IMG/VR virus record: IMGVR_UViG_2681813146_000002
From: a virus
Taxonomy: Duplodnaviria; Heunggongvirae; Uroviricota; Caudoviricetes
Reading direction: 5' to 3' (one strand)
DNA: 47,946 nucleotides
In this document: positions 1-47,946 of the stretch, piece by piece
How positions within the stretch are numbered: the stretch's first letter is position 1
Layout of the letters: each line of letters starts with the position of its first letter
Made by a program: the position numbers and the translations under genes
The notes under the pieces: model-generated
Databases searched by the model: none
What the model was told of the DNA's origin: nothing
Seen by the model: the letters and a program-made list of their open reading frames with translations, nothing else

Positions 1-869
1 CCAATACAGGGCTTGAGTTACTGTCTGATGTGTATCCCCGCTTCAAGTTGGTTCCTGGACAAGTGATTGCGCCTGGATTTAGTTCTGATAGTGAAGTTGG
101 TCAGCTAATGGCGGCTAAAGCCGCGTTGATTAGTGAATTGTTCAAAGCAGAAGCCATAACTGATGCACCGACCGATAAATCTACTATCAGTGATTACTCG
201 GCTGTTCCTGAATGGAAACAGAACAATAATCACATGGCCGCTAACCAGACAGTGTGCTGGCCGATGGTGAAACTTGGTGACAATATTTACCATCACTCAA
301 CCCATTTAGCGGCCGCAACATGCTTGCTGGATAGTCAGTATGGTGATATTCCATCACGTTCTCCGTCAAATATAAAACTACAGATGGACGGTGCTGTACG
401 TAAAGATGGCAGTGAAGTATGGCTTAACATTAGCCAGGCAAACTACTTAAATGGTCAGGGGATTGTAACAAGCCTTAATTTTGATGGTTGGAAATCATGG
501 GGAAACCGTAATGCTATTTATCCAACATCTACAGACCCCAAAGACGCATTTCGTGTTTGCCGACGTATGTTTAACTGGGTGGGTAATACGTTAATTCTTT
601 CGCATTGGTCAAAAATAGACAATCCTGCAAACCGTCGATTAATTGAATCGATTGTTACAAGTGCGAATATTTGGCTTAACGGCCTCACAGGTAATCAGGA
701 TATTGCAGGTGGTGTTGTTACCTTTGATCAGTCTGAAAACACGATTACGTCATTGATGGACGGGATTGTTAAATTCCATGTAAAAATGACACCATTCTCA
801 CCTGCCAGAGATATAGAGTTCGTCATGGAATATAATCCTGATTATCTGCTGAACTTGTTTTCTGAATAA
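1..869 (+). CDS. Contractile tail sheath protein, C-terminal part; the gene crosses the window junction and its N-terminal part is 47257..47946
   Basis: ORF 30..869 is in frame with the ORF starting ATG 47257 once the 95-bp terminal duplication is collapsed. Sits directly upstream of the tube gene. P2 FI / Mu L-like by recollection. Confidence 0.7.
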   Translation, partial: NTGLELLSDVYPRFKLVPGQVIAPGFSSDSEVGQLMAAKAALISELFKAEAITDAPTDKSTISDYSAVPEWKQNNNHMAANQTVCWPMVKLGDNIYHHSTHLAAATCLLDSQYGDIPSRSPSNIKLQMDGAVRKDGSEVWLNISQANYLNGQGIVTSLNFDGWKSWGNRNAIYPTSTDPKDAFRVCRRMFNWVGNTLILSHWSKIDNPANRRLIESIVTSANIWLNGLTGNQDIAGGVVTFDQSENTITSLMDGIVKFHVKMTPFSPARDIEFVMEYNPDYLLNLFSE

Positions 870-885
870 ATAATAGGAGGTTGCT

Positions 886-1407
886 TTGAGCAATCAAATT
901 CCTGAGAGACTTATTAACTTTACAGTATACGGTGAGGGAAACCGTATTATCGGTGTTGCTGACGCAAAGCTGCCATCAATTGAGATGATGACAGAAACTG
1001 TTAGTGGTGCAGGTATCGCTGGAGAGCTTGAGAGCGGAACGCTGGGGCATTTCAAACCAATGACTGTCTCTCTTAAATGGCGAACTCTGACCTCTGCTGG
1101 TACAAAATTATTTCTATCCTCATCGCATCAGGTAGATTTTCGCGGTAGCCAGCAGGTTTATGATGCAGGAACAGGAAAATATAAAACGGTTCCTATTCGG
1201 GCTTCAATGAAGCTAAACCCTAAAAAACTGGATTTAGGTTCGCTACAGGTGGCAAAGGCTACTGATTCAGAGAATGAATTTGAAGTTCTCTATATCAAAT
1301 TATTTATTGATGGAAAAGAAGTCTTGGAAATTGATAAGTTGAACTTTATTTGTATCTTTGATGGTGAAGATATATTAAAAAGCGTTCGTGATGATTTAGG
1401 TTTATAA
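886..1407 (+). CDS. Tail tube protein (P2 FII-like)
   Basis: 173 aa directly after the sheath gene. TTG start 5 nt after AGGAGG. Confidence 0.65.
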   Translation: MSNQIPERLINFTVYGEGNRIIGVADAKLPSIEMMTETVSGAGIAGELESGTLGHFKPMTVSLKWRTLTSAGTKLFLSSSHQVDFRGSQQVYDAGTGKYKTVPIRASMKLNPKKLDLGSLQVAKATDSENEFEVLYIKLFIDGKEVLEIDKLNFICIFDGEDILKSVRDDLGL

Positions 1408-1416
1408 GGTGACAAA

Positions 1417-1698
1417 ATGGAAACCGTTAAATTAAGTAAAGAATATCGTTTTGAAGACTTTGAGCCGGTGACTGAACTCAACCTTGATTTAGACAACTTA
1501 AAAGGCAGTGATATTTTAGAGGTATCGGACTTACTGCAATCTCAAGGGCATGTTTCAGTTCAAACATCACTTGATAATAAAGTCCATGCAGCCTTGGCTG
1601 CTCGCTGTATTGGTCGTCCAATAGAGTATCTGAATGGATTACCAGCGAAAGACTTTGTTAAAGTTTGTCAAAAGGTGCAGAATTTTTTGCTCTCGTAG
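1417..1698 (+). CDS. Tail assembly chaperone (gpE/gpG-like)
   Basis: 93-aa acidic protein between tube and tape measure. Ends at a slippery heptamer. Confidence 0.6.
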   Translation: METVKLSKEYRFEDFEPVTELNLDLDNLKGSDILEVSDLLQSQGHVSVQTSLDNKVHAALAARCIGRPIEYLNGLPAKDFVKVCQKVQNFLLS

Positions 1699-1847
1699 GT
1701 TTTGATGAGCAAAAACCTATTGATAAGCAAATAATGAGGGCCGCGAGTTCTCTATCTCAATCATCTCAATCAACACCTATATCCTACTGGCTTTCGCTTC
1801 GGTTGAGGCGAATCGTCGCATGGATTGATGTGTTTAATGAGGATTAA
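1665..1847 (+). CDS. -1 frameshift extension of the tail assembly chaperone (GT / E+E'-like product)
   Basis: Overlapping ORF in the -1 frame relative to 1417..1698. The frame junction is at the T_TTT_TTG heptamer. Confidence 0.55.
   Translation: MSKGAEFFALVGFDEQKPIDKQIMRAASSLSQSSQSTPISYWLSLRLRRIVAWIDVFNED
1683..1689 (+). other. Candidate -1 programmed ribosomal frameshift slippery site T_TTT_TTG
   Basis: In the zero frame the codons are AAT TTT TTG. After a -1 slip the reading frame continues as F F A L V G F D E Q, matching the downstream ORF. Confidence 0.55.
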
Positions 1848-1852
1848 TACTA

Positions 1853-4645
1853 ATGGCCAGCAATAAGAACTTTAAGCTGGCTTTTGAAATTGGCGGCAAA
1901 GTTGCCGCCTCTCTCCCCAAAAGTTTTACTACAGCTAATCAGGCTGTTGCTAAATTAAATGCCGAGCTTGCTGGATTAACGAAAGAACATGGGGAAATTC
2001 AAAAGCTACAATCTGTAAAAGTAAAGGTTGGACAGACTGCCCTCGAATATCATAAAGCTGCCGCTCGCGTTGAAGAGTTACAGAAGCAAATAAAAAACAC
2101 GGCTAATCCAACCAGAGCGATGCTTCGTGACTTTGAGAAGGCAAAAACACATTCCTCGAATTTACGAGCATCACTACGTTCTCAGCGTGAAGAACTGGCC
2201 GCTTTAAAGTCTGCCTATCAGGGAGCTGATACATCTGCCAGAGCTTTGGCCTCAAGAGAGAAAGAGCTTAAAGCCAGCATTGATCGTAATCGTGAGGCTC
2301 AGGCCCGTAGCGTTGAGCAGGTTAACCGCTACAGAACGGCTTTGGCTTTAGCCAGAGCAAATGTTCAGCAAGTGAAAAAACAGCAGGAGGAACTTAACCG
2401 GGCATTAGAAAAACAACGTATTGATAAAATTAACAGCTATAAAAATGCGTTGGCTGAAGCACGGAAAAATGTTCTTGCAGTAAAACGTGCTCAGGAGGAG
2501 TTAAACCGCGCGTTGGAAAGGCAGCGTGAATTGAAGCGAGAGCATCTTGGTGAGGCAAAGAGTCAACTTGTAAGGTCAGGATTACAAACTGGTGCTGTAG
2601 CTGCTGGTGCATTTGCTGCTGCTAACAATGCAGCAAATTTCAATCGTGAAAACAAAATGATTGGTCTTACGGCAGATATGAAGCCGGAGGAAGTTCAGGC
2701 AATGGGGCAAGCGATGCTTGTTACCGGGGCGGCTACCAACCAGTTTGCATCTGATATTCAGGCCGCTCAGGGGTTTTTGGTTGCTGCGGGGCAGGATTAT
2801 AAAGAGGCTCAGGCGAATCTGCTGACTATTGGGCGAACGGCTACAGCTACTGGCTCTGATATCCTCGATGTCTCGAAAGCATCATTTACATTAAGTGACT
2901 CATTGAAGATTGATCCATCCCAAATGAAGTCTGCAATGGGGATTCTTGTTCAGGCAGGGAAAGAGGGGAACTTTGAATTTAAAGATATGGCCAAAAATCT
3001 TCCTGTGCTTGGTGCTCAGTTCCAGGCATTAAAAATGGGAGGTAAAGAAGCCGCCGCGACGATGGGGGCAGCTCTGCAGATTGCTCGCAAGGGTTCCGCA
3101 ACTTCGGATGAAGCTGCTAATAATATGAACAACTTTTTGGCGAAAATACTTTCCCCTGAAACCCTGAAAAAAGCAAAGAAGAATTTCGGTGTAGATTTAT
3201 ATAAAATTGTCACAACAGCGCAGAAAAAAGGGCAGAATCCTTTCGAAGCTGCAATGCAGTCTGTCATGAAAATGACTAAGAACGGAGATCAGAAGTTACT
3301 TGGTGAACTATTTGGCGATATGCAGGTTCAGAACTTTGTTCGTCCGATGATTCAAAACTGGAAGGAATACCAGAGAATCAAAGCAACATCTCTTGGTGCT
3401 GGAAGTGCTGTTATTGACCGCGATTTTGCCAATATAATGAAAGATAATGCGGAGCGATTGAAACAATTACGTATTCAGGCTAGCAATGCATCATTAAGTT
3501 TTGGTCAGGCCTTGCAACCTGCTTTAAATGCCGCGCTTAGTGTTTTGGTTCCACTGATTACAAAAATTAGTGAATTTGTAGCTAATAACCCCAATTTTGT
3601 TTCTCAGATTGTGATGACGGCAGGCGCGTTTCTAACCATGAAAAGTGTGGTTATAGCGTGTAGGGTAGCTATGCTGGCTTTATCTGTAGCGACAAAGCTA
3701 ACACCCTTCGGATGGATTCAGATGGCCATATCAGCCATTGTGGCGTTGGGTATATTGTTGTATCAGAACTGGGATAAAATAAAAGAATGTGCATCAAAAG
3801 TTTGGCCTGCTATTAAGGAGTACACAGTTAAGTCTTTTGAGGCTATAAAAAACTTTATCTTAAACTTTGATCTCAATGGATGGATTATATCCATGTTTGG
3901 TAAAGCATGGGGTTATCTTTCCAATATAAACTGGAGTTCGGCAGGAGTAAAAATTTACAGTACATTAATTAGTGCTTTTAAATGGATGTCTCCGCTTCCA
4001 TTATTAATTAAAGCGTTTAAATATATAACAAATTATCTTTCAGGCGTTAACTGGAGCGAAACAGGAAAGAAAATCATAGATACACTGGTATCTGTTTTTA
4101 TGCGTTTTTCACCTGTTGGACTCTTTATAAGAGCATTTCAATCTGTAACGACTTATTTATCTGGAATAAACTGGAGTGAGTCAGGTGCGAAAATAATTGA
4201 GACGTTAATCACAGGGATAAAATCAAAAGCAAATGCTTTGATTAATGAAGTGAAAGGTGTTTTTTCTTCTGTTCGTGAGTATTTGCCGTTTTCTGATGCG
4301 AAAAAAGGTCCATTCTCACAGCTAACAAAGTCAGGTGGTGCAATAATGACTACTCTGGCATCTGGTGTTAGCAGAAATAACAGCTTACAGAATGCAATCG
4401 CAACCAAGTTCGGGCAATCAAATTTATCACCTCGCGGGATCTCTGCTGCCGGGAGTTCTGGACCTCGCCAGAACGTTAACGCAGTGACTGGTGGGATAAC
4501 CTATTCACCTGTAATCAATCTTCCGGCTGGTTCACCAAAGGAAACTGAGGCGGCAGCTAAAAGAGCATTAGATGCGGGATATTCTGATTTTGAGAAGAAA
4601 TTGAGTGCTCATATGTTCCAACAACGGAGATTAAGTTTTGGATGA
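1853..4645 (+). CDS. Tail tape measure protein
   Basis: 930 aa with a coiled-coil-rich N-terminus and hydrophobic repeated C-terminal segments. Follows the frameshifted chaperone. Confidence 0.8.
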   Translation: MASNKNFKLAFEIGGKVAASLPKSFTTANQAVAKLNAELAGLTKEHGEIQKLQSVKVKVGQTALEYHKAAARVEELQKQIKNTANPTRAMLRDFEKAKTHSSNLRASLRSQREELAALKSAYQGADTSARALASREKELKASIDRNREAQARSVEQVNRYRTALALARANVQQVKKQQEELNRALEKQRIDKINSYKNALAEARKNVLAVKRAQEELNRALERQRELKREHLGEAKSQLVRSGLQTGAVAAGAFAAANNAANFNRENKMIGLTADMKPEEVQAMGQAMLVTGAATNQFASDIQAAQGFLVAAGQDYKEAQANLLTIGRTATATGSDILDVSKASFTLSDSLKIDPSQMKSAMGILVQAGKEGNFEFKDMAKNLPVLGAQFQALKMGGKEAAATMGAALQIARKGSATSDEAANNMNNFLAKILSPETLKKAKKNFGVDLYKIVTTAQKKGQNPFEAAMQSVMKMTKNGDQKLLGELFGDMQVQNFVRPMIQNWKEYQRIKATSLGAGSAVIDRDFANIMKDNAERLKQLRIQASNASLSFGQALQPALNAALSVLVPLITKISEFVANNPNFVSQIVMTAGAFLTMKSVVIACRVAMLALSVATKLTPFGWIQMAISAIVALGILLYQNWDKIKECASKVWPAIKEYTVKSFEAIKNFILNFDLNGWIISMFGKAWGYLSNINWSSAGVKIYSTLISAFKWMSPLPLLIKAFKYITNYLSGVNWSETGKKIIDTLVSVFMRFSPVGLFIRAFQSVTTYLSGINWSESGAKIIETLITGIKSKANALINEVKGVFSSVREYLPFSDAKKGPFSQLTKSGGAIMTTLASGVSRNNSLQNAIATKFGQSNLSPRGISAAGSSGPRQNVNAVTGGITYSPVINLPAGSPKETEAAAKRALDAGYSDFEKKLSAHMFQQRRLSFG

Positions 4646-4856
4646 TTACAGAACGGTTCAGGGGGATTCGTGGGATAGTATCGCGTTAAAGCTGTATGGT
4701 AATGAGTACCTGTCTTACCTTCTGATTGATGCTAATACAGAGCACCGTTTTACGGTGCTTTTTTCTGCGGGAATTATTCTTAAAGTTCCTGATGCTCCAG
4801 ATATGCCAACAGCAGTAAACAATTTGCCTCCGTGGAGACGCAATAGTGTTACGTAA
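4638..4856 (+). CDS. LysM-like tail protein (P2 gpX-like)
   Basis: 72 aa with a DSWDSIALKLYG LysM-like motif. Position is immediately after the tape measure gene. Confidence 0.5.
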   Translation: MDDYRTVQGDSWDSIALKLYGNEYLSYLLIDANTEHRFTVLFSAGIILKVPDAPDMPTAVNNLPPWRRNSVT

Positions 4857-5850
4857 AACGCTTTTTGATGTTATATATCAGAATGTAAATATTACCGCTC
4901 ATATGTCGCCTGATATTTTATCAATATCTTATACGGATAATGAAGATGGTCAGGTCGATGATATATCAATTACATTAAAAAATGATGATGGAAAATGGTC
5001 TGGAGACTGGACACCTAAAAAGGGTGATTTTATTGATTTGAGCTTTAAGCCTATAAATCAAATTGTCCTTGAGTGCGGGAAATTCCAGGTAGATGGCATA
5101 ACTTGCTCTGGGCCACCTTCTGTTGTTGAGGTGACTGCTGTTTCTGTTCCTGTTTCATCAGGAATCAGACGTAATTTAAAAAGTAATGCATGGGAAAAGA
5201 CAACACTCAAAGATATTGCTGCATCTATAGCTAAATTAGCTAATATTGAATTGTTGTTCCTTATTGATAAGGATAGTAATCCATATTATGCGCGTGAAGA
5301 TCAGACTGAGGAAAGCGACTTAAAATTTCTCCATCGGCTTTGCCAGGATGAAGGATTATCGTTAAAGGTTACTGATACCCAATTAGTGATATTTGCTCAA
5401 GAGATGTTTGAGCAAAGAGAGCCTATCGCCACGCTTACATTAGGCGTTGATGAGATAATAAGATATAGCTTTAGCACACAATCTACGGATTTGTATAAAA
5501 GTTGTACATGTAAATATCGTATTCCGAAGAAAAGAAAATCGCTTTCATATACTTGGGTAGATCCATCTGTAGAAGAAGGGTCGAATCTTAAAATAAGAAA
5601 AGTGGTAGCTAATTTAGATGAAGCAAAACGTAAGGCAAAAGCCGCTTTGCGGCTTAAAAATAGATATCAAAATACCGGGTCTTTAGTATTGGTTGGAGAC
5701 ACTAGGCTGGTAGCTGGTGTAACTATAAGCCTAGAAGGGTTTGGTTCATTTTCTGGAAAATATCTTATATCGAAAGCTGTACATTCAATTGGGGCCAGTA
5801 GTGGTTATACCACCTCGATTGATGTCCGAAGAGTAATTAGCGGGTATTAA
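4846..5850 (+). CDS. Tail/baseplate hub protein (P2 gpD / Mu gpP-like)
   Basis: 334 aa, in the tail module between the LysM protein and the spike gene. Confidence 0.5.
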   Translation: MLRKTLFDVIYQNVNITAHMSPDILSISYTDNEDGQVDDISITLKNDDGKWSGDWTPKKGDFIDLSFKPINQIVLECGKFQVDGITCSGPPSVVEVTAVSVPVSSGIRRNLKSNAWEKTTLKDIAASIAKLANIELLFLIDKDSNPYYAREDQTEESDLKFLHRLCQDEGLSLKVTDTQLVIFAQEMFEQREPIATLTLGVDEIIRYSFSTQSTDLYKSCTCKYRIPKKRKSLSYTWVDPSVEEGSNLKIRKVVANLDEAKRKAKAALRLKNRYQNTGSLVLVGDTRLVAGVTISLEGFGSFSGKYLISKAVHSIGASSGYTTSIDVRRVISGY

Positions 5851-5851
5851 T

Positions 5852-6472
5852 ATGAATGATTTAGAAACATTATTACGTCAGACTATAAGAGTTGGCGTTG
5901 TTTCTGATATTGATGATGGTGATGTTACAGCAAGAGTTACTTTCGATGATCAGGATAACGTCACTTCGGCAAAGTTATCAGTTATTGTGAAAAACACAGA
6001 TAAGAATGCTGATTACTGGATGCCAGATATTGGCGAGCAGGTTTTGTGTATCTTTCATCCCGCGGGGCCGCAACAAGGTTTTATTCTTGGTAGTTTTTAT
6101 GATGAAACACAGAAGCCGCCATCTAATACTGTTAATAAACGCGTCATTAGATTTAATAACGGAACTCGTATTGAGGTAGACAGAGAATCTAATTTACTCC
6201 TTGTTGATGCTGTCGGAGATGTAACCGTTAAGGCTACAGGAACCGTAACTATTGATGCTCCAGAAACCATCATTACCGGAAATGCTACAGTTGAAGGATT
6301 ACTAACCTTCAAAGGTGGAATGAAAGGATCTTCTGCTGGAGGTGTTGCAGCTACAATTTCTGGGGATGTTAAGGTTGTTGGTGGTGATATAGATGTTGAT
6401 GGGATTAAATCTAAAGGCCACCATCACACAGCTCAGGGGGAATACGCTCCGACAACGGAGGCTCAGGCATGA
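5852..6472 (+). CDS. Baseplate spike protein (gpV-like)
   Basis: 206 aa. N-terminal pattern resembles the Phage_base_V family; glycine-rich C-terminus. Confidence 0.6.
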   Translation: MNDLETLLRQTIRVGVVSDIDDGDVTARVTFDDQDNVTSAKLSVIVKNTDKNADYWMPDIGEQVLCIFHPAGPQQGFILGSFYDETQKPPSNTVNKRVIRFNNGTRIEVDRESNLLLVDAVGDVTVKATGTVTIDAPETIITGNATVEGLLTFKGGMKGSSAGGVAATISGDVKVVGGDIDVDGIKSKGHHHTAQGEYAPTTEAQA

Positions 6473-6936
6473 TTGTGGGTATGCTTGGTACAATGCCTTT
6501 TGTTGCCTCATCAATAGTGGTGAATACGTTCAACAATTTTAAAAGGACGTCAAAGCGTCGTGTAGCGCGCCATGATGTTATTGGGCTTAAACCTGTTCTG
6601 GAGGATATAGGTCCAGATCTGGATGAAGTTGGTTTTAATATGCGGCTGGATACAACACTTGGCATTGTTCCATTGGCTGCGCTTTCATTACTTAGGACAA
6701 TGCAATCAATTCAGGAAGTAAATCCTGTTGTAATTGGTATTCAGTATTTTGGTAATTTTATAATTACAGATATAGAGGAATCATGGACTTATTTCGGTCC
6801 AACTGGGAATCCACGAGTGATTATCGTCGGCATTAAATTACAGGAGGTCGGACAGACCTCTCTGAAAGAAGCATTAGTTGATATTGCTGGCAATATAGAG
6901 TCAAAAACTAGAAGTGCGTTAGGTAAATTATTATGA
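6469..6936 (+). CDS. Tail/baseplate protein, family uncertain
   Basis: 155 aa, translationally coupled between the gpV-like and gpW-like genes. Confidence 0.4.
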   Translation: MIVGMLGTMPFVASSIVVNTFNNFKRTSKRRVARHDVIGLKPVLEDIGPDLDEVGFNMRLDTTLGIVPLAALSLLRTMQSIQEVNPVVIGIQYFGNFIITDIEESWTYFGPTGNPRVIIVGIKLQEVGQTSLKEALVDIAGNIESKTRSALGKLL

Positions 6937-7253
6937 ATAATACGTTTACCATATCATCACCTTCTTACTCGATTGATTGGTCGCCCAAAACAGTTGTAGA
7001 AGAAGTTTTGCAAAATGTCTCTACTATTATTAACACTCAGATTGGCACTGTGCCATATGCCAGAAAATTAGGAATTAATTCAAGTCTTGTTGATATCCCC
7101 AGCCCAATTTTTATTGCTACAGCAACACGAGAAATAATTCAAAAAATTAGTGAGTTTGAGCCTAGAGCGATTATCCATTCTGTTACTTTTGAAAGAACGG
7201 ACGTTTCTGATGGTTTTATTAGGCCAAAACTTGTGATAGGAGTTAGAGAATGA
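6933..7253 (+). CDS. Baseplate wedge protein (gpW / gp25-like)
   Basis: 106 aa, size and position typical of GPW_gp25. Confidence 0.6.
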   Translation: MNNTFTISSPSYSIDWSPKTVVEEVLQNVSTIINTQIGTVPYARKLGINSSLVDIPSPIFIATATREIIQKISEFEPRAIIHSVTFERTDVSDGFIRPKLVIGVRE

Positions 7254-8374
7254 CGTTGCCGCGCGGTGGTTTGCCAGATATTACTTTCGCAGATTCTAAC
7301 CCGACTGATATAACAACTCGTTCAATCAGGGCTTTTGAGAGTATAACAGGTGAAACATTAGCACCTGCTGATCCACGTAGATTATTCATCTTGTCATTGT
7401 GTGAGATTATTATACAGCAAAGAAAAGCTATCGATTTTTCTGCAAAACAAAACCTTCTTACATATAGTGGAGGTGAATATCTCGACCATATAGGATATAT
7501 GACGGATACGCCCAGGCTGGAAGCTCAATCTGCCTTGACTACATTTGAGTTTAATCTGTCAACAAAATTATCGGGGATGTATACAATACCTGCTGGCACT
7601 CAAGTTTCAACTGGAAATGGTGTTATTTTCCAAACAGATGTTTTGTTGGAAATACCTGCTGGGAAAACAGTTGGTACAGTCTCAGGATATGCTGTTATAC
7701 CTGGTTTATCGGGGAATGGCTTTTTACCAGGGCAAATAAACGAATTGGTGACTCCGTTGCCGTATGTTTCCAGTGTAAGGAATCTAACAACATCTAATTC
7801 TGGTGCTGATACAGAGTCAGATGATAATTATGCTGAAAGAATAAAACTGTCTCCTGAAAAACTGTCTACAGCAGGGCCGGAGGATTCTTATAAATATTGG
7901 ACAAGAACAGCCAATCAGAATATAAAAGATGTGAATGTATATACACCATTGCCAGGAACGGTAGAAATCCGTTCTTTGCTAGAGAATGGAGATATACCAT
8001 CTGATGAATTATTAGAGCAGATAAATAGCGTCCTCTCTGCAACTAATATTCGACCATTCACAGATAAAGTTCTTGTTAAGAAACCAGATATCATTGAATA
8101 CGACATAATAATTAAATACTGGATTAACTCATCGGATAAAAACCGAACAGCATTAATTCAAAGTGAGGTTGAGAAAGCTATTGATGAGTATAAACAATGG
8201 CAACGTTCGGTTATGGGAAGAGATATAAATCCAGATGAAATTATTCAACGTTTGAAAAATGCCGGGGCTAAAAGATTAGAAATATCAAGTCCTGTATTTA
8301 CTGTAGTTGGAGAGACGCAGGTCGCCAGAGAGAGAAATATAAATTGCCAGTATGCGGGGTTAGAGGATGGCTGA
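7250..8374 (+). CDS. Baseplate protein (gpJ-like)
   Basis: 374 aa, follows the gpW-like gene in the canonical order. Confidence 0.65.
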   Translation: MTLPRGGLPDITFADSNPTDITTRSIRAFESITGETLAPADPRRLFILSLCEIIIQQRKAIDFSAKQNLLTYSGGEYLDHIGYMTDTPRLEAQSALTTFEFNLSTKLSGMYTIPAGTQVSTGNGVIFQTDVLLEIPAGKTVGTVSGYAVIPGLSGNGFLPGQINELVTPLPYVSSVRNLTTSNSGADTESDDNYAERIKLSPEKLSTAGPEDSYKYWTRTANQNIKDVNVYTPLPGTVEIRSLLENGDIPSDELLEQINSVLSATNIRPFTDKVLVKKPDIIEYDIIIKYWINSSDKNRTALIQSEVEKAIDEYKQWQRSVMGRDINPDEIIQRLKNAGAKRLEISSPVFTVVGETQVARERNINCQYAGLEDG

Positions 8375-8948
8375 TATCTTTAATGTTAGCTTGTTGGATG
8401 TTTTACCTCCTAACTTAGCTAGAGATCCCAACGTGATAGCTATGTCGAAAGCTATTGATGATGAACTACAAGCAATTAACAATTTAATATATAAGACAGA
8501 AATATATAGCGTTGTTGATAACCTGGACTCAGTTGTTCTCGATCATTTAGCTTGGCAATGGAATGCTGATACATGGAGGGATAGTTGGCCTGTATCGTTA
8601 AAGCGTTCTGTTTTTAAATCAATAATACGAACAAAGCGAATAAAGGGTACAAGGGCAGCGGTTGAAGATGTAGTAAATAGCTTGGGTGGAGAGGTAAGCA
8701 TAACAGAATGGTTTGAAACATCACCACCCGGAGAACCATATACAGCTTCAATTGTTGCTTCGATTAACTCTTTTGATGGCGCTGTCCCTTCGAAAGAGAT
8801 GTTGGAGGATACGTTAAGAAGTATCAAGAGTGCAAAGTCGGCAAGAACACTATTTACATTTTCGCAAGCAACCTATGTTTCAGGTGGTGTTGGTATTGTC
8901 GGTGCTTTCCAGCCTGTGTCTTATGTACGATTAATTGGTGAGTGCTAA
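8367..8948 (+). CDS. Baseplate/tail protein (gpI-like)
   Basis: 193 aa, follows the gpJ-like gene and precedes the tail fibre. Confidence 0.6.
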   Translation: MADIFNVSLLDVLPPNLARDPNVIAMSKAIDDELQAINNLIYKTEIYSVVDNLDSVVLDHLAWQWNADTWRDSWPVSLKRSVFKSIIRTKRIKGTRAAVEDVVNSLGGEVSITEWFETSPPGEPYTASIVASINSFDGAVPSKEMLEDTLRSIKSAKSARTLFTFSQATYVSGGVGIVGAFQPVSYVRLIGEC

Positions 8949-8978
8949 TTTGCGATTTGTTAATTCAAGGAATTAAGC

Positions 8979-11357
8979 GTGAGTAAATTATTATTTACGA
9001 TGACTGACGCCGGTCGTCAGGAACTGGTTAATGCCAACAAGACTGGAACAAATAAAGTTGAGATCGTTTCTGTTGGTTTAGGTAGTAGATATTATGTCAC
9101 ATCAACCACACAAACAAAAATAACAGATGAAATAAAGCGACTTACCACAATAGGAGGCAAAGTCGTTTCTCCTGATACCATTCATGTAACTGCGAAGGAT
9201 GATAGTAAAGATGAGTATGTTGTCCATACAATAGGTTTGTATACAAATAAAGGAACATTGTTTGCTGTATACTCGCAAGAACAAGTAATAATAAATAAAG
9301 CATCTTCTACTATTGCTTTAATATCAAGTGATATAGCAATTAAAAATCTTGATACTAAAAACATTACATTTGGTGATGTTGAGTTTATTAACCCTCCCGC
9401 AACCGAAACTGTTGTTGGAGTAGCAAGATTTGCTAATGAACAAGAAATTGATGCAGGTACAGATGATTCCCTGGCTGTTTCAGCAAAGCGACTTAAGCAA
9501 GCCATTGTAAAACATGAGCAATCACGTAATCATCCTGATGCAACTTTAACCTCAAAAGGCATTGTTCAACTCAGTAGTGACACTAACAGTACCTCTGAAA
9601 CGCGCGCTGCAACGCCAAAAGCCGTCAAAGAAGTGTTTGACCTAACGAAGCAAAAACAACCAGCAGATGATACGCTCACCGCTCTGGCAGGACTTGCGAC
9701 GGCTGCAAATAAATTGCCGTACTTTACCGGTAAAGACACAGTAGCCCTGGCTGATTTAACGTCAGTCGGCCGTAATATTCTGGCTAAAACAAGTGTCCTT
9801 GCTGTTATCCAGTACCTTGGTTTAAGAGAACTCGGCACAAGCGGTGAAAAGATCCCCCTGTTGAGCACGGCTAACACATGGAGTGAACGCCAGACTTTCA
9901 ACGGCGGACTCAACGGCGCACTGACGGGGAACGCCGACACCGCAACGAAATTAAAAACCGCACGGAAGATTAACAACGTTTCATTTGACGGTTCGTCAGA
10001 TATTACTTTAACAGCCTCGGATATCGAAGCATTGCCACTGGAGGATGCCCGGAAGATTATTCAACCGCTACCTGATGTGTGGATACCGTTTAACGATTCG
10101 CTGGATATGATTACGGGCTTTTCGCCATCATATAAAAAGATTGTTATTGGCGACGACGAAATAACAATGCCTGGCGACAAGGTTGTTAAGTTTAAACGCG
10201 CATCGAAAGCAACCTATATTAATAAATCTGGTGTGCTTACAGAGGCTGCCATTGACGAGCCACGATTTGAACGTGATGGCCTGCTTATTGAGGGACAAAG
10301 AACAAACTACATGCTCAATTCGGAAAACCCTGCCAGTTGGGAGCGATCGTCAAATATGGATGTTCCCGAAACCGGGACGGATAGTTTTGGTTTTACCTAT
10401 GGAAAGTTTGTCTGTAACGATTCTCTGATTGGGCAAACCTCAGCCATTAATATGGCATCAATTGCTGCAACAAAGTCAGTTGATGTCTCAGGCGATAATA
10501 AATACGTGACAACCTCATGTCGTTTTAAAACAGAACTGCAGGTAAGGTTGCGTATCCGGTTTGATAAATATGACGGTAGCGCAACAACTTTTCTTGGTGA
10601 TGCGTATATTGATACACAAACGCTTGAAATTAATATGACAGGTGGTGCTTCCGGTAGAATTACGGCACGAGTCAGGAAGGATGAAACTACAGGATGGATT
10701 TTTGCTGAGGCAACAATTCAGGCAATTGATGGGGAGTTAAAAATAGGTTCTCAGATACAGTATTCTCCTAAGCAGGGCGGGGCAACCGTATCTGGTGACT
10801 ATATTTATCTGGCCACCCCACAAGTAGAAAATGGGCCTTGTGTATCATCTTTTATTATATCAGGAACGACGGCGGCGACCCGCGCAAGCGATATAGTTAC
10901 AGTTCCCATTAAGAATAATCTTTATAATCTTCCTTTTACGGTTCTTTGTGAGGTACATAAGAACTGGTATAAAACGCCAAATGCAGCGCCGCGTGTTTTT
11001 GATACAGGCGGTCATCAAACCGGAGCGGCTATTATTCTTGGCTTCGGTTCTTCAGCAGATTACGACGGATTTCCTTATTGCGATATTGGAGGAGCTAACA
11101 GACGGGTAAACGAAAACGCATCGCTTGAAAAAATGGTTATGGGGATGCGTGTAAAATCAGATCAGTCTACGTGCTCAGTAAGTAACGGGCGCATATCCAG
11201 CGAAACAAAGACTACGTGGTCCTATATTCAGAACTCTGCAACCATCCGTATTGGAGGCCAGACTACAGCAGGGTTACGTCATTTATTTGGTCATATCAGG
11301 AATTTCAGAATATGGCATAAAGCATTAACAGACCAACAAATGGCTGAGGTTATTTAA
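8979..11357 (+). CDS. Tail fibre protein 1
   Basis: 792 aa. GTG start after an AAGG ribosome-binding site. Contains the conserved segment [22 protein letters not shown] shared with the second fibre. Confidence 0.7.
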   Translation: MSKLLFTMTDAGRQELVNANKTGTNKVEIVSVGLGSRYYVTSTTQTKITDEIKRLTTIGGKVVSPDTIHVTAKDDSKDEYVVHTIGLYTNKGTLFAVYSQEQVIINKASSTIALISSDIAIKNLDTKNITFGDVEFINPPATETVVGVARFANEQEIDAGTDDSLAVSAKRLKQAIVKHEQSRNHPDATLTSKGIVQLSSDTNSTSETRAATPKAVKEVFDLTKQKQPADDTLTALAGLATAANKLPYFTGKDTVALADLTSVGRNILAKTSVLAVIQYLGLRELGTSGEKIPLLSTANTWSERQTFNGGLNGALTGNADTATKLKTARKINNVSFDGSSDITLTASDIEALPLEDARKIIQPLPDVWIPFNDSLDMITGFSPSYKKIVIGDDEITMPGDKVVKFKRASKATYINKSGVLTEAAIDEPRFERDGLLIEGQRTNYMLNSENPASWERSSNMDVPETGTDSFGFTYGKFVCNDSLIGQTSAINMASIAATKSVDVSGDNKYVTTSCRFKTELQVRLRIRFDKYDGSATTFLGDAYIDTQTLEINMTGGASGRITARVRKDETTGWIFAEATIQAIDGELKIGSQIQYSPKQGGATVSGDYIYLATPQVENGPCVSSFIISGTTAATRASDIVTVPIKNNLYNLPFTVLCEVHKNWYKTPNAAPRVFDTGGHQTGAAIILGFGSSADYDGFPYCDIGGANRRVNENASLEKMVMGMRVKSDQSTCSVSNGRISSETKTTWSYIQNSATIRIGGQTTAGLRHLFGHIRNFRIWHKALTDQQMAEVI

Positions 11358-11635
11358 TGAAAGATATTACGTTGAAATTCAGAGACAGAGCAGAATACGA
11401 CTCTTTTTTAGAGAGTATATCCTGGCACGATAATGAAGAACTGCAAAACAACATCCTTCTTGATGTTGTAGGTATTACATATACCGAAATACCAAACGGC
11501 GAGAACGAAGAACCAACAGTGATTAAAAATGATGGCTTCTTTGTTAATGTTCGTATTTTAAACGACAGTTTGAAACAACAAATGTTTGATGGTTTTGAAG
11601 TTCAATTAGAACAACCGCTGCGGGAATGGGCGTAA
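11357..11635 (+). CDS. Hypothetical protein between the tail fibre genes
   Basis: 92-aa ORF, acidic. No recognisable motif. Confidence 0.35.
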   Translation: MKDITLKFRDRAEYDSFLESISWHDNEELQNNILLDVVGITYTEIPNGENEEPTVIKNDGFFVNVRILNDSLKQQMFDGFEVQLEQPLREWA

Positions 11636-11644
11636 GGAATTAAT

Positions 11645-12577
11645 ATGGCAACAGTGACAACGATACCAGCAGATATAACTAATCTGAAAAAAGAAATCGA
11701 CTCTATTAAGAGTGATGTTGCTAAAAAACTGGAAATTTCAGGCGGCACAATAACTGGTGATCTAACAGTTGTTGGTGGCATTTCTGGTGAGCTGTCCGGA
11801 AATGCCTCAACAGCCACAAAACTAAAAACCGCGCGAAAGATTAATTCCGTTTCGTTTGATGGTTCAAAAGACATTAACCTCACGCCTGAAAATGTTGGTG
11901 CATTGCCAATAACCGGAGGAGCTCTTACCGGCGGTTTAACGGCTGCTGGCGAGATTGTTTCCAAATCAGGAAACGGCTTCCGCATCGTACAGGGTAACTA
12001 TGGATTCTTTATCCGAAACGATGGTTCAAACACATACTTCATGTTGACCAATTCGGGCGACAGCCTGGGAACATGGAATAGTTTAAGGCCGCTTACCATT
12101 AACGATGCCAGTGGTGGAGTAACTATTGGGAACGGTTTAACGGTTAATGGTTCTCTTGGTCTGGGTACTAAAAATGCTCTTGGCGGTAACTCTATCGTTC
12201 TTGGCGATAATGATACTGGTTTTAAACAGAACGGTGACGGCCTGCTTGATGTTTATGCAAATAGCCATCATGTATTCCGCTTTCAGAATGGTACTTTGCA
12301 GAGTAACAACCCAGTTAATGTCGCAGGTCAGGTGACTCCATCAGATTACGGTAATTTTGATTCCAGATATGTGAAAGATGTTCGACTTGGTTCACAACAA
12401 TATTATGGAGTGAACAACTGGCAAACATGGAATTTCCAGTGCCCGTCAGGTCATGTATTGTCTGGTATTAATGTTCAGGATACAGGGTCCAACTCTGCCG
12501 ATAATATAGCGGGCGTTTATTACAGACCCGTTCAAAAGTATATAAATGGCACTTGGTATAATGTAGCGAGCGTTTAA
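11645..12577 (+). CDS. Tail fibre protein 2
   Basis: 310 aa. Shares the [23 protein letters not shown] module with fibre 1; glycine-rich repeats. Confidence 0.65.
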
Positions 12578-12578
12578 T

Positions 12579-13106
12579 ATGATGCACTTAAAGAACATAA
12601 AAGCGGGCAACGCTAAAACACTGGAACAGTATGAGTTAACAAAGAAACACGGAGTTATCTGGCTTTACTCTGAGGACGGAAAAAACTGGTATGAGGAAGT
12701 GAAAAACTTTCAGCCAGACACAATAAAGATTGTTTACGATGCAAATAATATTATTGTCGCCATCACTAAAGATGCCTCTACGCTTAACCCTGAAGGTTTT
12801 AGCGTTGTTGAGGTTCCTGATATTACCTCCAACCGACGTGCTGATGACTCAGGTAAATGGATGTTTAAGGATGGTGCCGTGATTAAGCGGATTTATACGG
12901 CAGGCGAACAGCAACAACAGGCCGAATCACAAAAGGCCACGTTACTTTCCGAAGCTGAATCAGTTATCCGGCCGCTGGAACGCGCTGTCAGGCTGAGCAT
13001 GGCAACAGATGAGGAGCGTAGCCGACTGGAAGCCTGGGAACGTTACAGTGTTCTTGTCAGTCGCGTGGACACAGCAAACCCCGAATGGCCAGACAAACCA
13101 GAATAA
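12579..13106 (+). CDS. Tail fibre assembly chaperone (Tfa-like)
   Basis: 175 aa immediately after the fibre gene. N-terminal pattern typical of Tfa proteins. Confidence 0.6.
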
Positions 13107-13261
13107 AGGAGTGTTGTTATGTTCATCATTGACTGGAGTTAGCCCAGTAGTATGATGCTCGCAAAACGAGATCCAATTTAGATCCTTTTACTGGTGGATT
13201 ATCGTTCGATCAGCGAGAGACTTCGTGCATGACCGAAAGTGTTGTGGTAGAGTTCTCTTAA

Positions 13262-13278
13262 AACCACGTAACGTGGTT
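13262..13278. promoter_or_regulatory. Operator-like palindrome AACCACGT-A-ACGTGGTT upstream of the repA control region
   Basis: Perfect 8-bp arms. Same AACCAC-N5-GTGGTT architecture as the palindromes flanking the CI-like gene. Confidence 0.5.
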
Positions 13279-13325
13279 ATGATTGTGGGTGTCTGGTTGG
13301 AAAATGACCAGATATGGAAACAAAA

Positions 13326-13349
13326 AGCCCGCAGATAAATCTGCGGGCT
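13326..13349. ncRNA. CopA-like stem-loop in the repA leader (candidate antisense RNA or target hairpin)
   Basis: Hairpin AGCCCGCAGATAAATCTGCGGGCT followed by a second long stem (arms 13360..13375 and 13416..13431) spanning the repA start region. Transcript strand not determined. Confidence 0.4.
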
Positions 13350-13446
13350 TCTTGCGACATCCACGGAAAACCAACAACCAATTAACCATGGGCGCCTCGA
13401 CAACTCCCATTATACGTTGGTTTTCCGTGGACGCAAGAGCGAACAT

Positions 13447-14295
13447 ATGGATAGACCAATGCCGTCTCTACGTTCCGCTTACGTTTGTAATTTGTCGCCG
13501 GAGTTCCAGCCTCCAAAGCACCATACGCACAAGCTGCCGCTGGTGTTATCTGATGCTTTACAGCGCATTAATGGGCGTGATCTTACGTGTGAGGTTGCGT
13601 TCTACGTTAATCAACCGTCAGAGCGGAAGCGTCGGATAAACGAGCATCGTCGTCGGGCGATTAATGCTGTGATTGCTGCGATTTTGCACCATGTAAACAT
13701 CATTTCTAAGCGGGTTCTGGCCAGTGCTGAGGCGTTGGCTGATTTTTGCGGCCTGTCTACCGTATCCGAAGCTGGGAACAAGTCTATAACACGCTGTACA
13801 AGGGCGTTGTCGCAACTGAAAGCGTTAGGTTTTATTGATTATGAACGTCGCTGGGATCGGGTGAATAAACAGTATTGGCCAGCGAAAATAGAGATTCGTG
13901 ATCAACTGCTGGAAACCGTTGGTATTACTGAACAAGCATGGAGACGTGCGGTTAGCCAGAAACTTAATTACTTCAATGCGAAGAATAGCGAACGGCTTAA
14001 AAAAGCGATAACGGAGGCTGATTATAAGCGTATTGTTATTCAGGAGCAGATGGAGAATGTATGGCGTCAGAGGAAGACGGCCAGAGAGATAAAGGCAAAA
14101 CAGAAAGCAGCGGAGAGAGCTGCGCGTCTTGTTCGGGAAAAGGGAGAGGCCGAACTTCGTCATCAAATCACTAGAGAGGTTAGCCAGGAATTTGCTGATG
14201 GCATGTATCCTGGAGCTGACCTTGCATATTTACGATCCCTCGTTGAGCAGCGTTATAACAGGTTAAGAAAGACCTGGAAATCACTCCAACATTAA
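13447..14295 (+). CDS. repA: Plasmid replication initiator, IncFII RepA1-like
   Basis: The segment SITRCTRALSQLKALGFIDYERRWD and the basic C-terminus resemble IncFII RepA1 as I recall it. Start is uncertain: TTG 13417, ATG 13447 or ATG 13459. Confidence 0.6.
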   Translation: MDRPMPSLRSAYVCNLSPEFQPPKHHTHKLPLVLSDALQRINGRDLTCEVAFYVNQPSERKRRINEHRRRAINAVIAAILHHVNIISKRVLASAEALADFCGLSTVSEAGNKSITRCTRALSQLKALGFIDYERRWDRVNKQYWPAKIEIRDQLLETVGITEQAWRRAVSQKLNYFNAKNSERLKKAITEADYKRIVIQEQMENVWRQRKTAREIKAKQKAAERAARLVREKGEAELRHQITREVSQEFADGMYPGADLAYLRSLVEQRYNRLRKTWKSLQH

Positions 14296-14436
14296 CCCAC
14301 CTGAATGATGAATCCGGTTTTACCGGAGGATTATCTACGTCGCAATAAAATATCTGTTCAAAAAACAATCTAAATTAGTTTTCTCTAAACCTGAACACAG
14401 CAAAAATATCGCCTTTACAGGCATCGGCTAATAAAG

Positions 14437-14445
14437 TTATCCACA
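14437..14445 (+). promoter_or_regulatory. DnaA box TTATCCACA in the candidate origin downstream of repA
   Basis: Exact consensus 9-mer about 140 bp after the repA stop, in an AT-rich noncoding stretch. Confidence 0.5.
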
Positions 14446-14545
14446 GTTTTGATATGTATATGCAAATGGTTTTTTATAATAGATGCACTAAACAAATAAA
14501 TGCAAAATCACTTTCTTTTATTAAAACTTTCTTTATTTAACTTAC

Positions 14546-14730
14546 GCAGGCTTTGCCTGTGAATATGTTCGCCCTTGCAGCGAGCTAAAGCTCGCGCCGG
14601 TTCGAGTCGCTACGCTCAAATATACCTCCTCCGGCACTTGCCGGAGGCATGGAGCAGCCTGATCATCCTTTTCGAAACGGCGCGTTTCGAACTATACAAA
14701 ATCAATTTATATAAGGCCGAAATAAGGCCT
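14546..14730. other. Cluster of at least five short GC-rich hairpins in the origin-proximal noncoding region
   Basis: Inverted repeats CAGGCTTTGCCTG, GCGAGCTAAAGCTCGC, CCTCCGGCACTTGCCGGAGG, TTCGAAACGGCGCGTTTCGAA and AGGCCGAAATAAGGCCT. Confidence 0.4.
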
Positions 14731-14938
14731 ACGGCCGGGCTTTGCAGGAGGAAGGGGCGAGCCTTATCAATAAACGTCGATAAATACGCACACAGTAGCC
14801 ATCAGAACGCGATAAAACGTAAGAAACATCATTTCCTATTAGACATAGAAAACTTGTCTTATACGCAATGTAGTAAATTTCTATTGCCACATAGGAAAAG
14901 ATTTCCTACCATCGTAGATATAATAAATGGAGATGGTT

Positions 14939-15226
14939 ATGGATAAAGATACTGTTTTAAAAATGTTGAATCCGGCTTGTTTAAAAAAAGCGGATGAATG
15001 GGAATCTCCTACATGTGGAGAAGTTCGGGCAGTCATTGGCCTGACCGGAATGAGTGGCTCGCAGTTGGCCAAAAAACTAGGCTTAAAAGATAGCCGCAAT
15101 GTTCGCAACTGGCAGATGTTAAAGGAGTCCACATCCAGATCCAGCATTCCGTATGCAGCCTGGGCGCTGCTGTGTTACTTCGCTGGGTTAGGGTTAATCT
15201 TCATTGATAACAAAACAGATGTTTGA
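14939..15226 (+). CDS. Putative DNA-binding protein with a C-terminal hydrophobic segment
   Basis: HTH-like segment MSGSQLAKKLGL and C-terminal AAWALLCYFAGLGLIFI. Start taken after GGAG; ATG 14927 is an alternative. Confidence 0.35.
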   Translation: MDKDTVLKMLNPACLKKADEWESPTCGEVRAVIGLTGMSGSQLAKKLGLKDSRNVRNWQMLKESTSRSSIPYAAWALLCYFAGLGLIFIDNKTDV

Positions 15227-15249
15227 AACATGCAAATATGAGGTTTGTT

Positions 15250-15513
15250 ATGGAACTTGTACGCAAAACACGCAAAGAGTTCTTGGACCTGTATCGCATG
15301 GGAGCTTTCACTTGTGTTGTGGCTACCCAGGACGAAGTGACAAAAAGCTGGCGGCTTTTTGCTCTCAATAAAAAAGGGATTGCCGTTTTTATTGAAAAAG
15401 CCCGTGGTGGTATCCGCGAATGGGCGGGATTGAATTATGTGGCTGATTTTTGCGCAGCTATGGGGATTCGTCGCTGGGAAGTCCATATGCCAGGAGTAAA
15501 GTCACAAAAATAG
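15250..15513 (+). CDS. Hypothetical protein
   Basis: ORF downstream of the preceding gene. Start chosen at MELVRK after a GAGG-like ribosome-binding site. Confidence 0.35.
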   Translation: MELVRKTRKEFLDLYRMGAFTCVVATQDEVTKSWRLFALNKKGIAVFIEKARGGIREWAGLNYVADFCAAMGIRRWEVHMPGVKSQK

Positions 15514-15757
15514 GGCTTTCGCGTCGAAAATGAGGCGAAACTGAAAACGAGATTTCATTAACAAATAAGCAACATAAAAAACGGTGGAAAACGCCCAGGA
15601 AAACATGATCTTTTGAGCGGATTTTTTAGATCCGACAATGAACGGTGATCCGGTGGTGCCGATAACGTCCATTATGTTAAATAGCCCCGTTTTTCTTGAA
15701 ATTATAACCTACGGGTTATATAGTCAGTGGTATAAACTACAGGTTATAGGATTGAGC

Positions 15758-16105
15758 ATGTGGACGGTACTTTTTAGCCAGCGATTTGACGACTGGCTAA
15801 ATGAGCAAGAAGACGCTCTTCAGGAAAAGGTTTTGGCTGATTTGAAAAATCTACAGGTTTACGGACCTGAGTTACCCAGGCCATATGCCGATACCGTAAA
15901 AGGTTCTCGGTACAAAAATATGAAAGAGCTTCGCGTTCAGTTTTCTGGCCGTCCGATAAGAGCCTTTTATGCGTTCGATCCGATTCGCCGGGCTATCGTT
16001 CTTTGTGCAGGAGACAAAAGTAACGATAAGCGGTTTTATAAAAAACTGGTGCGTATAGCTGAGGATGAGTTTGCAGCACATCTGAACACACTGGAGAGCA
16101 AGTAA
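15758..16105 (+). CDS. higB: Toxin of a type II toxin-antitoxin pair (RelE/ParE superfamily, HigB / Gp49-like)
   Basis: Motifs RAFYAFDPIRRAIVLCAGDKSNDKRFY typical of Gp49/HigB-like toxins. Start ATG 15758 after AGGA. Followed by an HTH partner with overlapping stop/start. Confidence 0.6.
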   Translation: MWTVLFSQRFDDWLNEQEDALQEKVLADLKNLQVYGPELPRPYADTVKGSRYKNMKELRVQFSGRPIRAFYAFDPIRRAIVLCAGDKSNDKRFYKKLVRIAEDEFAAHLNTLESK

Positions 16106-16404
16106 TGAGAACATTAGATGAGGTGATTGCCAGCCGTTCACCTGAAAGCCAGGCGCGAATTAAAGAAATGGCAGATGAGATGATTCTTGAGGTCGGCTTG
16201 CAGATGATGCGTGAAGAACTCCAGTTATCACAAAAACAGGTTGCTGAGGCGATGGGTATTAGTCAGCCAGCAGTAACAAAGCTGGAGCAGCGCGGAAATG
16301 ATTTAAAGCTGGCGACATTAAAGCGTTACGTTGAAGCTATGGGAGGCAAATTAAGCCTGGATGTTGAGCTTCCCACAGGAAAACGAATAGCGTTTAACAT
16401 CTGA
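16105..16404 (+). CDS. higA: Antitoxin, XRE-family HTH (HigA-like)
   Basis: 99 aa with HTH LSQKQVAEAMGISQPAVTKLE. Translationally coupled to the toxin gene. Confidence 0.6.
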   Translation: MRTLDEVIASRSPESQARIKEMADEMILEVGLQMMREELQLSQKQVAEAMGISQPAVTKLEQRGNDLKLATLKRYVEAMGGKLSLDVELPTGKRIAFNI

Positions 16405-16418
16405 TCAGAACGAATGAT

Positions 16419-16447
16419 AAGCCCCTGTTGCAAAGGGGCTTTTTTGT
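16419..16447 (+). terminator. Rho-independent terminator after the toxin-antitoxin pair
   Basis: GCCCCTGTTGCAAAGGGGC hairpin followed by a T-run. Confidence 0.6.
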
Positions 16448-16450
16448 GCT

Positions 16451-16568
16451 CATAGAATTATATAATTATAGATTTATATAAAAAAGCGCTTTACGGGTGG
16501 GAAAAAATTTCCTAAGGTTATACCCGAAACCGAGCGATACCCGCCCTGGTTAAACCGGAGATAACCCG
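16451..16568 (+). promoter_or_regulatory. Conserved promoter/operator/leader cassette, copy A
   Basis: AT-rich palindrome, then TTTACG-N17-TAAGGT, then leader CCGAAACCGAGCGATACCCGCCCTGGTTAAACCGGAGATAACCCG before the ATG. Near-identical to copies at 25843 and 33034. Confidence 0.55.
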
Positions 16569-16949
16569 ATGAGCATGATTAAAATCCGCAAAGACGCTTT
16601 CCTTAAAATTCAAACTATCCTGGCTGGTTCTGTTGGCGTGATTTGCCGTTCTTCTTCAAGCCGCATCGATGACGGCTACGATGATGAGTATCGTGTGTCC
16701 TCGTGCGACGAGGCTTTAACCTGGCTGAAGGAGAATCAGGAACGTGCCCAGGTATATCTGGAAACAGAGAACGGCAATCAGATGTTGCGTATTAGCGGTC
16801 GTTATGGATTTGAAACTACATTCATGGCCTATTTTAATCAGGCTTACTTTGACAAGGAGTTGGCCTGGTACACTGATCGCATGAGCAAAAGCGAGCCAGC
16901 CCCGATTACACCGCCGAACAATAAACCATTTTTATTCCTCGTTAAGTAA
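16569..16949 (+). CDS. Hypothetical protein, cassette-driven accessory gene
   Basis: 126-aa ORF immediately after cassette copy A. Confidence 0.45.
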   Translation: MSMIKIRKDAFLKIQTILAGSVGVICRSSSSRIDDGYDDEYRVSSCDEALTWLKENQERAQVYLETENGNQMLRISGRYGFETTFMAYFNQAYFDKELAWYTDRMSKSEPAPITPPNNKPFLFLVK

Positions 16950-17012
16950 ACACAATGCGCAAAGTGTCATTTTGACACTTTGCGAGTGTTAATATTGTGC
17001 GAGGAGGGTGCT

Positions 17013-17285
17013 ATGACGGGTTATGAATTGAAATTATGGCGTCGTGGGATGAACTGGACGCAGGAGCGAGCCGCCGAAGAATTTGGGATATCGTTGGCTA
17101 CATATAAGCGATATGAGAAGGGGGAGCCGCCGAGGGTCATTGAGATGGCCATTCGCGTTCTGTCGTTTGACGATATGGTTAAGGATCTTTCACACCTTGA
17201 TAAAGATGCGATTCTGTTAAGGCTGCAAACCCTTGTATGGGAAAAGGTTAAAGTGTCGTCAGAATTGGAACAAGGGATCAAATGA
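17013..17285 (+). CDS. XRE-family HTH protein
   Basis: HTH WTQERAAEEFGISLATYKRYE. Start ATG 17013 after GAGGAGG. Confidence 0.5.
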   Translation: MTGYELKLWRRGMNWTQERAAEEFGISLATYKRYEKGEPPRVIEMAIRVLSFDDMVKDLSHLDKDAILLRLQTLVWEKVKVSSELEQGIK

Positions 17286-17336
17286 TCCTTTACGGATCGT
17301 TTTATGGTGGTGTAATGTAAGCGCCAGAAAGACAAA

Positions 17337-17360
17337 AACCGCCTTGCCGGGCGGTTTTCA
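17337..17360 (+). terminator. Rho-independent terminator
   Basis: AACCGCCTTGCCGGGCGGTTTT hairpin with a T-run. Confidence 0.55.
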
Positions 17361-17920
17361 GTCTGAAATTTAAATCTTGCTTGGTAGGCTGGATTTAAAA
17401 AGACACCTCTTGATTGGGGCGGCTTTCTTGCGTCTAAAGATAATCAAATCTTTTTGCGCCTGCAACCCCTTTTTTACTGGTGCCTGTTTCAGACTCACGC
17501 TCGCGTCGTTGTCTTTGCCACTTCGTTGGGTTCGGTGTTTTTGGGCGAAGTGGCGCGCGGGTATGCGTACAAGGGGAAAGTGTGCTGACGCAAGCCAGGA
17601 ACAGCGATCTAAACTAAGTCGAGTCTGAGAAAGGCAGGAGTGCGACAACTCGCCTGTGCTCTATGAGCAGAAGAAGGTATATCAGACGACCAATGGCATG
17701 ATTGTGGGCCACAGGGCGCACACGGCGGCGAAGCATTGGAAACGATGTGGAGCTATCTGGTGGCATGAGTTCCGGTACTCGATCTCGAGCTTTTTTTGAT
17801 GCTTTTGAGAAGGGGCCGGAACTCCGGTAAAGGGCACCCTGTATGGGGGGAGGGGGGGTTGTGTCTTAAGGAAGATCTAATACGATATTGCTTTACCCTT
17901 ATATCTAAAAGGAGATTTCT

Positions 17921-18556
17921 ATGGGGATGCTGGTGGCGTTTATTATTAGCCTGATTTTGTGTTTCTTCGTAGTTCGTGGCGCATATCGGAAACAATGTGC
18001 CTCGTCTTCTGGTGGTAAGTTCAAAGCTGTTTTAGTGAGTGGCTTTCTCGGGATTGCAACTTTTGTAGTTGTTAATACTCTTGCGGCTGTGACCTTGATC
18101 CCAGAAGACTCCAACACTGCGGCTACTACCGGAGCTGCTTTTGATGGTGTGACCGTAGATAAGTTTAAGAGGTTATATAATGATGACCTTGAAGGCATCG
18201 CTACATCAGGAAAAGCCACCTCCCCTATAAGAATTAAGTCAGTTAAACAAGGTAACAACACCGTTGAATTTGCCATCAATTCATCTGTTAACGGTCGAGC
18301 TAGAGTTGATAAGGATGGGAAGATTTCAGAGTTATTATGGCGAGTATCTAAGCCTAGCTCTGATTCCTTGCTTTCTATGGCCGTAGCTGTTGAAGTCTTG
18401 GATGCATCAAGTGATAGAGACACAGTGATCGCGCAGTTAGAGCAGATTGTTAAATCTGATACGCAGAAAGCTGAGTTTAAGACTAAGAGAGGCGAGTATT
18501 ACGTTTCTCGTGACAAATCAGGGCACGTGTCGCTACTGATTACACCGAAATATTAA
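17921..18556 (+). CDS. Membrane-anchored protein, candidate superinfection-exclusion or moron product
   Basis: 211 aa with two N-terminal hydrophobic helices and a Ser/Thr-rich soluble domain. Flanked by terminators. Confidence 0.4.
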   Translation: MGMLVAFIISLILCFFVVRGAYRKQCASSSGGKFKAVLVSGFLGIATFVVVNTLAAVTLIPEDSNTAATTGAAFDGVTVDKFKRLYNDDLEGIATSGKATSPIRIKSVKQGNNTVEFAINSSVNGRARVDKDGKISELLWRVSKPSSDSLLSMAVAVEVLDASSDRDTVIAQLEQIVKSDTQKAEFKTKRGEYYVSRDKSGHVSLLITPKY

Positions 18557-18566
18557 GAATTGAAGA

Positions 18567-18594
18567 AGCGCCCAAATCGGGCGCTTTGTTTTAT
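18567..18594. terminator. Bidirectional terminator between convergent genes
   Basis: AGCGCCCAAATCGGGCGCT hairpin with flanking T/A runs. Confidence 0.55.
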
Positions 18595-19733
18595 GGTTTT
18601 GCACCTGCGGCCAGTTTATCCGCAGATATCTTTATCAGTTCCTGTAGTGTCCTGGCTGGTAGGTTTGCATCCAGTACGCTGAGTATGCTGTTGTGATCTG
18701 CCTGGTCGACTACTTTGCCTGTCGGTGGTAGTAGCTTGAGCTGAGGATTCAGGTTTTCGTCAAAGCTGATCAGTGCTCTGGCGTTTCTGAGCAGATCAAG
18801 AAGTAAGGCTGATATCACATTTTCCTGAGTCATTGCTGGCAGATTTAGCGCCGCTTTGGTTTTCCCTGTTGCCTTGTCAAACTCCTTGATTAGTTTCTTC
18901 CTGTAGTTCGGTTCCGTTAATAGCCGATTATGCTCTGTTGCCGCGCGGATAATCGTTTTTTCCTGGTACAGTCGTTTAGCCAGATCACGCTCGTACTGTG
19001 TTTTTAACACGCTGCTGATAGCGTTAAAGGCTTCAATGTAGGCCAGCTTGATATCTTTCACGCCTGGACCGTCGATACTCTCCATGAGCAAGGTAAATCC
19101 GTCTTTTGTCATGCGATAGATTGTTATTTCGCGGTCGCTTCCTTCCAACGGTCGTTGCTCTTTAAAGAAATGACGCGCCGCAGCTGTGCGAGGAATGCGT
19201 AACGCATCGATGGCCATAACGATGGAATTGTTTGTGGTGCTGAATGCTTGGGCAACATCGGCTGAGGTTGTGAGTGGCTCGTTATTGCACACCTTAATGT
19301 AAAACATCGGTTTGGCGTTGAGCGTATCGACAACCTCACGAGCATTGTTTGGCGAGACGGTTACGGTCGCGGCCGTTTGCGCGTTCTGGTTGAAGTAGCA
19401 GTCTTCCAGCCGTTCGAATACATCCCACGCCTGATCGGTTTCGAGCATTTTAGCGTGACGTGCAGCCCCGCGTTCGGTCCAGAGAATTAGGGAGCGGGCA
19501 TTTTTACCAACTAACCCGATTGTTTCGGGTCTGTTCTTGAACTCGCGTAATTCGTTTTTTTCAATTTTAAAGTAATGCTTTCCGGCTACGAATCGCGTCG
19601 TGTTGTTCAGAAAGTTATCAGAAATGTTTTTGATTTTTGTTCCGTATAACTGCGCCAGAAGTTCACTAGTGATAACGGGGATCTGGTTATGCAGGATAGG
19701 CTGTAGGGTGTTAACGGTCGGAAGCGTTTTCAT
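18591..19733 (-). CDS. Antirepressor, Rha-family N-terminal domain with KilAC-like C-terminal region
   Basis: 380 aa. N-terminal region resembles phage regulatory protein Rha by recollection. Confidence 0.55.
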   Translation of the reverse strand: MKTLPTVNTLQPILHNQIPVITSELLAQLYGTKIKNISDNFLNNTTRFVAGKHYFKIEKNELREFKNRPETIGLVGKNARSLILWTERGAARHAKMLETDQAWDVFERLEDCYFNQNAQTAATVTVSPNNAREVVDTLNAKPMFYIKVCNNEPLTTSADVAQAFSTTNNSIVMAIDALRIPRTAAARHFFKEQRPLEGSDREITIYRMTKDGFTLLMESIDGPGVKDIKLAYIEAFNAISSVLKTQYERDLAKRLYQEKTIIRAATEHNRLLTEPNYRKKLIKEFDKATGKTKAALNLPAMTQENVISALLLDLLRNARALISFDENLNPQLKLLPPTGKVVDQADHNSILSVLDANLPARTLQELIKISADKLAAGAKP

Positions 19734-19921
19734 TTTGCACCTCCCATAACTACTTTGGTTACGAGGGAGATTTTTGCGTCAGAAACAGCGTTATCGTTGC
19801 TGGCGATGCGCATAGCTTCGCGCTCGATGATTTCAGCCAGGCGGAATTTATCGGCGTATGAGGCTTTCTTGAGAAGGATCTTTACGAGGTTGACGTAATA
19901 GTCATGGGGTAGGTTTGTCAT
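19730..19921 (-). CDS. Small protein upstream of and coupled to the antirepressor
   Basis: Start taken at the internal ATG after GGAG; the longer ORF extends to 19957. Stop overlaps the antirepressor start. Confidence 0.35.
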   Translation of the reverse strand: MTNLPHDYYVNLVKILLKKASYADKFRLAEIIEREAMRIASNDNAVSDAKISLVTKVVMGGAK

Positions 19922-20215
19922 TGTGATATCTCCAGTATATGGAACTATCACCGCCATTCGAGGCTAATCAAATGGTGGTGAGCCGTACAGGGTTAGCCTT
20001 ACCGGACACAATGACGAACCGGCGCGGATTTCTCCGCCCCTGTACGACCCACCATAATTTGGGCGTAACAGTGCTCTACGCATAAAAAAACCGCTAACGC
20101 GGTATGCGCCATCGTGTTATTCAGGAGGCTAATCCCGGCCGTAGATTTTGCTACGGCTCGGAAAGTGTCCACCAATGGCGCATTTATGTCAATACGGCGG
20201 GATTTTAACAGAGAC

Positions 20216-20232
20216 AACCACATAGTGTGGGT
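20216..20232. promoter_or_regulatory. Operator-like site AACCAC-ATAGT-GTGGGT upstream of the antirepressor operon
   Basis: Matches the AACCAC-N5-GTGGTT family with one mismatch. Confidence 0.4.
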
Positions 20233-20674
20233 TTATTGGTAGGCAGAAACAAAAAAACCGCCCTATTGAGGACGGTTCTTTCGTGCTGATCGGATTCGCG
20301 GTCCTTTCAGCATTACGTTGTTGTATAAACAACCACGCAAGCACAAGCAGCAAGTTAATTTTACCCAAAAGGTAATAATAGTCCACTATTATGCTTCATA
20401 AAATTGTGGTTCTTGTTGTGCCTGCAAACTCACAGATTGTGGGTAGGTTACTGATTTTGTGAAAATAAACGAGTTTTTTCGTTTAATTTCTTTCCTATAA
20501 CTAATCTTAAAATAATCGTAAAATACCTGTGGACCTTCCCGCCGATTCGCACCCGGGCACCGACTTTAGGGGAGGATTCTCCGTTGCCGTACATGCAAGC
20601 ACAAGCAGCCGTGCTTGCTCTCGCGTTGTTTTCGTCGGTGGGGATGCCGTGAAACGGCCTGTAAGGGCCATACA

Positions 20675-20797
20675 ATGAAAAAATACTGTATGTGTATTTT
20701 TATCGTTGTTACTGGAGCTTTGTTTACGCCACATGGGGAGGGTTGGAAGATTACTGATAACGCTCTGAATGTGACGATAAACATTAGCAGCAAGTAG
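20675..20797 (+). CDS. Small hydrophobic peptide (40 aa), candidate membrane toxin or moron peptide
   Basis: MKKYCMCIFIVVTGALFTPHGEGWKITDNALNVTINISSK after an AAGGG ribosome-binding site, followed at once by a strong terminator. No Hok motif. Confidence 0.3.
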   Translation: MKKYCMCIFIVVTGALFTPHGEGWKITDNALNVTINISSK

Positions 20798-20802
20798 CGA
20801 TT

Positions 20803-20826
20803 AGGCCCCTTCGGGGGCCTTTTTTA
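20803..20826 (+). terminator. Rho-independent terminator
   Basis: AGGCCCCTTCGGGGGCCT hairpin followed by TTTTTT. Confidence 0.65.
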
Positions 20827-21047
20827 TGGTTGAATTTAAACGCTGGAGCGCATTAAACCTTTCAGAACTGCTTCACGTACCCATTCTGGCCTGGTAGATA
20901 GCAGGGCAAATAAGCAACCAGCTTGCAGCCGTTTGAGGTCGGTTAGACGAGTTTTCAGTAACCGTGTATATTGTTGCTCGGACATAACAAATTCCCCTTG
21001 TTGTGTCGCGACGGCCAACAGTTGGCGCTGGAGGCCGTCACCTTCTC

Positions 21048-21296
21048 TTACTTCTGGTTGTATTGAGCCTTGAGTAACTCAAAAGATTTTGTCAGCACTT
21101 CTTTCAATGACATATCCATTGAGCTGGCGAACGTTTTGTACTCGCGTTTAAATTCAGGGTCGACGTTAAACGCCATTTGTGCCCCACCTGATTTGGTTCT
21201 GGTCGGCGTTTCAGTCGGGTCGAAAACCTGCGGTTGTTCGATTGATGGCGGTACGCCTTTGCTGTTCTTTTTCGGTGGTTTTGATGGTGCGGCCAT
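21048..21296 (-). CDS. Centromere-binding partition protein, ParG-like (ribbon-helix-helix)
   Basis: 82 aa with a disordered basic N-terminus and a C-terminal RHH-like segment. Immediately downstream of the ParA-like gene. Confidence 0.5.
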   Translation of the reverse strand: MAAPSKPPKKNSKGVPPSIEQPQVFDPTETPTRTKSGGAQMAFNVDPEFKREYKTFASSMDMSLKEVLTKSFELLKAQYNQK

Positions 21297-21339
21297 GTGT
21301 ATCCCCTTTTATATAAATCTATAAAACTATAATTATATA

Positions 21340-21993
21340 TTACGCGGCAGTAGTCAGAGCCTCAAGCTGATTGATAATCCCCTGGATAACATCGTCTGCC
21401 TTTTTGCGTGGCGCAACGTATGAGCACTCAATAAGGCTTAAGCCCTTATCCTGAGCTTTGCTCAGAGCTGGCTTGTGGGGAATGTACTTATCGACAACAA
21501 AGTATGGCGTATTAGCCAGGTACTCTTGGGCTTCAATATAGTCAGCTTCGTTTTCAGCCGCGCCGGAAAACACCATGCAAATTTTCTTGATTGGTACACC
21601 CTTTTTAACGATGCCGTGAGCTGTGTTAACGGTGGTTTCCAGGTCATCGGTAGAGAATCTGGTTGGCAAAATAACCATATCCAGAAATTCAGAGAGCTTC
21701 GGTACTGATTCAGATGCGTAGGCACCGCCATCGACGATAACCAGGTCGTATACTTCTGATTCGATGATTTTCTGGACTTGTGATGGTGTGCCGCACGGCT
21801 GCGCCGCGATTGCTGGTTCGATATTGTTGGCCATTCTGCGTTGTACCCAACGCGTTACCGTTCCGTTAAGCACATCCATATCGATCAGGCATACATTCCA
21901 GCCAGCCTTTGCATAAGCAACTGCTAAAGCACGGGCAATTGTTGATTTGGTTACGCCGCCTTTTCCGTTGAAAATACCTACAGAGATAGTCAT
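21340..21993 (-). CDS. parA: Partition ATPase, ParA/ParF-like
   Basis: Deviant Walker A GKGGVTKST near the N-terminus. Start taken at MTISV; the longer ORF extends to 22008. Confidence 0.7.
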   Translation of the reverse strand: MTISVGIFNGKGGVTKSTIARALAVAYAKAGWNVCLIDMDVLNGTVTRWVQRRMANNIEPAIAAQPCGTPSQVQKIIESEVYDLVIVDGGAYASESVPKLSEFLDMVILPTRFSTDDLETTVNTAHGIVKKGVPIKKICMVFSGAAENEADYIEAQEYLANTPYFVVDKYIPHKPALSKAQDKGLSLIECSYVAPRKKADDVIQGIINQLEALTTAA

Positions 21994-22020
21994 TTGTCGA
22001 GACTCCATGTGTTTGGTTAT

Positions 22021-22118
22021 ATAATTCTATAAATCTATATTTATAGAACGAGGTAAGCATAACCAACTTTTTGGCGGATGAAAAGCGTTTTATATAATTA
22101 TATAAATCTATAATCATA
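22021..22118. repeat. AT-rich palindromic repeat units upstream of the ParA-like gene (candidate centromere/operator)
   Basis: Repeated TATAATTCTATAAATCTATATTTATAGA and TATATAATTATATAAATCTATAATCATATA units. A related unit lies at about 21303..21332 upstream of the ParG-like gene. Confidence 0.5.
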
Positions 22119-22143
22119 TAAGCGGGCGTTAGCCCGCTTGCAG

Positions 22144-22518
22144 TCAGAGGTCAGCTATCGTTGATATCAGTTGATTTGCTAGCTGTCGCTGTTTACGTGA
22201 GAGGGTTAGAGCTGCTTCTGAGCGGTCGCTAAGAGGGGTATTCTCATCGAGAATCATGAGGCATACAGAAATGATAGCTCTGTTATATGCCATCAATGAC
22301 TGGCACAGCTTTGATACAGAAGGCACATCGTATTGTAAGGCTGTTTTGAGGCAGGCTTTTTGCTCGTAAGCAAGATGAAGGGTAGATGATATCCAGTCGA
22401 TATCTTTCTCATTATCAATGATTTGGCATAACATACACTCAATCGCTATGTTCAACGCTTGGATTTCGATTCCAGCAGTGATCAGAGTTTCGTTTTTATT
22501 GGCTGTATGTAATTCCAT
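22144..22518 (-). CDS. Hypothetical protein between the repressor gene and the partition genes
   Basis: 124-aa ORF. No recognisable motif. Confidence 0.35.
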   Translation of the reverse strand: MELHTANKNETLITAGIEIQALNIAIECMLCQIIDNEKDIDWISSTLHLAYEQKACLKTALQYDVPSVSKLCQSLMAYNRAIISVCLMILDENTPLSDRSEAALTLSRKQRQLANQLISTIADL

Positions 22519-22610
22519 GCGTAGCCTCTTTTATACTTTCACATGTTGTCAAAACCACAAAATGTGGTTTTTTTGAGCGTAGAAATGCACGGCTTTCGCC
22601 GTGCTGTGTA

Positions 22611-23267
22611 TCATAACCAGTTGACAACACTAACTACGCGGCCCAGAACTTTATAACGCTTAAATTCCTCGTTATTCAGATGCTTAGTGTTCATTTCAGC
22701 ATCCCTTTCGGTTGACAGCATAACAGCATTGTCACCCGGTATGACTCTACAGTGCCTCAAAACAACCAGGCCATTTCTGTCTTCAAGGGCATAGATCCCC
22801 TCATGAATCTCTGTATCGTCTGTATCAATCAGGACTTGGGAGCCAGGGGATATTGTTGGTGACATTAACTCATCGTTGCTCTGGAGAACTGACAGAGACG
22901 ATGGGTTGATGTTCTTGCTTCGTAGAATCTCCTGTTCTATCGCCAGCACTGGCTTTTCTCCGGCGTGCGATGCTATGTCATTTTTTATAGCTACAAGCCC
23001 AGGAATAACAGGAGCGTTAGTATTCTGGGGTGGGAACGGGTTATCTGTTAAGCACGCGATATAAGGCGCTGATGCTTTCAGGGCGTGCGCGATTTTCTTG
23101 ATGGCAGGTATAGATGGTTGTCTTAATCCGGCCTCATAGTTCTGCAAGGTGCTTAAGCCTATTCCAGTGACTTGCTGGAGATCTCCGGCAGTCATGCCGG
23201 ATTGTTTCCGTAGAGTCTGAATGCGCAGACCTATTTCTTTCTTGATGTTCTCGTCGTTGCTTTTCAT
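22611..23267 (-). CDS. Prophage repressor, CI-like (XRE HTH plus S24 LexA-type C-terminal domain)
   Basis: N-terminal HTH IGLRIQTLRKQSGMTAGDLQQVTGIGLSTLQNYE. C-terminal S24-like region. Divergent from a Cro-like gene with palindromes in between. Confidence 0.65.
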   Translation of the reverse strand: MKSNDENIKKEIGLRIQTLRKQSGMTAGDLQQVTGIGLSTLQNYEAGLRQPSIPAIKKIAHALKASAPYIACLTDNPFPPQNTNAPVIPGLVAIKNDIASHAGEKPVLAIEQEILRSKNINPSSLSVLQSNDELMSPTISPGSQVLIDTDDTEIHEGIYALEDRNGLVVLRHCRVIPGDNAVMLSTERDAEMNTKHLNNEEFKRYKVLGRVVSVVNWL

Positions 23268-23299
23268 GTCTCATCAATCGTGAATGGTGGGTTATTTAT

Positions 23300-23425
23300 A
23301 CATTACCACATTTAGTGGTTTTCACATGGTAAGACGAGAGGTGGACCACAAATAGAAGGTTATTTTTTGTTTTGCCCATTGAAAAACTCACGATATGTGG
23401 TTTTAATACCACATATCGTGGTTTT
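23300..23425. promoter_or_regulatory. Divergent immunity promoter/operator region
   Basis: Operator-like sites 23304..23320 and 23407..23423, plus a perfect 12-bp inverted repeat CACGATATGTGG/CCACATATCGTG at 23389..23420. A further site lies at 22553..22569. Confidence 0.55.
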
Positions 23426-23441
23426 AACTGGAGTTCGTTAA

Positions 23442-23936
23442 ATGACCTTTCAGGAGTGGGTTGACGAAAATGGAGGCCAAATTGGTGTTGCCAGAAAGTT
23501 TGGCTTTACGTCATCACTGATTGGTGCCTGGTATCGCTTCGAGAGATTCCCTCGTGCGGATAACCTGACGCTGCTGGTGGCGTATTCGGAAGGCCGGATT
23601 AACGTCCAGCAATGGGCGGCAGATTTTGCCGAACGTCAGCGCCAGCGTAGCGATGGCACATCGGTTCGGCAGAACAAGATCAAAGGGAATCTCCCTGTTA
23701 ACTGCTTATCAAGGCTGAAAGCGGTTTTCTCTGAGTTGGGGATGCCTGCGGAGCGTTGCAATCTACGCGGTCCGCGATTCATTGCTCGCTGGAAACACTC
23801 ACACGTAACCGTTTCAGAGGTTCGTGATGCGATTACCGTGCTGGAGCTTAAGAATAAAGATTCCAGCGATATCGAGCTGATTCATAAGGAGATTAGCAAC
23901 GCCCGGCGTTCAGCACTTGGGAGGCTTGAGGAATGA
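23442..23936 (+). CDS. Cro-like regulator (YdaS / DUF1019-like HTH)
   Basis: N-terminus FQEWVDENGGQIGVARKFGFTSSLIGAWY resembles YdaS-type Cro proteins. Divergent from the repressor gene. Confidence 0.5.
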   Translation: MTFQEWVDENGGQIGVARKFGFTSSLIGAWYRFERFPRADNLTLLVAYSEGRINVQQWAADFAERQRQRSDGTSVRQNKIKGNLPVNCLSRLKAVFSELGMPAERCNLRGPRFIARWKHSHVTVSEVRDAITVLELKNKDSSDIELIHKEISNARRSALGRLEE

Positions 23937-24448
23937 TGATTCTGGCCTTCTTTGGTGATAATCACCAGATTCAATCGAAGGTGGTGCACTACCTTGATCA
24001 AACGATTAAAGGATTTGCTATCGATCATATTGATAACGATAGCAAACATCTATCTGTAGATCAGAAAATTGGACGTGTGCAGCGACTGGTTGCCAGCCGT
24101 AACAGACGTGACACCGTAACAGTAGTCACGGGGATAACGGAGGTCATGGAGTACCAGATGTTGCTGCATCGTGGAGCTGTTTTCTGCGTTCTTCCTGGCA
24201 TTCTGCCAGCAATTCTTGCTCGTGGTTTTGTCCCTATTGATGAGTCGTTTTTATATGTAACCCCAAGCCGTTCCCTTCTGGATACGGAGGCGAAGCGTCG
24301 CATTTATATGATGCCGGACGAGGCATTTTCTGAATGTTACCGCCGTGAAATGAGGTTGGGTAAACGAGAAGTGTCTGTTGTTCGTGATGGCAGGTTTTTA
24401 AGAAGCCGCACGGTGAAAAGCACCAGAAATGACGGGGGCCATCAATGA
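23933..24448 (+). CDS. Hypothetical protein
   Basis: 171-aa ORF coupled to the Cro-like gene. Confidence 0.35.
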   Translation: MMILAFFGDNHQIQSKVVHYLDQTIKGFAIDHIDNDSKHLSVDQKIGRVQRLVASRNRRDTVTVVTGITEVMEYQMLLHRGAVFCVLPGILPAILARGFVPIDESFLYVTPSRSLLDTEAKRRIYMMPDEAFSECYRREMRLGKREVSVVRDGRFLRSRTVKSTRNDGGHQ

Positions 24449-24678
24449 GTAGTTATGTTCGCGGTGCTGCGATGCATTGCCAGAATCCCCAATTCTGGCG
24501 CTTTCTGACCAGTAAAACAGGGAAGAACGTTTCAAACAGTTCTGAGGCCTCTGTGATTCTGCGTGAGTTTTGCGGGATCTCATCCCGTAAAGAGCTGGCA
24601 AAGAACTACGCGGCCAGAAGCATGTATGTCCAGTTAATCAACGAGTTCAACCTCTTTATCAATGGTAAGGGGCGCTGA
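24445..24678 (+). CDS. Hypothetical protein
   Basis: 77-aa coupled ORF. Confidence 0.3.
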   Translation: MSSYVRGAAMHCQNPQFWRFLTSKTGKNVSNSSEASVILREFCGISSRKELAKNYAARSMYVQLINEFNLFINGKGR

Positions 24679-25082
24679 TGAACGGACGTACACCAACGAA
24701 GAAAGAGAAACTTTATATACAAGCGGTGCTCACTCACGTGGGTTGCATAGCTTGCATTATTGATGGCCGTGAAATTGAGAATCCAGAGCTGTGGACGGAG
24801 CTACATCACGATCCTGATTACGGCAGCGTTGATGAGAATTGCCACTTCCATAGCTTTGGGTTGTGCGCACCACATCATCGCGGTGTTGTGCCTGGTGGTG
24901 GGCGCGTGCCTCCGCATATTGCCGTTCGTCACCCTCCCCTGAGTAATTGTGCTCGCTTTGTTGAGCGTTATGGCACCGATGAATTTTTGTGTGCGCAGAC
25001 GTGGGAGCTGTTGCCGCAGTCAGTTAAAGACGAAATTGGGTTTGATCTTAGTCTTGGTGAAGTACCAGGGGATACCAAATGA
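24678..25082 (+). CDS. Cys/His-rich protein, possible HNH/Ref-like nuclease
   Basis: Cys and His clusters (CIACIIDG, HH, CHFHSFGLCAPHH). Family assignment is tentative. Confidence 0.35.
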   Translation: MNGRTPTKKEKLYIQAVLTHVGCIACIIDGREIENPELWTELHHDPDYGSVDENCHFHSFGLCAPHHRGVVPGGGRVPPHIAVRHPPLSNCARFVERYGTDEFLCAQTWELLPQSVKDEIGFDLSLGEVPGDTK

Positions 25083-25411
25083 GATATACCGGCTTTCGCA
25101 AACCAGCGACCAGGAAAAGCAAATACGGCAATAAAAAAACTGTTGTCGATGATATCTCTTTTGATAGCAAAAAAGAGGCTGATTACTACTGCGAACTGAA
25201 GCTACTGAGAAAAGCTGGCCGCGTTGTGACGTTTCTTATGCAGGTGCCTTTTCATCTGCCAGGTGGTGTCGTTTATAAACTTGATTTCATGGTGTTTTAT
25301 GACGATGGGACGATTGATTGTGTCGACACTAAAGGTGTGCGAACAGACGTCTACATCATGAAGAAAAAGCAGGTAGAGGCGCTTTATCCCGTCACGATAC
25401 GGGAGATCTGA
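25079..25411 (+). CDS. DUF1064-like phage protein
   Basis: N-terminal KYGNKKT motif and length of about 110 aa match my recollection of DUF1064. Confidence 0.45.
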   Translation: MRYTGFRKPATRKSKYGNKKTVVDDISFDSKKEADYYCELKLLRKAGRVVTFLMQVPFHLPGGVVYKLDFMVFYDDGTIDCVDTKGVRTDVYIMKKKQVEALYPVTIREI

Positions 25412-25414
25412 ACA

Positions 25415-25792
25415 GTGAGACGCGATCTGGATAGCTTGTTTGAGCTATGGGCGCTGTGGGTGCGCAATGGCTGCAACGCCCGTAGCGGTTTCGCGTCGAT
25501 GTTAGAAATGATGATGGTTACGCGCTGCCAGTTTACCGGAGGGGGCGGCGCACCAAATGACTCACTGGAAACCAGTATCGAGGGAGCGGTGACGGCCCTC
25601 ACGGTAGTTGATGAGACTGCGGCGCTGGTTGTCCGAATTGAATACGGGGCGTGGGAGATTCGGGGCCTCGACATAAATGCACCGCATATTGATAAAGCCC
25701 ACGCCCTTTCTCTTAGTCTCAGACAGTATCGCCGGAAGCTGGCAAAAGCCAGGGCGTATGTTGTCGACTATTTGAAAAAGCGAAGAGAGTAA
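25415..25792 (+). CDS. Hypothetical protein, possibly an antiterminator-like regulator
   Basis: 125-aa ORF. Weak recollection-based resemblance only. Confidence 0.3.
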   Translation: MRRDLDSLFELWALWVRNGCNARSGFASMLEMMMVTRCQFTGGGGAPNDSLETSIEGAVTALTVVDETAALVVRIEYGAWEIRGLDINAPHIDKAHALSLSLRQYRRKLAKARAYVVDYLKKRRE

Positions 25793-25842
25793 AAGTGTCA
25801 TTTTGAGCTTTTTGATGGTGTGTAGACATCGGGAACATCGAA

Positions 25843-25960
25843 AATCTATAAATATATAATTATATATTTATATAAAAAGTGCTTTACAGGTGGGAAAAAA
25901 TTTCCTAAGGTTATACCCGAAACCGAGCGATACCCGCCCTGGTTAAACCGGAGAAATCTG
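25843..25960 (+). promoter_or_regulatory. Conserved promoter/operator/leader cassette, copy B
   Basis: Same AT-rich palindrome, TTTACA-N17-TAAGGT and leader as copy A, ending at the ATG of the next gene. Confidence 0.55.
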
Positions 25961-27028
25961 ATGAATAAACAAGTAATTATTTCTGACTGGATCAACAACC
26001 CTAACAGCCTGTTAAGCACTGATACTGGCTACCTATTACGCCATGTTAATGGTCGTATGGTCAAAAGCGATGAGCACGAAACCTTTTTCTTTGTTGAAGA
26101 CGATGGGCGCATCTATGAGGATGGTTACTCTTATGAAGCCCAAACTGGTTGTATCCCTGCGGAGCTGGTGGACGTAACAGAAGATCTGCGCAAAGCATGG
26201 CTTGAACAGCAGCAGCGCGGAGATGATTACGTAAACACCTATCAGGAACGCCAGAACGCGCGTCTTGCCCGATATATTGCTCGTGCAGAAAAAGCCAGAA
26301 AAGAAGGTGCGGTAGCGCATAAGCGAGCGCATGACCTGTTGGATGTGATCCCGTTAGGCCAGCCGATTTTAGTTGACCATTATAGCGCGAAAGGCCATCG
26401 CCGCCGTTTGTCTAAAGCTGATGCGTTATTCAGAAAAGCGTTTGTTGAATGCGAAAGTAAAGCATCACACTACGAGAGCAAAGCCGCAGGTGTTGGTCGT
26501 AATGGAATTTCGTCTGATGATCCTGATGCGCTATTTAAGTTGCTTCGTAAGCTGCAAGGCTGCATGAAGTCACACGTCAAAATGAAGGCCGCAAATAAGG
26601 CCATTCGCAAATACAAAAAAGACCATTTACAGCAGCTTTCTGCATTAATCGATCTCAGGTTTACAGAAAGCGAAGCCAAAGAGTTACTGGCCGGAGATTT
26701 CTGTGGGCGCATCGGATTCCCTTCATACGCACTGAGCAACAATAACGCCGAAATCAAACGACTACAGAGCCGTATTAAGGAGCTTGAATCGGTCAAGTCT
26801 GTAACAGGAGCACAGCGCGAAGAATACGACGGCTTTTCTATGGAGATAGATCCAGAGGATAACCGCATCCTGTTTTATTTCCCTGGCAAACCAGAGGCAA
26901 ACATTCGTTCGCTGCTTAAATCACGCGCCTTTAAGTGGAGTCCAACCCGTAATGCATGGGTTCGCAAGATTACTCCAAACGCTCTGGCTGATGCCCGATA
27001 TCTGAAAGAATCGCTATTGAAAGCCTGA
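25961..27028 (+). CDS. Hypothetical protein, possibly DUF3560-containing
   Basis: 355 aa with motif GQPILVDHYSAKGHRRR. Cassette-driven. Confidence 0.4.
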   Translation: MNKQVIISDWINNPNSLLSTDTGYLLRHVNGRMVKSDEHETFFFVEDDGRIYEDGYSYEAQTGCIPAELVDVTEDLRKAWLEQQQRGDDYVNTYQERQNARLARYIARAEKARKEGAVAHKRAHDLLDVIPLGQPILVDHYSAKGHRRRLSKADALFRKAFVECESKASHYESKAAGVGRNGISSDDPDALFKLLRKLQGCMKSHVKMKAANKAIRKYKKDHLQQLSALIDLRFTESEAKELLAGDFCGRIGFPSYALSNNNAEIKRLQSRIKELESVKSVTGAQREEYDGFSMEIDPEDNRILFYFPGKPEANIRSLLKSRAFKWSPTRNAWVRKITPNALADARYLKESLLKA

Positions 27029-27105
27029 CAGTAAGCCTACGGCGGGATGTCTCCTGCCGTATATAGAATTATATATTTATATAAATGTATAAGGACGCCT
27101 CGACA

Positions 27106-27387
27106 ATGAAACGCAAAATTATTAACCCCCAAGATGTGATTAATTTCCTGACCGATCACCCATGTTCAAAAGTGGACGTAATCGCGGAGCACATTGGTGT
27201 GTCGCAGAACTCTATGCGTTGCAGACTGAGAAGCATGGTTGCCGAAGGACAGATAACAACCAGGAAAATAAATGGTTGCCTGTACTACTCCGCTAAACCG
27301 GAATTGCCATTTGGCATGAATCCTAACTCCATGTTGTTTAACACCTTATTAGCCAAAGTTAAGCCGTTGAGAGGGGCTGTGGCATGA
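27106..27387 (+). CDS. Small winged-helix-like DNA-binding protein
   Basis: Start taken at MKRKIINPQ after AAGGA; the longer ORF starts 27085. Preceded by an AT-rich palindrome at about 27061..27090. Confidence 0.4.
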   Translation: MKRKIINPQDVINFLTDHPCSKVDVIAEHIGVSQNSMRCRLRSMVAEGQITTRKINGCLYYSAKPELPFGMNPNSMLFNTLLAKVKPLRGAVA

Positions 27388-27749
27388 GCATCAAAACCCA
27401 TACCGGAATAATCATCACCATTGATGGTGAGAAAAGAGTGAAGTTGCGCGAAACGCCGACAACCTGGTGTGTTGGTCCGAAAGAAACATATCGCAAGGAA
27501 GATGGCCGTCGTTGTGGGGCACCACTTTCCCGCCGTCGCCTCCTTTTGAGCACGATAAAACCTATCGGGCAGGTTGAGCAACCAACGACTCCGGTAACGA
27601 AGATTTCAGACAAGAGTCTGGCAAACCTGATCGCCGATGCGGACAAGGTGCTGGAGCGGAACACCCCCGTTGCAGATGAGGAATGGTGGCAGGATTTCCG
27701 AGCCGCAATGCTAGAGCTTCAGGAACGTCGTCGGGAGGAGTTGAAGTGA
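27384..27749 (+). CDS. Hypothetical protein
   Basis: 121-aa ORF. Confidence 0.35.
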   Translation: MSIKTHTGIIITIDGEKRVKLRETPTTWCVGPKETYRKEDGRRCGAPLSRRRLLLSTIKPIGQVEQPTTPVTKISDKSLANLIADADKVLERNTPVADEEWWQDFRAAMLELQERRREELK

Positions 27750-27937
27750 GCAAGAAAAATGCCGGATGGGTCAGGCCAATGAAGGCGAATAAACATCATT
27801 ATTTTAATGAAGGTGAAGTAACCAGCATTTGCGGCCGTTGGATGTATTTTGGTGATTACCGTGAGCCAGACACTTTTGAGAGTCCTGATGATTGCGTGTC
27901 TTGTCGCCGGAAATTGAACAAGGTGGCTTCTAAATGA
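27746..27937 (+). CDS. Small Cys-containing protein
   Basis: GTG start overlapping the upstream stop, after GGAGG. Cys pairs CGRW and CVSC. Confidence 0.3.
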   Translation: MSKKNAGWVRPMKANKHHYFNEGEVTSICGRWMYFGDYREPDTFESPDDCVSCRRKLNKVASK

Positions 27938-28551
27938 AAGAACGTGGTGTTGTTTTTAATGACGATATGGTTAGGGCCATCCTCGAAGGAAGGAAGACGC
28001 AGACTCGCCGACCTGTAAAAAATGTCAGGGCCGATAACTGCCTGGTTATCCGTAAACCGACAAAGAAACGCAATGGTGTCTATACCCACGTTATGGATGC
28101 ACCGGAACATGGTTTATGCCCGTTCGGTAACGTTGGTGATCGCATATGGGTCCGTGAAACATTCAACGCTTTTTGGCTGGATAACGATGTCATTCAGGAA
28201 ATCAAAGATGGTGTCTCTCTGGCTTCTGAACTGTGTGATTACAAGGCTGATTACTCAGATAGTAGCAAGCCAGCTGAGGGCTGGACCCCGTCGATTCACA
28301 TGCCACGTTGGGCCAGCCGCATTCTGTTGGAAATAACCGACGTGCGTGTGGAACGGCTGCATGACATGAGCGAGGCAGATGCTAAAGCTGAAGGCGCATC
28401 TCCGGCGACGTACAAAATTACACCGCCGGAAGCTGTTTATCGTGTTGGCTTTGGTGATATCTGGCGCGGTATTTACGGGCAAGAGAACTGGCTATCTAAC
28501 CCGTGGGTATGGGTAATTGAGTTTAAGCGTATTCAGGAGGGCAACCAGTGA
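27934..28551 (+). CDS. ASCH-domain-like protein
   Basis: N-terminal MVRAILEGRKTQTRR resembles the ASCH signature as I recall it from YqfB. Confidence 0.4.
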   Translation: MKERGVVFNDDMVRAILEGRKTQTRRPVKNVRADNCLVIRKPTKKRNGVYTHVMDAPEHGLCPFGNVGDRIWVRETFNAFWLDNDVIQEIKDGVSLASELCDYKADYSDSSKPAEGWTPSIHMPRWASRILLEITDVRVERLHDMSEADAKAEGASPATYKITPPEAVYRVGFGDIWRGIYGQENWLSNPWVWVIEFKRIQEGNQ

Positions 28552-29111
28552 GTAACCAATGGCGACCAGATATTTGCCCTATAACTGGACGTGCATTTTT
28601 CATGTGGATTGAGCATCCGGAATTGGGAAATGTACCGACGTACGGTGGCCCATTAGACAGTTACACCATTCCAACAAAGGACGGTGACGGTGAGTTTTCA
28701 TGTGAGCGTTACGATCATGATTTCGGCGGTTGGGTAGAAAGCGAATGTCTTGGGTTATATCTGATTGATGATAAAGAGCAATGCAGAGTCTACGAACTGG
28801 AGGAACGCGTTAAGGAGCTGGAAGCGCGGGAAATAAAACCAGCCAAAGGTGAAGTTCTTGTCGTTGTATCTGGTTTTACTGGTTGCGGAAAAAGCGCCAT
28901 TGCCGGGGAAATAGAAATTGCGATGAAGGCTATTGGTGTACCGGTTCAGTGGACTAATGGCGATGCAGAAAAGCGCATGACTGGTGCTGACTGGCTGACA
29001 GCAATTGAGATGTACAAACCAACTGTGCGCATCGTGGAAGTTAATGTGCCACGCGTCGCTGGCATTCGCATCAAAGGAGACGCAGGAGAGCAAAACGATG
29101 AAAAACCGTAA
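28548..29111 (+). CDS. Hypothetical protein
   Basis: 187-aa ORF. Confidence 0.35.
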   Translation: MSNQWRPDICPITGRAFFMWIEHPELGNVPTYGGPLDSYTIPTKDGDGEFSCERYDHDFGGWVESECLGLYLIDDKEQCRVYELEERVKELEAREIKPAKGEVLVVVSGFTGCGKSAIAGEIEIAMKAIGVPVQWTNGDAEKRMTGADWLTAIEMYKPTVRIVEVNVPRVAGIRIKGDAGEQNDEKP

Positions 29112-29286
29112 AGCAAAGATTCTGTTAGTTCGTAGAAACGCTCCTGGCGTCTGGCAGTGGGTGAGACTCAGCAACCGACGGATGGGGTTGATGAAATATT
29201 ACGGGATGATGGATTGTGGTTTTTGCAAAAAGCCCAGCGCGGCGCAAAACCGCTGGAAAAACCACTTGCGCACTAAAGGAGAGTGA
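29098..29286 (+). CDS. Small basic protein
   Basis: Start ATG 29098 after GGAGAG. Overlaps the upstream stop. Confidence 0.25.
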   Translation: MKNRKAKILLVRRNAPGVWQWVRLSNRRMGLMKYYGMMDCGFCKKPSAAQNRWKNHLRTKGE

Positions 29287-29497
29287 TATGTCTATTGCCG
29301 CAAGTTACACCATGCATCTCTATTGTGACTGCCGCCAGTGTACGGAAGGTGTATATCCAGTGCCAGACTTCGGTGAGTATATCGGTACGTCATGGTCTGG
29401 TTGTGCAAAAGAGGCCCGTAAAGACGGGTGGCGAATAAGCAAAGACAAAACACGTGCTTTTGCGCCCGGGCATAAAATTTTGAGGATTAACAAATGA
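29287..29497 (+). CDS. Small Cys-rich protein
   Basis: ATG 29287 after AAGGAGAG. Cys cluster CDCRQC. Confidence 0.3.
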
Positions 29498-29907
29498 CAA
29501 CTTTTACCGACGACGACAAAGGACTTATTAAAGAAATCAGAGAGCGAATCGGCAGCCTGGACGTGCGAGACAATATTGAGCGCCGGGCTTATGAAATAGC
29601 GTTAGCCTCGCTGGAAGCAGAACCGATAGCGTGGGAATGCGGCGAAAACATAATCCTGTTTAATCCTGACACAGTTGAAGCATACGCAAAACGTGCGGAG
29701 ATAACACCTAAACCTCTATTCGCCGCCCCGCCAGTGCCGGTAGTGCCGGATGATGGTCGCGAAAAGTTCGAAGCACTTGTCAGGTTTCATGCGGGTGATA
29801 AAAACCATGAAACATTATTGCTTCGTGCCAACGAAGGTATGAATTACCAGGACCCGAATGTTGATCTGGCGTGGATATTCTGGAAGTCCAGTCGTGAGCA
29901 TATATAA
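29494..29907 (+). CDS. Hypothetical protein
   Basis: 137-aa ORF. Confidence 0.35.
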   Translation: MTTFTDDDKGLIKEIRERIGSLDVRDNIERRAYEIALASLEAEPIAWECGENIILFNPDTVEAYAKRAEITPKPLFAAPPVPVVPDDGREKFEALVRFHAGDKNHETLLLRANEGMNYQDPNVDLAWIFWKSSREHI

Positions 29908-30291
29908 GCTGTAGTGAGAAGCCATGCGATTACGAGCAGTATTCAGATATTCAGAGCGGGTAATGAGGCACATACAACCGAAAACATGGCAGAAATTGGA
30001 TTCTGTGGGAGTTAAGTTGGAGAAGATTACTCAACTTAAGCAGTGGCATATCGGCGAATATTATGGAAGTCCTGGCCGGGATGTTCGTTTGGTAAAAAGT
30101 TGAGTATTGTTTTTTTATTGATCAATTAACCACGATTTGAAGGTTTTTTATGGGAAAACCTTGTTTTAGGTGGTAACTGGGTGTAGTGTTTCATTTAACG
30201 TAGTAAAACTGCGTTAAGCGATTACCGCGTAATTTGTTGCTTTATGAAGCCCTGCCTTTTTCGGCGGGGCTTTTTTTTAACGAGGATTTCA

Positions 30292-30687
30292 ATGTCAGCA
30301 GAACCAATTTCCGGTACGGCCGTTGCTGCTGGTGGCCTGATGGGTGCCAGCGTTTTTGGTATTGCAACTGGTATTGATTACGGCGTTGTATTCGGGGCAT
30401 TTGCTGGCGCTGTTTTCTATGTTGCTACAGCGGTGAATATTAGCCGTCTCAAGCTGATTGGCTATTTCTTTACATCGTTCATTGTTGGAGTGATTGGAGC
30501 GCCGTTAGTTGGCTCATTTCTTGCCAAATGGACCAGCTACAACGATCGTCCTCTGGATGCGCTTGGTGCGGTTATTGTGGCTGCATTGACAATTAAAATC
30601 CTCACGTTCGTAAACAGCCAGGATCTCGGTAGCATCTTTGGAATGCTTTCCCGCTTACGTGGAGGGGGTTCAAATGGTAAGCAGTGA
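30292..30687 (+). CDS. Holin-like membrane protein
   Basis: 132 aa with several hydrophobic helices. Start ATG 30292 after GAGGA. First gene of the lysis cassette, after a terminator-like hairpin. Confidence 0.5.
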   Translation: MSAEPISGTAVAAGGLMGASVFGIATGIDYGVVFGAFAGAVFYVATAVNISRLKLIGYFFTSFIVGVIGAPLVGSFLAKWTSYNDRPLDALGAVIVAALTIKILTFVNSQDLGSIFGMLSRLRGGGSNGKQ

Positions 30688-30970
30688 CCCGTCAGCACTG
30701 ATTAATGCGGTGCTTTGCACAGTAATAGTAATGGCGCTGATGTTTTATCGACGGAAAGACTCAAGGCATCGTCCATTTGTTTCCTTTCTGGCTTATATCT
30801 ACGTCATTGTATACGCCAATGTTCCCTTCCGTTATGTGTTTGGTCTTTATCAAGAATCCCATTGGCTGGTGGTTATTGGAAATCTGATTATCTGCATCGT
30901 TGTTCTGTATTTCAGGGGCAATCTGGCGCGGATAGTTGACGCATTAGGATTTAATCATGACCAAAGATGA
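30674..30970 (+). CDS. Second lysis-cassette membrane protein (holin/antiholin-like)
   Basis: 98 aa, hydrophobic. Start ATG 30674 after GGAGGGGG. Confidence 0.45.
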   Translation: MVSSDPSALINAVLCTVIVMALMFYRRKDSRHRPFVSFLAYIYVIVYANVPFRYVFGLYQESHWLVVIGNLIICIVVLYFRGNLARIVDALGFNHDQR

Positions 30971-31499
30971 GATTTTTAACAGCATTCTTGGAAAAGAGGG
31001 CGGCTATGTGGATCACCCTGACGACAAGGGAGGCCCAACAAAGTGGGGCATTACTCAGAACACTGCCCGTGCTCATGGATACCGTGGCGATATGCGAGAT
31101 TTAACCCGCGAACAGGCACTGGAAATCCTTGAGGCTGATTACTGGTACGGACCACGCTTTGATCAGGTGGCCGCATTATCCTCTGATATTGCCGCAGAGC
31201 TGTGTGACACGGGGGTGAACATGGGGCCAACAGTGGCGTCAAAAATGCTTCAACGCTGGCTGAATGTGTTCAACCTGCGCGGGAAGCTGTATCCCGATTT
31301 GGATGCAGACGGACGAATCGGTCCACGTACCATTAATGCGCTGCGTGCTTATCTTGGGAATCGGGGAAAAGACGGCGAACGTGTGATGCTGACGTCGCTG
31401 AACTGTACGCAGGGCGAACGCTATCTGGAGTTGGCGGAGAAGCGCGAGGCTAATGAGTCGTTTGTCTACGGCTGGATGAAAGAGCGAGTGGTGGTATGA
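30957..31499 (+). CDS. Endolysin, glycoside hydrolase family 108-like with C-terminal peptidoglycan-binding region
   Basis: N-terminal EGGYVDHPDDKGGPTKWGIT is GH108-like by recollection. Confidence 0.65.
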   Translation: MTKDEIFNSILGKEGGYVDHPDDKGGPTKWGITQNTARAHGYRGDMRDLTREQALEILEADYWYGPRFDQVAALSSDIAAELCDTGVNMGPTVASKMLQRWLNVFNLRGKLYPDLDADGRIGPRTINALRAYLGNRGKDGERVMLTSLNCTQGERYLELAEKREANESFVYGWMKERVVV

Positions 31500-31774
31500 C
31501 TGGTTTGAAGGCCGTTTTGTCATTTATTGGCACAATTGTATTGGTTGCATTTGGCGCGTTTGGTTTTGGTCGTATGAAGGGGCGAGAAAAGGCCGAAGAT
31601 GAAGCTGAAAAGCAGCGCATTAATGAGAATGCAGCCGCCGTAAAAGCCACTGCGGAGCGGCGTATAGAAGTGACAAAAGAGGTGGGGAATGTACAGCAGA
31701 GTGTTAACCATATGGCTGATGACGATGTTGATCGCGAGCTGCGGGAGTCGTGGAAGCGTCCCGGTGGTGGTTGA
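31496..31774 (+). CDS. Inner-membrane spanin (Rz-like)
   Basis: N-terminal transmembrane helix then a charged coiled-coil region. Follows the endolysin. Confidence 0.55.
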   Translation: MTGLKAVLSFIGTIVLVAFGAFGFGRMKGREKAEDEAEKQRINENAAAVKATAERRIEVTKEVGNVQQSVNHMADDDVDRELRESWKRPGGG

Positions 31775-31898
31775 TACCGCCTGTGATTGGGTAAAGCCCA
31801 TCTACCTGACTGATCACGACATCGATGTTATGGACCGCCAGACAAAGAAAGATATTCTGGCTCATAACATGGCATGGGAAATCAACTGCCGAAAGTAA
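31719..31898 (+). CDS. Outer-membrane lipoprotein spanin (Rz1-like)
   Basis: Lipobox LIASC in MTMLIASCGS. Overlaps the Rz-like gene out of frame. Confidence 0.5.
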   Translation: MTMLIASCGSRGSVPVVVDTACDWVKPIYLTDHDIDVMDRQTKKDILAHNMAWEINCRK

Positions 31899-32067
31899 TA
31901 TATATTTCTATAATTATATAAATATATAGTTACAACATTCTATGCGCTTTTCTCATGGGCGCACGCATCAACCATGTTTGTCTGATATGCCGCCGCGCCC
32001 AAAAATCCTGAATTTATTGGCTGGGATTTTCGTGCGCGGCGCCACACCAGACAAACAAATCAAATAT

Positions 32068-32143
32068 GGCCCCTTAGCTCAGTGGTTAGAGCAGGCGACT
32101 CATAATCGCACGGTCATCGGTTCAAATCCGGTAGGGGCCACCA
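32068..32143 (+). tRNA. tRNA with anticodon CAT (Met, or Ile2 if lysidine-modified), CCA encoded
   Basis: Manual cloverleaf: acceptor GGCCCCT/AGGGGCC, D-arm GCTC..GAGC, anticodon loop CTCATAA, T-arm with TTCAAAT loop, discriminator A plus CCA. Confidence 0.8.
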
Positions 32144-32450
32144 ATTCACTCTCACACATAAAGATAAGCGCGGTGGAGTTACTTCTTCGTGCTCATCTTT
32201 ATGCGTGCCTGGTGCGCATTTCGGGCGAACGTGGGGCTAAGTTACAGGCAGGGCCTGTTATCCGCAAAGGGGTAAAAGCTGGAGCGGCACGGAACTGTAG
32301 CCGTGTTACCAAAACAGCGTTGTCGGGCGATATCCGGCACACAACAGGCAAGGGCATTAATCAGTCTGGTTAGTGCCCTTTTCGTTGTGTTTGCTGTAGA
32401 GCTGGCCAGCGTTATGACTGCCGGAGATAAGCGCCGGAGACACAACTAAC

Positions 32451-33038
32451 ATGGAGGCAATTGCATTGTTTAATCTGATTTATGCAGATCCCCCCTGGGA
32501 ATACAAAGACAAGTGTAAGGATGGGAATCGTGGCGCTGGTTTTAAGTATCCAACGATGAAAGCTGAGGATATTGCTCGTATTCCTGTCTGGCAGCTTGCT
32601 AATCCTGAATCGTGTTTGTTGGCCATGTGGTGGGTTCCGACTCAGCCAGAAGAAGCGTTGCTGGTGGTGAAAGCATGGGGATTCAGGCTGATGACCATGA
32701 AGGGCTTCACATGGAACAAATGTGGTAGCCGACAACCAGATAAGCTGGTGATGGGGATGGGGCATATGACTCGTGCAAACAGTGAAGATTGCTTGTTTGC
32801 GGTAAAAGGCAAACTGCCGACCCGCCTTGATGCGGGGATCATTCAGTCGTTTACATCGCCTCGTCTGGAGCATTCTCGGAAGCCTGATGTGGTTCGTGAC
32901 AAGCTGGTAAGGCTGTTAGGTGATGTTCCCCGTATTGAGCTGTTTGCTCGCGGTGATTTACCTGATGGCTGGCATGGCTGGGGCAACCAGTGCAATGGAG
33001 GTATCCAGTTGCATGATGCTCTCTGGCAAGTGGCATAG
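32451..33038 (+). CDS. MT-A70-family N6-adenine DNA methyltransferase
   Basis: DPPW catalytic motif in LIYADPPWEY. Size 195 aa. Confidence 0.65.
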   Translation: MEAIALFNLIYADPPWEYKDKCKDGNRGAGFKYPTMKAEDIARIPVWQLANPESCLLAMWWVPTQPEEALLVVKAWGFRLMTMKGFTWNKCGSRQPDKLVMGMGHMTRANSEDCLFAVKGKLPTRLDAGIIQSFTSPRLEHSRKPDVVRDKLVRLLGDVPRIELFARGDLPDGWHGWGNQCNGGIQLHDALWQVA

Positions 33039-33150
33039 AATTATATAATTATATATTTATATAAAAAGCGCTTTACAGGTGGGAAAAAATTTCCTATGGT
33101 TATACCCGAAACCGAGCGATACCCGCCCTGGTTAAACCGGAGATAACCCG
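33034..33150 (+). promoter_or_regulatory. Conserved promoter/operator/leader cassette, copy C
   Basis: Near-identical to copies A and B (TATGGT in place of TAAGGT). Begins at the methyltransferase stop codon. Confidence 0.55.
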
Positions 33151-33420
33151 ATGAAAGTACAAGACCGTGAAGTAGTAAAAAACCTCCTGCAATACCTGAC
33201 CTCAAAAAACCTGACGGGCAGCGTTGAGTTCCGTGAAGCGTTAAAACATTTCAACGTCACTACGGTTTATCGTTGGGAAAACCAACATTCTGAAAGACCG
33301 TATGTGGTGGATGTTTTTGCGCCTGATATTGAGTGCGGTTTTGAGCGCCATTCATTCAAAAAGAAACATTCCGCTGATGTTTTTTGTGAGGTTGTATGTG
33401 CGGCAGGAGATGATGAGTGA
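33151..33420 (+). CDS. Hypothetical protein, cassette-driven
   Basis: 89-aa ORF immediately after cassette copy C. Confidence 0.4.
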   Translation: MKVQDREVVKNLLQYLTSKNLTGSVEFREALKHFNVTTVYRWENQHSERPYVVDVFAPDIECGFERHSFKKKHSADVFCEVVCAAGDDE

Positions 33421-33617
33421 TGCGTATTTCCTTCAAACGTGCGACTGAGCAGCAACGCAAAGAGTTCCTGGCTGATGATGTAGCGGCCGTTTATGACCTC
33501 ATGAAAGAGGTTGTGGAATCAGGGAACTACACGGCGGCAAAGATGCTTAAACTGCAATTCTTGCTGGGCGACCTGAAATACAAATCCGAAGTTGTCGCCG
33601 GACGACGCGAGCATTAA
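33417..33617 (+). CDS. Hypothetical protein
   Basis: 66-aa coupled ORF, followed by terminator 33641..33667. Confidence 0.3.
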   Translation: MMRISFKRATEQQRKEFLADDVAAVYDLMKEVVESGNYTAAKMLKLQFLLGDLKYKSEVVAGRREH

Positions 33618-33691
33618 ACCGTAACGATAACGAACAACGAGCCTCGGCAATTGCCGGGGCTTTTTTACATCCAGACAAAGGAGAACATGGG

Positions 33692-34147
33692 ATGCCTTCG
33701 ACAAGCACCAAAAAAGAAATGGCGGTTAGTGATGTGCTTTATGCGCTTTCGACTATATGTGACGGAGCAATGATGAGGATGAAAGTCCTCCATGAAGCAT
33801 ACGGAAAAAGTCACGATGAGGCAGCTAAAGAGTGCCTGAATGAGATTGTGGACTTCATTGATAGCCATCGGTCGCTGATCGCTCTCGATAACCAGCCGCA
33901 AGCCGAAGAATGCCAGAAGCGCGAGTATAAAACGATATATGGGAATAAGTTCTTCTGTCTAAGCGAGTTGGCTGCAAAGGTGGCCGACATTCTGGAGAAC
34001 AACGGCGGTCGAATGCGTCAGGTTAGCTATCAGTCTGAATATGAATCTCTAATCATGTTAGTTGATCATTTAGTTGATACAGGAGCTTTACAGCTCAACT
34101 GCCTAAGGCTATCTGGTCACCCGATAAAAATGAATGGAAGGATATAA
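33692..34147 (+). CDS. Hypothetical protein
   Basis: 151-aa ORF. Confidence 0.35.
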   Translation: MPSTSTKKEMAVSDVLYALSTICDGAMMRMKVLHEAYGKSHDEAAKECLNEIVDFIDSHRSLIALDNQPQAEECQKREYKTIYGNKFFCLSELAAKVADILENNGGRMRQVSYQSEYESLIMLVDHLVDTGALQLNCLRLSGHPIKMNGRI

Positions 34148-34149
34148 CC

Positions 34150-34356
34150 GTGGACTTGCCGAGTGATTTGTTCTGGTTTCCGCTTCCAATAAGAGATTTG
34201 TTGGTATTTCTGGCTGGCGCTTACGTCTGGAGAAAAGCGAAAGACACCTCGTTATCTTTGAGGTTTGTTTTAGCTATATCGGTAGGAACCGCGCTGGGTA
34301 CGGCGTATCTCTTGACATTACTGGAGATATTCATTGAAGAATGGATAGTTTCATGA
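34150..34356 (+). CDS. Small two-helix membrane protein
   Basis: 68 aa with two hydrophobic segments. GTG start. Confidence 0.3.
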   Translation: MDLPSDLFWFPLPIRDLLVFLAGAYVWRKAKDTSLSLRFVLAISVGTALGTAYLLTLLEIFIEEWIVS

Positions 34357-34505
34357 ATGGTCTTGGCATTTTTCTGGTGATTATGGCCGTGTGGTTTTGT
34401 TTCTCGCTGGTGGTTATTGCTGGTGTCCTGTGGCGCATCTTAGTGGCGCAGAGAGCTTTTCGGCGTAAGCGAGAGCAAATGCACCTTGATTTATATCGAA
34501 AGTAA
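34353..34505 (+). CDS. Small single-pass membrane peptide with basic C-terminus (50 aa); not in the ORF track
   Basis: Manual translation MNGLGIFLVIMAVWFCFSLVVIAGVLWRILVAQRAFRRKREQMHLDLYRK. ATG overlaps the upstream stop (ATGA). Terminator hairpin at 34504..34530. Confidence 0.3.
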   Translation: MNGLGIFLVIMAVWFCFSLVVIAGVLWRILVAQRAFRRKREQMHLDLYRK

Positions 34506-34554
34506 CTCTTACAGCCTCGCGGTGTCGCGGGGCTTTTTATTTTCAGGTGATGTT

Positions 34555-34872
34555 ATGGAAAAGAAAGAAGATAAACCGATTGCCATTGGTGCAGAGTCTG
34601 TTCCGTTTAAGTTTGAATTATCCCAACTGGTAACAATGCGTATCAGTGAAGAGTGGGGAGAAGTTCAAGCCCGTGCTCAGTATGCAAATGGCGAAAACCA
34701 GTATCTGATTCACTATCAGGCGGCTGATGGTCGTGCTACCACAGAGTGGTTCGGTGAGTCGATGCTGATTGCGATGGAAGATGATCGTTATCCAGGCTGC
34801 CCTGTTTTTGCCTGTGTTGATTTGCCAGAAGGCGCGGTACTTGAAGACGACGAAACGGCCGCCTCCGTTTGA
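34555..34872 (+). CDS. Hypothetical protein
   Basis: Start taken at MEKKEDK after the terminator; the track ORF starts 34486. Confidence 0.35.
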   Translation: MEKKEDKPIAIGAESVPFKFELSQLVTMRISEEWGEVQARAQYANGENQYLIHYQAADGRATTEWFGESMLIAMEDDRYPGCPVFACVDLPEGAVLEDDETAASV

Positions 34873-35117
34873 TCCCTGCGTAACGCATTACAGCAGCTCT
34901 TGTGCTTATCAGGGGCTGCAATAATGCGCAAACCAAAGTCACCTCATTAACTCCAGCTCGCTGTGGAGTTAATGCTGGTGGCTTTTTTATTACTGGAAGG
35001 TGGGCGACCGCCGTCAGTTGCGACCTGACGACAGTCATTCATACCCACACGGTGCCGTGGATACAAACCGAGGCCCACTTGCTTGCACAAGCGAGGGGAT
35101 TTTAGCGGATAAACGGC

Positions 35118-35741
35118 ATGACAAAACATCTTAATGTGGTTTCTTTACCACTTTCTGTGTTGATTGGTTATGAAAAGAACGCTCGCACACACTCCGTGGA
35201 GCAGGTAGATCAGATTGTTGCCAGCATACAGGAGTACGGATGGACTAATCCGATCCTGATAGACGAGAACAACGTTGTAATTGCTGGTCATGGTCGAATT
35301 GCTGCGGCCACTCAGTTGGGGATGGATGATGTTCCCTGCATTGTTCTGGAAGGGCTAACGGAGAATCAGAAGAAGGCATATCGTCTGGCCGACAACCGTA
35401 TTCCGCTGAATGCTGGTTGGGATGAAGAGTTGTTAAGCGCGGAGCTTGCAGATCTTGCGGCCGATGATTTTGCTCTGGACTCAATTGGTTTTACTCAGCG
35501 CGAGCTGGATAACTTATTGAGTGCGGCGGTCTACGATGACACAGAGGGTATGGATATCCCATTTGAGAAGGATGAGGCCAAATCAGGCGTAAAAGTTCAG
35601 TACCTGTCATTTGGAGGTCATAAAATCCCGGCAACGGATGAGGAAGCAGATCGTTTTGACTGCGCGGTATCTCGTTATGTTGATGATAATGGCAGCTATA
35701 TCGGATTTGTATCCGCATTGCTGGCTGGGGAGGTGTGCTGA
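35118..35741 (+). CDS. ParB-N-domain (ParB/Srx-fold) protein, copy 1
   Basis: Motif VVIAGHGRIAAATQLG. Paralogous to 38408..38998. Confidence 0.55.
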   Translation: MTKHLNVVSLPLSVLIGYEKNARTHSVEQVDQIVASIQEYGWTNPILIDENNVVIAGHGRIAAATQLGMDDVPCIVLEGLTENQKKAYRLADNRIPLNAGWDEELLSAELADLAADDFALDSIGFTQRELDNLLSAAVYDDTEGMDIPFEKDEAKSGVKVQYLSFGGHKIPATDEEADRFDCAVSRYVDDNGSYIGFVSALLAGEVC

Positions 35742-37114
35742 TGCTTCATCTCAATTACGACATAACGCACCTACGCGGCGCGGAATATAACCCGCGTTTT
35801 ATTGGTGAGGATGATCTTGCGAGGCTGGCGGAAAGCGTCAGGGAGCTGGGGCTTGTGAAGCCATTGATAGTGCGCGGCGATTTGCTGGTGGCGGGACACC
35901 AAAGGACGAAGGCGCTACGTAAGTTGGGAATAACGCGTGCTGCGGTGTATGTGTTGCCCTGTGAAACGACGGTATACGACGAAGTACGGTTTAACCAACT
36001 GCATAACGGAACGGATTTTGATAGCGGAGATGAGCGTTGCAGGGTGTCCGGTCTGGAAGATAAGCATGGTTTTGTTCAGGTATCGGCAAGCCAGATCTCA
36101 GGCAATATGCGCGCGAAAATGGCATATGTTCGAAAGAACATAGCGGAACTGGTTATCAAGTATGGTCCGTGGGGTGGTTGTGTTGCTACTCAGTCTGGTG
36201 AGGTTATTCACTGTGCTCAGTATGCATTAGCAGCGAAGATGACGCGCACACCGCTAACGGTGTTTGTGATCCCTGATGTTGAGAAGGAAAAATACCAAAG
36301 TTATCTGAATAAAACTTATGGTGTATTTGAGTATTCTCATCTGGAGAAAACAACATACATCCAGACGTATGCGCAGCTTATGCGGTTGCGTAATGGTGGC
36401 AGCCTGAAATCAAACCTGTATGAGTCGTTGATCCTCCCGATCATTGCCAAGACGCCAAGAGGAATTGATTTTGGTTCGGGTCAGGGAGACTACGCGCGAA
36501 TGCTCAGGGCAAAGGGATATAACCTGCATGATCTCGAGCTTTTCCGCCGTAAGGGCGCTGGAAACACTCTGGATAGGACCGCAACAAACCGGATGATTGA
36601 TACGCTGGTGGACGACTTAAAAACGCGAGGGCGTTACGACTACGTGATTTGCGATAGCGTTTTGAACTCGGTCGATAGTGTCGAGGCTGAATGGTCCGTT
36701 CTGACGGTTCTGAAAGGCTTGTGTAAAGCTGGTGGGTCAATATTCTTTTCTGGCCGTAGCCGTGGAGAGCTGGAAACAGTCCTGAAGCAAACACAAGCTG
36801 CGAGTTCCAAAAGCCGGCTTTATTTTATCGATCATAACGGTTTTACCGCGTTGTACCGGAAGGGGCACTGGTTTTACCAGAAGTTTCACTCTGATGAGGA
36901 AGTGAAGCAGTTGTGTCGTGTACATGGTTTCAGGATTAAGCGGTCAATATTCAACTGTAAGAGCTGGTATTTGCACGTCATTAACGATGATTCCCTTAGT
37001 TGGGCGAGTCTGGAGAAAGCTGTTCGTTTTGAGTTTGAGTTGCCGTTGCCTGGTGGTTCAACAATCGGACGATCTGATGATGTGCTGGCGGCTTTCCGGC
37101 CGTTGATTAAGTAG
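35735..37114 (+). CDS. Fusion protein: ParB-N-like domain plus class I SAM-dependent methyltransferase domain
   Basis: N-terminal LLVAGHQRTKALRKLG. C-terminal glycine-rich motif I IDFGSGQGDYA. No DPPY-type motif seen, so the substrate is unknown. Confidence 0.5.
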   Translation: MLMLHLNYDITHLRGAEYNPRFIGEDDLARLAESVRELGLVKPLIVRGDLLVAGHQRTKALRKLGITRAAVYVLPCETTVYDEVRFNQLHNGTDFDSGDERCRVSGLEDKHGFVQVSASQISGNMRAKMAYVRKNIAELVIKYGPWGGCVATQSGEVIHCAQYALAAKMTRTPLTVFVIPDVEKEKYQSYLNKTYGVFEYSHLEKTTYIQTYAQLMRLRNGGSLKSNLYESLILPIIAKTPRGIDFGSGQGDYARMLRAKGYNLHDLELFRRKGAGNTLDRTATNRMIDTLVDDLKTRGRYDYVICDSVLNSVDSVEAEWSVLTVLKGLCKAGGSIFFSGRSRGELETVLKQTQAASSKSRLYFIDHNGFTALYRKGHWFYQKFHSDEEVKQLCRVHGFRIKRSIFNCKSWYLHVINDDSLSWASLEKAVRFEFELPLPGGSTIGRSDDVLAAFRPLIK

Positions 37115-37130
37115 TGTGTAGGAGGCGCTG

Positions 37131-37850
37131 GTGGCTGACAGAATTGAGATAAAGATGGATTTTTCTTCTCAGGATATTCAACGACAACTCCAGCGCCTTG
37201 AAGAGCGCGAATTGCCGTTCGCAATGGCGCTTGCGGCAACCAGAACGGCAAAGGCTTCTCAGGCTGCGATTAAGAATGAAATTAATCGAGTATTTGACAG
37301 GCCCACGCCGTGGATTCAGAACTCTACTTACGTTTTGGCCGCAAAGAAGAGTGATCCTACAGCCATTGTGTATGCTCGTGAATGGGGTGGAACGCCAGCC
37401 CCTGTAACGTTGACTCCGCAAATCGAAGGCGGTCAACGACAGTACAAGCGCTCAGAAGGGGCACTAAGGGCTGGTGGATATTTGCCTAACGGCTGGCAGC
37501 TTGCTCCTGGTCCCGGCGCAAAGCTGGACAAATACGGGAATATTTCGCGGGGGCAATTACAGCAGGTCTTATCTGGTCTAAGAGTTCAGCGAGATGCGCA
37601 TCAAAATCGCCGTCAGGGCAAGCCTACGGAGTTTTTTGTTGTTCGACCTGGTACAAGTAACCCGCTTCAACCAGGCGTCTGGCAGCGCGTTGGGCGGCGT
37701 CCTACGTTGATCCTTACGTTTATCCAGCAACCTAACTATTCGCAGCGTCTTGATTGGCATGGCGTGGCGCTGCGTGCTGGTGAGGATGCGTTTGCTGATG
37801 AAGTCACAAAGGCTATTGATGACATCCTTTCTAAGACGTTCTCTCGTTAA
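37131..37850 (+). CDS. Hypothetical protein
   Basis: 239-aa ORF. GTG start after GGAGG. Confidence 0.35.
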   Translation: MADRIEIKMDFSSQDIQRQLQRLEERELPFAMALAATRTAKASQAAIKNEINRVFDRPTPWIQNSTYVLAAKKSDPTAIVYAREWGGTPAPVTLTPQIEGGQRQYKRSEGALRAGGYLPNGWQLAPGPGAKLDKYGNISRGQLQQVLSGLRVQRDAHQNRRQGKPTEFFVVRPGTSNPLQPGVWQRVGRRPTLILTFIQQPNYSQRLDWHGVALRAGEDAFADEVTKAIDDILSKTFSR

Positions 37851-38151
37851 TCATCGTGTGGTTGATGGTGTTGTTATGCAGGGTGTATTCACTGTGTTCT
37901 GTAGCGTCGCTCGCAGGCTGTCTGTGGGTGGGCACGAGCATCGTTTCATCGTCCGGCAGAATTGGGTCCTTCTGGCCAAAAGCGTTGGATGCGGGTCATT
38001 CGAACCCCGATGTTCGGCTAGCTAAACGTGAAAAAAGTTAGGTTAAAAGTTGCGGTAAAAGAAATTTACTCATCTCATTGAAAAATATCGGGAAAACGTG
38101 ATTTTTTGCTGTATTTGTGCTGGTAAAAAGAAAGTAGAAAATTTTCTTTTA

Positions 38152-38336
38152 GATCATCAAGATACGCGCAGATCTTTAACCAATGTGATGTTGTTCTGAT
38201 AAAAATCGTTATAAATCATGCAAATACATCCAATCTTTTAACCAAAACACCATCTCAAGATCCTTTTTACTTATAAAAACTTAATAAAATCAGATGATTA
38301 TGCTGGTTTGTGTGATTTTTTATGAGTAAAAAGATC
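38152..38336. promoter_or_regulatory. AT-rich intergenic region with four AGATC (GATC) sites upstream of the packaging genes; candidate pac or regulatory region
   Basis: GATC at 38152, 38171, 38259 and 38333, each preceded by A, within a ~550-bp noncoding stretch (37851..38407). Confidence 0.3.
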
Positions 38337-38407
38337 GTCATTTTTCTCTTTTAGTATCAATAAGTTAAACAGTTTTCTTTAACCTGTTGTGTTATGGCGG
38401 TTAAAAA

Positions 38408-38998
38408 ATGGCTCTAAAAATCGAATATTTACCAGTCGGTAAGCTGCTCAGATACGCCAAAAATTCACGGACTCATTCAGATGAGCAAGTTGAACAGTTG
38501 GTGAACAGTATCCGTGAGTTCGGTTTCACTAATCCTGTGCTGATCGATGAAAAGAATGAACTGATTGCGGGGCATGGGCGGCTTGCAGCAGCCGAAATTC
38601 TGGAAATGGATAAAGTTCCAGCGATTCGGTTGAGTAACCTTTCTGAAAAACAGAAGAAGGCTTACAGGATTGCAGATAACAAGCTGGCCTTAAATGCTGG
38701 CTGGGATATGCAGCTTCTGGCCGAAGAAGTCAAAGCGTTAATGGATGATGATTTTGATATTGATCTGCTTGGGTTTAATGATGCAGAGCTTGACGAAATG
38801 TTAAGCGATGAACAGCCGCAGGAAGAAGACGATAATTCTTCCCCTGTTGTTCAAATTAAGTACCTGGCTATTGATAAAGAACGTATTCCCGCGACGGATA
38901 TGGAAATTGCATTGTTGCTGGATGTTTATCGTCAGTACCACGACGCGCATGAAACGCATGAGGGATTTGTTCAGTATCTTGCTAATGGTTGCAAGTAA
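38408..38998 (+). CDS. ParB-N-domain protein, copy 2
   Basis: Motif ELIAGHGRLAAAEILE. Roughly half identical to 35118..35741 by eye. Directly upstream of the terminase small subunit. Confidence 0.55.
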   Translation: MALKIEYLPVGKLLRYAKNSRTHSDEQVEQLVNSIREFGFTNPVLIDEKNELIAGHGRLAAAEILEMDKVPAIRLSNLSEKQKKAYRIADNKLALNAGWDMQLLAEEVKALMDDDFDIDLLGFNDAELDEMLSDEQPQEEDDNSSPVVQIKYLAIDKERIPATDMEIALLLDVYRQYHDAHETHEGFVQYLANGCK

Positions 38999-39549
38999 TG
39001 GCCATCGTCAGTAAGTCAGAGTTTGCCCGCCGAAAAGGTATTTCTCCGGCAATGGTTACGAAGCTCTGTCGTTCCGGTCGCATTCCAGTGCTGAAAAGCG
39101 GCAAGCTGGATTTTGATAAAGCCAGTGCGGCTTATGAAGCGAGCCGACAGGTTGGTCGTGAGGTATCTGCTGAAAATGGAAAAAGAGGGCATGGGATATC
39201 TTCGGAACAACCAGAGTTACCCGCTGATGATGCCGGATTAGCTGGTGGTACTTCCGGTGTTGCGGTGCAATTCAACAAGGCTAAGACCGCAGAAAAAATT
39301 TATCAGGCAAAGCTGAAACGCCTTGAATTTGAAGAAAAGGAAGGCTCTCTCATCGCTAAAGATGCGGTCAGGGATGATGCATTTCTGGCAGCTAATGAAT
39401 TGCGTAGCCGCTTATTTAGTATTGCTCCAAGAGCAGCTCCCCGTTGTGAAGGCAAAACAGCCAGGGAGATCGAACGCATTATTGAAGACGAGATTAATTT
39501 TGCGCTTCAGGCGCTCCAGGAATCCCGATTTATTAAGCAGGAAGAATAA
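38998..39549 (+). CDS. Terminase small subunit (Nu1-like)
   Basis: N-terminal HTH-like pattern resembling lambda Nu1. Position before the large subunit. Start is ATG 38998 or TTG 38989. Confidence 0.55.
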   Translation: MAIVSKSEFARRKGISPAMVTKLCRSGRIPVLKSGKLDFDKASAAYEASRQVGREVSAENGKRGHGISSEQPELPADDAGLAGGTSGVAVQFNKAKTAEKIYQAKLKRLEFEEKEGSLIAKDAVRDDAFLAANELRSRLFSIAPRAAPRCEGKTAREIERIIEDEINFALQALQESRFIKQEE

Positions 39550-39554
39550 ACCTC

Positions 39555-41411
39555 ATGGGCGAAACAGTATGGAGCACCGCTTTTTTCCGTGCGCTTCGCC
39601 CTAAATCACGGCTAACTGTTTCCGAATGGGCTGATAAGTATCGTCATGTAGCGCCGGGAACGTCTCCAGAGCCAGGGCCGTGGCGTACAAGCCGAGTGCC
39701 ATATTTGCGTGAACCAATGGATGTTATTGGTGACGCTGATACAGAAACAGTAGTGATGCAATGTAGCTCGCAAATTGGTAAATCCGAATTACAGCTAAAT
39801 GTTATGGGTTACTTTGCAGATCAGGAGCCATCTCCTCAGTTGATGATTTATCCAACGGTAGAGGCGGCTGAGGCTTTTTCAAAAGAGCGTATTGATCCGA
39901 CGTTCAAATATTCCCCTGGTTTGAAACACAAGCTGCATGAAGGGAAAGAGGGGCGCGGTGCAGCCAAAAAGTCCAGCACGACTATACGTATGAAGCATTA
40001 CGCTGGTGGATATATAGCACTTGTTGGTGCTAATTCCCCAGCAGGTCTTGCATCCAGGCCAATTCGAATACTGTTAGCTGATGAGATTGATCGTTACGGT
40101 GTGACGCAGGAGGGCGACCCACTAAAACTAGGTATTCAGCGTACTACCAACTTTCATAATCGTAAGAAAGTTTTTGTTTCTACTCCTGTTTTGGAGGAAA
40201 CGAGCAAAATCCACAAGTGGTTTAAGCTCTCCGATCAGCGTTACTACCATGTTCCTTGCCCATGTTGTGGCACCATGCAGGTGATGAAATGGTCGCAAGT
40301 CAGATGGGATAAGAGCGATTCAGGTGAGGCGTTACCGGAAACGGCCAGATATGAGTGCTGTGAGTGCGGCGGGATTATGCGCGGATCTGGTAAACCAGAC
40401 GTTGATTGGTTGGCGAAGGGGGTATGGATAGCTGAACATACTGGAGTTAAAGGTATTGTTGGTTTTCATATTAACAGTCTTTACTCCCCGTGGGTTGCAT
40501 TGTCAGAGCTGGTTGAAGAATTTACGGAAGCAACCAGAAACCGCGATAAAAATGGATTAATGGAGTTTATTAACCTTAAGCTGGGTGAGCCATGGAAAGA
40601 GGATGCTAAAGACGATATCGATCCTGAATACTTGTTGCAACGCAGAATAAGGTTTGAAGAGTTTTTACCAGATGATGTTTTATTGTTAAGTGCTGGTGTT
40701 GACGTACAGGACACGTATTTAGTTTGTGAATTGGTCGGTTGGGGAAAAGGTAAGGAGTCATGGGGGATAGAATATAAAATATTCCCAGGTGATCCCGCAC
40801 AAGATGTTGTCTGGAAACAACTTGATGAATACTTACTCCGTAGCTGGTCATTCCGTGACGGTCGAAAATTACAGATTTCTTCCGTTTGTATTGACTCTGG
40901 TGGGCATTTTACGACAGAGGTATATCGCTTTACTAAGCCGAGAGAATCAAGGCGAATATACTCTATCAGGGGGCGTGGTGGGGTAGGTTTACCATTTATA
41001 GGAAAGCCAAGTAATAATAACCGTGTGGGTGCTATGTTGTTTAATTTGGGGGTTGATGATGGTAAAGGGACCATCATGGCAAGAATTAAACTACATGATC
41101 CTGGTCCTGGTTATATGCATTTCCCATTAGATTCTGACAGAGGATATGATACCGAATACTTTAAAGGATTATTATCAGAGAAGAAAATATTTGAATATAA
41201 AAATGGGCAGACAAAAGAAAAGTGGGTGAAAGTCTACGAGCGTAACGAGCCTCTTGATTGCCGTAACTATGCAACTGCCGCGATGGAAATTCTGAACCCT
41301 AATTTTAACTGGCTTGCCGAACAGGAAATGCGAGGTAATGTGTATGTGCAGAACTCGTCAGGTATACGTAGAAGACGCCGTAGAGTTATAAGTAAAGGCG
41401 TAACCATATAG
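39555..41411 (+). CDS. Terminase large subunit (lambda gpA-like)
   Basis: 618 aa with a Walker A-like segment near QCSSQIGKSE. Sits between TerS and the portal. Confidence 0.75.
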   Translation: MGETVWSTAFFRALRPKSRLTVSEWADKYRHVAPGTSPEPGPWRTSRVPYLREPMDVIGDADTETVVMQCSSQIGKSELQLNVMGYFADQEPSPQLMIYPTVEAAEAFSKERIDPTFKYSPGLKHKLHEGKEGRGAAKKSSTTIRMKHYAGGYIALVGANSPAGLASRPIRILLADEIDRYGVTQEGDPLKLGIQRTTNFHNRKKVFVSTPVLEETSKIHKWFKLSDQRYYHVPCPCCGTMQVMKWSQVRWDKSDSGEALPETARYECCECGGIMRGSGKPDVDWLAKGVWIAEHTGVKGIVGFHINSLYSPWVALSELVEEFTEATRNRDKNGLMEFINLKLGEPWKEDAKDDIDPEYLLQRRIRFEEFLPDDVLLLSAGVDVQDTYLVCELVGWGKGKESWGIEYKIFPGDPAQDVVWKQLDEYLLRSWSFRDGRKLQISSVCIDSGGHFTTEVYRFTKPRESRRIYSIRGRGGVGLPFIGKPSNNNRVGAMLFNLGVDDGKGTIMARIKLHDPGPGYMHFPLDSDRGYDTEYFKGLLSEKKIFEYKNGQTKEKWVKVYERNEPLDCRNYATAAMEILNPNFNWLAEQEMRGNVYVQNSSGIRRRRRRVISKGVTI

Positions 41412-41422
41412 AGGAAATATAA

Positions 41423-41662
41423 ATGAACAATGAAGCATTTTCTCTGACTGAAGCCAGAGAGATGTTATCTGTCTGGCGGGAAGCATATCGCGCTATTGCT
41501 ATTGGCGGTCAGTCATATAAATTTGGTACGCGGCAGTTAACTCGTGCGGATTTATCAGAAGTCAGAAAAGAGATGGATTACTGGCGTAATGAAGTAGAAA
41601 GATTATCAGCAGGTATACGCCGAGGCCCACGAATTAAACGAGTGGTGATAAGAGATTTATGA
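41423..41662 (+). CDS. Head-tail joining protein (gpW-like)
   Basis: 79 aa between the terminase and portal, as in the lambda order. Confidence 0.45.
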   Translation: MNNEAFSLTEAREMLSVWREAYRAIAIGGQSYKFGTRQLTRADLSEVRKEMDYWRNEVERLSAGIRRGPRIKRVVIRDL

Positions 41663-43233
41663 ATATTCTTGATCGAGTTATTGCGCCGTTTTCACCTCAG
41701 AGGGCATTAAATCGAGCTTTGGCAAGAAAACGGTTAGAAGCACTTGAAGGTATTAATAACCTTGGATATTCACGTCATGGTGCAAGCACTCATAAAAAAT
41801 CATTAAGGGGTTGGTTTAGTAAAGCTGGTTCTCCTGATGATGATATTGTTAAAAATATAGATAAATTGCGTGAGCGTTCTCGTGATCTCTTCATGGGAAA
41901 CCCGCTATCGGTTGGCGCAATAAAAACTATCAGGACAAACGTTGTTGGTTCCGGTTTAAAACTAAATGCGAACATTGATGCCGATTTCTTGGGGATGACG
42001 CAGGAAGAAGCGCGAGCATGGGAAAAGCATGTTGAGCGTGAGTTTAGATTATGGGCTGATTCTCCAAATTGTGATGCATCAAGAATGTGTACTTTTGGAC
42101 AATTGCAATCATTGGTCCAAATATCTGCGTTAACATCTGGCGATATATTTGCTGCGCTACCAGTTATTAAGCGTAAGGGTGTTATATATGATTTGTGCGT
42201 CTATTTAATTGAAGGTGATCGTGTTTGCAATCCAGAGGATCGTTTTATACCAAATCTTTACGGTGGCGTAGAGGTTGGTGAATTTAGCGAGCCTGTGGCG
42301 TACTGGGTTGCAAAACATCACCCAGCCGGGACTTCTGGTTTTGTAACCCGCAAGTGGGAACGTATTCCCGCATATGGGAGTAAAACAGGAAGAAGAAATA
42401 TTCTGCATGTCATGCAGGATTTTGAAAGGCCTGGGCAACGCCGTGGCGTTCCTGTACTTGCTCCTGTTATTGAAGCATTGAAGCAGTTAGGACGATACAC
42501 CGATGCTGAATTGGTTGCTGCGGTTGTGTCAGGGATGTTTACTGTCTTTATTAAAACAGACGCTCCTGATGGACCAGTCGGTGAATCGGGTATCCCTCAG
42601 TACGAGCAGATCGATAACCATGATGATAACACCCAAGAAATGGGGAATGGCTCCATAGTAAGTTTGGGTGAAGGTGAGTCGATAGATACAGCAAATCCCG
42701 GGCGACCAAATACGGCATTTGATGGTTTTGTTGTCGCCATATGCCGTCAAATTGGGGCTGCTTTAGAACTCCCTTACGAACTCTTGGTAAAGCATTTTAC
42801 AGCAAGTTATAGCGCTAGCAGGGCCGCATTACTTGAAGCCTGGAAAATGTTCCGTATGCGACGTGACTGGATGGTTCAGTCATTTTGCCAACCGATCTAT
42901 GAGGAATGGTTGGCCGAAGCCGTTGCTAAAGGTCGTGTTATTGCCCCTGGTTTTTTTTATGGGCCTGAATATCGCGCTGCATGGAGTGGCGCTCAATGGT
43001 ATGGCCCATCACAAGGCCAATTAGATCCCCTTAAAGAAGTCAAAGCTGCAAAACTGCGTGTTGAGGAAACATTCTCTACCCGTGAAAAGGAAGCGGCTGA
43101 AATGTCAGGTCTTAACTGGGAAGAAACCGCACAAATTTGTGGCAGAGAAGAGAATGCTCGCCGTGAGTTGGGGCTGATTACGCCTCCTGTTTCTGAGGTA
43201 AATGAACAAAATATGGAGACAGATGATGCCTAA
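41659..43233 (+). CDS. Portal protein (lambda gpB-like)
   Basis: 524 aa, position after TerL and the W-like gene. Confidence 0.7.
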   Translation: MNILDRVIAPFSPQRALNRALARKRLEALEGINNLGYSRHGASTHKKSLRGWFSKAGSPDDDIVKNIDKLRERSRDLFMGNPLSVGAIKTIRTNVVGSGLKLNANIDADFLGMTQEEARAWEKHVEREFRLWADSPNCDASRMCTFGQLQSLVQISALTSGDIFAALPVIKRKGVIYDLCVYLIEGDRVCNPEDRFIPNLYGGVEVGEFSEPVAYWVAKHHPAGTSGFVTRKWERIPAYGSKTGRRNILHVMQDFERPGQRRGVPVLAPVIEALKQLGRYTDAELVAAVVSGMFTVFIKTDAPDGPVGESGIPQYEQIDNHDDNTQEMGNGSIVSLGEGESIDTANPGRPNTAFDGFVVAICRQIGAALELPYELLVKHFTASYSASRAALLEAWKMFRMRRDWMVQSFCQPIYEEWLAEAVAKGRVIAPGFFYGPEYRAAWSGAQWYGPSQGQLDPLKEVKAAKLRVEETFSTREKEAAEMSGLNWEETAQICGREENARRELGLITPPVSEVNEQNMETDDA

Positions 43234-44290
43234 TTGGTGGGAAATAAAAAATAGCACGGGTGAAGATGACTCTCCGGCTGAACTTTTAATCTACGGATAT
43301 ATTGGCGAATTTGATGAGGTTTCTTCTTCTGACATAGTTAATAAATTAAAGGATATATCATCAAATGCTATCAACGTAAAAATTAATAGTTATGGTGGTT
43401 CTGTTTTTACTGCTCAAGCTATTCTTTCTTCATTAAAACGTCATAAGGCTAATATTACTGTTTATATTGATGGTATTGCTGCATCGGCTGCAACCATTAT
43501 TGCAATGGCAGGTGATAAAGTTGTTATCCCATCTAATGCTATGATGATGATCCATAATCCGTGGACATTTGCTGCTGGTGATGCGGATGAACTACGTGAT
43601 ATTGCTGAGATGATGGATAAGATACGAGATAGTATTTTATCTGCATATAAGGAGAAAACAGGGCTTTCTGAGGATAAATTAATTGAACTAATGGATCAGG
43701 AAACATGGCTAAATGCAGAAGAGGCTGTAGAGCTTGGATTTGCTGACGAAGTTGAAAAACCAATGCGCTTATCCGCTTCTATAAAGGAAGGGATGCTTTC
43801 GCTCAATGGAATAACTTTTGAAGCATCAAGGTTTTCAAAATTACCTGATTCGCTCGCAAAGTTGCCACAAAATAAAAATGAATTATCTACTGAATTAAAT
43901 GAACAAAATGAGGACGATGTTGTGACTCTTGATGAATTAAAAAATAAACATCCAGAATTATACAATCAGGTTTTTAATGCTGGTAAAGACGAGGGCGTTA
44001 AATCAGAACGCGAGCGCATTGAAACAATCGAGAATAGCGTAATTCCAGGTCATGACGACCTGGTTAAGAATGCAAAATTCAAAACGGGAATTTCTGCGGC
44101 TGAACTTGCTTTGGAAATTATGAATGCAGAGCGAGCGCGTAACAAAAACTTTCTTAATCAACGGCAAGAAGACGCAAATGAGGTGAATGATTCAGTTGAT
44201 GTTAATCAACCAGAAAACAACGGCGATAAACAAGCTGAAGTAGTAAAAAATGTTATTGGGTCAGTATTCAAAAACCGCGATAAAAATTAA
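43226..44290 (+). CDS. Prohead protease (S49/ClpP-like, gpC-like) with C-terminal scaffold-like region
   Basis: S49-like core plus an acidic, coiled C-terminal region. Start taken at ATG 43226 after GGAGA; the track ORF starts 43202. Confidence 0.65.
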   Translation: MPNWWEIKNSTGEDDSPAELLIYGYIGEFDEVSSSDIVNKLKDISSNAINVKINSYGGSVFTAQAILSSLKRHKANITVYIDGIAASAATIIAMAGDKVVIPSNAMMMIHNPWTFAAGDADELRDIAEMMDKIRDSILSAYKEKTGLSEDKLIELMDQETWLNAEEAVELGFADEVEKPMRLSASIKEGMLSLNGITFEASRFSKLPDSLAKLPQNKNELSTELNEQNEDDVVTLDELKNKHPELYNQVFNAGKDEGVKSERERIETIENSVIPGHDDLVKNAKFKTGISAAELALEIMNAERARNKNFLNQRQEDANEVNDSVDVNQPENNGDKQAEVVKNVIGSVFKNRDKN

Positions 44291-44299
44291 GGTGAGTTT

Positions 44300-44683
44300 A
44301 TGCGAGAGTCTTTTTCATTTGAACCAGATAATCTGATTATTTCTGGTGGTATGCCAGCAATTACAACAAGTATTAAACTTGCCAGCGGTAAAGTAAATCG
44401 AGGTGAGTTGCTTGCTTTTGTCAGTATTGATCAGACAACAAATGTTGTCACTGTGGCACCAATAAATCTCTCTGGTGAGGGGGTGGCAAAAGAACCGTAT
44501 TGTATCGCTCAACATAGTATTGATGCGACTGATTCAGCGCAAGTTGGAACAGCATGGCTGACCGGAATGTTCAATGCACATGCGGTTATCCTTCCTGAAT
44601 CAGCAAAGATTGCCGATGTATATCTGGCTTGCCGGAAGGTTGGGATATTCCTTAATACCGCACAACAAAATCCATCTGCATAA
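44300..44683 (+). CDS. Head decoration protein (gpD-like)
   Basis: 127 aa immediately before the major capsid gene. Confidence 0.45.
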   Translation: MRESFSFEPDNLIISGGMPAITTSIKLASGKVNRGELLAFVSIDQTTNVVTVAPINLSGEGVAKEPYCIAQHSIDATDSAQVGTAWLTGMFNAHAVILPESAKIADVYLACRKVGIFLNTAQQNPSA

Positions 44684-44703
44684 TATAAAGAGGTCGTATT
44701 TTT

Positions 44704-45747
44704 ATGCCGAATATTGATATTTTTGAACGACGTACAATGCTTGAGCCTGTTATTCAGAATTTCAAGGCTCGTCGTTTTCTTCTTCGTACCTTTTTTCCTG
44801 GTGTTCAGACCTTTAATACAAAGAAAGTTGATCTGGATTTTGTTCGCGGTGGCCGTACTATGGCTCCGTTTGTTGGTAAAGGTTTTGGCTCAAAAACCGT
44901 TGAGCGACGCGGCTTTGTAACGAGAACTCTGGAGCCACCACTTGTTGCACCTGATTTGGTAACAACAGCCGAGCTGCTTTTAAACAGGCTTCCGGGTGAG
45001 AATATTTACAACGCAAAATCGCCAGCAGAACGAGCCGCCGCGCAATTAGGTAAAGATTTGCTTGAGCTTGATGAAATGGTTAACCGCCGTGAAGAATGGA
45101 TGTGTGCACAAGTCTTGTTTACGGGGCAGGTTGATATTGTTGGTGAAGGAGTGGATGACACAGTTTATTTTTGGCCTGAAGAGGAAGGAGATAAACCATA
45201 TCTTGAACTGACAGGTGATGATTTATGGAGCGCAGCAAAATCAGATCCGTTGGTCAATGTTCGCAACTGGAAACGTCGGGTATCACTAACTTCAGGTTTT
45301 ACACCTCGTGTTGCCGTAATGGGCGCAAAAGTTGTTGATGCCTTCGTTAAAAATGAAGCAGTAACTAAATATCTTGATAATCGCCGAAAAGAGCTTGGGT
45401 ATATTGAGCCTAAGGAGTTAGAAGAAGGCGTAACTCATTATGGCAATCTTGAAGGTGTCGATTTTTATGGTTACGACGAACTTATTCGCAATGATAAAAC
45501 AGGAAAACCAGAACCATTAGTACCGGAAGATAAGATCCTCTTTGGCTCTCCTGGTCGAGGAACGATGCTGTATGGTGCTGTAGAGCTTGTAGATGACGCC
45601 GAAAAGACTCTGACGATTGTTGAGTCGCCACGAGTTCCAGACACCTGGGTAACTCGTAAGCCGGCTGGCCGTTATGTTGCCATGAAGTCATCTCCACTGC
45701 CTAATCCTGGTGTGGCTGATGCCTATCTGGTGGCTAAGGTGGTTTAA
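44704..45747 (+). CDS. Major capsid protein (lambda gpE-like)
   Basis: 347 aa. N-terminal pattern FLLRTFFPGVQTFNTKKVDLDF resembles lambda E. Confidence 0.7.
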   Translation: MPNIDIFERRTMLEPVIQNFKARRFLLRTFFPGVQTFNTKKVDLDFVRGGRTMAPFVGKGFGSKTVERRGFVTRTLEPPLVAPDLVTTAELLLNRLPGENIYNAKSPAERAAAQLGKDLLELDEMVNRREEWMCAQVLFTGQVDIVGEGVDDTVYFWPEEEGDKPYLELTGDDLWSAAKSDPLVNVRNWKRRVSLTSGFTPRVAVMGAKVVDAFVKNEAVTKYLDNRRKELGYIEPKELEEGVTHYGNLEGVDFYGYDELIRNDKTGKPEPLVPEDKILFGSPGRGTMLYGAVELVDDAEKTLTIVESPRVPDTWVTRKPAGRYVAMKSSPLPNPGVADAYLVAKVV

Positions 45748-46140
45748 ATGGCCAGACTGATTAAAAACATTGATACGATAAGCCACGGCTCGCTAAAAGC
45801 GGGCCGTTTGCTTAATGGGCTAATGGATAACTCCAGAATTGCCGAACTGATTGCGTCAGGACATGCTATTGCCACCGAAGAGGATGGTGATTTGGCATCG
45901 GCTGGGGGCTATGATGCTGCTAAGTTAGCTTTTGAGCATGGATACGCATCTGCTGTTAATGATGCTGTGGACGCGGGGTTGATTACGCGAACGGAGGCGG
46001 GTAGCTGTGTATTCGAGGTTGAGTTTGAGGATGATGACGGCAATGAGGAAATGGTTGCTGATGATTCATCTGAATCTGTAGCTACTTCTGATACCAGTAA
46101 TGCGAAAAAATCAACGCAAAAAAAAGGTAATAAGAAGTAA
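45748..46140 (+). CDS. Hypothetical head-associated protein with acidic C-terminus
   Basis: 130-aa ORF after the capsid gene. Confidence 0.35.
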   Translation: MARLIKNIDTISHGSLKAGRLLNGLMDNSRIAELIASGHAIATEEDGDLASAGGYDAAKLAFEHGYASAVNDAVDAGLITRTEAGSCVFEVEFEDDDGNEEMVADDSSESVATSDTSNAKKSTQKKGNKK

Positions 46141-46484
46141 TGAACTCCTTCAAAGAGGTTATAGCGCAAGATATTTCTGCAATATTCCTCAATGAAAAAG
46201 AGTTTGCCGATACATATAACATAGACGGCAAGGATATCCTTGCCGTTATTGATACAGACCTTATTCATGAGCGTAATAAACGCTCATATGCTGAGTTTGC
46301 AGAGGGAATAAATCAGGGGCAAATAATATTATTTGTTTCAAGAAAAGATTTTCCTGTTCTCCCTGTCAAAGACCAGTCAATGAAAATCAACGGTAAAAAT
46401 TATATTGTTGATGAAGTATCAGATAATGTTGGTGTATTGGAAATAACTCTCACTGTTAATACTAACAGAGGAATGCCGATTTGA
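46140..46484 (+). CDS. Head-tail connector/completion protein, family uncertain
   Basis: 114-aa ORF between head and tail modules. Confidence 0.35.
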   Translation: MNSFKEVIAQDISAIFLNEKEFADTYNIDGKDILAVIDTDLIHERNKRSYAEFAEGINQGQIILFVSRKDFPVLPVKDQSMKINGKNYIVDEVSDNVGVLEITLTVNTNRGMPI

Positions 46485-46966
46485 TTAATCTTTTGATAGA
46501 TGCAATAAAAAATCGGTTGGAACATGAGGTTTTCCATGATTTATTAGTGCAGGGGCCTCCTTATGATGAAACAGACAGCGATATTAAATTGTTTGTTCCA
46601 ACAATATTTAAAGGGTACTTGCCTCCTAAATCACAACCATCTCCAGATAAACCGCCAGAATTTCCTCATGTGATTATCAGACCCACGGAAGGAGGAATGC
46701 AGCCTGAAACGGATGAAGTTAAGGTTAAGTTTCTTCTAGGTGGTTTTTGTGAGGACCATACTGGATATGAATGGGTAATGGCTCTTCTTGAAAGGATGAT
46801 GTTTCATTTTCAGGAGAAGCCTTTACTTGAAGAGAAATTTCTCTTTCAGGGTGATATCAGATGGCGAATGTTTGATGATCAACCATATCCATATTGGATA
46901 ACGGAAGCAACTGGAACGTGGCTAGTATTAAAGCCTCAGAATATTCAGTCTCAGGAGTTTATCTAA
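46481..46966 (+). CDS. Head-tail connector/completion protein, family uncertain
   Basis: 161-aa coupled ORF. Confidence 0.35.
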   Translation: MINLLIDAIKNRLEHEVFHDLLVQGPPYDETDSDIKLFVPTIFKGYLPPKSQPSPDKPPEFPHVIIRPTEGGMQPETDEVKVKFLLGGFCEDHTGYEWVMALLERMMFHFQEKPLLEEKFLFQGDIRWRMFDDQPYPYWITEATGTWLVLKPQNIQSQEFI

Positions 46967-47257
46967 ATGGCTATTAAGAAAAGTAGTAAAGAAGATATAG
47001 AAAAGAAGGAAGATGTTGCTCAAACATTTGTATATATAGGACCAACAATCCCTCAACTCTCAATTTTGAAGCATAAACTATTTAAGAATGGCTTATCTCC
47101 AGAGTGTAAAAAATTAATATCACATATTCCTGGTGCAAAGTGTTTGTTTGTGGCAACCAGTGATTTTGCAGATGCAGAAAAAAGACTTTCTGATAAAACC
47201 AGTGTCGAGTATGTAATGTACTCTAGAGTTTCTTCTTCTATCATGGAGATTAAATAA
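46967..47257 (+). CDS. Hypothetical protein preceding the sheath gene
   Basis: 96-aa ORF; its stop overlaps the sheath start (TAATG). Confidence 0.35.
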   Translation: MAIKKSSKEDIEKKEDVAQTFVYIGPTIPQLSILKHKLFKNGLSPECKKLISHIPGAKCLFVATSDFADAEKRLSDKTSVEYVMYSRVSSSIMEIK

Positions 47258-47946
47258 TGGGATATCGCCACGGTATTTATATATCTGAGCTGGCTACATC
47301 TATAACTCCTCCAGTACAAGTTAGTGCTGGGTTGATTGTCGCATTTGGTACAGCTCCTGTTAATCAGTTAGAAGATCCAGCCTCAGCAGTAAATAAACCT
47401 ATCATTGCTTATACATACGCAGAGGCCGTATCTAAAATAGGATATAGCACAAACTTCGAGAAATATACTTTAAGCGAAGTAATTAAAGTCGCATTTGGAA
47501 TATATGGTGTTGCGCCAGTTGTATTTATCAATGTGCTTGATCCAGCAAAGCATAAGAAAGACGTAACTGATGAGGTAGTAAAACTTTCTGGCGGGAAAGG
47601 TACGCTCTCTAACGATGGTGTCTTATATAAATCTGTTGTTGTGAAAAAAGCAGATGGTGATTCGCCAGGGTTAACGGTTGATACCGATTATGTGCTGGCG
47701 CTGGATGATAATGGCTATACGGTCATTACCGCTATTAGCGGAGGAAAAATTACCGAAAAAGACGCTACTCTTAAGGTTAGTTATACGCATCTTGATCCCG
47801 GTGCCGTAACTAAAAATGACATTATCGGTGGTGTGGATTCCAACACTAAAGCCAATACAGGGCTTGAGTTACTGTCTGATGTGTATCCCCGCTTCAAGTT
47901 GGTTCCTGGACAAGTGATTGCGCCTGGATTTAGTTCTGATAGTGAA
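47257..47946 (+). CDS. Contractile tail sheath protein, N-terminal part; continues into 1..869
   Basis: ATG 47257 overlaps the upstream stop. The frame is open to the window end and matches the frame of ORF 30..869 through the terminal duplication. Confidence 0.7.
   Translation, partial: MGYRHGIYISELATSITPPVQVSAGLIVAFGTAPVNQLEDPASAVNKPIIAYTYAEAVSKIGYSTNFEKYTLSEVIKVAFGIYGVAPVVFINVLDPAKHKKDVTDEVVKLSGGKGTLSNDGVLYKSVVVKKADGDSPGLTVDTDYVLALDDNGYTVITAISGGKITEKDATLKVSYTHLDPGAVTKNDIIGGVDSNTKANTGLELLSDVYPRFKLVPGQVIAPGFSSDSE
47852..47946. repeat. 95-bp terminal duplication of positions 1..95
   Basis: Exact sequence identity between the window's start and end, lying inside the sheath coding sequence. 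Confidence 0.9.

Follow-up and report, generated by a model that had tools for sequence, protein, structure and literature searches.

Tandem arrays of four 8-bp units dispersed over a phage-plasmid as probable binding sites of a putative ribbon-helix-helix partition protein

Described systems with repeated or dispersed partition sites

In the inc18 plasmid pSM19035, the ribbon-helix-helix (RHH) ParB protein omega binds six parS sites of 7-10 heptads each, which overlap with the promoters of copS, delta and omega; to activate ParA, it requires a run of four or more contiguous repeats (PMC9499535). This omega/delta/parS system, rather than N15, is the closest known counterpart of the locus studied here, i.e., the par operon and dispersed repeat arrays of a 47,946-nt stretch of DNA (the window), which is a complete circular phage-plasmid of ~47.85 kb. 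Both combine a small Walker ParA with a small RHH protein (putative in the window) that has a flexible N-tail, and both have promoter-overlapping arrays of short contiguous repeats at several sites per replicon, with one dimer per repeat in pSM19035 and presumably also here. The double role of one protein as centromere binder and global regulator is what we propose for the window as well. The window arrays have exactly four contiguous repeats, which is the minimum for ParA activation by omega, and such arrays are found at the promoters of par as well as non-par genes (4/8 flank predicted promoters). The systems differ in repeat length (8 bp in the window vs. 7), in units per site (four vs. 7-10) and in that the window protein has no detectable omega-family sequence membership (no Pfam or PDB match to omega); the hosts of window-type systems are Gram-negative bacteria and phages. 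While pSM19035 targets copy-control and toxin-antitoxin genes, the targets here would include phage-type genes and a tRNA region, plus a T4SS operon in one relative.

MetJ likewise uses tandem 8-bp units, i.e., one RHH dimer binds per 8-bp metbox and 2-5 units are bound cooperatively, but it is a chromosomal metabolic repressor with a corepressor and without partition role. In the type Ib system ParF/ParG/parH of TP228, also closer to the window than N15, the parH spacers are 4 bp long, which results in an effective 8-bp period of parH and operator arrays, and ParG autoregulates its operon. As in the window, a small ParA is followed by a protein of ~76-82 aa that combines a disordered tail with an RHH domain (putative in the window). 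The ParG site parH consists of 4-bp boxes with AT-rich spacers (PMC3130281). In contrast to TP228, the window protein lies outside the Pfam ParG family, its ParA is only distantly related to ParF (weak match to 4dzz, E=3e-4), and there are eight dispersed sites instead of one upstream site region.

Sites distributed over a plasmid and bound by a partition protein (a candidate here) are shared with KorB of the IncP plasmid RK2, for which about a dozen OB operators lie across the plasmid and many operons are regulated. KorB is an HTH/CTP-dependent ParB that acts at single palindromes, often at a distance. The initial annotation had instead named N15. This likeness holds for dispersed centromere-type sites on a prophage-plasmid, which are spread around the genome rather than gathered in one place, but not for the machinery: N15 has a type Ia system with a large spreading HTH ParB (SopB) and four GC-rich inverted repeats of 16 bp, and the analogy is therefore functional only. 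An N15-type SopAB system was also considered for the window itself and rejected, i.e., the 217-aa ParA has no HTH, its partner is an 82-aa RHH-like protein, and there is no HTH ParB partition partner.

Array format and par operon of the window

Clinical E. coli, Salmonella and Klebsiella commonly carry elements of ~48 kb from the window's family, and one family record stems from E. coli ATCC 25922. Further relatives are found among Yersinia phages (vB_YpM_39, 41 and 44). Coordinates of all features are given in Table 1.

Table 1. Arrays, cassettes and neighbouring features in the window.
Feature	Position	Strand	Description
Array s1	16450..16481	+	TCATAGAA TTATATAA TTATAGAT TTATATAA; ~-75 to -44 of cassette promoter 1
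Cassette 1	16482..16568	+	Predicted promoter TTTACG-17 nt-TAAGGT; conserved leader ending AAACCGGAGATAACCCGATG
126-aa gene	16569-16949		After cassette 1
82-aa protein gene	21048..21296	-	Centromere-binding-protein candidate
Array s2	21309..21340	-	Between parA stop codon and RBS of the 82-aa gene
parA	21340..21993	-	217-aa deviant Walker-A ATPase without N-terminal DNA-binding domain
Array s3	22017..22048	-	~+1 to +33 of predicted parA promoter; ends 23 nt before parA ATG
parA promoter	22056..22084	-	Predicted, TTTTCA-17 nt-TATGCT; read from the sequence
Array s4	22090..22121	-	~-72 to -41 of parA promoter
Array s5	25844..25875	+	Upstream of cassette promoter 2
Cassette 2	25876..25960	+	Promoter and leader
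DUF3560 gene	25961-27028		After cassette 2
Array s6	27061..27092	+	Abuts RBS GGACGCCTCGACAATG of gene starting at 27106
Array s7	31898..31929	+	Just after lysis cassette; 138 nt upstream of tRNA-Met
tRNA-Met	32068-32143		tRNA gene
Array s8	33033..33064	+	Upstream of cassette promoter 3
Cassette 3	33065..33150	+	Promoter TTTACA-17 nt-TATGGT and leader
89-aa gene	33151-33420		After cassette 3

The window holds eight arrays, spread over 16.6 kb, each of which consists of exactly four tandem 8-bp units (32 bp) with ordinary sequence on either side. The unit consensus is TTATATAA, with the variants TTCTATAA and TTATAGAA. The repeated AT-rich motif that had been noticed at dispersed loci is confirmed: the 16-mer TTATATAATTATATAA has 15 overlapping matches with at most two mismatches at these loci, compared to 0.07 expected from dinucleotide shuffles. 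Read in register, however, the loci resolve into eight arrays rather than seven, and the element is not one long palindrome but a tandem 8-bp repeat, the commonest unit of which happens to be palindromic. In the genome-wide PWM scan proposed as a check (four units, 47.9 kb), the eight arrays score 38-45 bits while the next best site has a score of -0.3 and the best of 100 shuffles reaches 15.6 bits. A PWM built from the three par-locus arrays only recovers the other five, all above every shuffle.

Concerning their placement, three arrays are found in the par operon, three head a 115-bp promoter-leader cassette that is present three times ahead of unrelated genes, one abuts an RBS and one is located upstream of tRNA-Met. 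The claim that every copy is intergenic stands, i.e., instead of an equal share inside coding sequence, no array lies within a real CDS (greedy ORF set, 90% of the window covered), and overlaps with ORFs are stop codons or spurious ORF extensions only. The assignment to positions upstream of gene starts and promoters holds for part of them: s7 precedes a tRNA rather than a protein gene, with no recognisable promoter there, and three of the eight (s2, s3, s6) abut ribosome-binding sites. The cassette promoters are weak consensus matches, one of which (1/3) passes the promoter scan. Array s1 follows the higBA terminator (16419-16441), the first unit of s8 overlaps the stop codon of an MT-A70 methylase gene, and the gene next to s6 encodes 93 aa with a MarR-like PHROG.

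For the par operon, two copies had been described as flanking the ParA-like and ParG-like genes, whereas we find three arrays and none downstream of the ParG-like gene. Array s4, preceded by a hairpin that ends a 124-aa gene, is located upstream of the parA -35, and s3 spans the predicted transcription start to the ribosome-binding site of parA; this promoter is not called by the promoter scan. ParA carries KGGVTKS and has Pfam CbiA/ParA/MipZ matches. The 82-aa gene begins 43 nt after parA, while the ParB/Srx-domain genes of the window are far from it (annotated in relatives as ParB/Srx-domain protein and methyltransferase-domain protein).

The 82-aa protein has a basic disordered N-tail (MAAPSKPPKKNSKGVPP), a putative beta-strand QMAFNV and then two helices. 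Its AlphaFold monomer is of low confidence (mean pLDDT 65), with residues 1-40 disordered and helices at 47-59 and 62-79, and gave no informative Foldseek match. A PDB profile match to ParG is weak (E=0.76), as is the hhalign alignment to the whole ParG RHH domain (P=1.5e-4, probability 51%). No Pfam match at E<=0.1, ParG PF09274 included, is found for the RHH proteins of the window, a Serratia relative or plasmid pR11-698-3, while more remote members of the family score above the threshold of Pfam RHH_10. The family (74-90 aa) directly follows ParA in every context examined, annotated plasmid records included. We consider the protein a putative RHH centromere-binding protein, which together with ParA probably constitutes a partition system of type Ib-like character. 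A centromere of short tandem repeats beside the operon, as expected for this type, would correspond to s2-s4 and their equivalents in ten other lineages.

Covariation of the arrays with the par module

These ten lineages with a ParA+RHH pair (phages, phage-plasmids, plasmids) share the four-by-eight architecture at par, i.e., every ParA+RHH lineage examined has such arrays at its par promoter. The unit sequence is lineage-specific (TTAAAGAA, TTCGTTAA, TTAACGCA, TTCACAGG), and the unit of dispersed arrays is in all cases that of the par locus on the same element, as also reflected in a tally of unit centres for six lineages. In the Serratia relative, the RHH protein is 44-50% identical and the layout is kept, but the unit differs (ATCTTTAA/TTAAATAA); a PWM from its three par arrays only detects five dispersed arrays with 40-44 bits vs. 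a null maximum of 17.9. The unrelated conjugative plasmid pR11-698-3 encodes a homologous ParA+RHH pair with par arrays at equivalent places and has two further arrays inside its T4SS operon.

Eight further lineages share the par order array, promoter, array, SD, parA; they comprise P2-like phages, plasmids of Halomonas (66% GC) and Lewinella, and the relaxase-bearing (MobA/MobL) plasmid contig L110. Most of them have another array, either between parA and the RHH gene or directly behind the latter, which L102 and L109 lack. PWMs derived from par arrays only recover extra dispersed arrays in the further lineages sampled (for the Halomonas plasmid a single, weaker site of 24 bits), and a PWM of one unit type also picks up arrays of neighbouring types. 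The unit type follows neither overall RHH similarity nor a simple beta-strand code: the pR11 protein is only 39% identical yet has TATA-type units, while the closer Serratia protein has TTT-type units, as mostly does a Lys-44 protein (L108).

Since the par architecture recurs, its unit is lineage-specific and par PWMs recover the dispersed arrays, these are most likely sites of the RHH protein. The arrays could alternatively be operators unrelated to partition and bound by another co-travelling protein, i.e., the HigA-like HTH antitoxin, the 124-aa protein or the CI-like repressor, which we deem improbable. HigA is a co-travelling candidate for TATA-type elements because the window and pR11-698-3, two independent backbones of this type, share it at 91% identity, whereas their RHH identity is only 39%. 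The 124-aa gene upstream of parA is syntenic in E. coli, Salmonella and Serratia phage-plasmids. However, the architecture around parA is retained where HicAB or BrnTA is present instead, or where a toxin-antitoxin pair is not apparent, and the higBA promoter region has no array. Furthermore, pR11, the Halomonas and Lewinella plasmids and L110 have neither the 124-aa gene nor any CI, and a separate set of candidate CI operators, ACCAC-N6-GTGGT, is grouped in the gap that separates cI from the divergent gene. The lineages compared have nothing but ParA and the RHH protein in common.

Proposed roles of the arrays

Still less probable is a role that needs no protein of the element, in which UP elements, curved DNA or nucleation sites of the host factors H-NS, IHF or Fis boost or silence neighbouring promoters. 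The four arrays upstream of promoters do occupy ~-75 to -41, i.e., the zone of UP elements and alpha-CTD contacts, with 90-100% A+T and an A-tract behind them, and E. coli-type arrays contain perfect TATAAT hexamers. The other four are not upstream of promoters, though (one at the parA transcription start, two abutting an RBS, one before the tRNA gene). The strict four-unit 8-bp register is all-or-none, with nothing intermediate in 48 kb, and the unit sequence changes between elements of related hosts. The same architecture is built from TTCACAGG in L110 and TTAACGCA in the 66%-GC plasmid, neither of which is a generic AT-rich element.

We give very little credence to arrays and cassettes being mainly recombination joints for module swaps between related phage-plasmids, with protein binding incidental. 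The cassette does head unrelated genes, and many megablast matches to relatives end at ~16451 and ~33155, i.e., at cassette edges; this breakpoint pattern is not confirmed, and p853EC2, one relative examined, still carries the flanking toxin-antitoxin genes. Arrays also occur without cassette at par and inside operons of unrelated plasmids, and a role in recombination would be compatible with binding by the RHH protein. A function as RNA, i.e., as AU-rich leaders that enhance translation via ribosomal protein S1 or control it, is just as implausible: s2, s3, s6 and their counterparts elsewhere end 0-23 nt before the Shine-Dalgarno and would be transcribed, but the four arrays upstream of promoters would be outside the mRNA, arrays built from TTCACAGG or TTAACGCA lack the AU-richness, and the cassette leader has no Rfam match and a consensus fold of only -3.4 kcal/mol.

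Judged from sequence comparison, the arrays are thus probably binding sites of the 82-aa RHH protein that act as both centromere and operator. What the comparison shows is the arrays, their architecture and their covariation with the par module, from which we infer that this protein binds them, that it represses rather than activates, and that each of the eight can act as centromere. Each 32-bp array would provide a platform for four RHH dimers, one per 8-bp unit. The protein-coated arrays would serve as centromeres whose contact with ParA-ATP on the nucleoid is made by the conserved basic N-terminal tail, and the same arrays would double as operators. At parA, the two arrays that bracket the core promoter (-72/-41 and +1/+33) may mediate autorepression, and the third (s2) precedes the RHH gene. 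Three more would control, from -75/-44, the identical promoter-leader cassette driving three unrelated genes, while protein on the intergenic arrays s6 (against the RBS) and s7 could block read-through or a local promoter. That is, the level of the partition protein would co-regulate several plasmid and phage transcription units. The suggested coupling of segregation and gene expression by scattered partition-protein sites is in this respect favoured by the comparative evidence, in contrast to its N15 model and a promoter at every array.

An unlikely but far-reaching extension of the RHH-protein reading is that the partition protein forms a second, copy-number-sensing immunity layer of the phage-plasmid. 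Occupied arrays at the cassette promoters and in the gaps ahead of replication-type, post-lysis and pre-late blocks would gate transcription, and dilution or titration of the protein (plasmid loss, over-replication, superinfection) would switch gene programmes. If true, the same family would act in this way in P2-like phages and inside conjugation operons, and partition-coupled global regulators with rapidly evolving 8-bp specificity would be widespread and unrecognised.

A phage-plasmid has to bring its maintenance as a plasmid into line with its phage gene programmes, and the mechanism is known for very few. The family offers a testable case with eight identical-format sites and one small candidate protein, together with natural specificity variants for swaps (TATA, TTT, CGT and CACAGG units). 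If confirmed, the binding would establish a so far unannotated family of RHH ParB proteins together with its recognition architecture, improve the annotation of partition loci and provide orthogonal protein/site pairs for synthetic biology. The omega-type "centromere = operator" logic of Firmicute plasmids would then also apply to phages, phage-plasmids and conjugative plasmids of Gram-negative bacteria.

Eight intergenic arrays and their promoter context

We confirm that the repeat which the initial annotation described as an AT-rich palindrome at seven promoter-proximal loci is a real feature, while its form and number have to be corrected: it consists of arrays of exactly four tandem 8-bp units at eight loci (s1-s8), with ordinary sequence on both flanks. 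The units follow the consensus WT(A/C)TA(T/G)AW with TTATATAA as the most frequent form, and they are present in both orientations since TTCTATAA is the reverse complement of TTATAGAA. For the 16-mer core, 15 overlapping matches with at most 2 mismatches are found in the window, compared to 0.07 expected. The genome-wide scan suggested as a check, here with a four-unit position weight matrix (PWM), gives a bimodal result, i.e., the eight arrays score 38-45 bits, while the next best site reaches -0.3 and the best of 100 shuffles 15.6 bits. The proposed intergenic placement also holds: none of the eight arrays is located within a real CDS, though coding sequence makes up about 90% of the window.

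With regard to position, two classes can be distinguished. Class A arrays (s1, s4, s5, s8) are followed by a -35 hexamer at a distance of 5-8 nt. Among these, s1, s5 and s8 form the first 32 bp of a cassette of about 115 bp that is present in three copies and is composed of the array, TTTAC(G/A), 17 nt, TA(A/T)GGT and a leader of about 50 nt ending in AAACCGGAGATAACCCGATG. The three genes behind the cassettes are unrelated (encoding a 126-aa protein, a DUF3560 protein and an 89-aa protein). The final 20 nt of the leader are identical in the Serratia relative, while the remaining leader differs; a known or well-structured leader RNA was rejected, given no Rfam match and a weak consensus fold. 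At the predicted parA promoter (TTTTCA-17-TATGCT), s4 takes the same position as the cassette arrays. Since the s8 promoter alone passes a consensus promoter scan, the class A promoters remain predictions.

Class B arrays (s2, s3, s6) end next to a ribosome-binding site. Here, s3 covers about +1 to +33 of the predicted parA promoter and reaches GGAGTCTCGACAAATG, s2 is placed between the parA stop codon and the gene of the 82-aa protein, and s6 adjoins GGACGCCTCGACAATG, the ribosome-binding site of the gene at 27106. The remaining array, s7, cannot be assigned to either class: it lies behind the lysis genes, with a tRNA-Met gene 138 nt further downstream. The mechanical ORF that contains this tRNA gene is for that reason probably spurious.

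Two further observations concern the same regions. Downstream of the class B arrays at parA and at the 27106 gene, translation starts within a second conserved context, GGA(G/C)NCTCGACA(A)ATG, which is kept in the Serratia element. Furthermore, many megablast matches to related plasmids end at about 16451 and about 33155, where cassettes 1 and 3 have their outer edges, a hint that cassettes serve as mosaic junctions; inspection of one relative gave no clear confirmation of such breakpoints.

Coordinates of arrays and further features in the window and in compared sequences
Feature	Sequence	Position	Strand	Remark
Arrays s1-s8, starts in register	window	16450, 21309, 22017, 22090, 25844, 27061, 31898, 33033		
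Cassette copies	window	16450-16568, 25844-25960, 33033-33150		
Cassette counterparts	Serratia relative (L006)	3635-3755, 5409-5530, 13071-13190		
82-aa protein gene	window	21048-21296		
tRNA-Met (CAT) gene	window	32068-32143	+	within mechanical ORF 31942-32373
Second translation-start context	window	21993-22016, 27093-27108		
Second translation-start context	Serratia relative (L006)	near 9010, 14093		
ACCAC-N6-GTGGT palindromes	window	13264, 20218, 22555, 23306, 23409, about 23380		
RepA-like gene	window	13417-14295		
ORF6N/Rha antirepressor gene	window	18591-19733		
Rfam matches C4 antisense RNA, isrK, ryfA	window	19971-20059, 20084-20157, 20529-20825	-, -, +	above gathering score
930-aa ORF	window	1853-4645		coding repeat at 3913-4194
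792-aa ORF	window	8979-11357		85-nt repeat at 9921-10005
ORF	window	11645-12577		85-nt repeat at 11792-11876
HigA comparison	window; pR11-698-3 (L101)	15758-16404; 21332-21978		91% identity
Arrays in T4SS operon	pR11-698-3 (L101)	9962-9993, 11737-11768		
Arrays of TTCACAGG units	plasmid contig L110	5022-5053, 5145-5176, 6085-6116, 7177-7208		

The 82-aa protein as candidate binder

The protein encoded 3' of parA shows no Pfam match. Its family shares a conserved basic N-terminus, MA..KPP.KK..KG.PP, followed by LNFKV..EF+REFK.FA...DMSM.ELL..FELYK. In the AlphaFold model, residues 1-40 are disordered and helices span 47-59 and 62-79, which fits the monomer of a ribbon-helix-helix (RHH) protein whose strand would form only in the dimer. 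No meaningful match came from a Foldseek comparison of this monomer model with the PDB.

A word-indexed homology search with the protein alone stopped at relatives of at least 79% identity, such that distant relatives were reached by exhaustive HMMER and profile searches. The former yields 62 matches (E<=0.001), mostly relatives of 74-90 aa besides a few long proteins aligned only at the low-complexity N-terminal region; the latter yields 550 matches, the distant ones above the threshold of Pfam RHH_10. When the family is compared with ParG (sequence verified against PDB entry 1p94), hhalign aligns the entire RHH domain (P=1.5e-4, probability 51%), while a PDB profile search finds ParG at a weak E=0.76. 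Taking disorder and helix model, family searches and hhalign match together, the protein is ParG-like or omega-like in architecture and a demonstrable member of neither family.

Carrier elements and array units across lineages

The first 95 bases of the window are identical to 47852-47946; it thus contains the whole of a circular element (about 47.85 kb) plus an assembly overlap. Over most of the region queried (16000-34000), non-mobilizable plasmids of about 48 kb from E. coli, E. fergusonii and Klebsiella show 97-98% identity, and Yersinia phages vB_YpM_39, 41 and 44 are similarly close; tblastn with the 82-aa protein also finds an E. coli ATCC 25922 plasmid. With a contractile-tail virion, a lysis cassette, a CI-like repressor, a RepA-like initiator, a HigBA toxin-antitoxin pair and ParA, the element is a phage-plasmid. 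Membership in the pSLy3 group, which belongs to the SSU5 supergroup, was rejected. Among its coding sequences, the 930-aa ORF holds three 42-nt repeat copies spaced by 120 nt, and an 85-nt repeat of 74% identity is shared by two other ORFs.

In a Salmonella phage-plasmid (RHH 89-91% identical), eight arrays of the window-type unit occupy syntenic places. The Serratia phage-plasmid (RHH 44-50% identical) retains the layout of the window with the unit ATCTTTAA/TTAAATAA (Serratia type, TTAAAGAA). A PWM built from its three par arrays only also picks up five dispersed ones (40-44 bits, null maximum 17.9). Of these five, three precede a conserved promoter and a leader that likewise ends in AAACCGGAGATAACCCGATG. 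The third element, pR11-698-3 (NZ_CP107158.1), is an unrelated 24-kb conjugative plasmid (ParA about 45%, RHH 39% identical) with arrays at positions equivalent to s2 and s3. Its T4SS operon has two more four-unit arrays in gaps between genes, one of them immediately 5' of the virB10 ribosome-binding site; given this location, the partition protein may gate conjugation genes.

We further considered eight family contexts: the phage contigs L102, L103, L104 and L108 (two of the four with P2-type tail genes), the phage contig L109 with a Mu-type baseplate gene, a 66%-GC Halomonas plasmid (L105), a Lewinella plasmid (L106) and the relaxase-bearing (MobA/MobL) plasmid contig L110. In all eight, the RHH gene directly follows a ParA gene of about 214 aa and a four-unit 8-bp array is found upstream of the -35. 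An array adjoins the parA ribosome-binding site in 7/8 (exception L108), and most show a third one at the parA-RHH junction or just 3' of the RHH gene, with none seen there in L102 and L109. Par-only PWMs reveal up to four extra arrays per 12-20-kb sample; the sole extra site of the Halomonas plasmid is weaker (24 bits vs 50-56 for its par arrays). A Y. pestis 34-kb plasmid with a distant ParA/RHH module (pS96127) shows no AT-rich arrays upstream of parA, and a contig profile scan with the ParA alignment returned generic Walker-A ATPases only.

The units of these contexts are TTCGTTAA, TTCTTTAA, TTAACGCA, TTCCGTTA and TTCACAGG. As the TTCACAGG and TTAACGCA units show, generic AT-rich DNA does not account for the feature. 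Unit centres of par and dispersed arrays agree in all six lineages tallied, i.e., ATAT/CTAT in E. coli, Salmonella and pR11-698-3, CTTT/ATTT in Serratia and L103, and CGTT in L102. A beta-strand code (Gln-40 for TATA, Lys/Arg-44 for CG units) failed on L108 and L109. There is no simple recognition code: the pR11-698-3 RHH is more distant from that of the window than the Serratia one and yet shares TATA-type units, and L108 has mainly TTT-type units despite its Lys-44 protein. L110, whose RHH beta-strand reads VHLNFTV, is a natural specificity variant suited to swap experiments.

Judged from the sequences compared, the RHH partition protein is the probable binder of the arrays; ParA and the RHH protein are all that the compared replicons have in common. 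For TATA-type elements, the HigA antitoxin is a real confounder, as the window and pR11-698-3 share it at 91% identity. On the other hand, the array architecture is retained in lineages that carry HicAB or BrnTA, or in which no toxin-antitoxin pair is visible. Set against the ParA and RHH identities, the HigA value suggests a recent toxin-antitoxin exchange beside old, diverged par modules. The comparison speaks against binding by the CI-like repressor, which has its own, different candidate operator, ACCAC-N6-GTGGT.

Three copies of this palindrome are grouped in the interval that separates the CI-like repressor gene from the divergent early operon, and single copies are found after cI, before the c4/ant-like region and before the RepA-like gene. 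The palindromes probably act as CI operators; in that case, CI would control both replication and the antirepressor. The Rfam matches just upstream of the antirepressor gene give this region the look of a P1-type immI (c4-ant) immunity module.

Predicted mode of action and relation to known systems

As the best-supported mechanism, we propose that one RHH dimer binds per 8-bp unit, i.e., four dimers per array, and that the arrays would serve both as centromeres and as operators. The inference that can be made most securely is autorepression of parA, whose core promoter is bracketed by arrays. For the three cassette promoters, repression is a plausible prediction, as is a read-through block at class B sites; activation instead of repression is possible.

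The closest known system is omega/delta/parS, followed by ParF/ParG/parH. The RHH ParB omega requires at least 4 contiguous repeats for ParA activation and has six parS sites overlapping the copS, delta and omega promoters (PMC9499535), such that the four-unit arrays correspond to the experimentally defined omega minimum. ParG, too, binds arrays, which consist of 4-bp boxes alternating with AT-rich spacers (PMC3130281). The resemblance to N15 put forward initially stands for the dispersal of centromere sites (four in N15) and does not extend to the binder: N15 uses inverted repeats for a type Ia HTH ParB, while the present system is type Ib-like with an RHH protein. N15 is thus a functional parallel from a different family.

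A published description of the 82-aa protein family, the 4x8 arrays or their dispersal was not found in the literature searched. It is already known that an RHH centromere-binding protein can double as a regulator of multiple promoters. New are the protein family, the 8-bp four-unit format and the lineage-specific units, as well as the occurrence in phages and phage-plasmids of Gram-negative bacteria and within a conjugation operon.

Follow-up and report, generated by a model that had tools for sequence, protein, structure and literature searches.

Is the element of interest at this locus a membrane-protein gene, or the noncoding sequence that precedes it? The whole stretch of DNA that was analysed (47,946 nt, hereafter the window) is a complete ~48-kb E. 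coli phage-plasmid, with an IncFII-type RepA, ParA and a P1-like immI. The original prediction placed at the centre of the locus a 211-aa membrane-protein gene, for which its place next to the antirepressor gene suggested superinfection exclusion, and recorded upstream a G-run and short palindromes with no convincing ORF. These sequence features are real (Table 1; the palindromes are CTCGATCTCGAG at 17778 and CCGGAACTCCGG at 17816), but the prediction as a whole is partly supported, and the emphasis should be reversed toward the noncoding block.

Sliding-window comparison of the Escherichia, Salmonella, Citrobacter, Klebsiella aerogenes and Yokenella versions of the locus reveals that identity climbs to 85–94% precisely across 17222–17871, versus 50–84% in the flanks, so that the block is more conserved than the neighbouring coding sequence, as would be expected of a noncoding RNA gene. 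Between genera, the block is 85–89% identical, whereas the adjoining helix-turn-helix (HTH) gene is 67–75% identical; repA, the toxin-antitoxin genes, ant and parA are 69–81% identical. The GC content of the block is 50% (55% in its core), compared with 44% genome-wide. The HTH gene always lies directly upstream, and the unusual stretch begins within its 3′ end, with the final ~60 nt of the gene inside the block. Judged from these comparisons, no other element of the locus is as conserved or as constrained as the block.

The block is carried by a lineage of enterobacterial phage-plasmids of 47–50 kb. No fewer than 72 complete RefSeq E. coli plasmids contain it without annotation, among them that of ATCC 25922 (NZ_CP009073, at about 16975–17624). 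In a blastn search (word size 11) of 72,556 PLSDB plasmids, the block matched only 62 phage-plasmids, all of the same family. Distant-mode blastn against phages, plasmids and E. coli genomes found no additional homologues, and exact-motif scans of IMG/VR and metagenomes yielded, apart from chance matches, only copies with ≥88% identity; internal deletions are present in two metagenomic copies. Distant HTH homologues lie at 24 genome loci and at one additional locus, which are conjugative-plasmid contexts with sok or CopA, and nhmmer detected no copy of the block there. Among isolated phages, vB_YpM_39, 41 and 44 have the candidate RNA. The literature on Yersinia phages, phage-plasmid noncoding RNAs and the ATCC 25922 plasmid does not mention the region; the pSLy3 group is, according to the literature, a separate, SSU5-related family.

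Table 1. Features of the locus and of the adjoining immunity region, in window coordinates
Feature	Position	Strand	Remarks
Perfect 12+12 palindrome, CGCAAAGTGTCA ttt TGACACTTTGCG	16958–16984		Overlaps TTGACA (16972–16977)
90-aa HTH_3/XRE-type regulator gene	17013–17285	+	phrog_6962; weak RstR-like match
Conserved block, candidate structured-RNA gene	17222–17871	+	Delimited by identity across genera, sliding window
Palindrome, GGATCAaaTGATCC	17275–17298		Spans the HTH stop codon
Weak candidate promoter, TTTACG-N18-TAATGT (or N16-TGTAAT)	17289–17318	+	Putative; under the consensus-scan threshold
Bidirectional terminator-type hairpin, AAAAACCGCC ttgccg GGCGGTTTT	17334–17358		Nearly invariant
Candidate −10-like hexamer, GATAAT	17439–17444	+	Invariant
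C4U6 tract	17462–17475	+	Predicted to pair with the G-run region 17849–17862, closing a ~400-nt core
Hairpin with compensatory changes	17517–17554	+	Covariation among copies
47-nt invariant stretch, GGGTATGCGTACAAGGGGAAAGTGTGCTGACGCAAGCCAGGAACAGC	17559–17605	+	Identical in 21/21 distinct copies
50-codon ATG ORF	17614–17766	−	Intact in 21/21 copies; treated as non-coding
Six-bp hairpin with GAAA (GNRA) tetraloop	17733–17748	+	Five pairing-preserving stem variants
Long hairpin, GAGUUCCGGUACUCGAUCUCGA ... UUGAGAAGGGGCCGGAACUC	17767–17824	+	Absorbs both palindromes at 17778 and 17816
G6AG7 run, GGGGGGAGGGGGGG	17845–17858	+	Unique in the window
Cassette-specific AT-rich leader	17872–17920	+	29% GC; Shine-Dalgarno AGGAG at 17910–17914
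Accessory gene, 211-aa protein	17921–18556	+	Orphan family phrog_23465
Intrinsic terminator	18565–18587		Back-to-back, common to the converging antirepressor gene
ORF6N+Rha antirepressor gene	18591–19733	−	Final gene of the P1-like immI operon
C4 RNA	19971–20059	−	P1-like immI operon region
isrK	20084–20157	−	P1-like immI operon region

The block is not constrained as protein-coding sequence, in line with what a noncoding RNA gene would be expected to show. Intergenic ORFs on both strands have no match in Pfam, PHROG, NCBIfam or PADLOC, and the plus-strand ORFs in the block are interrupted by frame-breaking indels in relatives. In the 50-codon minus-strand ORF, differences are spread evenly across codon positions with a nonsynonymous:synonymous ratio of ~3:1, as in neutral sequence; a hidden protein gene or pseudogene was rejected on these grounds. 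Nor does the block belong to a known RNA family: the Rfam 15 scan of the whole window at gathering score matched ryfA, C4, isrK and one tRNA, all outside the block, and no family within it, with GOLLD, ROOL, HEARO, group I/II introns, RNase P, tmRNA, 6S, CsrB and riboswitches all included in the models. At E ≤ 10, both the window's block and two divergent homologues gave noise only (11–25 bits), and a known family was rejected as its identity because matches never rose above noise. A CsrA sponge was rejected since GGA motifs, judged by eye, are not enriched. Complementarity between the block and other parts of the window is no longer than chance. The core has no iterons or repeated boxes, and the DnaA box at 14437 together with a non-coding gap adjoining repA places oriR there, away from the block, which was accordingly rejected as the plasmid origin.

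The plus strand of the block folds far better than the minus strand. Specifically, RNAalifold gives the plus strand a consensus energy of −161.8 kcal/mol and a favourable covariation term, and the minus strand −113.4 kcal/mol and an unfavourable one; the column-shuffle z-scores are −4.4 and −3.7, respectively. In the alignment of 21 distinct copies, pairing holds for 99.4% of cells, compared with 42–47% for slid partners, and the observed covariation score was matched by none of 500 shuffles, the fold being scored on the very alignment from which it was derived. Double changes occur in seven pairs, concentrated in two hairpins, and a further ~26 pairs carry one-sided changes that keep the pairing; the hairpins at 17517–17554 and 17733–17748 each display several independent compensatory states. 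Furthermore, SNPs within E. coli at the stems are mostly G-U-compatible, and on the plus strand only. Compensatory changes with strand-specific G-U tolerance are expected of a structured RNA, and they are found here at shallow depth: because the copies represent one phage-plasmid lineage at ≥85% identity, true double-sided covariation is confined to two helices, and most helices are invariant, which neither supports nor contradicts their pairing. The outer closing helix shifts with the boundaries chosen for folding, and an alternative long-range pairing of 17476–17496 with 17621–17641 contains one compensatory pair.

At the upstream end of the locus, the perfect palindrome precedes TGtTAATAT (16987–16995), and the palindrome and hexamers together probably serve the small HTH gene as operator and promoter. 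Within the block, the first ~140 nt (17222–17363) correspond to the 3′ end of the HTH mRNA; they contain three stem-loops, the last being the terminator, and surpass the gene's coding part in conservation. Two of the three clustered GATC (Dam) sites at 17276, 17284 and 17295 are invariant. Small RNAs derived from 3′ UTRs, such as CpxQ and SroC, are likewise mRNA 3′ ends with stem-loops ending in a terminator, but this model covers the first fifth of the block only, and the stretch is invariant, so covariation cannot probe its structure.

Further downstream, the C4U6 tract and the G-run region are predicted to pair; because the tract is invariant, this pairing lies beyond a covariation test, and a second folding prediction gave a different outer pairing. 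Inside the core, the hairpin at 17517–17554 occurs as GCCACUUCG/CGAAGUGGC, GCUGUCUCG/CGAGAUAGC, GCUAUCUCG/CGAGAUCGC and GCUUCUCCG/CGGACGGGC, with G-U intermediates, and is deleted in the metagenomic variant L062. The stem beneath the GAAA loop is found as GCAUUG/CGAUGU, GCAUUG/CAAUGU, GUGCUG/CGGCGC, GUGUUG/CGGCAC or GUACUG/CGGUAC, while five pairs of the long hairpin vary one-sidedly and all still pair (G-U, A-U or G-C). The G-run, for which 0.09 chance matches are expected with up to two mismatches, sits 13 nt short of the block's 3′ edge and reads G6AG8 in ATCC 25922. Such a pattern, in which hairpins covary around long invariant stretches, is typical of RNAs that adopt a defined tertiary structure and bind a partner.

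Consensus scans showed no convincing σ70 promoter for the candidate RNA; the sites that may serve as one are weak. The sole variable patch of the stretch at 17289–17318, positions 17304–17307, coincides with the spacer of the candidate promoter there. The GATAAT hexamer is without a good −35, has an A/T-rich tract (17392–17402) at UP-element distance, and may specify an alternative RNA start near 17451. The hairpin at 17334–17358, which has the better U-run on the minus strand, lies between the upstream promoters and the RNA core.

What follows the block differs among relatives that are otherwise collinear: a gene for a 211–218-aa membrane protein, a gene for a 62–70-aa protein, or a terminator alone. 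The ORF at 17921–18556 is present in 15 of the 72 E. coli plasmids, and relatives hold different cassettes or none at the same point; in relatives L004, L040, L052–L054 and L062, the block is kept and an intrinsic terminator, AAAGGGGCCGAAGCCCCTTTT, is located directly 3′ of it. Since the block is retained without the ORF or with other cassettes, the RNA would stand alone and the ORF would be a cargo gene. Presence or absence between collinear relatives is what a moron would show, as is a downstream terminator, which the ORF has at 18565–18587; the promoter that a moron would also carry was not seen, as no σ70-like site was found at 17860–17920, between the block and the start codon. Lacking a promoter of its own, the ORF would depend on transcription that continues beyond the 3′ end of the RNA, and the predicted joint transcript would end at the 18565–18587 terminator. 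The earlier view that the ORF lies between two terminators survives in that both hairpins exist, but the upstream one is 560 nt before the ORF with its better U-run on the minus strand, so that terminators do not flank the ORF closely. Variable presence, fast evolution and a place beside the immunity region fit an accessory or lysogenic-conversion gene; with no promoter found next to it, the ORF is not an autonomous moron. In terms of its distribution and divergence, the ORF is an optional, fast-evolving passenger, with 42–56% amino acid identity between genera.

The encoded protein has hydrophobic stretches at about residues 1–21 and 36–60, and its AlphaFold2 model (pLDDT 78 overall, about 90 in the C-terminal alpha/beta domain) has helices at 2–28 and 33–58; hydrophobicity and model thus agree with the two N-terminal membrane helices already proposed, and the product is a two-pass membrane protein. 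The C-terminal part does contain 19% Ser+Thr, but it is a folded alpha/beta domain and not a low-complexity tract as the label "Ser/Thr-rich" might suggest. Because the loop between the two hydrophobic helices is positively charged, the C-terminal domain is predicted to be, and probably is, periplasmic. Homologues, which form 8 clusters in a homologue search and 7 representatives in an exhaustive profile search, are all in the same phage-plasmid family. The protein has no match in Pfam, NCBIfam or PADLOC, its PHROG match is a family without an assigned function, a tblastn search of 50,697 phage records was empty, and Foldseek of the model against PDB and BFVD gave no informative match. Its family is a tiny orphan one, without sequence or fold relatives.

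We therefore lean, with modest confidence, toward a locus made up of a structured-RNA gene (17222–17871, plus strand) and a separable cargo slot. The block would encode a G-rich, multi-helix plus-strand RNA of about 0.42–0.55 kb, whose core (~17462–17862) would be closed by the predicted pairing of the C4U6 tract with the G6AG7 region and would comprise compensatorily varying peripheral hairpins, a GNRA-capped hairpin and long invariant internal stretches. The RNA would presumably be made from a start near ~17323 or ~17451, or by read-through from the HTH promoter. The slot between the RNA and the terminator can be empty or can hold the 62–70-aa gene or the 211–218-aa membrane-protein gene, the latter possibly as lysogenic-conversion or exclusion-type cargo. 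Our guess is that the RNA might act in trans, as a protein-binding scaffold or decoy from the resident plasmid prophage.

On sequence grounds, the block most likely represents an RNA family without a described counterpart, confined to one 47–50-kb enterobacterial phage-plasmid lineage. It resembles large structured noncoding RNAs that have no assigned function, GOLLD and ROOL, and likewise HEARO/omega-RNA, whose role has since been found, in its length of several hundred nucleotides, its predicted multi-helix fold, its invariant internal stretches with covarying peripheral stems, and its carriage by temperate phages or mobile elements with no fixed protein-gene neighbour. Unlike them, it matches none of their Rfam models at any threshold, has a very narrow distribution (one Enterobacteriaceae phage-plasmid lineage), and ends 3′ in G6AG7 followed by a cargo slot, with no associated nuclease or tRNA cluster. 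A bolder version, which we regard as possible but on the unlikely side, is that the block defines a new class of large, tertiary-structured enterobacterial phage-plasmid RNA with an activity of its own, either as an RNP or decoy in lysogeny control or phage–host conflict, or through an R-loop or hybrid G-quadruplex at the G6AG7 end that primes lytic replication or drives cassette exchange.

The block might instead act in cis, as a long structured 5′ UTR that controls, stabilises or times the following cassette and has no function of its own; in one version, pairing between the C4U6 tract and the GGAGG of the G-run would be a translational or thermal switch. We consider this doubtful. The promoterless ORF must be co-transcribed with the block, but in four or more lineages an intact block, no less conserved, runs straight into a terminator without any ORF. 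The start codon of the ORF lies 50 nt past the block end, and the GGAGG within the G-run is Shine-Dalgarno-like and predicted to pair with the U/C-rich tract; the cassette, however, brings its own Shine-Dalgarno sequence, 50 nt further on. Cassettes always enter at the same point, yet they are far less conserved than the block ahead of them, and a 400-nt fold with an invariant core far exceeds the needs of known leaders.

It is improbable that the block specifies a pre-primer, that is, a plus-strand transcript like ColE1 RNA II whose G6AG7 forms an RNA-DNA hybrid or hybrid G-quadruplex and thereby primes a second, perhaps lytic, origin or stimulates recombination at the junction. The distance of ~540 nt from ~17323 to the G-run is near the 555 nt of RNA II, and as in ColE1 a ~0.5-kb transcript, here predicted to be structured, would have a G-rich end and be plasmid-borne, with a terminator where an antisense RNA against its 5′ end could stop: the hairpin at 17334–17358 and a weak minus-strand promoter-like pair (TTGCAG, 17464–17459; TATCTT, 17441–17436) could give a ~105-nt antisense RNA. 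Weak RNAI (RF00106) matches do recur at the block, but they reach 15–20 bits against a threshold of 47 bits, stem from the terminator hairpin and switch strand from one homologue to another, and ColE1-type plasmids in PLSDB share no sequence similarity with the block. The G6AG7 is unique, invariant and carried by the non-template strand, exactly at the 3′ edge of conservation and the cassette junction. In human mitochondria, conserved sequence block II is a G-run-A-G-run at which a hybrid G-quadruplex of RNA and DNA forms and primer transcripts terminate. The two elements share the G6AG7–8 form, an orientation that puts the G-run in the RNA and on the non-template strand, and location at a (here putative) transcript 3′ end, but differ in setting, ours belonging to a phage-plasmid of bacteria, where polymerase and context are unrelated, and with an ordinary intrinsic terminator that ends the RNA in cassette-less relatives. 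Against a primer also stand the RepA replicon with its DnaA box, already present elsewhere on the plasmid, and the variable sequence past the G-run, in which nothing is conserved beyond the putative RNA-DNA switch, and thus no conserved primosome site. The GC skew, uninformative in itself, is positive all through the window and has no switch anywhere.

Very improbable is the reading closest to the original prediction, a self-contained superinfection-exclusion moron for which the upstream 560 bp are merely promoter or spacer. Phage membrane proteins of the exclusion or moron type include P1 Sim, P22 SieA, HK97 gp15 and T4 Imm. The ORF product is comparable to these as a small membrane or periplasmic protein beside immunity genes that varies between collinear phages and diverges fast; its two hydrophobic helices and charged loop predict an envelope location with an exported domain, and the GC content of the ORF (43%) and of its leader (29%) is lower than that of the adjoining block. 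It shares no sequence or fold homology with Sim, SieA, gp15, Imm, Cor or Llp, however, and remote homology searches (Pfam, NCBIfam, PADLOC, PHROG, tblastn, Foldseek) give no link to exclusion, which is a guess. Unlike an autonomous moron, the ORF has no promoter found beside it and would ride on the transcript of the candidate RNA gene, and a mere promoter does not fit an upstream region that is the most constrained element and persists in relatives lacking the ORF, where a terminator follows immediately.

Least probable is a double-stranded DNA site bound by protein (for packaging, recombination or resolution, or as a large operator), since its conserved contacts, suggested by the palindrome with three GATC hexamers at 17275–17298, like one P1 pac arm, by direct repeats CC(T/C)TGTATGGG near both ends (17231 and 17837) and by a half-site AAAGTGTC at 17250 common to the HTH operator, would account neither for substitutions that are G-U-compatible on the plus strand and A-C on the other, nor for compensatory changes in stems, which such sites do not need, nor for near-uniform constraint over 650 bp, unusual for a binding region, around a core without iterons or repeated boxes.

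Large structured RNAs are uncommon, and the known examples come mostly from organisms that are difficult to handle. The candidate RNA, in comparison, resides on an E. coli plasmid prophage, including that of the quality-control strain ATCC 25922, and in isolated phages, and is thus readily accessible. It accounts for 600 bp that carry no annotation in no fewer than 72 complete RefSeq E. coli plasmids, as well as in elements of Salmonella, Citrobacter, Klebsiella and Yokenella. An RNP, decoy or R-loop activity, if true, would be a mechanism not described for temperate E. coli phages. If the RNA is real, accessory genes of this family would ride on the transcript of an RNA gene, not on promoters of their own, which would change how "morons" are read; and if the G-run forms R-loops, it would also be relevant to the switch of phage-plasmids between plasmid and lytic modes of replication.

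The window is a phage-plasmid, as its plasmid matches and the annotated gene content of its relatives indicate. Circular plasmids of ~48 kb match it end to end (47,946 bases) in 72 of 5,426 complete E. coli genomes, among them the 48.5-kb plasmid of ATCC 25922, and it is also matched by Yersinia phages vB_YpM_39, 41 and 44 and by the induced coliphages vB_EcoM-613R2 and vB_EcoM-473R2. Annotated relatives encode an IncFII-type RepA, ParA, a RelE/HigB-type toxin-antitoxin pair, a P1-like immI region (C4 RNA, isrK, ORF6N+Rha antirepressor), lambda-like head genes, a contractile tail, and an invertible tail-fibre segment. The sole perfect DnaA box of the window follows shortly after repA. The non-coding gap that holds it, presumably oriR, measures ~280-480 bp, according to which of the ORFs downstream is real. 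An AT-rich sequence of 30 nt, ATAGAATTATATAATTATAGATTTATATAA, has two copies in the window that differ by one mismatch, and is also found near parA, inverted, in Salmonella and Citrobacter relatives; it could be a shared operator/promoter or a partition-related site. In one relative (locus L050, 19-1670), an IS200/IS605-type element (Y1 transposase and TnpB) is inserted upstream of the toxin-antitoxin genes.

Features of the maintenance and immunity region, in which the conserved block and the membrane-protein ORF sit (window coordinates)
Feature	Position	Strand	Remark
repA	13417-14295		
DnaA box	14437-14445		TTATCCACA
30-nt AT-rich repeat	16452-16481; 33035-33064		
Perfect 12-bp inverted repeat	16958-16984		CGCAAAGTGTCA/TGACACTTTGCG; overlaps TTGACA hexamer
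HTH gene	17013-17285	+	90-aa HTH_3/XRE-type regulator
Conserved block	~17222-17871	+	non-coding
Weak candidate promoter	17289-17318	+	TTTACG-N18-TAATGT; spacer holds its sole variable patch
Terminator after HTH gene	17334-17358		
Alternative candidate promoter	17439	+	invariant GATAAT; A/T-rich tract at UP-element distance
Predicted core	~17462-17862	+	multi-branched
Covarying hairpins	17517-17554; 17733-17748	+	within predicted core
Predicted sub-domain	17604-17705	+	~100 nt, within predicted core
Long predicted hairpin	17767-17824	+	takes up both palindromes (17778, 17816)
G-run	17845-17858	+	G6AG7, unique in window
Shine-Dalgarno sequence	17910	+	AGGAG
Membrane-protein ORF	17921-18556	+	211 aa
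Terminator after ORF	18565-18587		
ORF6N+Rha antirepressor	18591-19733	opposite to ORF	
Small immI ORF	19730-19957		75 aa; 63 aa in annotated relatives
C4 antisense RNA	19971-20059	-	
isrK	20084-20157	-	
Hairpin upstream of immI operon	20244-20263		
ryfA	20529-20825	+	full-length match, 142 bits

All 72 E. coli plasmids share, at 98.6-99.5% identity (megablast), the 586 bases that begin right after the HTH gene. More distant family members (Salmonella, Citrobacter, Klebsiella aerogenes, Yokenella, metagenomes) were gathered through the neighbouring HTH protein and motif scans, giving 21 distinct block copies and another three metagenomic variants. Cross-genus identity is 85-89% for the block, 67-75% (nucleotides) for the adjoining HTH gene, and 69-81% for repA, the toxin-antitoxin pair, ant and parA. 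A 100-nt sliding comparison shows identity rising abruptly from 50-84% to 85-94% exactly at the block, the left edge of which falls within the final ~60 nt of the HTH gene, and then dropping below 50%. The 47-nt stretch 17559-17605 is unchanged in all copies, and the core is G-rich, with a GC content of 55% versus 44% for the whole element. Two metagenomic copies carry clean internal deletions, of 50 nt removing the 17517-17554 hairpin region (L062, 250-789) and of 22 nt at ~17617-17638 (L069, 2418-2987), which could be variants that the element tolerates, signs of decay, or errors of assembly. A direct repeat, CC(T/C)TGTATGGG, lies near both block ends (17231-17241 and 17837-17847, 606 nt apart), and each repeat can form a small CCC/GGG hairpin.

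The block resembles neither a protein gene nor an annotated RNA. Its + strand ORFs are interrupted by indels in relatives, and mechanical ORFs between the HTH gene and the membrane-protein ORF have no family match. A 50-codon ATG ORF on the - strand (17614-17766, MPPDSS...) is intact in 21 of 21 copies; its differences are even across codon positions, with nonsynonymous to synonymous changes at ~3:1, the neutral expectation, and it is conservation of the nucleotides, not selection on a protein, that has kept it open. A search of Rfam 15 at gathering score and at E<=10, with the window and two divergent homologues, returned no match in the block; an RNAI match is recurrent noise caused by a terminator hairpin (15-20 bits versus 47). 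RefSeq carries no annotation over the block, and the literature search found nothing on it.

Substitutions in the block fit a + strand RNA. RNAalifold on eight diverse copies gives a consensus energy of -161.8 kcal/mol with a favourable covariation term for the + strand, versus -113.4 kcal/mol with an unfavourable term for the - strand; the core has z = -4.4 (+) and -3.7 (-) when alignment columns are shuffled within conservation classes. Two hairpins vary by compensatory substitution. Specifically, the 17517-17554 stem occurs as GCCACUUCG/CGAAGUGGC, GCUACUUCG/CGAAGUGGC, GCCACUUCG/CGGAGUGGC, GCUGUCUCG/CGAGAUAGC, GCUGUCUCG/CGAGGUAGC, GCUAUCUCG/CGAGAUCGC and GCUUCUCCG/CGGACGGGC, and the 17733-17748 stem, capped by an invariant GAAA tetraloop, as GCAUUG/CGAUGU, GCAUUG/CAAUGU, GUGCUG/CGGCGC, GUGUUG/CGGCAC and GUACUG/CGGUAC, with A-A or A-G mismatches in two other variants. 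Across the 21-copy alignment, the 171 predicted pairs are standard in 99.4% of cells, versus 42-47% with slid partners; seven pairs show double changes, and ~26 change on one side only yet stay paired, mostly via G-U. The few stem SNPs among E. coli copies are likewise mostly G-U-compatible on the + strand, and the strand asymmetry arises because such changes break the pair when the opposite strand is read. The observed covariation score is reached by 0 of 500 shuffles, a result that supports an RNA without proving it, as relatedness of the sequences can be enough to beat shuffles of this kind (the tool's own warning) and the structure derives from the alignment used for scoring. The copies form a single lineage of at least 85% identity, a shallow depth at which variation truly tests only two helices.

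The predicted core is a multi-branched fold with nested long-range helices, closed by GCAACCCCUUUUUU pairing with the G-run region. The outer helix varies: once the 5′ flank is added, the partner that RNAalifold assigns to the G-run becomes 17404-17412. One compensatory pair is seen, too, in a rival helix between 17476-17496 and 17621-17641. No consensus sigma-70 promoter for the block RNA was found on the + strand; a start from the weak candidate would fall just before the terminator-like hairpin, and transcription could equally well read through from the HTH promoter. Alternatively, the ~140 nt at the 5′ end of the block, comprising three stem-loops of which the last is the terminator (z = -3.0), could be a 3′-UTR-type small RNA of the HTH transcript.

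The inverted repeat before the HTH gene is probably its operator. The half-site AAAGTGTC occurs six times in the window versus 1.7 expected, with copies inside the block (17250) and beside isrK (20162). The motif CAGAAA(G/C)A(C)AAAAACCGCC is common to the terminator after the HTH gene and the hairpin upstream of the immI operon. C4 and isrK lie upstream of the small ORF and the antirepressor, and together they form a P1/P7-type immI operon converging on the block and ORF. In the immunity region of the closest annotated relative (L001), a 190-aa HTH gene takes the place of ryfA, making this position another swappable slot.

The content of the slot behind the block varies by lineage: a 211-218-aa membrane protein, only 42-56% identical between genera; a 62-70-aa protein without annotation, starting MMRRKASLLQAIGSIISLFPAVDHF..., in ATCC 25922 and Yersinia phages (L005, 4560-4748; L002, 8614-8799); or nothing. 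In the cassette-less loci L004, L040, L052-L054 and L062, an intrinsic terminator (AAAGGGGCCGAAGCCCCTTTT) follows from ~10 nt past the block. The membrane-protein ORF is present in only 15 of the 72 E. coli plasmids, all of which have the block region. No promoter-like site was found between the block and its start codon, and it would therefore be transcribed together with the block RNA in this window. Its two transmembrane helices are linked by a positively charged loop, which predicts a periplasmic location for both the N-terminus and the C-terminal domain of 150 aa. The family is tiny, with 8 clusters among 5.8 billion sequences; an exhaustive profile search yielded 7 representatives, and every member found belongs to this phage-plasmid lineage. 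The protein matches phrog_23465, a family of no known function; Pfam, NCBIfam and PADLOC gave no match, PDB and BFVD no informative fold neighbour, and 50,697 phage genomes no tblastn match. An accessory function against other phages or at the host surface would suit a protein that diverges rapidly, is placed in the envelope and is present in some relatives but not in others.

Our preferred reading, held with a little more than even confidence, is that the block is a structured RNA gene in its own right, belonging to a new family, with a cargo slot behind it. The GNRA loop and the invariant stretches within the block suggest a defined tertiary fold; the RNA would probably act in trans through a bound partner, with cassettes occupying the slot between it and a terminator. 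Were the block a purely cis-acting leader, relatives with the block but without a cassette would be hard to explain. A pre-primer or R-loop element around the G-run, by analogy with ColE1 RNA II or mitochondrial CSB II, is attractive, but the element already has a RepA origin. Strand-asymmetric, compensatory substitutions argue against a double-stranded DNA site. Finally, the original prediction took the ORF for an autonomous, terminator-insulated superinfection-exclusion moron. Its observations hold: the ORF, two hydrophobic N-terminal segments, the antirepressor neighbour, the G-run, the palindromes and the lack of a convincing upstream ORF are all borne out. They need only minor correction: both flanking terminators exist, but 560 nt separate the upstream one from the ORF, and the C-terminal part, at 19% Ser+Thr, is modelled as a compact alpha/beta domain (pLDDT ~90), not a low-complexity tract. 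The interpretation is only partly supported, and superinfection exclusion is a guess. Conservation marks the non-coding stretch and not the ORF. It is the block, a new, unannotated candidate large structured RNA of a common E. coli phage-plasmid, that deserves follow-up, and it can easily be tested in ATCC 25922.

Follow-up and report, generated by a model that had tools for sequence, protein, structure and literature searches.

Two RNA-regulated modules, a C4/IsrK-type antirepressor leader and a divergent timP/TimR-type toxin–antitoxin, very probably occupy an unannotated region of an Escherichia coli phage-plasmid

What is encoded in the 873 bp at positions 19958-20830 of a myovirus-type E. 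coli phage-plasmid of about 48 kb? The initial annotation of the window (the whole analysed stretch of 47,946 nucleotides) saw no convincing long ORF here; in fact, the ORFs lying entirely within the region do not exceed 75 aa and the 40-aa one alone is convincing. A small-RNA locus, a type I toxin–antitoxin-like locus or a moron peptide was proposed instead, and the first two proposals hold, with C4, isrK and a TimR-like sRNA found alongside a timP/TimR pair. The RNA covariance search recommended at that time gave matches above the curated gathering thresholds to three Rfam families that had not been named then (C4, isrK and ryfA), which together span most of the region. We consider it highly probable, as regards both identity and RNA-level mechanism, that the region consists of two independent RNA-regulated modules, a C4/IsrK antirepressor leader and a timP/TimR type I toxin–antitoxin (Table 1). 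For both modules, family membership, anatomy and the covariation of all pairings are established here. ParA and an 82-aa gene adjoin the region downstream, repA and a RelE/ParE toxin–antitoxin pair upstream, and 10 terminator-like sites were counted in 19500-21400 against 2.2 expected.

Table 1. Features of the two modules, by position in the window
Feature	Position	Strand	Basis or remark
Antirepressor gene ant	18591..19733	-	ORF6N + Rha domains; last gene of immI-like operon
63-aa leader ORF	19730..19921	-	WP_000183351 (RefSeq automatic CDS, identical plasmid); phrog_7886, no assigned function
b2, target of C4 (CACAAUGAC)	19917..19925	-	spans leader-ORF ATG 19919-19921; complementary to b'
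Leader-ORF Shine-Dalgarno GGAG	19930-19933	-	near b2
a2, target of C4 (UUAGCCU)	19961..19967	-	directly 3' of C4; complementary to a'
C4 antisense RNA	19971-20059	-	Rfam RF01695, 70.8 bits vs gathering 45, E 7e-12, full length
C4 closing stem CCGTACAGGG / CCCTGTACG	19984-19993 / 20039-20047	works on -	within RF01695 match
C4 a'	19993-19999	-	pairing segment of C4
C4 b' loop	20006-20015	-	pairing segment of C4
isrK-type RNA	20084..20157	-	counterpart of a1/b1 leader; Rfam RF01394, 68 bits vs gathering 50, E 2e-12
isrK terminator hairpin ACCGCTAACGCGGT	20090-20103	works on -	within isrK match
b1	20108-20118	-	isrK linker
a1	20127-20133	-	loop of isrK hairpin 2
First isrK hairpin GCCGTAG / CTACGGC	20139-20145 / 20151-20157	works on -	within isrK match
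Putative operon promoter (isrK–C4–ORF63–ant)	20164..20192	-	-35 TTGACA 20187-20192, weak -10 GACACT 20164-20169; read from sequence
TimR-like antitoxin sRNA, ~102 nt	20250..20351	-	5' 18 nt pair with timP leader; homologous to K-12 timR
TimR-like terminator hairpin	20257-20277	-	followed by U-run
Direct repeat, 15-mer GCAAGCACAAGCAGC	20337-20351 and 20595-20609		antitoxin–toxin pairing site
Putative TimR promoter	20358..20385	-	-35 TGGACT, -10 TAAAAT; promoter scan
Putative timP -10 TAAAAT	20519-20524	+	sequence
timP (ryfA) toxin mRNA	20529..20825	+	Rfam RF00126, 142.3 bits vs gathering 80, E 1e-36, model 1-296/296
timP pseudoknot sites	20558-20564 and 20634-20640	+	sites 1-3
timP site 2	20586-20590	+	pairs with site 4
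timP stem-loop 2 / TimR site	20592-20609	+	pairs with TimR-like 5' end
timP site 4	20654-20658	+	pairs with site 2
timP Shine-Dalgarno AAGGG	20663-20667	+	inside stem-loop 4
40-aa TimP-like small hydrophobic protein MKKYCMCIFIVVTGALFTPHGEGWKITDNALNVTINISSK	20675..20797	+	ORF start at +147
timP intrinsic terminator	20803..20826	+	hairpin 20803-20820 + T-run; 7-bp stem, 6 G-C

In the first module, one promoter would drive, in this order, the isrK-type leader RNA, C4, the 63-aa leader ORF and the antirepressor gene; its -35 hexamer is invariant in all relatives. The antirepressor assignment is supported by the Pfam domains ORF6N (1.4e-20) and Phage_pRha (2.7e-12) and by PHROG anti-repressor families down to 1e-66. 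C4 exposes two segments, of which a' is predicted to pair with a2 on the 3' side of C4 and b' with b2 over the leader-ORF start codon, at which translation of the leader ORF would be blocked, and with it that of ant, because the stop of the former overlaps the start of the latter (ATGA, 19733-19730). C4 was found in all eight related loci that were scanned. Three a-types (a' = AGGCUAA, ACGCCAA or GUUCCAA) and three b-types (b' = GUCAUUGUGU, UCAUGAUGA or CCAUGGUGA) occur among these eight loci, and a' and b' covary three ways, in C4 itself, in the a2/b2 sites and in the isrK segments a1 and b1, which follow them from locus to locus. Judged from these sequences, the region provides a clear example in nature of what would be hetero-immune C4 variants. 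The three hairpins pointed out by the initial annotation are all present: one closes C4, another terminates isrK and the third is hairpin 1 of isrK; the description of the region as lying between the antirepressor operon and the parA locus needs correction on its left side, where these same hairpins belong to the minus-strand leader of that operon.

The isrK-type RNA has its own Rho-independent terminator and lies upstream of the antirepressor operon, in the same isrK–C4 tandem as in Gifsy-1. The Rfam family c4-a1b1 (RF03163) overlaps it with 36.7 bits (E 2e-7), which is below the gathering threshold of 46.7, and in Gifsy-1 as well c4-a1b1 overlaps isrK, with a2/b2 found at the anrP ribosome-binding site. 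By sequence comparison, IsrK is equivalent to the a1/b1 element of C4 operons, a link that is absent from the Gifsy-1 IsrK paper and from the main text of the 2010 paper defining c4-a1b1. In Gifsy-1, IsrK acts in trans to switch on translation of the antirepressor, and it is for this IsrK only that Hfq binding and trans activation have been established (PMC4825925). Because isrK duplicates both targets, placing a1 in the loop of a hairpin and b1 in a linker that is single-stranded, and ends at its own terminator, it could compete for C4 and so relieve the repression of the antirepressor. We infer this decoy role from the complementarity and from re-reading the Gifsy-1 data. The "orf45" partner sequence of IsrK in Gifsy-1 falls, for its part, within the C4 structure.

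In phages P1 and P7, C4 is processed from the operon transcript and represses ant in trans. As in their immI operon, c4–icd–ant (Citron and Schuster 1990, as cited in PMC2864571 and PMC7313666), C4 is embedded here in the leader of its own target operon, a' and b' are complementary to a2 and b2 at the ribosome-binding site or start codon of a small ORF coupled to the antirepressor, a second target copy (a1/b1) lies upstream of c4, and there are allelic a/b variants that would give hetero-immunity. Unlike immI, the a1/b1 segment is here a discrete isrK-type RNA with a terminator of its own, the antirepressor is an ORF6N/Rha protein rather than the Ant1/2 of P1, and the primary repressor, in place of the C1 of P1, is a lambda CI-like protein with HTH and S24 peptidase domains. 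The small ORF also differs, in that it is not detectably related to Icd: tblastn gave no match to P1 or to any phage beyond three Yersinia phages, and no Pfam or NCBIfam family was found for it. By its place in the operon it reads as the positional analogue of P1 icd and Gifsy-1 orf45, and not detectably as Icd. The likeness to Gifsy-1 isrK–orf45–anrP (PMC4825925) is one of layout, with isrK and its terminator, a C4-family structure within ~25 nt and then the antirepressor gene; in both, a stretch ~100 nt downstream can pair by complementarity with the middle of isrK. Nonetheless, the 63-aa ORF follows C4, whereas the 45-codon ORF of Gifsy-1 overlaps it, no isrJ is present downstream and no antQ upstream, and the element is a plasmid prophage rather than an integrated lambdoid one.

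The second module begins with the timP mRNA. The initial annotation had reported the 40-aa ORF followed by a terminator, and both are present, inside a full-length ryfA match. Its description of the peptide as terminator-flanked fails on the upstream side, where the GC-rich hairpins belong to the timP leader, as its stem-loops 3 and 4, and are no terminator. These hairpins just 5' of the peptide are translational control elements, which had been overlooked. In Salmonella, the four-stem-loop leader, the pseudoknot and the site 2-4 interaction have been shown experimentally (PMC7667032, PMC11228461, PMC13000454), and we mapped the positions of the pseudoknot and of sites 2 and 4 from the last of these studies. 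The mRNA has a fold z-score of -4.3. In alignment A1, 92.8% of the cells of the leader are paired, compared with 35-48% when the partners are slid by 1-3 columns, and eight pairs in stem-loops 1-4 are compensatory, a number reached in none of 500 shuffles. In the same alignment, the core of stem-loop 4 is 100% paired with a CG to UA covariation, all 7 bp of the pseudoknot are paired throughout (100%), 2 of them by compensatory change with respect to K-12, and the terminator pairs are conserved with two compensatory changes; the 5 bp between sites 2 and 4 are likewise 100% paired. The site 1-2 interaction of the inactive state in Salmonella looks weaker here (3 of 5 pairs, by eye on the K-12 register). 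The Shine-Dalgarno sequence is sequestered in stem-loop 4, and translation would depend on the pseudoknot of sites 1-3 as well as on the pairing of site 2 with site 4. The transcription start sites of timP, TimR and isrK are placed tentatively, from promoter-like motifs.

The mRNA would encode a membrane-targeted, 40-aa TimP-like toxin. BLASTP aligned the peptide with E. coli K-12 TimP at 36% identity (E 4e-8), and the NCBIfam model NF040796 (toxic_TimP) matched it over positions 1-40 of 40 with 23 bits (E 7e-5), below the 45-bit cut-off. On this evidence the peptide is a divergent member of the TimP family, in agreement with the earlier remark that it is without Hok motifs, and its C-terminal half differs from that of chromosomal TimP. 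Its toxicity is presumed by analogy.

The direct repeat that had been placed at about 20337 and 20597 is real, although its second copy starts at 20595, 2 nt off; what had not been seen is that it represents the antitoxin–toxin pairing site. Read as an RNA pairing, the 15-mer extends to 18 bp with one G-U (20334-20351 with 20592-20609), while among 300 shuffles of the timP leader no 18-bp helix arose, the longest being 17 bp, twice. The minus-strand RNA that carries the other copy has a fold z-score of -5.4, and its body aligns with the annotated timR of E. coli K-12 (b4811), including the central hairpin and the terminator. The putative promoter sets its start at ~20351, the first base of the pairing segment, and relatives show the same layout. 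Its 5' end pairs with the mRNA at +64..+81, where the K-12 pair uses +64..+82, and across six variants of the TimR–timP helix 19 of 25 columns change on both sides and yet stay paired. This divergently transcribed sRNA would accordingly be expected to use its 5' 18 nt for pairing with stem-loop 2, thereby preventing translation of timP. The predicted duplex of K-12 TimR with the timP of the window reaches -17.7 kcal/mol, compared with -35.5 for the cognate pair, which is consistent with a mobile timPR pairing sequence diversified into at least five specificities and insulated from chromosomal TimR. Not all variants would be orthogonal to each other, however, since cross-reaction is seen in silico among the pairing types of the window, L001 and L006 (-31 to -35 kcal/mol). 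RNAduplex run on the full-length RNAs returned a meaningless whole-molecule duplex and was set aside, as were sub-threshold Rfam matches to RNAI, Phe leader, PhrS and Atu_C8 overlapping the TimR and timP terminators.

The chromosomal timPR of E. coli K-12 comprises timR (b4811), ryfA (b4440) and timP (b4812), and its counterpart in Shigella dysenteriae is RyfA1/RyfB1. The locus described here shares with timPR, the ryfA/TimR type I system of Salmonella Typhimurium and E. coli K-12, an mRNA of ~300 nt matching the Rfam ryfA model over its whole length, a small ORF offset by +147 (+145 in Salmonella; PMC7667032), the hydrophobic, signal-like peptide N-terminus MK..C.CI..IV.GAL.T, a divergent sRNA of ~100 nt whose extreme 5' end pairs with stem-loop 2 and which ends in an intrinsic terminator, and the same placing of the Shine-Dalgarno sequence, pseudoknot and site 2-4 interaction. 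Unlike chromosomal timPR, which lies between sseA and sseB, it adjoins parA on a phage-plasmid. Its nucleotide identity with the K-12 locus is only ~68% in the 5' leader and ~52% in the ORF, too little for a link to be found by sensitive blastn; the TimR–timP spacer measures 178 bp instead of 400 bp and is without the IS128 RNA element present in K-12, and the pairing sequence is different from, and poorly matched to, the chromosomal one. More widely, hok/sok, tisB/istR-1, shoB/ohsC, zor/orz and dinQ/agrB follow the same logic, in which the mRNA of a small membrane toxin is held inactive by leader structure and a short-lived antisense sRNA, and all but hok/sok share the divergent gene layout (PMC7667032). 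Activation of Salmonella timP proceeds by an RNA structural switch and not by nuclease processing (PMC11228461, PMC13000454). Like hok/sok of plasmid R1, the locus is plasmid-borne and adjoins a partition system, but it belongs to none of these families: it has no mok-like coupling ORF, its peptide is unrelated, and Rfam gave no match to hok/sok or any other type I toxin–antitoxin at E values up to 1. The hok/sok system itself consists of a Hok-family peptide, the coupling ORF mok and the Sok antisense RNA, which overlaps the mok ribosome-binding site.

The trio of ryfA, C4 and isrK is also found in seven related plasmid or phage loci and in the Logan contig L011, and the element shares 97% identity, across more than 80% of its length, with Yersinia phages that were isolated as virions. 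Sensitive blastn with 20240-20830 located the locus in 74 places in 72 complete E. coli genomes, 73 of them plasmid-borne; about 1.3% of the complete genomes of E. coli carry the phage-plasmid family, that of the reference strain ATCC 25922 among them. This search of E. coli genomes returned the plasmid lineage only and did not match chromosomal ryfA, so DNA similarity alone would miss the family that the covariance model found. Homologues of the 40-aa peptide formed two clusters only, because ORFs so small are rarely called; one of these (P0002) gave a useful divergent locus. In L011, timPR flanks the rha–C4–isrK operon on its opposite side. Scanning genome contigs with a 21-nt TimR core turned up no true locus, its five matches being chance ones in metagenome-assembled genomes that are unrelated, while the 15-nt core gave 44 matches in viral contigs, about 10 of them real. 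We found no description of timPR on plasmids or phages in the open-access literature.

Which role could a mobile timPR have? Plasmid addiction, by post-segregational killing or another stabilisation of the phage-plasmid, is the most likely one, though we propose it tentatively, since timPR sits in the maintenance region by parA and is poorly matched to chromosomal TimR. In Salmonella, a timR deletion de-represses TimP without a growth defect (PMC7667032), so a plasmid in single copy may supply too little toxin for post-segregational killing. If two readings are linked, namely that mobile timPR serves addiction insulated from chromosomal TimR and that the isrK family is the a1/b1 decoy of C4 immunity operons, their combination is possible but more doubtful.

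Perhaps timPR is functional in phage defence, or in the exclusion of related phage-plasmids by abortive infection, rather than in stabilisation. We regard this as rather unlikely, even though the locus lies beside the immunity/antirepressor region in a relative position that varies between relatives (L011), several pairing specificities exist, and the element is already equipped for its maintenance, with a par system as well as a type II toxin–antitoxin pair. Deletion of timPR in Salmonella left P22 infection unchanged (PMC7667032), and it is parA that stays adjacent in both arrangements of the locus. Less probable still is a ryfA-like transcript acting mainly as a noncoding regulatory RNA that tunes host stress or virulence, with the 40-aa ORF incidental or weakly translated. 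Phenotypes attributed to the RyfA sRNA in uropathogenic and avian pathogenic E. coli (PMC8205139, PMC10664665, PMC13188913) speak for it, as does the lack of a growth defect when TimP is expressed at native level in Salmonella (PMC7667032). However, the peptide hardly varies even as the leader diverges, being identical at 39 or 40 of its 40 residues across plasmids with only ~83% identity in the 5' leader (2-4 of the 123 nt of the ORF differ, against ~17% of leader positions); compensatory changes preserve all the elements that control timP translation, and the cognate antisense sRNA co-evolves with the leader. None of this would be expected were the coding function dispensable.

That the region is a decayed remnant, with RNA genes recognizable by homology but no longer expressed or functional, seems very improbable to us. 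It could be argued from the RefSeq records, which leave the C4, isrK, timP and TimR RNAs all without annotation, from the peptide score under the NCBIfam cut-off and from the poor -10 of the isrK promoter; yet no copy examined has a disrupted 40-aa ORF, all helices are upheld by covariation, promoter-like elements stand as far from the 5' ends of both RNAs as would be expected and both terminators are strong. Finally, a replication or copy-number control antisense RNA of the RNAI or CopA kind at 20250-20351 on the minus strand, in place of an antitoxin, can be dismissed, as the weak Rfam RNAI match (20250-20345, 26.7 bits, E 0.013) is far below the gathering threshold of 47, repA is ~5.5 kb distant, and the sRNA aligns with K-12 TimR and complements timP stem-loop 2 at its 5' end and no rep leader.

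Both modules are of known kinds; what is new is the mobile, divergent and unannotated copy of timPR, and the analysis offers a useful annotation, as three RNA genes and a toxin ORF are absent from the RefSeq records of this phage-plasmid family. If the decoy reading is true, the published activation of anrP by IsrK would be titration of a C4 antisense RNA that was not recognized in the 2016 study. Moreover, a timPR copy with naturally varied pairing in a plasmid-maintenance region is a test bed for stabilisation and for orthogonality to the chromosomal system. Should plasmid addiction prove to be its role, this would give timPR its first clear function, together with a tractable natural system in which to study it.

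By every computable feature, the region at 19958–20830 carries a genuine but divergent timPR toxin-antitoxin system, next to the minus-strand leader of the antirepressor (ant) operon. When the whole window was scanned with Rfam at curated thresholds, three full-length matches (ryfA, C4 and isrK) fell inside this region. The initial annotation had described it as lacking a convincing long ORF, and the six-frame ORF list bears this out from the 75-codon end frame of the antirepressor operon to the small gene at 21048–21296. The three hairpins reported there were found again on inspection of 19500–21300; they are the C4 closing stem, the isrK terminator and the first isrK hairpin, all acting on the minus strand. 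The 15-mer direct repeat and the 40-codon ORF with its strong 3′ terminator were likewise recovered, the ORF falling within the ryfA match, and terminator-like hairpins are over-represented in the region (10 vs 2.2 expected).

Features of the region and of related loci (window positions unless an L handle, denoting a compared locus, is given)
Feature	Position	Strand	Detail
ryfA (RF00126)	20529-20825	+	142.3 bits (gathering 80)
C4 antisense RNA (RF01695)	19971-20059	-	70.8 bits (gathering 45)
isrK (RF01394)	20084-20157	-	68 bits (gathering 50)
TimP-like peptide	20675-20797	+	MKKYCMCIFIVVTGALFTPHGEGWKITDNALNVTINISSK; 36% identity to K-12 TimP, E 4e-8
Terminator 3′ of the 40-codon ORF	20803-20820
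Direct repeat (15-mer)	20337-20351; 20595-20609		GCAAGCACAAGCAGC
TimR intrinsic terminator (predicted)	20257-20277	-	followed by U-run
63-aa ORF	19921-19730	-	RefSeq CDS in identical plasmid
C4 a′ (single-stranded segment)			AGGCUAA, ACGCCAA, GUUCCAA; partners a2 just 3′ of C4, a1 in isrK hairpin 2 loop
C4 b′ (loop)			GUCAUUGUGU, UCAUGAUGA, CCAUGGUGA; partners b2 across 63-aa ORF start codon, b1 in isrK linker
573-bp helix-turn-helix (HTH) gene	L003 2453-3025; L001 4473-5045; L006/L007 956-1528		absent from window ~20195-20250
HigB2/RelE-ParE + HTH pair	16980-17285 region; L002 1934-2580		~3 kb upstream of ant
CCACA-N3-TGTGG	20218-20230		~25 nt upstream of isrK/C4/ant -35
CCACA-N3-TGTGG	22555-22567		just downstream of CI-like repressor gene
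CCACA-N3-TGTGG	23409-23421		divergent repressor/early intergenic region
tRNA gene	32068-32140	+	67 bits

[quoted passage not shown] In the E. coli K-12 annotation, timR (b4811), ryfA (b4440) and timP (b4812) are sited between sseA and sseB. In the window transcript the ORF starts at +147, close to the +145 of Salmonella, and its peptide matches NCBIfam toxic_TimP over the whole length (E 7e-5) but at 23 bits against a 45-bit cut-off, which is why it is unannotated in RefSeq. Peptide identity is 39/40 or 40/40 among plasmids with leaders only ~83% identical. Eight timP mRNAs were aligned, with the leader site positions taken from PMC11228461 and PMC13000454. In this alignment, 92.8% of cells are paired in stem-loops 1–4, the terminator and the site 1–3 pseudoknot, vs 35–48% with the partners slid, and compensatory changes occur at eight pairs, a figure reached by none of 500 shuffles. 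The 7-bp pseudoknot is paired in 8/8 sequences, two of its pairs being exchanged relative to K-12, and every sequence also pairs at the site 2–4 interaction, which frees the timP Shine-Dalgarno sequence (PMC11228461, PMC13000454). A purely noncoding RyfA was rejected, as it leaves the conserved peptide and the conserved translation-control elements unexplained; a decayed remnant is contradicted by the covariation.

On the minus strand, a putative TimR promoter (TGGACT, 16 nt, TAAAAT ending at 20358) has a predicted start at ~20351, and the resulting sRNA would begin with GCUGCUUGUGCUUGCGUG, followed by two hairpins and the terminator. Its fold z-score is -5.4 and its body aligns with K-12 TimR, the central CUG..AAGG.CCGCGAA.CC..CAG hairpin included; this homology contradicts a copy-number antisense RNA, to which a sub-threshold RNAI match had pointed. 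The first 18 nt of the predicted sRNA are complementary, with one G-U, to timP +64..+81 (+64..+82 for K-12 TimR), and at the DNA level it is this toxin-antitoxin pairing that shows up as the direct repeat. Across the plasmid, phage and contig loci and K-12, six different pairing sequences occupy one shared position, both partners having changed with pairing kept in 19 of the 25 helix columns. K-12 chromosomal TimR is predicted to bind the window timP at -17.7 kcal/mol, vs -35.5 for the cognate sRNA, and such weak binding is the insulation that an addiction module would need. K-12 (L004 2016-2224) has an IS128 RNA (RF00125, 261 bits) in the timR-ryfA spacer, whereas the plasmid copy lacks it; ryfA +2..+17 has a perfect 16-nt complement in the IS128 region. 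In many relatives the 573-bp HTH gene separates the isrK promoter from the TimR terminator, whose hairpin would there serve both converging transcripts.

The antirepressor operon runs on the minus strand from ~20192, in the order TTGACA -35 (invariant across all relatives), isrK, C4, 63-aa ORF and the ORF6N/Rha antirepressor gene. IsrK has its own terminator, C4 begins 25 nt further on, and the antirepressor ATG overlaps the stop codon of the 63-aa ORF (ATGA). An alignment of eight loci revealed three-way covariation among C4 a′/b′, a2/b2 and isrK a1/b1, with a-types and b-types in mixed combinations; allelic types of this kind would be expected of hetero-immune relatives. Judged from its sequence, the leader is of the P1/P7 immI design, in which translation is coupled. 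C4 would block translation of the first ORF, and with it that of ant, as described for P1/P7 immI (Citron and Schuster 1990, cited through PMC2864571 and PMC7313666).

The Rfam family c4-a1b1 overlaps isrK in the window at 36.7 bits, under its threshold, and above threshold in Gifsy-1 and in a divergent Logan contig (L011). Gifsy-1 (L010 34131-34329, minus strand) has the same isrK-C4 tandem, with a2/b2 at the ribosome-binding site of anrP. The sequence published as the partner of IsrK, transcript nt 150–180 within "orf45" (PMC4825925), falls within the C4 structure; C4 is neither mentioned nor cited in that 2016 paper. From this overlap, the shared tandem and the position of the partner sequence, we infer that isrK is the a1/b1 element of C4 operons: displaying a1 and b1 and ending at its own terminator, it would act as a decoy relieving C4 repression. 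The published IsrK activation in Gifsy-1 may itself be titration of C4.

In three related plasmids (L005, L008 and L009), the annotation makes the ORF6N antirepressor gene, equivalent to window 18591-19733, a pseudogene that a Rha-family gene interrupts or is fused to. The C4 leader is thus conserved while the antirepressor cargo behind it is being exchanged. The palindrome CCACA-N3-TGTGG, with 4 matches at ≤2 mismatches vs 0.63 expected, is a candidate operator for the HTH + S24 repressor. If so, the antirepressor operon would be under repressor control, as it is through Op51 in phage P1.

The timPR locus was found in 61 plasmid records, on plasmids of 72 of the 5426 complete E. coli genomes, in three Yersinia phages, in about ten IMG/VR viral contigs and in two Logan contigs. 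The window is a phage-plasmid of the myovirus type. Its first 24 kb align with Yersinia phages vB_YpM_39/41/44 at 97% identity across >80% of that stretch, and plasmid pP136-7 (48,077 bp), with a stretch identical to the window, carries repA, a RelE/ParE toxin-antitoxin, ParA and a CI-like repressor. A type II pair, a RelE/ParE-family toxin with an HTH antitoxin, is annotated in the identical plasmid and the Yersinia phage, giving the element two toxin-antitoxin modules and par. In the window timPR is flanked by the immI operon and par genes; in L011 it lies on the opposite side of the immI operon, still near parA.

Curated models find all three RNA families and the toxin family, each of which had been described before, and no report of timPR on plasmids or phages was found in the open-access literature. 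What is new is the phage-plasmid location of this divergent timPR lineage, the several co-evolving TimR-timP pairing types and the explicit equation of isrK with a1/b1. TimR loss in Salmonella causes no growth defect, which speaks against post-segregational killing, and defence or exclusion is a possible rival role for timPR. Since the locus lies near par/parA and is predicted to be insulated from host TimR, the role we prefer is that timPR would stabilise the plasmid by post-segregational killing.

Follow-up and report, generated by a model that had tools for sequence, protein, structure and literature searches.

A probable rightward early transcription unit of three parts in an Escherichia coli phage-plasmid

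In lambda, the replication genes O and P and the origin ori lie at the place that corresponds to the region analysed here, and in lambdoid phages Q is located immediately before PR'. Ea22-like mosaic proteins are common in lambdoid phages, and we know of no anti-defence role for them. The Q protein of phage 21 (Q21) has a sigma-R4-like structure (bioRxiv 10.1101/651190), and the P1 nuclease Ref needs its N-terminal tail for DNA binding (PMC4330346). Among the 300 largest families enriched in the leading regions of plasmids, DUF3560 is listed as family 28 (PMC11541004 supplement), and the DUF3560 gene of pO157 has an antirestriction gene on one side and ssb on the other (PMC11125564).

The element and its early region

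The window, i.e. the whole stretch of DNA analysed (47,946 nt), is an entire circular 47.85-kb E. coli phage-plasmid. Its ends are repeated (1-95 = 47852-47946), and therefore the element is circular. It carries genes for an IncFII-type RepA, ParA, terminase, portal, tail proteins and a CI-like repressor, and also MT-A70 and ParB-methyltransferase genes; no integrase was found among its genes. The window is ~98% identical to the Yersinia phages vB_YpM_39/41/44 and to non-mobilisable E. coli plasmids of ~48 kb. Of 5426 complete E. coli genomes, 71 have the core, and 76 of its 77 places are on plasmids.

Between 23933 and 29907 there are 14 ORFs, all on the + strand (g2-g14 plus g12b), Table 1. 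About 12 short, mostly coupled genes had been described here; the coupling is confirmed, with 10 of the 14 junctions from g1 to g14 (g1 included) overlapping or at most 3 nt apart, but the count was too low. The only gaps are g6/g7 (168 nt), g7/g8 (77 nt) and g9/g10 (29 nt). For each ORF there is a matching PHROG family (E-values from 1e-24 to 1e-233) and the same genes are annotated by RefSeq in relatives, so by sequence criteria the array is far beyond chance. The preliminary description overlooked g6 and g12b; the latter is annotated in relatives and was absent from the ORF list because of its short length.

Nor is the stretch one island, as had been proposed. Judged by conservation, it consists of three parts with different histories: a core (g1-g6), a module (g7-g9) and a mosaic (g10-g14). 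The core (23442-25792) is covered to at least 80% in 56 of 59 plasmid records, 46 of them at least 99% identical, and distant relatives keep it at 30-63% amino acid identity, with other genes after the Q-like gene. The g7-g9 module is confined to the E. coli and Salmonella lineages in our presence table. Pieces of g10-g14 are found in 892 records, only one of which reaches at least 80% coverage, and turnover is seen even among relatives more than 98% identical. By these comparisons g10-g14 is a hypervariable mosaic, common in pieces to Stx phages and to P1-like and IncI2-sized plasmids.

Table 1. Features of the early region and the adjoining control elements.
Feature	Position	Strand	Description	Evidence
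CI-like repressor	22611-23267	-		HTH_3 4.5e-11, weak Peptidase_S24
Divergent control region	23268-23441	.	Between CI-like repressor and g1	
g1	23442-23936	+	164 aa, Cro-like, heads rightward operon	phrog_7452 3e-104
g2	23933-24448	+	171 aa, conserved core gene	phrog_7047 9e-92
g3	24445-24678	+	77 aa, conserved core gene	phrog_5358 1e-39
g4	24678-25082	+	134 aa, Ref-type HNH (His-Me finger) nuclease core	
g5	25079-25411	+	110 aa, DUF1064 protein	Pfam DUF1064 8.4e-19
g6	25415-25792	+	125 aa, distant phage-21-type Q antiterminator family member	
Putative promoter + 5'UTR cassette	25847-25960	+	Copy 2 of 3	Repeats, sequence reading
AT palindrome	25847-25872	.	26 bp, perfect, opens cassette copy 2	
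Cassette -35	25883-25888	+	TTTACA	Hexamer read from sequence
Cassette -10	25906-25911	+	TAAGGT	Hexamer read from sequence
Cassette leader and SD	25950-25954 (SD)	+	~45-nt leader, then GGAGA	
g7	25961-27028	+	355 aa, DUF3560 protein	Pfam DUF3560 4e-31
AT-rich palindrome	27060-27092	.	Second copy, in g7/g8 gap just 5' of g8	Repeats I2, I10
g8	27106-27387	+	93 aa, small winged-helix DNA-binding protein	phrog_1687 'MarR family' 5e-32
g9	27384-27749	+	121 aa, two-part protein	phrog_7520 1e-83
g10	27779-27937	+	~52 aa, Cys-containing small protein	phrog_2358 2e-24
g11	27934-28551	+	205 aa, predicted ASCH-fold protein, large insertions	AlphaFold, Foldseek
g12	28548-29111	+	187 aa	phrog_11761 and phrog_250, aa 77-179
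g12b	29098-29286	+	62 aa, one Cys pair	phrog_1380 full length, 1e-40
g13	29288-29497	+	69 aa, Cys/His-rich small protein	phrog_926 6.5e-36
g14	29494-29907	+	137 aa, ead/Ea22-like mosaic protein	phrog_5117, phrog_660, phrog_924; RefSeq names
orf59	29924-30103	+	59 aa, conserved small ORF	phrog_9594 3.6e-45
Candidate Q-dependent late control unit	30104-30281	+		Terminator scan, conservation, sequence reading
Conserved upstream motif	30124-30143	+	AATTAACCACGATTTGAAGG, part of late control unit	
Late -35	30161-30166	+	TTGTTT	Hexamer read from sequence
Late -10	30184-30189	+	TAGTGT	Hexamer read from sequence
Late -10-like	30196-30201	+	TAACGT	Hexamer read from sequence
Intrinsic terminator	30246-30281	+	Stem 30246-30273 and T-run	Terminator scan

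The conserved core and the candidate late control block

The region had been proposed to be early and to follow a Cro-like gene, and g1 agrees with this. It diverges from the CI-like repressor across palindromic operator-like sites (23304-23325 and 23384-23425, core CCACATATCGTGG; repeats D11 and I3). An N-terminal helix-turn-helix is followed by a C-terminal extension of ~100 aa, and the PDB matches of a profile of four orthologues are all Cro proteins (P22 Cro 1RZS, Pfl6 Cro), though weak (E = 0.4). g1 is conserved in distant relatives at 30-40%. Both g2 (32-42% identity in distant relatives) and g3 are present in all relatives, g3 always with the Ref-like gene directly downstream; for g2 no match was obtained in Pfam, NCBIfam or the PDB.

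The suspected Cys/His-rich nuclease and DUF1064-like protein correspond to g4 and g5, and both give homology support to the recombination functions suggested for the region. g4 matches Pfam RecA_dep_nuc (1.6e-11, profile positions 1-102 of 103), and in a phmmer comparison residues 76-143 of P1 Ref (3PLW) with E = 0.003, the CxxC and HH motifs being aligned. Its orthologues in RefSeq relatives are named 'Ref family recombination enhancement nuclease'. g5 matches the 'Holliday junction resolvase' family phrog_190 (7e-38) and contains a D...D-T-K motif in KLDFMVFYDDGTIDCVDTKG, from which we predict a structure-specific nuclease of the PD-(D/E)xK type; it is missing from one distant relative. Together, g4 and g5 probably process recombination or replication intermediates in lytic growth.

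For g6, the sequence alone gives no Pfam match. A profile of 119 homologues has Q21 as its only significant match in the PDB (6JNX and 6P18, E = 2.5e-5), limited to Q21 residues 11-95, and the C-terminal helix-turn-helix is sigma region-4-like. When the lineages of E. coli and Salmonella are compared, g6 is 92% identical and the late block is conserved alongside it.

This block is the likely Q target and is located 5' of the holin gene (start 30292), after orf59, which separates it from the variable segment and has 61% amino acid identity in the Salmonella relative. A leader hairpin lies between the promoter-like hexamers and the terminator, which is the strongest of the region and precedes the holin start by 19 nt. 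A 57-nt core of the block is 96% identical in the Salmonella relative, against 61-77% at the protein level for the flanking genes, and the terminator hairpin is retained there with a different sequence. A portion of the block recurs in one distant relative. The block is single-copy in the genome, its RNA fold has z = -4.8, and the Rfam search gave a sub-threshold GcvB match. More strong + strand terminators are found at 32350, 33639 and 34513, towards the packaging genes. The assigned hexamers are weak, both here (TTGTTT/TAGTGT) and in the cassette (TTTACA/TAAGGT).

The DUF3560 module and the mosaic right end

The cassette 5' of g7 has near-identical copies at 16457, 25847 and 33036, each running to the ATG of a different gene; it occurs three times per genome in 62 plasmid records, and the copies co-vary within one Salmonella relative. 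A promoter scan reported the third copy only. We infer a sigma-70-like promoter and leader serving g7-g9. The palindrome motif has 8 matches where 0.06 are expected, and the copy in the g7/g8 gap is at the same position in the Salmonella relative.

The expected DUF3560 protein is g7, with a beta-rich N-terminal domain specific to the lineage (~1-90), a conserved helical core (DUF3560) and, at the C terminus, an alpha/beta domain (92-352). g8 has weak FaeA and MobC matches, and its start was set from RefSeq relatives and an AAGGA SD. g9 occurs together with g7 and g8 in the lineages of E. coli and Salmonella; parts of it match phrog_1226 (aa 3-63) and phrog_14672 (aa 71-120).

Within the mosaic, g10 is found in only one of 12 relatives and g12 in two. 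The putative zinc ribbons with Cys pairs of the preliminary description would be g10, g12b and g13. The ASCH-like protein of the preliminary description is g11, recognised by its predicted fold and conserved catalytic residues and not by Pfam, where no ASCH match was obtained. The six best PDB matches of the AlphaFold model (pLDDT 81) in Foldseek are ASCH proteins, with YqfB at probability 1.00 and TM(target) 0.74; hhalign aligns g11 to YqfB residues 52-102, and the YqfB-type catalytic residues (taken from PMC6972931) are kept as the invariant K21, T24, R26, E153 and Y181. The model and these residues point to an ASCH-fold enzyme. The C-terminal part of g12 is common to Ea22-like phage proteins and has a Walker-A-like GFTGCGKS motif; P-loop matches in the PDB were all insignificant. 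The start of g13 was set at M25 of a longer ORF, where the phrog_926 match begins, with a strong SD (AAGGAG); the gene also occurs in Stx phages (933W ea region), phiV10 and D6. The DNA for the N-terminal ~44 aa of g14 (29483-29625, query 1734-1876) is also present in hundreds of ~60-kb conjugative plasmids.

Interpretation and comparison with known phages

We read the stretch as the rightward early transcription unit of the phage-plasmid, made of core, g7-g9 module and swappable mosaic, with a probability of about 0.7. In this model, g1-g6 would be transcribed from a repressor-controlled promoter beside the CI-like gene and g7-g9 from their own cassette promoter, and early transcription would most likely end at the 30246 terminator. 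Q would load at the conserved promoter block just 5' of it and carry RNA polymerase past this and at least three later terminators, so that transcription reaches first the lysis genes and, after them, those for packaging, head and tail. g10-g14 would be traded with other phages and plasmids of E. coli.

It is doubtful that g6 is instead a sigma-region-4-like activator or small sigma-like factor for the late or the triplicated cassette promoters. Its homologues match Sigma70_ECF or Sigma70_r4_2 (6 of 119) about as often as Phage_antitermQ (10 of 119, best 1e-4), the C-terminal HTH resembles Tc3/sigma-type HTHs, the cassette is directly 3' of g6 in E. coli, and the conserved motif is placed as for an activator, 50-90 nt 5' of the putative late start. 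However, the Q21 match involves the N-terminal part and not the HTH alone, and Q21 is itself sigma-R4-like. The strong terminator between promoter block and holin, with more downstream, also argues for antitermination, and in the Salmonella relative an extra gene separates g6 from a diverged cassette while g6 is conserved. An anti-defence or establishment island expressed on DNA entry against restriction and other host immunity, comprising the stretch or at least g7-g14, with the DUF3560 protein as ArdC-like effector and the right end as an arms-race hotspot, is also unlikely. Plasmids encode proteins that join the DUF3560 core to an ArdC N-terminal domain or to the polyvalent-protein domains LPD29/LPD30; in conjugative plasmids the gene heads small-gene arrays, and it has RadC, KleA and KorA-type genes as neighbours. 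With the leading-region enrichment and the pO157 context this is circumstantial support for the proposed anti-defence functions, for g7 only; its predicted own promoter, the replacement of g10-g14 and the methyltransferase genes elsewhere on the element fit as well. No gene of the stretch matches a characterised anti-defence protein, though, and PADLOC, a library of defence systems and not of anti-defence genes, gave no matches in it. The DUF3560 fold comparison gave no informative neighbour, g7 has neither the ArdC N-terminal domain nor a protease motif, Ea22-like mosaics are ordinary in lambdoid phages, and high turnover equally fits neutral cargo between recombination-prone boundaries. Homology to housekeeping proteins, named beforehand as evidence against such an island, is found in the conserved left half (recombination and regulation, including the putative late-gene antiterminator).

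A hidden lytic replication module, with g2/g3, or DUF3560 and the AT palindromes, as initiator or origin, is very unlikely. Domain and family searches recognised no helicase, primase or O/P-like gene anywhere in the genome, g1-g3 are strictly conserved and uncharacterised where lambdoid phages have replication genes, the C-terminal half of g7 matches a PHROG labelled 'primase' (2.7e-37), and AT-only palindromes of 26 bp flank g7. Against this, the IncFII-type RepA replicon (13417-14295) may be used in both life styles, g7 is missing from distant relatives that retain the rest of the operon, and the palindrome occurs at seven or more intergenic sites, par promoters included. A repeat scan found no iterons around g7, and the homologues of DUF3560 are genes of plasmid leading regions and not of replication. 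Because no lytic replication genes were recognised, g2, g3 or g7 might still have other roles than the early transcription unit assumes.

The region would then be mostly ordinary phage architecture plus a few uncharacterised genes. P1 Ref has a basic N-terminal tail of ~75 aa which g4 lacks, and RecA-dependent cutting by g4 is therefore not assured. Whereas Q of lambdoid phages adjoins PR', g6 is 4.3 kb from its putative target. In their role on recombination or replication intermediates, g4 and g5 would be the analogue of the lambda nin region.

Genes of the flagged region and their replicon

The region flagged in the preliminary description (23933-29907) contains 14 genes on the + strand, g2-g14 plus g12b, behind the Cro-like gene g1. 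It had been described as some 12 small genes, most of them translationally coupled, and the close spacing agrees with our analysis: with g1 included, 10 of the 14 junctions overlap or are at most 3 nt long, and gaps are found only between g6 and g7 (168 nt), g7 and g8 (77 nt), and g9 and g10 (29 nt). Every ORF matches a PHROG family, with E-values from 1e-24 to 1e-233, and public records list most of the genes as 'hypothetical protein'. The Cys/His-rich possible nuclease, the DUF1064-like protein, the possible DUF3560 protein and the ASCH-like protein proposed earlier could all be identified, as g4, g5, g7 and g11, respectively; the possible zinc ribbons with Cys pairs would be g10, g12b and g13. 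However, the region is not the single island it had been taken for, as it consists of three parts (g1-g6, g7-g9 and g10-g14) that differ in conservation, and the Q-like gene g6 had been missed. The earlier interpretation is partly supported. The reading as an early operon with recombination-type enzymes holds, whereas an anti-defence function is demonstrated for none of the genes, and the conserved half consists of housekeeping genes plus a putative late switch. A comparison of 10 island proteins with the PADLOC defence-system models gave no matches.

We consider the observation itself confirmed and refined. The flagged region follows the lambdoid early/nin/Q layout in a form suited to a plasmid prophage, and accessory genes have been inserted between the Q-like gene and its candidate target. 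Sorting the genes by parts separates the core regulation and recombination genes from the candidates for host-interaction functions. The features are listed in the table.

Features of the flagged region and of the replicon that carries it
Feature	Position	Strand	Remarks
IncFII-type RepA	13417-14295		Pfam 9e-44
Cassette, about 115 nt, three copies	16457-16571, 25847-25963, 33036-33153		92-100% identical
Cassette-driven gene, 126 aa	16569-16949		
ORF6N+Rha antirepressor-type gene	18591-19733	-	
AT-only palindrome / 8-bp-periodic array	21309-21342, 22017-22121, 27060-27092, 31897-31937, and the three cassettes		core ATATAATTATAT; at least 7 intergenic sites
ParA, small	21340-22008		adjoined by 82-aa gene
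CI-like repressor	22611-23267		HTH and weak S24
g1, Cro-like	23442-23936		
g4, Ref-like	24678-25082	+	
g5, DUF1064	25079-25411	+	
g6, Q-like	25415-25792	+	125 aa
g7, DUF3560	25961-27028	+	a cassette ends at its ATG
g10-g14, variable segment	27779-29907	+	includes g12b
g11, ASCH fold	27934-28551	+	
Candidate late promoter/terminator unit	30104-30281		before holin, 4.3 kb downstream of g6
Intrinsic terminator, strongest of the region	stem 30246-30273	+	11 pairs and T-run; ends 19 nt before holin start 30292
tRNA-Met (CAT)	32068-32143		
Further strong intrinsic terminators	32350-32380, 33639-33662, 34513-34534	+	between lysis module and terminase genes
Cassette-driven gene, 89 aa	33151-33420		

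The two ends of the window are identical (1-95 and 47852-47946, an assembly overlap), so that it represents one turn of a circular replicon of 47,851 bp. Besides RepA, ParA and the repressor, the element encodes holins, a GH108 endolysin, a lambda-type terminase and portal, and contractile-tail genes; no integrase was found among its genes. The 82-aa protein next to ParA (21048-21296) has no family match in Pfam at E up to 1, and its sequence looks like a ParG-type ribbon-helix-helix protein. About 98% identity is found to the Yersinia phages vB_YpM_39/41/44 and to many non-mobilisable E. coli plasmids of 47-52 kb. The core of the flagged region is present in 71 of 5,426 complete E. coli genomes (about 1.3%), and 76 of its 77 places there are on plasmids. 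These matches make the element a phage-plasmid. A search of the literature for a name of this phage-plasmid family found none. Relatives of the element family have been isolated as phages on Yersinia pestis.

Several other genes of the element were noted in passing. Gathering-level Rfam matches to C4 antisense RNA (19971-20059, -), isrK (20084-20157, -) and ryfA (20529-20825, +) adjoin the ORF6N+Rha gene, and this suggests a P1/P7-like immI immunity circuit besides the CI-like repressor. According to the RefSeq annotation of a relative, a RelE/HigB-type toxin and an HTH antitoxin lie beside the replicon (15638-16404), and the part of the related Yersinia phage records (OR545053-OR545055) that matches window 1-25000 has features annotated as HigB2 toxin and Hin DNA invertase. 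Toxin/antitoxin pairs and Hin invertases are typical plasmid-prophage maintenance or host-range functions. Between the lysis and packaging genes (32451-33038, 35118-35741 and 35735-37114) there are genes for an MT-A70 methyltransferase and for a pair of ParB/Srx-N proteins, of which one has a fused methyltransferase domain; self-protection against restriction is a possible role for them.

The conserved core and the proposed late switch

The segment g1-g6 is covered to at least 80% in 56 of the 59 matching plasmid records (46 at 99% identity or more). Distant relatives, found via the Q-like protein, have the order ParG-like, ParA, orf124, CI, g1, g2, g3, Ref, (DUF1064), Q, and their shared genes are 30-63% identical at the amino-acid level. 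After Q these relatives carry wholly different small genes, a cytosine methylase among them. For g2 there is no match in Pfam, NCBIfam, PADLOC or the PDB, either alone or as a 4-sequence profile, and Pfam gives nothing useful at E up to 1 for g1, g3, g10 and the cassette-driven ORFs.

Two genes of the core are predicted nucleases. g4 matches Pfam RecA_dep_nuc (PF16786) with 44.7 bits (cut-off 26.9, E 1.6e-11) over model positions 1-102 of 103, and it aligns with residues 76-143 of P1 Ref (PDB 3PLW, E 0.003). This alignment keeps C..C (CxxC), LHH, CH and HH, i.e. the HNH/His-Me core with the Zn-binding Cys pair and the catalytic His. The basic unstructured N-terminal ~76 residues of P1 Ref have no counterpart in it: the first residue of g4 corresponds to Ref residue 76, and g4 therefore is without the tail, which in P1 Ref is disordered and which P1 Ref requires to bind DNA (PMC4330346). 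As an HNH nuclease, Ref depends on RecA filaments (PMC3973344, PMC4713147), and in a staphylococcal phage a RecA-dependent nuclease promotes phage propagation (PMC12817073). The next gene, g5, matches DUF1064 (PF06356) with 68.5 bits (cut-off 24.7, E 8.4e-19), its PHROG label is 'Holliday junction resolvase', and a D...D-T-K stretch, read by eye from the sequence alone, is a candidate PD-(D/E)xK-type motif. With nucleases plus Q, g1-g6 are probably a functional analogue of the lambda cro-nin-Q segment without the O/P replication genes.

The only direct family match of g6 is a weak one, to NCBIfam PA0613_fam. An exhaustive profile search from g6 found 130 full-length homologues of 110-150 aa, and when 119 of them were combined in a profile, the phage 21 Q antiterminator (6JNX, 6P18) was its single significant PDB match, with E 2.5e-5 over Q21 residues 11-95. 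Ten of the 119 homologues match Pfam Phage_antitermQ (PF06530; best 1e-4), which g6 alone does not; six match Sigma70_ECF and six Sigma70_r4_2. The structure of Q21 is sigma-R4-like, and the Q-binding element of this type is a direct repeat with two 8-bp subsites (bioRxiv 10.1101/651190).

A candidate target is the promoter/terminator unit before the holin gene, which is present once in the genome. The ~140 nt ahead of its terminator are non-coding. In the Salmonella relative a 57-nt core of the block is 96% identical, while the flanking genes are just 61-77% identical at the protein level, and the terminator hairpin is retained with a different sequence. The motif AATTAACC(G)CCACGATTTGAAG of the block is seen again in a distant relative that has a Q-like protein with 59% identity. 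From the sequence we infer a late promoter with -35 TTGTTT (30161-30166), a 17-nt spacer and -10 TAGTGT (30184-30189), and both substitutions between E. coli and Salmonella in this stretch fall within the spacer. Around +1 to +6 there is a -10-like TAACGT, which would be a candidate sigma-dependent pause element. Within the block we found no convincing pair of 8-bp direct-repeat Q-binding subsites. The three further + strand terminators downstream fit with processive, antitermination-dependent late transcription.

The leader and terminator (30122-30278, +) also give a sub-threshold Rfam match to GcvB, 36.1 bits against a gathering threshold of 42 (E 1e-6), which includes a G/U-rich stretch resembling the GcvB seed. 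A GcvB-like sRNA was rejected, as the Salmonella copy scores only 21.7 bits and the 5' hairpin is not conserved. Short regulatory RNAs made by termination are known from other phage late leaders, and the stretch might be one of these or a mere resemblance to GcvB.

The accessory genes and the triplicated cassette

The genes between Q and the late unit are of two kinds. g7-g9 are found in the E. coli and Salmonella lineages only, with identities of 68%, 62% and 69%. g10-g14 vary even where relatives share more than 98% identity. Parts of 27750-29907 are present in 892 plasmid records, of which only one reaches a coverage of at least 80%. Such pieces are also present in Stx phages (933W ea region), phiV10, D6 and P1-like plasmids. 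The stretch 29483-29625, coding for the first ~44 residues of g14 (the N-terminus of an Ea22-like protein), has 89-92% identity to a hypothetical gene that is carried by hundreds of conjugative plasmids of ~60 kb from E. coli and Salmonella, and this sequence similarity suggests a widely exchanged module. In g12 a Walker-A-like GFTGCGKS is found at aa 108-115 (28869-28892), within a short C-terminal part common to Ea22-like proteins; assignment as a P-loop protein was rejected, all PDB matches being insignificant.

g7 matches DUF3560 (PF12083) over aa 94-216 with 108.2 bits (cut-off 27.2, E 3.8e-31), and its conserved core reaches aa 352 in an alignment of 46 homologues; residues H140, S142, R147 and D187 are invariant. 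We found 732 homologues, most of them ~265 aa long and matching g7 residues ~92-352. An ArdcN domain is present at the N-terminus of some of them, and LPD30+LPD29 polyvalent-protein domains in one. Their genomic contexts include an IncP-like backbone, with RadC, KleA and KorA-type genes adjacent, and the first position in long runs of small genes on conjugative plasmids. The unannotated DUF3560/YdbA family, with 1,913 members, is number 28 of the 300 largest leading-region-enriched families (supplement, PMC11541004), and in pO157 a DUF3560 gene is flanked by an antirestriction gene and ssb (PMC11125564). g7 itself does not match the ArdC N-terminal ssDNA-binding domain PF08401 that some homologues carry. 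Nor does it appear to be a metalloprotease, with no protease family match and no protease-like neighbour of its structure model. No iterons or origin were found around g7. The link of g7 with contexts of establishment and anti-restriction is thus real, but it is circumstantial. DUF3560, among the largest uncharacterised leading-region families, gains here a tractable phage context, in which it has a putative promoter of its own and a confidently predicted structure.

That promoter belongs to the triplicated cassette, in which a 26-bp perfect AT palindrome is followed by TTTACA-17 nt-TAAGGT, a ~45-nt leader, GGAGA and ATG. The ATGs at which the three copies end belong to different genes, g7 and the 126-aa and 89-aa genes, and three copies per genome are present in 62 plasmid records. 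The Salmonella relative has the same substitutions in all three copies, so the copies evolve in concert. The AT palindrome itself gives 8 matches against 0.06 expected, and is found also ahead of g8 and of the tRNA-Met gene and at the promoters of parA and the ParG-like gene; it may serve a global regulator as operator. The ParG-like proteins of the E. coli and Salmonella lineages, which both retain the palindrome, are 91% identical. In a distant relative the parA promoter has another AT-rich 8-bp-periodic array, which is repeated just after the Q gene, and identity of the ParG-like protein is 42% in the relative with a different array. These sequence comparisons suggest that the partition repressor may also control the palindrome-bearing promoters.

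We also considered that the cassette is a Q-loading site, ATACCCG occurring twice as a possible Q-binding repeat. In the Salmonella relative the two subsites change differently while Q is still 92% identical, and a gene intervenes there between Q and the cassette, and this reading was rejected. We likewise rejected a regulatory RNA encoded by the cassette leader, which folds no better than shuffled sequences (z = -0.72); within the island there are no Rfam matches at gathering level.

For the variable gene g11, which has no Pfam ASCH match, an AlphaFold model was built from 34 homologues (pLDDT 81). The six best Foldseek matches in the PDB are ASCH proteins, E. coli YqfB first (prob 1.00, TM(target) 0.74, E 1e-3), then EF3133 and an L. 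crispatus ASCH domain among them, and ZmASCH is found at ranks 9-12. Using hhalign, g11 131-199 aligns onto YqfB 52-102, with E153 and Y181 at YqfB E74 and Y89, and the motif GRKTQTRR supplies K21, T24 and R26, the same positions as in YqfB. The residue numbering of the YqfB sequence used agrees with the published numbering. All five g11 residues are invariant or at least 90% conserved in the g11 family. In YqfB the catalytic residues are a Thr-Lys-Glu triad and an Arg oxyanion hole (K21, T24, R26, E74), plus Y89 (PMC6972931). The same element that encodes g11 with its YqfB-type (N4-acetylcytidine amidohydrolase) residues also carries the tRNA-Met (CAT) gene. The E. coli elongator tRNA-Met has ac4C at the wobble position.

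One joint reading would connect these parts: g7-g9 and the two other cassette genes would form a plasmid-style 'establishment regulon' in a phage, under one regulator, most simply the ParG-like protein acting via the AT palindrome of the par promoters; DUF3560 would be a new anti-restriction/establishment effector common to phage-plasmids and leading regions; and g11 would be a phage-borne N4-acetylcytidine-type deacylase acting on host or phage tRNA. Taken as a whole we consider this unlikely, at roughly one chance in five. Current understanding is not overturned by any of these results. The region is a natural test case of a plasmid prophage that couples partition-type regulation to phage gene expression, and we single out three items as worth experiments: the YqfB-like ASCH protein, the DUF3560 module together with its triplicated promoter, and the proposed connection of the par operator with phage promoters.

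Comparison with known systems

As in the lambda PR operon, the Cro-like gene is divergent from the CI-like repressor, small overlapping ORFs include (here predicted) structure-specific or recombination nucleases, a putative Q-family antiterminator is present, and a candidate promoter block with a strong terminator stands directly before the holin, with all late genes on the same strand. Unlike lambda, the O/P replication genes are absent, and the plasmid prophage, which has ParA, is replicated by the RepA encoded elsewhere. The nucleases are of the Ref-type HNH and DUF1064 kinds instead of NinB or NinG. Q and the late block are 4.1 kb apart, a distance filled by accessory genes that have putative promoters of their own, and the Q-like protein, probably of the phage 21 type, is very divergent.

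Like P1 Ref, g4 is found in an E. coli plasmid prophage, is repressor-controlled and has a full-length match to the Ref family of Pfam; it differs in the absence of the DNA-binding tail, and its nuclease activity is predicted. g6 resembles phage 21 Q in its profile, which covers some 85 N-terminal residues with the W..W helix among them, in a sigma-R4-like C-terminal HTH, in size class and in its place upstream of a terminator-guarded lysis cassette. However, it has 125 aa against 162 aa and no direct Pfam match, its gene lies apart from the late promoter, and the paired subsites are not recognisable at its candidate target.

g11 shares with YqfB the predicted fold, and its family has equivalents of the triad, the Arg oxyanion hole and Tyr89, all invariant or nearly so, but it escapes the Pfam ASCH family, and insertions make it twice as long. 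g7 shares its DUF3560 core with proteins in which this module is fused to the ArdC N-terminal domain, and the module is abundant in the leading regions of conjugative plasmids (F-type 'YdbA', pO157). In contrast to these establishment genes, g7 has a different, beta-rich N-terminal domain, with neither the ArdC ssDNA-binding domain nor a metalloprotease, and it is located in a phage early region, behind a double-stranded sigma-70-like promoter cassette and not a single-strand (Frpo-type) promoter.

Follow-up and report, generated by a model that had tools for sequence, protein, structure and literature searches.

Why does a plasmid-like phage carry a tRNA gene with a CAT anticodon between a large imperfect palindrome and about 240 nt of seemingly empty sequence? 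The question arises from a window of 47,946 nucleotides (the whole stretch of DNA that was analysed), which represents a ~48-kb myovirus-type phage-plasmid of Escherichia coli. The features that the initial annotation had described at this locus were all recovered, and the corresponding locus on a plasmid of E. coli ATCC 25922, a strain in standard use in laboratories, is 96.6% identical. Seen from its relatives, the region 31899-32450 is somewhat more probably than otherwise a single conserved, modular non-coding transcription unit, in which an AT-rich box (AT-box) is followed by a leader containing a large hairpin (H1), a cargo slot occupied here by the tRNA, a 23-bp hairpin (M4), a core of ~125 nt (M5), a terminator-type hairpin, and a rydB-like leader ahead of a gene for an MT-A70 methyltransferase. 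The best reading, favored by a modest margin of confidence, is that of a regulated tRNA precursor, in which the flanking hairpins would have a function in processing or stability and the trailer would also serve as the attenuating leader of the methyltransferase gene.

The tRNA itself is an ordinary, textbook case, while the flanking RNA modules are undescribed. Literature searches on rydB, the Yersinia vB_YpM phages, and the P1 ban operon yielded nothing about RNAs of this element. Among the Rfam 15 covariance models, there is no match to H1, M4, the M5 core, or the terminator-type hairpin, H1 yielding only chance-type microRNA matches far under the gathering scores. A metagenome scan returned E. 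coli-type variants only, and a scan of genome contigs with TGCCGGAGATAAGCGCCGG led to chromosomal rydB genes but to nothing related to H1 or the core. The pSLy3 group was considered as kin and rejected, being a distinct SSU5-related family according to the literature. What may be new is the context, a fixed frame of large hairpins that holds differing RNA cargo in related phage-plasmids.

The tRNA-Ile2 Gene and AUA Codon Use

The suspected cloverleaf is genuine. ARAGORN identifies one tRNA on the + strand at 32068-32143, with anticodon CAT and an encoded CCA, and the Rfam tRNA model scores it at 67 bits against a gathering score of 29. The gene is an orthologue of P1 trnI (annotated tRNA-ile2, CAT), to which it is identical at 72 of 76 positions, and of ileX from E. 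coli K-12 (68 of 76), with which it shares the acceptor, D, and anticodon arms. In RefSeq, copies of the element carry the PGAP label tRNA-Ile. A tRNA-Met identity was rejected, as the body of the tRNA matches tRNA-Ile2 and differs in all stems from metT and metV. The acceptor stem, GGCCCCU/AGGGGCC, contains the C4-G69 and C5-G68 base pairs, which serve as determinants for TilS. The CAU anticodon decodes AUA following the predicted conversion of C34 to lysidine. Since the tRNA is tRNA-Ile2 and not tRNA-Met, AUA is the relevant codon.

The initial annotation had pointed to codon usage as a measure of whether such a tRNA is useful, and AUA is indeed enriched in the element. It occurs at 16.7 per 1000 codons in the whole window and at 21.2 per 1000 in the head and tail genes, and the annotated coding sequences of the ATCC 25922 plasmid give 15.4 per 1000 overall and 21.1 in head and tail genes. 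With 5.5 per 1000 in a small sample of E. coli K-12 genes, AUA use in the element is 3-4 times that of the sample, mainly in the head and tail genes. The structural genes of a tRNA-less Salmonella relative contain 14.1 AUA per 1000 codons, a comparison that covers two lineages only. Like P1, the phage appears to carry an AUA-reading tRNA-Ile2 that is needed by its own AUA-rich late genes.

Flanking Hairpins and the Cargo Slot

Upstream of the tRNA, a small 5′ hairpin (UGCGCUU…GGGCGCA, 31943-31963, + strand) folds at -8.9 kcal/mol (z = -2.9), and an alignment inspected by eye places a different hairpin, UUGCCGA/UCGGCAA, at the same spot in relatives. It is followed on the + strand by H1 (31975-32057), the palindrome of the initial annotation, which is an imperfect hairpin of 83 nt. 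Its arms at 31975-32008 and 32024-32057 are 34 nt each and 85% complementary, and include the outer sequences TGTTTGTCTG/CAGACAAACA plus inner GC-rich arms. The RNA form of H1 has a folding energy of -39.5 kcal/mol (z = -6.3), a stability reached by 0 of 200 shuffled sequences. RNAalifold predicts 30 pairs, of which four show compensatory change and several are broken in relatives. No U-tract lies 3′ of H1, so H1 is not a terminator. On the other side of the tRNA, M4 (32153-32207, + strand; z = -6.4) is a near-perfect hairpin of 23 bp. Though its sequence differs, the basal stem is kept in the copies of the window, the ATCC-type plasmid, Salmonella, and the relative L016, with 15 pairs, of which four are compensatory and none broken, as counted after the apical inserts of the long versions had been swapped for GAAA. 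The G·U pairs of M4 suit the + strand only.

H1 and M4 form the left and right borders of a slot whose content differs between relatives. The slot holds the tRNA in the window, a module termed M3 in the element of Salmonella Concord, M2 and M3 in that of Salmonella Weltevreden, and M2, M3, and a tRNA in L016, while H1, M4, the core, and the terminator-type hairpin are constant across all four. The tRNA-like M3 is closed by an acceptor-like stem, after which comes ACC(A), and it shows seven compensatory pairs. Since the Salmonella relatives keep all flanking modules without a tRNA, the flanks play some part that is independent of this tRNA; likewise, H1 is not tRNA-specific, being conserved in all relatives including those that lack the tRNA.

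The AT-Box and Proposed Expression of the Unit

The unit opens with the AT-box (31899-31934, + strand), which consists of four tandem 8-bp units (TATA-N4) and is a candidate operator or promoter. When up to three mismatches are allowed, matches to TATAATTATATAWWTATATA form eight intergenic clusters across the window, where chance would give 0.03, and the clusters are sited at operon starts. The box is invariant in the Salmonella and L016 relatives, and occurs at syntenic sites in a Salmonella plasmid. An earlier view of the AT-box as a unique late promoter was rejected, as the 28-mer is unique but a looser 20-mer gives the eight clusters. A sigma-70 scan of the AT-box found no canonical promoter, so that its promoter function is putative. 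An 82-aa protein encoded beside parA at 21048-21296, a candidate binder of the AT-box, had no match in a Pfam search. Given an operator- or promoter-like box that recurs ahead of operons and also stands ahead of this unit, regulated expression, probably upon induction, seems likelier than simple expression in the lysogen.

Three observations support treating the region as one unit: the absence of an internal terminator-like site on the + strand before 32350 (a terminator scan found none from the lysis genes to this point), the lack of a promoter-like site ahead of the methyltransferase gene, and the AT-boxes bracketing the region at 31899 and 33034. The second AT-box (33034-33063, + strand) begins the following unit and therefore marks the end of the present one.

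It is proposed that transcription from the AT-box yields an RNA composed of the two-hairpin 5′ leader, the tRNA, M4, the core, and the terminator-type hairpin. RNase P would cut this precursor at 32068, and endonucleolytic cleavage followed by trimming to the encoded CCA would then release the tRNA, which would supply AUA decoding to the head and tail genes, in which this codon is frequent. H1 and M4 would represent fixed borders of the slot, which in relatives holds other acceptor-stem-closed RNAs instead of or beside the tRNA, and they would most likely act as processing or stability elements, either as RNase III-type sites or as blocks to exonucleases after excision of the cargo. RNase III sites consist of ~20 bp or more of near-continuous double-stranded RNA, a length reached both by the 23 pairs of M4, with three single-nucleotide interruptions, and by the ~30 pairs of H1, with its internal loops. 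The downstream 240 nt would then have two parts to play, as a structured trailer to the tRNA precursor and as an attenuator-containing leader to the methyltransferase gene, with read-through polymerases passing via the rydB-like leader into the MT-A70 gene. Several observations run against this model, namely the missing sigma-70 promoter, the broken H1 pairs in relatives, a core and a rydB-like leader that fold like shuffled sequence, core hairpins changed on one side only, a hypervariable patch left unaccounted for, a short U-tract, the retention of all flanking modules in tRNA-less Salmonella relatives, and an AUA comparison with such a relative that covers just two lineages.

The Downstream Region: Core and Hypervariable Patch

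The initial annotation described the ~240 nt between the tRNA and the terminator as unexplained and suggested a co-transcribed small RNA. The region contains no second tRNA, as judged by ARAGORN and Rfam, and no ORF that is kept in relatives; the ORF at 31942-32373, already thought spurious, crosses the tRNA and is missing from the annotation of RefSeq copies of the element. The description as unexplained no longer holds, as the sequence resolves into defined conserved modules (the 23-bp hairpin, the core with a hypervariable patch, and the terminator-type motif) and continues into the methyltransferase leader. A downstream co-transcribed structured RNA is the likeliest reading from the comparative data, since the region is conserved, its G·U pairs suit the + strand only, and the terminator hairpin covaries. 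The downstream 249 nt as a whole have a folding z of -4.2, which is due to two hairpins, M4 at 32153-32207 and the terminator.

The M5 core (32213-32338, + strand) comprises the patch at 32216-32242 and three hairpins, hpA (32244-32258), hpB (32286-32307), and hpC (32322-32338). It is ~93% identical to the Salmonella copies, compared with ~76% for the region overall. Every change in its stems keeps pairing, all of them being one-sided, with no double compensatory changes. The core is no stabler than shuffled sequence (z = +0.63), and its claim to function rests on conservation. A global RNAalifold structure pairs the core with the rydB-like leader, and was not adopted because only invariant columns support it. 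Within this conserved setting, each of four lineages has a patch sequence of its own, unrelated to the others.

Such a patch raises the question of whether the ~240-nt RNA formed by M4, the core, and the terminator acts in trans. In this alternative, which is possible but improbable, it would be a stable regulatory RNA whose patch recognizes targets, as a determinant of heteroimmunity or incompatibility or as a host-directed antisense, and the tRNA would merely share its promoter. The RNA is built like an sRNA, with a hairpin at the 5′ end, a scaffold that is conserved, and a terminator at the 3′ end. The patch is unrelated between the four lineages, and in two plasmids with about 97-99% identity elsewhere, 14 of its 27 positions differ; outside the tail-fiber genes other patches of such divergence were found only in or beside the C4/isrK immunity region. 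However, the window contains no complement of the patch with three or fewer mismatches, and neither an outlier nor a homologous covarying target emerged when duplex energies were scanned across the window and across the ATCC plasmid. Neither the 5′ flank of a ryfA-like RNA nor C4/isrK was among the top matches when the patch was scanned against whole replicons. Furthermore, no conserved fold surrounds the patch, and the tail has only four U residues.

The Terminator-Type Hairpin and the Methyltransferase Leader

The core is followed by the terminator-type hairpin (CCGGCACACAAC … UUUUCGUUGUG, 32339-32390, + strand; z = -7.1) and a U-rich tail, which agrees with the terminator-like site proposed in the initial annotation; the terminator scan places the stem at 32350-32380, followed by TTCGTTGTGT. 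As in intrinsic terminators, a GC-rich stem-loop precedes a U-rich tract, here with only four consecutive U residues. Due to the shortness of this tract (UUUU CG UUGUGU), termination may be weak or absent. The stem covaries, with six compensatory pairs within the family. The motif, also written CCGGCACACAAC…UUCGUUGUG, extends well beyond this family: about 75 other IMG/VR prophage contigs contain it, as does the ban operon of P1. Across 27 distinct sequences, it is 94% paired with seven compensatory pairs, a result equaled by 0 of 500 shuffles. The motif has no Rfam family; of 12 motif loci, none gave a match at gathering score, and another 12 gave none at E up to 0.001. It is also unannotated in P1 and P7. 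The terminator-type hairpin is an undescribed motif common to many enterobacterial phages.

The rydB-like domain (32384-32445, + strand), which forms the leader of the methyltransferase gene, is closed by GUUGUGUUU/AGACACAAC and shares its 5′ strand with the terminator hairpin. The Rfam model of rydB (RF00118) scores 24.8 bits in the window and 29.1 in the related sequence L005, both under the gathering score of 50, so the domain resembles rydB without being a member. It is almost invariant among relatives and not unusually stable (z = -0.1). Lying between the terminator and the Shine-Dalgarno sequence, with no promoter-like site found at 32385-32450 in a promoter scan, it does not have the makings of a free-standing sRNA gene. 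The gene that follows (32451-33038, + strand) encodes an MT-A70 family DNA methyltransferase, as indicated by Pfam (PF05063, 82.9 bits) and by the RefSeq annotation.

A second alternative, about as doubtful as a trans-acting RNA, is an RNA switch made up of the hairpins, which would control whether transcription proceeds into the methyltransferase gene and beyond; H1 or the core could affect the polymerase in cis as an element of processive antitermination. GUUGUGU at 32384-32390 could pair with ACACAAC at 32339-32345, which completes the terminator, or with ACACAAC at 32439-32445, which closes the rydB-like domain. The same succession of CACAAC, hairpin, GUUGUG, domain, and CACAAC is found in phiNP, a Klebsiella phage, L016/L005, and P1, although the middle domain varies (M3, M2, rydB-like, and STnc100-like), and in many phages the motif lies directly 5′ of the Shine-Dalgarno sequence. 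The 3′ arm, UGCUCUUU, may resemble the core of boxA. However, the alternative helix competes with the lower stem only and leaves the GC-rich upper stem and the U-tract untouched. Both helices are invariant within the family, so covariation favors neither, and no ligand or protein factor was found. The put RNAs of HK022 were considered as a model for the CACAAC hairpin and rejected, as the HK022 immunity region lacks the motif, and putL and putR are unlike it by eye.

On a broader scale, the CACAAC…GUUGUG hairpin and the helix-closed modules may belong to an undescribed, widespread system of exchangeable structured-RNA cassettes in the operon leaders of enterobacterial phages, that of P1 ban included. 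This is a speculative proposal, in which the hairpin would be a dedicated switch for processing or termination, and the variable parts would be specificity or anti-defense RNAs and not spacers. The modules of such a system would include the tRNA, the tRNA-like M3, M2, and the rydB-like and STnc100-like domains. The variable parts would be the apical inserts, some of which contain sequence like a tRNA T arm, and the hypervariable patch of the core. If the elements do direct processing or attenuation, they would represent a common, overlooked layer of phage gene control, as well as markers of sites at which small RNAs are swapped.

Exchange at these borders could in principle also operate on DNA. 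The inverted repeats would then be protein-binding sites, cruciforms, or recombination borders for the exchange of RNA or gene cassettes and would not be RNA structures, which is quite improbable. Module content does switch exactly at H1, M4, and the CACAAC/GTTGTG hairpins, and the AT-box is the exact point at which the lysis cassettes, non-homologous between the E. coli and Salmonella elements, meet the conserved region. CACAAC/GTTGTG lies one mismatch from the integron core-site consensus. On the other hand, many G·U pairs of the hairpins would be A·C mismatches on the opposite strand, and one-sided changes exchange G·U for pairs of the G-C or A-U type. In addition, no site-specific recombinase gene lies near the locus, and the hairpin stands in transcribed leaders in P1. 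That the flanks are decayed tRNA genes, junk, or coding sequence for a small protein, such as a 48-aa ORF at 32303-32449, is very unlikely, for although one RefSeq record annotates a hypothetical protein there and long stop-free stretches exist on both strands, the flanks lack a tRNA-like match even when E values of up to 10 are allowed, none of the ORFs with a start codon persists through the four lineages, substitutions look non-synonymous, the core is highly conserved, and most RefSeq copies annotate nothing in this place.

Comparison With Known Systems

For the tRNA precursor favored here, the closest parallel is the ban operon of P1 (NC_005856.1, 68.6-72.7 kb), which is arranged as Pban/Op72, a dicF-like region, trnA, trnT, tciABC, trnI, and ban. 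P1 is likewise a phage-plasmid with a closely similar tRNA-Ile2(CAT), and the leader that contains its tRNA genes is long and largely non-coding, as proposed for the window, and stands behind a promoter controlled by a repressor. P1 also possesses the CACAAC…GUUG(U/C)G hairpin motif as well as a hairpin resembling hpC, separates trnI from the next gene by about 290 nt (a leader of 286 nt before ban), and has an adjoining gene for a DNA methyltransferase. In contrast to the window, the P1 operon contains three tRNAs and the protein genes tciABC, its methyltransferase gene dmt lies upstream and the helicase gene ban downstream, a C1 operator takes the place of the AT-box, and no homologue of H1, M4, or the M5 core could be detected.

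The E. coli genes ileX and ileY encode tRNA-Ile2 (k2CAU) with an encoded CCA and an acceptor stem, D arm, and anticodon stem-loop identical to those of the window. The variable loop and T stem of ileX differ, with compensatory changes, and ileX is a solitary chromosomal gene beside mug without the flanking modules. Shiga-toxin lambdoid phages carry ileZ-argN-argO in their late leaders, and the tRNA cluster of T4 is co-transcribed with the stable RNAs species 1 and 2. In these phages, as in the unit proposed here, tRNAs for rare codons are part of a polycistronic transcript together with small stable RNAs and are freed by host RNases, although the phages and the flanking RNAs are different ones. 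Similarly, the small RNA dicF of the dicB operon in the Qin prophage is freed from a polycistronic transcript by RNase III and RNase E; Rfam gives no DicF match in the window.

Two further RNAs resemble domains found next to the hairpin motif. rydB contains AGAGCU..CCA and then GAxUGCCGGAGAUAAGCGCCGG in the same order as the window, inside a closing stem, and its chromosomal copies reach the gathering score in many Enterobacterales, whereas the window copy stays below it. The domain in the window also differs in its closing stem, in its position within a 5′ leader, and in having neither its own promoter nor its own terminator. With E values of up to 10 allowed, STnc100 (RF02076) is not matched anywhere in the window, nor do 12 motif loci match it when E is limited to 0.001. 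In P1, the module after the hairpin motif matches STnc100 at 33.4 bits against a threshold of 47 and follows the same layout, with a GGUGAAU… start and a CCGGG-loop-CCCGG hairpin ahead of the closing strand.

The tRNA Unit and Its Genomic Setting

Circular E. coli plasmids of 46-50 kb match the 611 bases around the tRNA locus at 99-100% identity, and three Yersinia myophages (vB_YpM_39, 41, and 44) match them at 98-99%. A fully annotated relative is found in E. coli ATCC 25922: a 48.5-kb plasmid (the ATCC plasmid) that codes for RepA, ParA, and a RelE/ParE toxin pair, along with a lysis cassette, terminase, and head and contractile-tail genes. Judged by these sequence matches and this gene set, the window is therefore a phage-plasmid. 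Its tRNA unit (31899-32450, + strand) fills the interval from the end of the lysis genes (holins, GH108 endolysin, and spanins) at 31898 to an MT-A70 DNA methyltransferase gene (32451-33038, + strand). Diverged versions of this interval occur in three Salmonella plasmids and one IMG/VR contig (L016). MT-A70 homologues of ~78% amino-acid identity also exist in ~40-kb prophages (L018-L086) that lack the whole upstream non-coding unit, thus the unit is not simply a fixed companion of the methyltransferase gene.

tRNA-Ile2 and AUA Codon Use

The CAT-anticodon tRNA of the initial annotation is called by both ARAGORN and Rfam as a single tRNA at 32068-32143. No further tRNA was found in the flanks by ARAGORN or by Rfam search (E up to 10), matching the earlier failure to see a second cloverleaf, and the 143-aa ORF running through the tRNA, already suspected to be spurious, is missing from the RefSeq annotation. 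In RefSeq copies, PGAP labels the gene tRNA-Ile. It is identical at 72 of 76 positions to phage P1 trnI, annotated as 'tRNA-ile2 (CAT)', and at 68 of 76 to E. coli K-12 ileX, annotated as tRNA-Ile(CAU). With ileX it shares an identical acceptor stem, D arm, and anticodon stem-loop; the T stem differs by compensatory changes. These identities and shared arms thus mark the tRNA, on sequence grounds, as tRNA-Ile2, a predicted lysidine-dependent reader of AUA. Phage-plasmid tRNA-Ile2 is already known from P1.

AUA is used at 16.7 per 1000 codons in the ORFs of the window and at 21.2 per 1000 in its head and tail genes, where it makes up 31% of Ile codons; the ATCC plasmid gives 15.4 overall and 21.1 in head and tail genes. 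The value is 5.5 per 1000 in a sample of five K-12 genes, and the genome-wide K-12 frequency is similar. Structural genes of a Salmonella relative lacking the tRNA contain 14.1 AUA per 1000, a difference that points in the expected direction between two lineages only.

A Cargo Slot Between Two Hairpins

The inverted repeat reported upstream of the tRNA (H1, 31975-32057) has 34-nt arms that are 85% complementary and folds far more stably than shuffled sequence (z = -6.3). Downstream, the low folding energy of the 249 nt is owed to two hairpins, M4 (32153-32207, z = -6.4) and the terminator hairpin (32339-32392, z = -7.1), and the M5 core between them (32213-32338) is not unusually stable (z = +0.63). 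No Rfam family matched the flanks of the tRNA, even at E up to 10. Across relatives the interval is modular. The AT-box, a small hairpin, H1, M4, the M5 core, the terminator hairpin, and the leader are constant, and the stretch from H1 to M4, the cargo slot, varies: it holds only the tRNA in the E. coli type represented by the window, M3 in Salmonella Concord, M2 and M3 in Salmonella Weltevreden, and M2, M3, and the tRNA in L016.

The basal stem of M4 is retained despite differing sequence (15 pairs, four compensatory, none broken, after long apical inserts were replaced by GAAA), and H1 shows 30 predicted pairs in relatives, with four compensatory and several broken. In the M5 core, the E. 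coli and Salmonella types share ~93% identity, and the stem changes are all from G·U to G-C or A-U type, with no double changes.

M3 is a structured RNA of ~135 nt, closed by a 7-bp acceptor-like stem with ACC(A) directly after it, and seven compensatory pairs are seen among five phage sequences. Copies lie in L016 (1846-1982) and the further database sequences L004 (2147-2278), L005 (2037-2163), L237 (2501-2632), and L238 (2501-2630). It is absent from the window itself, is without a match in Rfam, and is found both in the window's phage-plasmid family and within early regions of phiNP (a Citrobacter phage) and of Klebsiella phages.

A Widespread Terminator-Type Hairpin

The terminator-like hairpin of the initial annotation was recovered, with a site at 32350-32380, and has six compensatory pairs within the window's family. 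Its context, CCGGCACACAAC … UUUUCGUUGUG, is also present in phiNP and a Klebsiella phage, and the pattern CCGGCRCACAAC-N(25-86)-TYCGTTGTG occurs in 85 IMG/VR DNA stretches, ~75 of them outside the family. In the consensus, a short hairpin (GCCGG-loop-CCGGC) precedes ACACAAC AGG-N-AAGAGCAyUG; a variable apical insert (13-70 nt) and then CAGUGCUCUUUCCGUUGUG follow. Among 27 distinct sequences, with inserts substituted by GAAA, 94% of cells pair and seven pairs show compensatory change, a result matched by 0 of 500 shuffles. With one motif region as query, blastn returned 169 phage records, including P1, P7, and SJ46; no Rfam family matched the motif, whether at gathering score or with E as high as 0.001. 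Judging by Rfam 15 and the P1 record, and by a limited literature check, both this CACAAC…GUUGUG hairpin and the frame around the tRNA (H1, M4, and core) are undescribed.

In P1, the motif sits in the leader of the ban operon, where the record does not annotate it. This operon, in which the C1-controlled promoter Pban stands ahead of trnA, trnT, and trnI and which adjoins the methyltransferase gene dmt, is the closest annotated analogue of the window unit. The ban leader (L319, NC_005856.1) carries two motif copies, at locus positions ~1490-1580 and 2441-2520 (~69057-69147 and 70008-70087), and the module after the second resembles Rfam STnc100 below threshold (33.4 bits vs 47). Elsewhere, some apical inserts (L295, L301, L308, and L237 at ~2395-2425) hold tRNA T-arm-like sequence, GGTTCGATTCC, and tRNA genes lie ~210-225 nt 3′ of the motif in L312 and L297.

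The rydB-Like Leader and Methyltransferase Start

The leader domain is closed by possible pairing of GUUGUGUUU (32384-32392) with AGACACAAC (32437-32445) and has two sequence blocks in common with rydB sRNAs. GUUGUGU of the leader also pairs with ACACAAC (32339-32345) inside the terminator hairpin, and the same tripartite layout is found in other phages with differing middle domains. Chromosomal rydB copies in many Enterobacterales reach the Rfam gathering score of 50; the phage domain scores 24.8 bits and is therefore termed rydB-like rather than filed as a member. Over 100 Enterobacterales species, ranging from Pantoea, Erwinia, Rahnella, and Sodalis to Hafnia (L098-L217), keep the 19-mer TGCCGGAGATAAGCGCCGG in their rydB genes. 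These genes fall into two sequence classes, occasionally with two copies per genome (L155), and Pseudocitrobacter (L116) has a phage-like variant under the gathering score.

No promoter-like site of its own was found for the methyltransferase gene. Its annotated start, ATG 32451, overlaps the sole Shine-Dalgarno-like sequence (GGAGG, 32453-32457), and in Salmonella relatives the annotated start is 11 nt further 3′, past GGAGG. Translation in the window may in fact begin at TTG 32466, which is in frame.

The AT-Box

Directly 3′ of the spanin stop codon, four 8-bp units of TATA-N4 make up a 36-bp AT-rich sequence (31899-31934) that is invariant in all relatives. A 20-mer taken from this sequence matches eight clusters of tandem TATA-N4 in the window, all intergenic, against 0.03 expected by chance (16451-16480, 21318-21339, 22018-22047, 22091-22120, 25845-25874, 27062-27091, 31899-31934, and 33034-33063). 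Five lie directly 5′ of + strand units (ORF 16569, DUF3560 at 25961, an ORF starting at ~27085-27106, the tRNA unit, and ORF 33151) and three flank parA; a Salmonella plasmid has clusters at syntenic positions. Behind three copies comes an identical ~90-nt leader that closes with GGAGATAACCCGATG (start codon), giving near-identical ~120-nt modules (16451-16572, 25847-25973, and 33034-33163) before three unrelated genes, ORF 16569, DUF3560, and ORF 33151. One copy stops ~15 nt 5′ of a Shine-Dalgarno sequence, so any promoter there must lie inside the box. Since a sigma-70 scan called no promoter, we infer, rather than observe, that the AT-box is a shared, regulated promoter/operator. By analogy with the dispersed C1 operators of P1, a master repressor may use it as operator, and the eight clusters are candidate arrays of operators for a global regulator. 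Ribbon-helix-helix repressors typically bind tandem 8-bp sites. Directly 3′ of parA, an 82-aa protein (21048-21296, - strand) without Pfam matches combines a basic N-terminus that looks disordered with a C-terminus that by eye looks ribbon-helix-helix-like; it is a possible binder of these arrays.

Proposed Pathway and Alternatives

We lean, with modest confidence, towards reading the unit as a regulated tRNA precursor with bordering hairpins and a partial terminator before the methyltransferase gene. The identity of the tRNA and the conservation, covariation, and distribution of the modules are observed. In the transcription, processing, and attenuation that we infer, a precursor spanning ~31940 to the terminator hairpin would arise from the regulated AT-box promoter or by read-through out of the lysis genes. 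tRNA-Ile2 would be freed by RNase P and 3′ processing for AUA decoding. H1 and M4, as RNase III-type or exonuclease-blocking elements, would border the slot and, after cargo excision, shield the lysis mRNA upstream and the RNA downstream. The trailer would end in the partial terminator, restricting entry to the rydB-like leader and methyltransferase gene.

That the region instead yields a free-standing trans-acting sRNA appears unlikely. Its seed would be a hypervariable patch of the M5 core (32216-32242) in which 14 of 27 positions differ between the window and the ATCC plasmid, elsewhere 97-99% identical, and in which four lineages have unrelated sequences; neither a complement search of the window nor duplex scans of the window and ATCC plasmid gave a complementary or covarying partner, and no fold conserved around it was found. 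We give a similarly low rating to a true RNA switch or antitermination device, in which the two pairings of GUUGUGU would alternate. More doubtful still is that the modules are DNA-level borders of cassettes, as numerous G·U pairs are compatible with the + strand only. Junk or a small protein is scarcely credible, the latter since no ORF is retained across lineages; the initial annotation had seen no convincing ORF in the downstream ~240 nt.

Tail-fibre genes aside, the window and the ATCC plasmid are hyperdivergent in only these other patches: 18955-19017, 19912-20154, and 20350-20556. They comprise the C4/isrK region and a patch of 78 differences just 5′ of a ryfA-like RNA, which suggests heteroimmune variants. 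C4 antisense RNA (19971-20059, - strand), isrK (20084-20157, - strand), and ryfA (20529-20825, + strand) all exceed Rfam gathering scores. The first two are located upstream of an ORF6N/Ant-like gene (18591-19733, - strand), an arrangement resembling P1-type immI.
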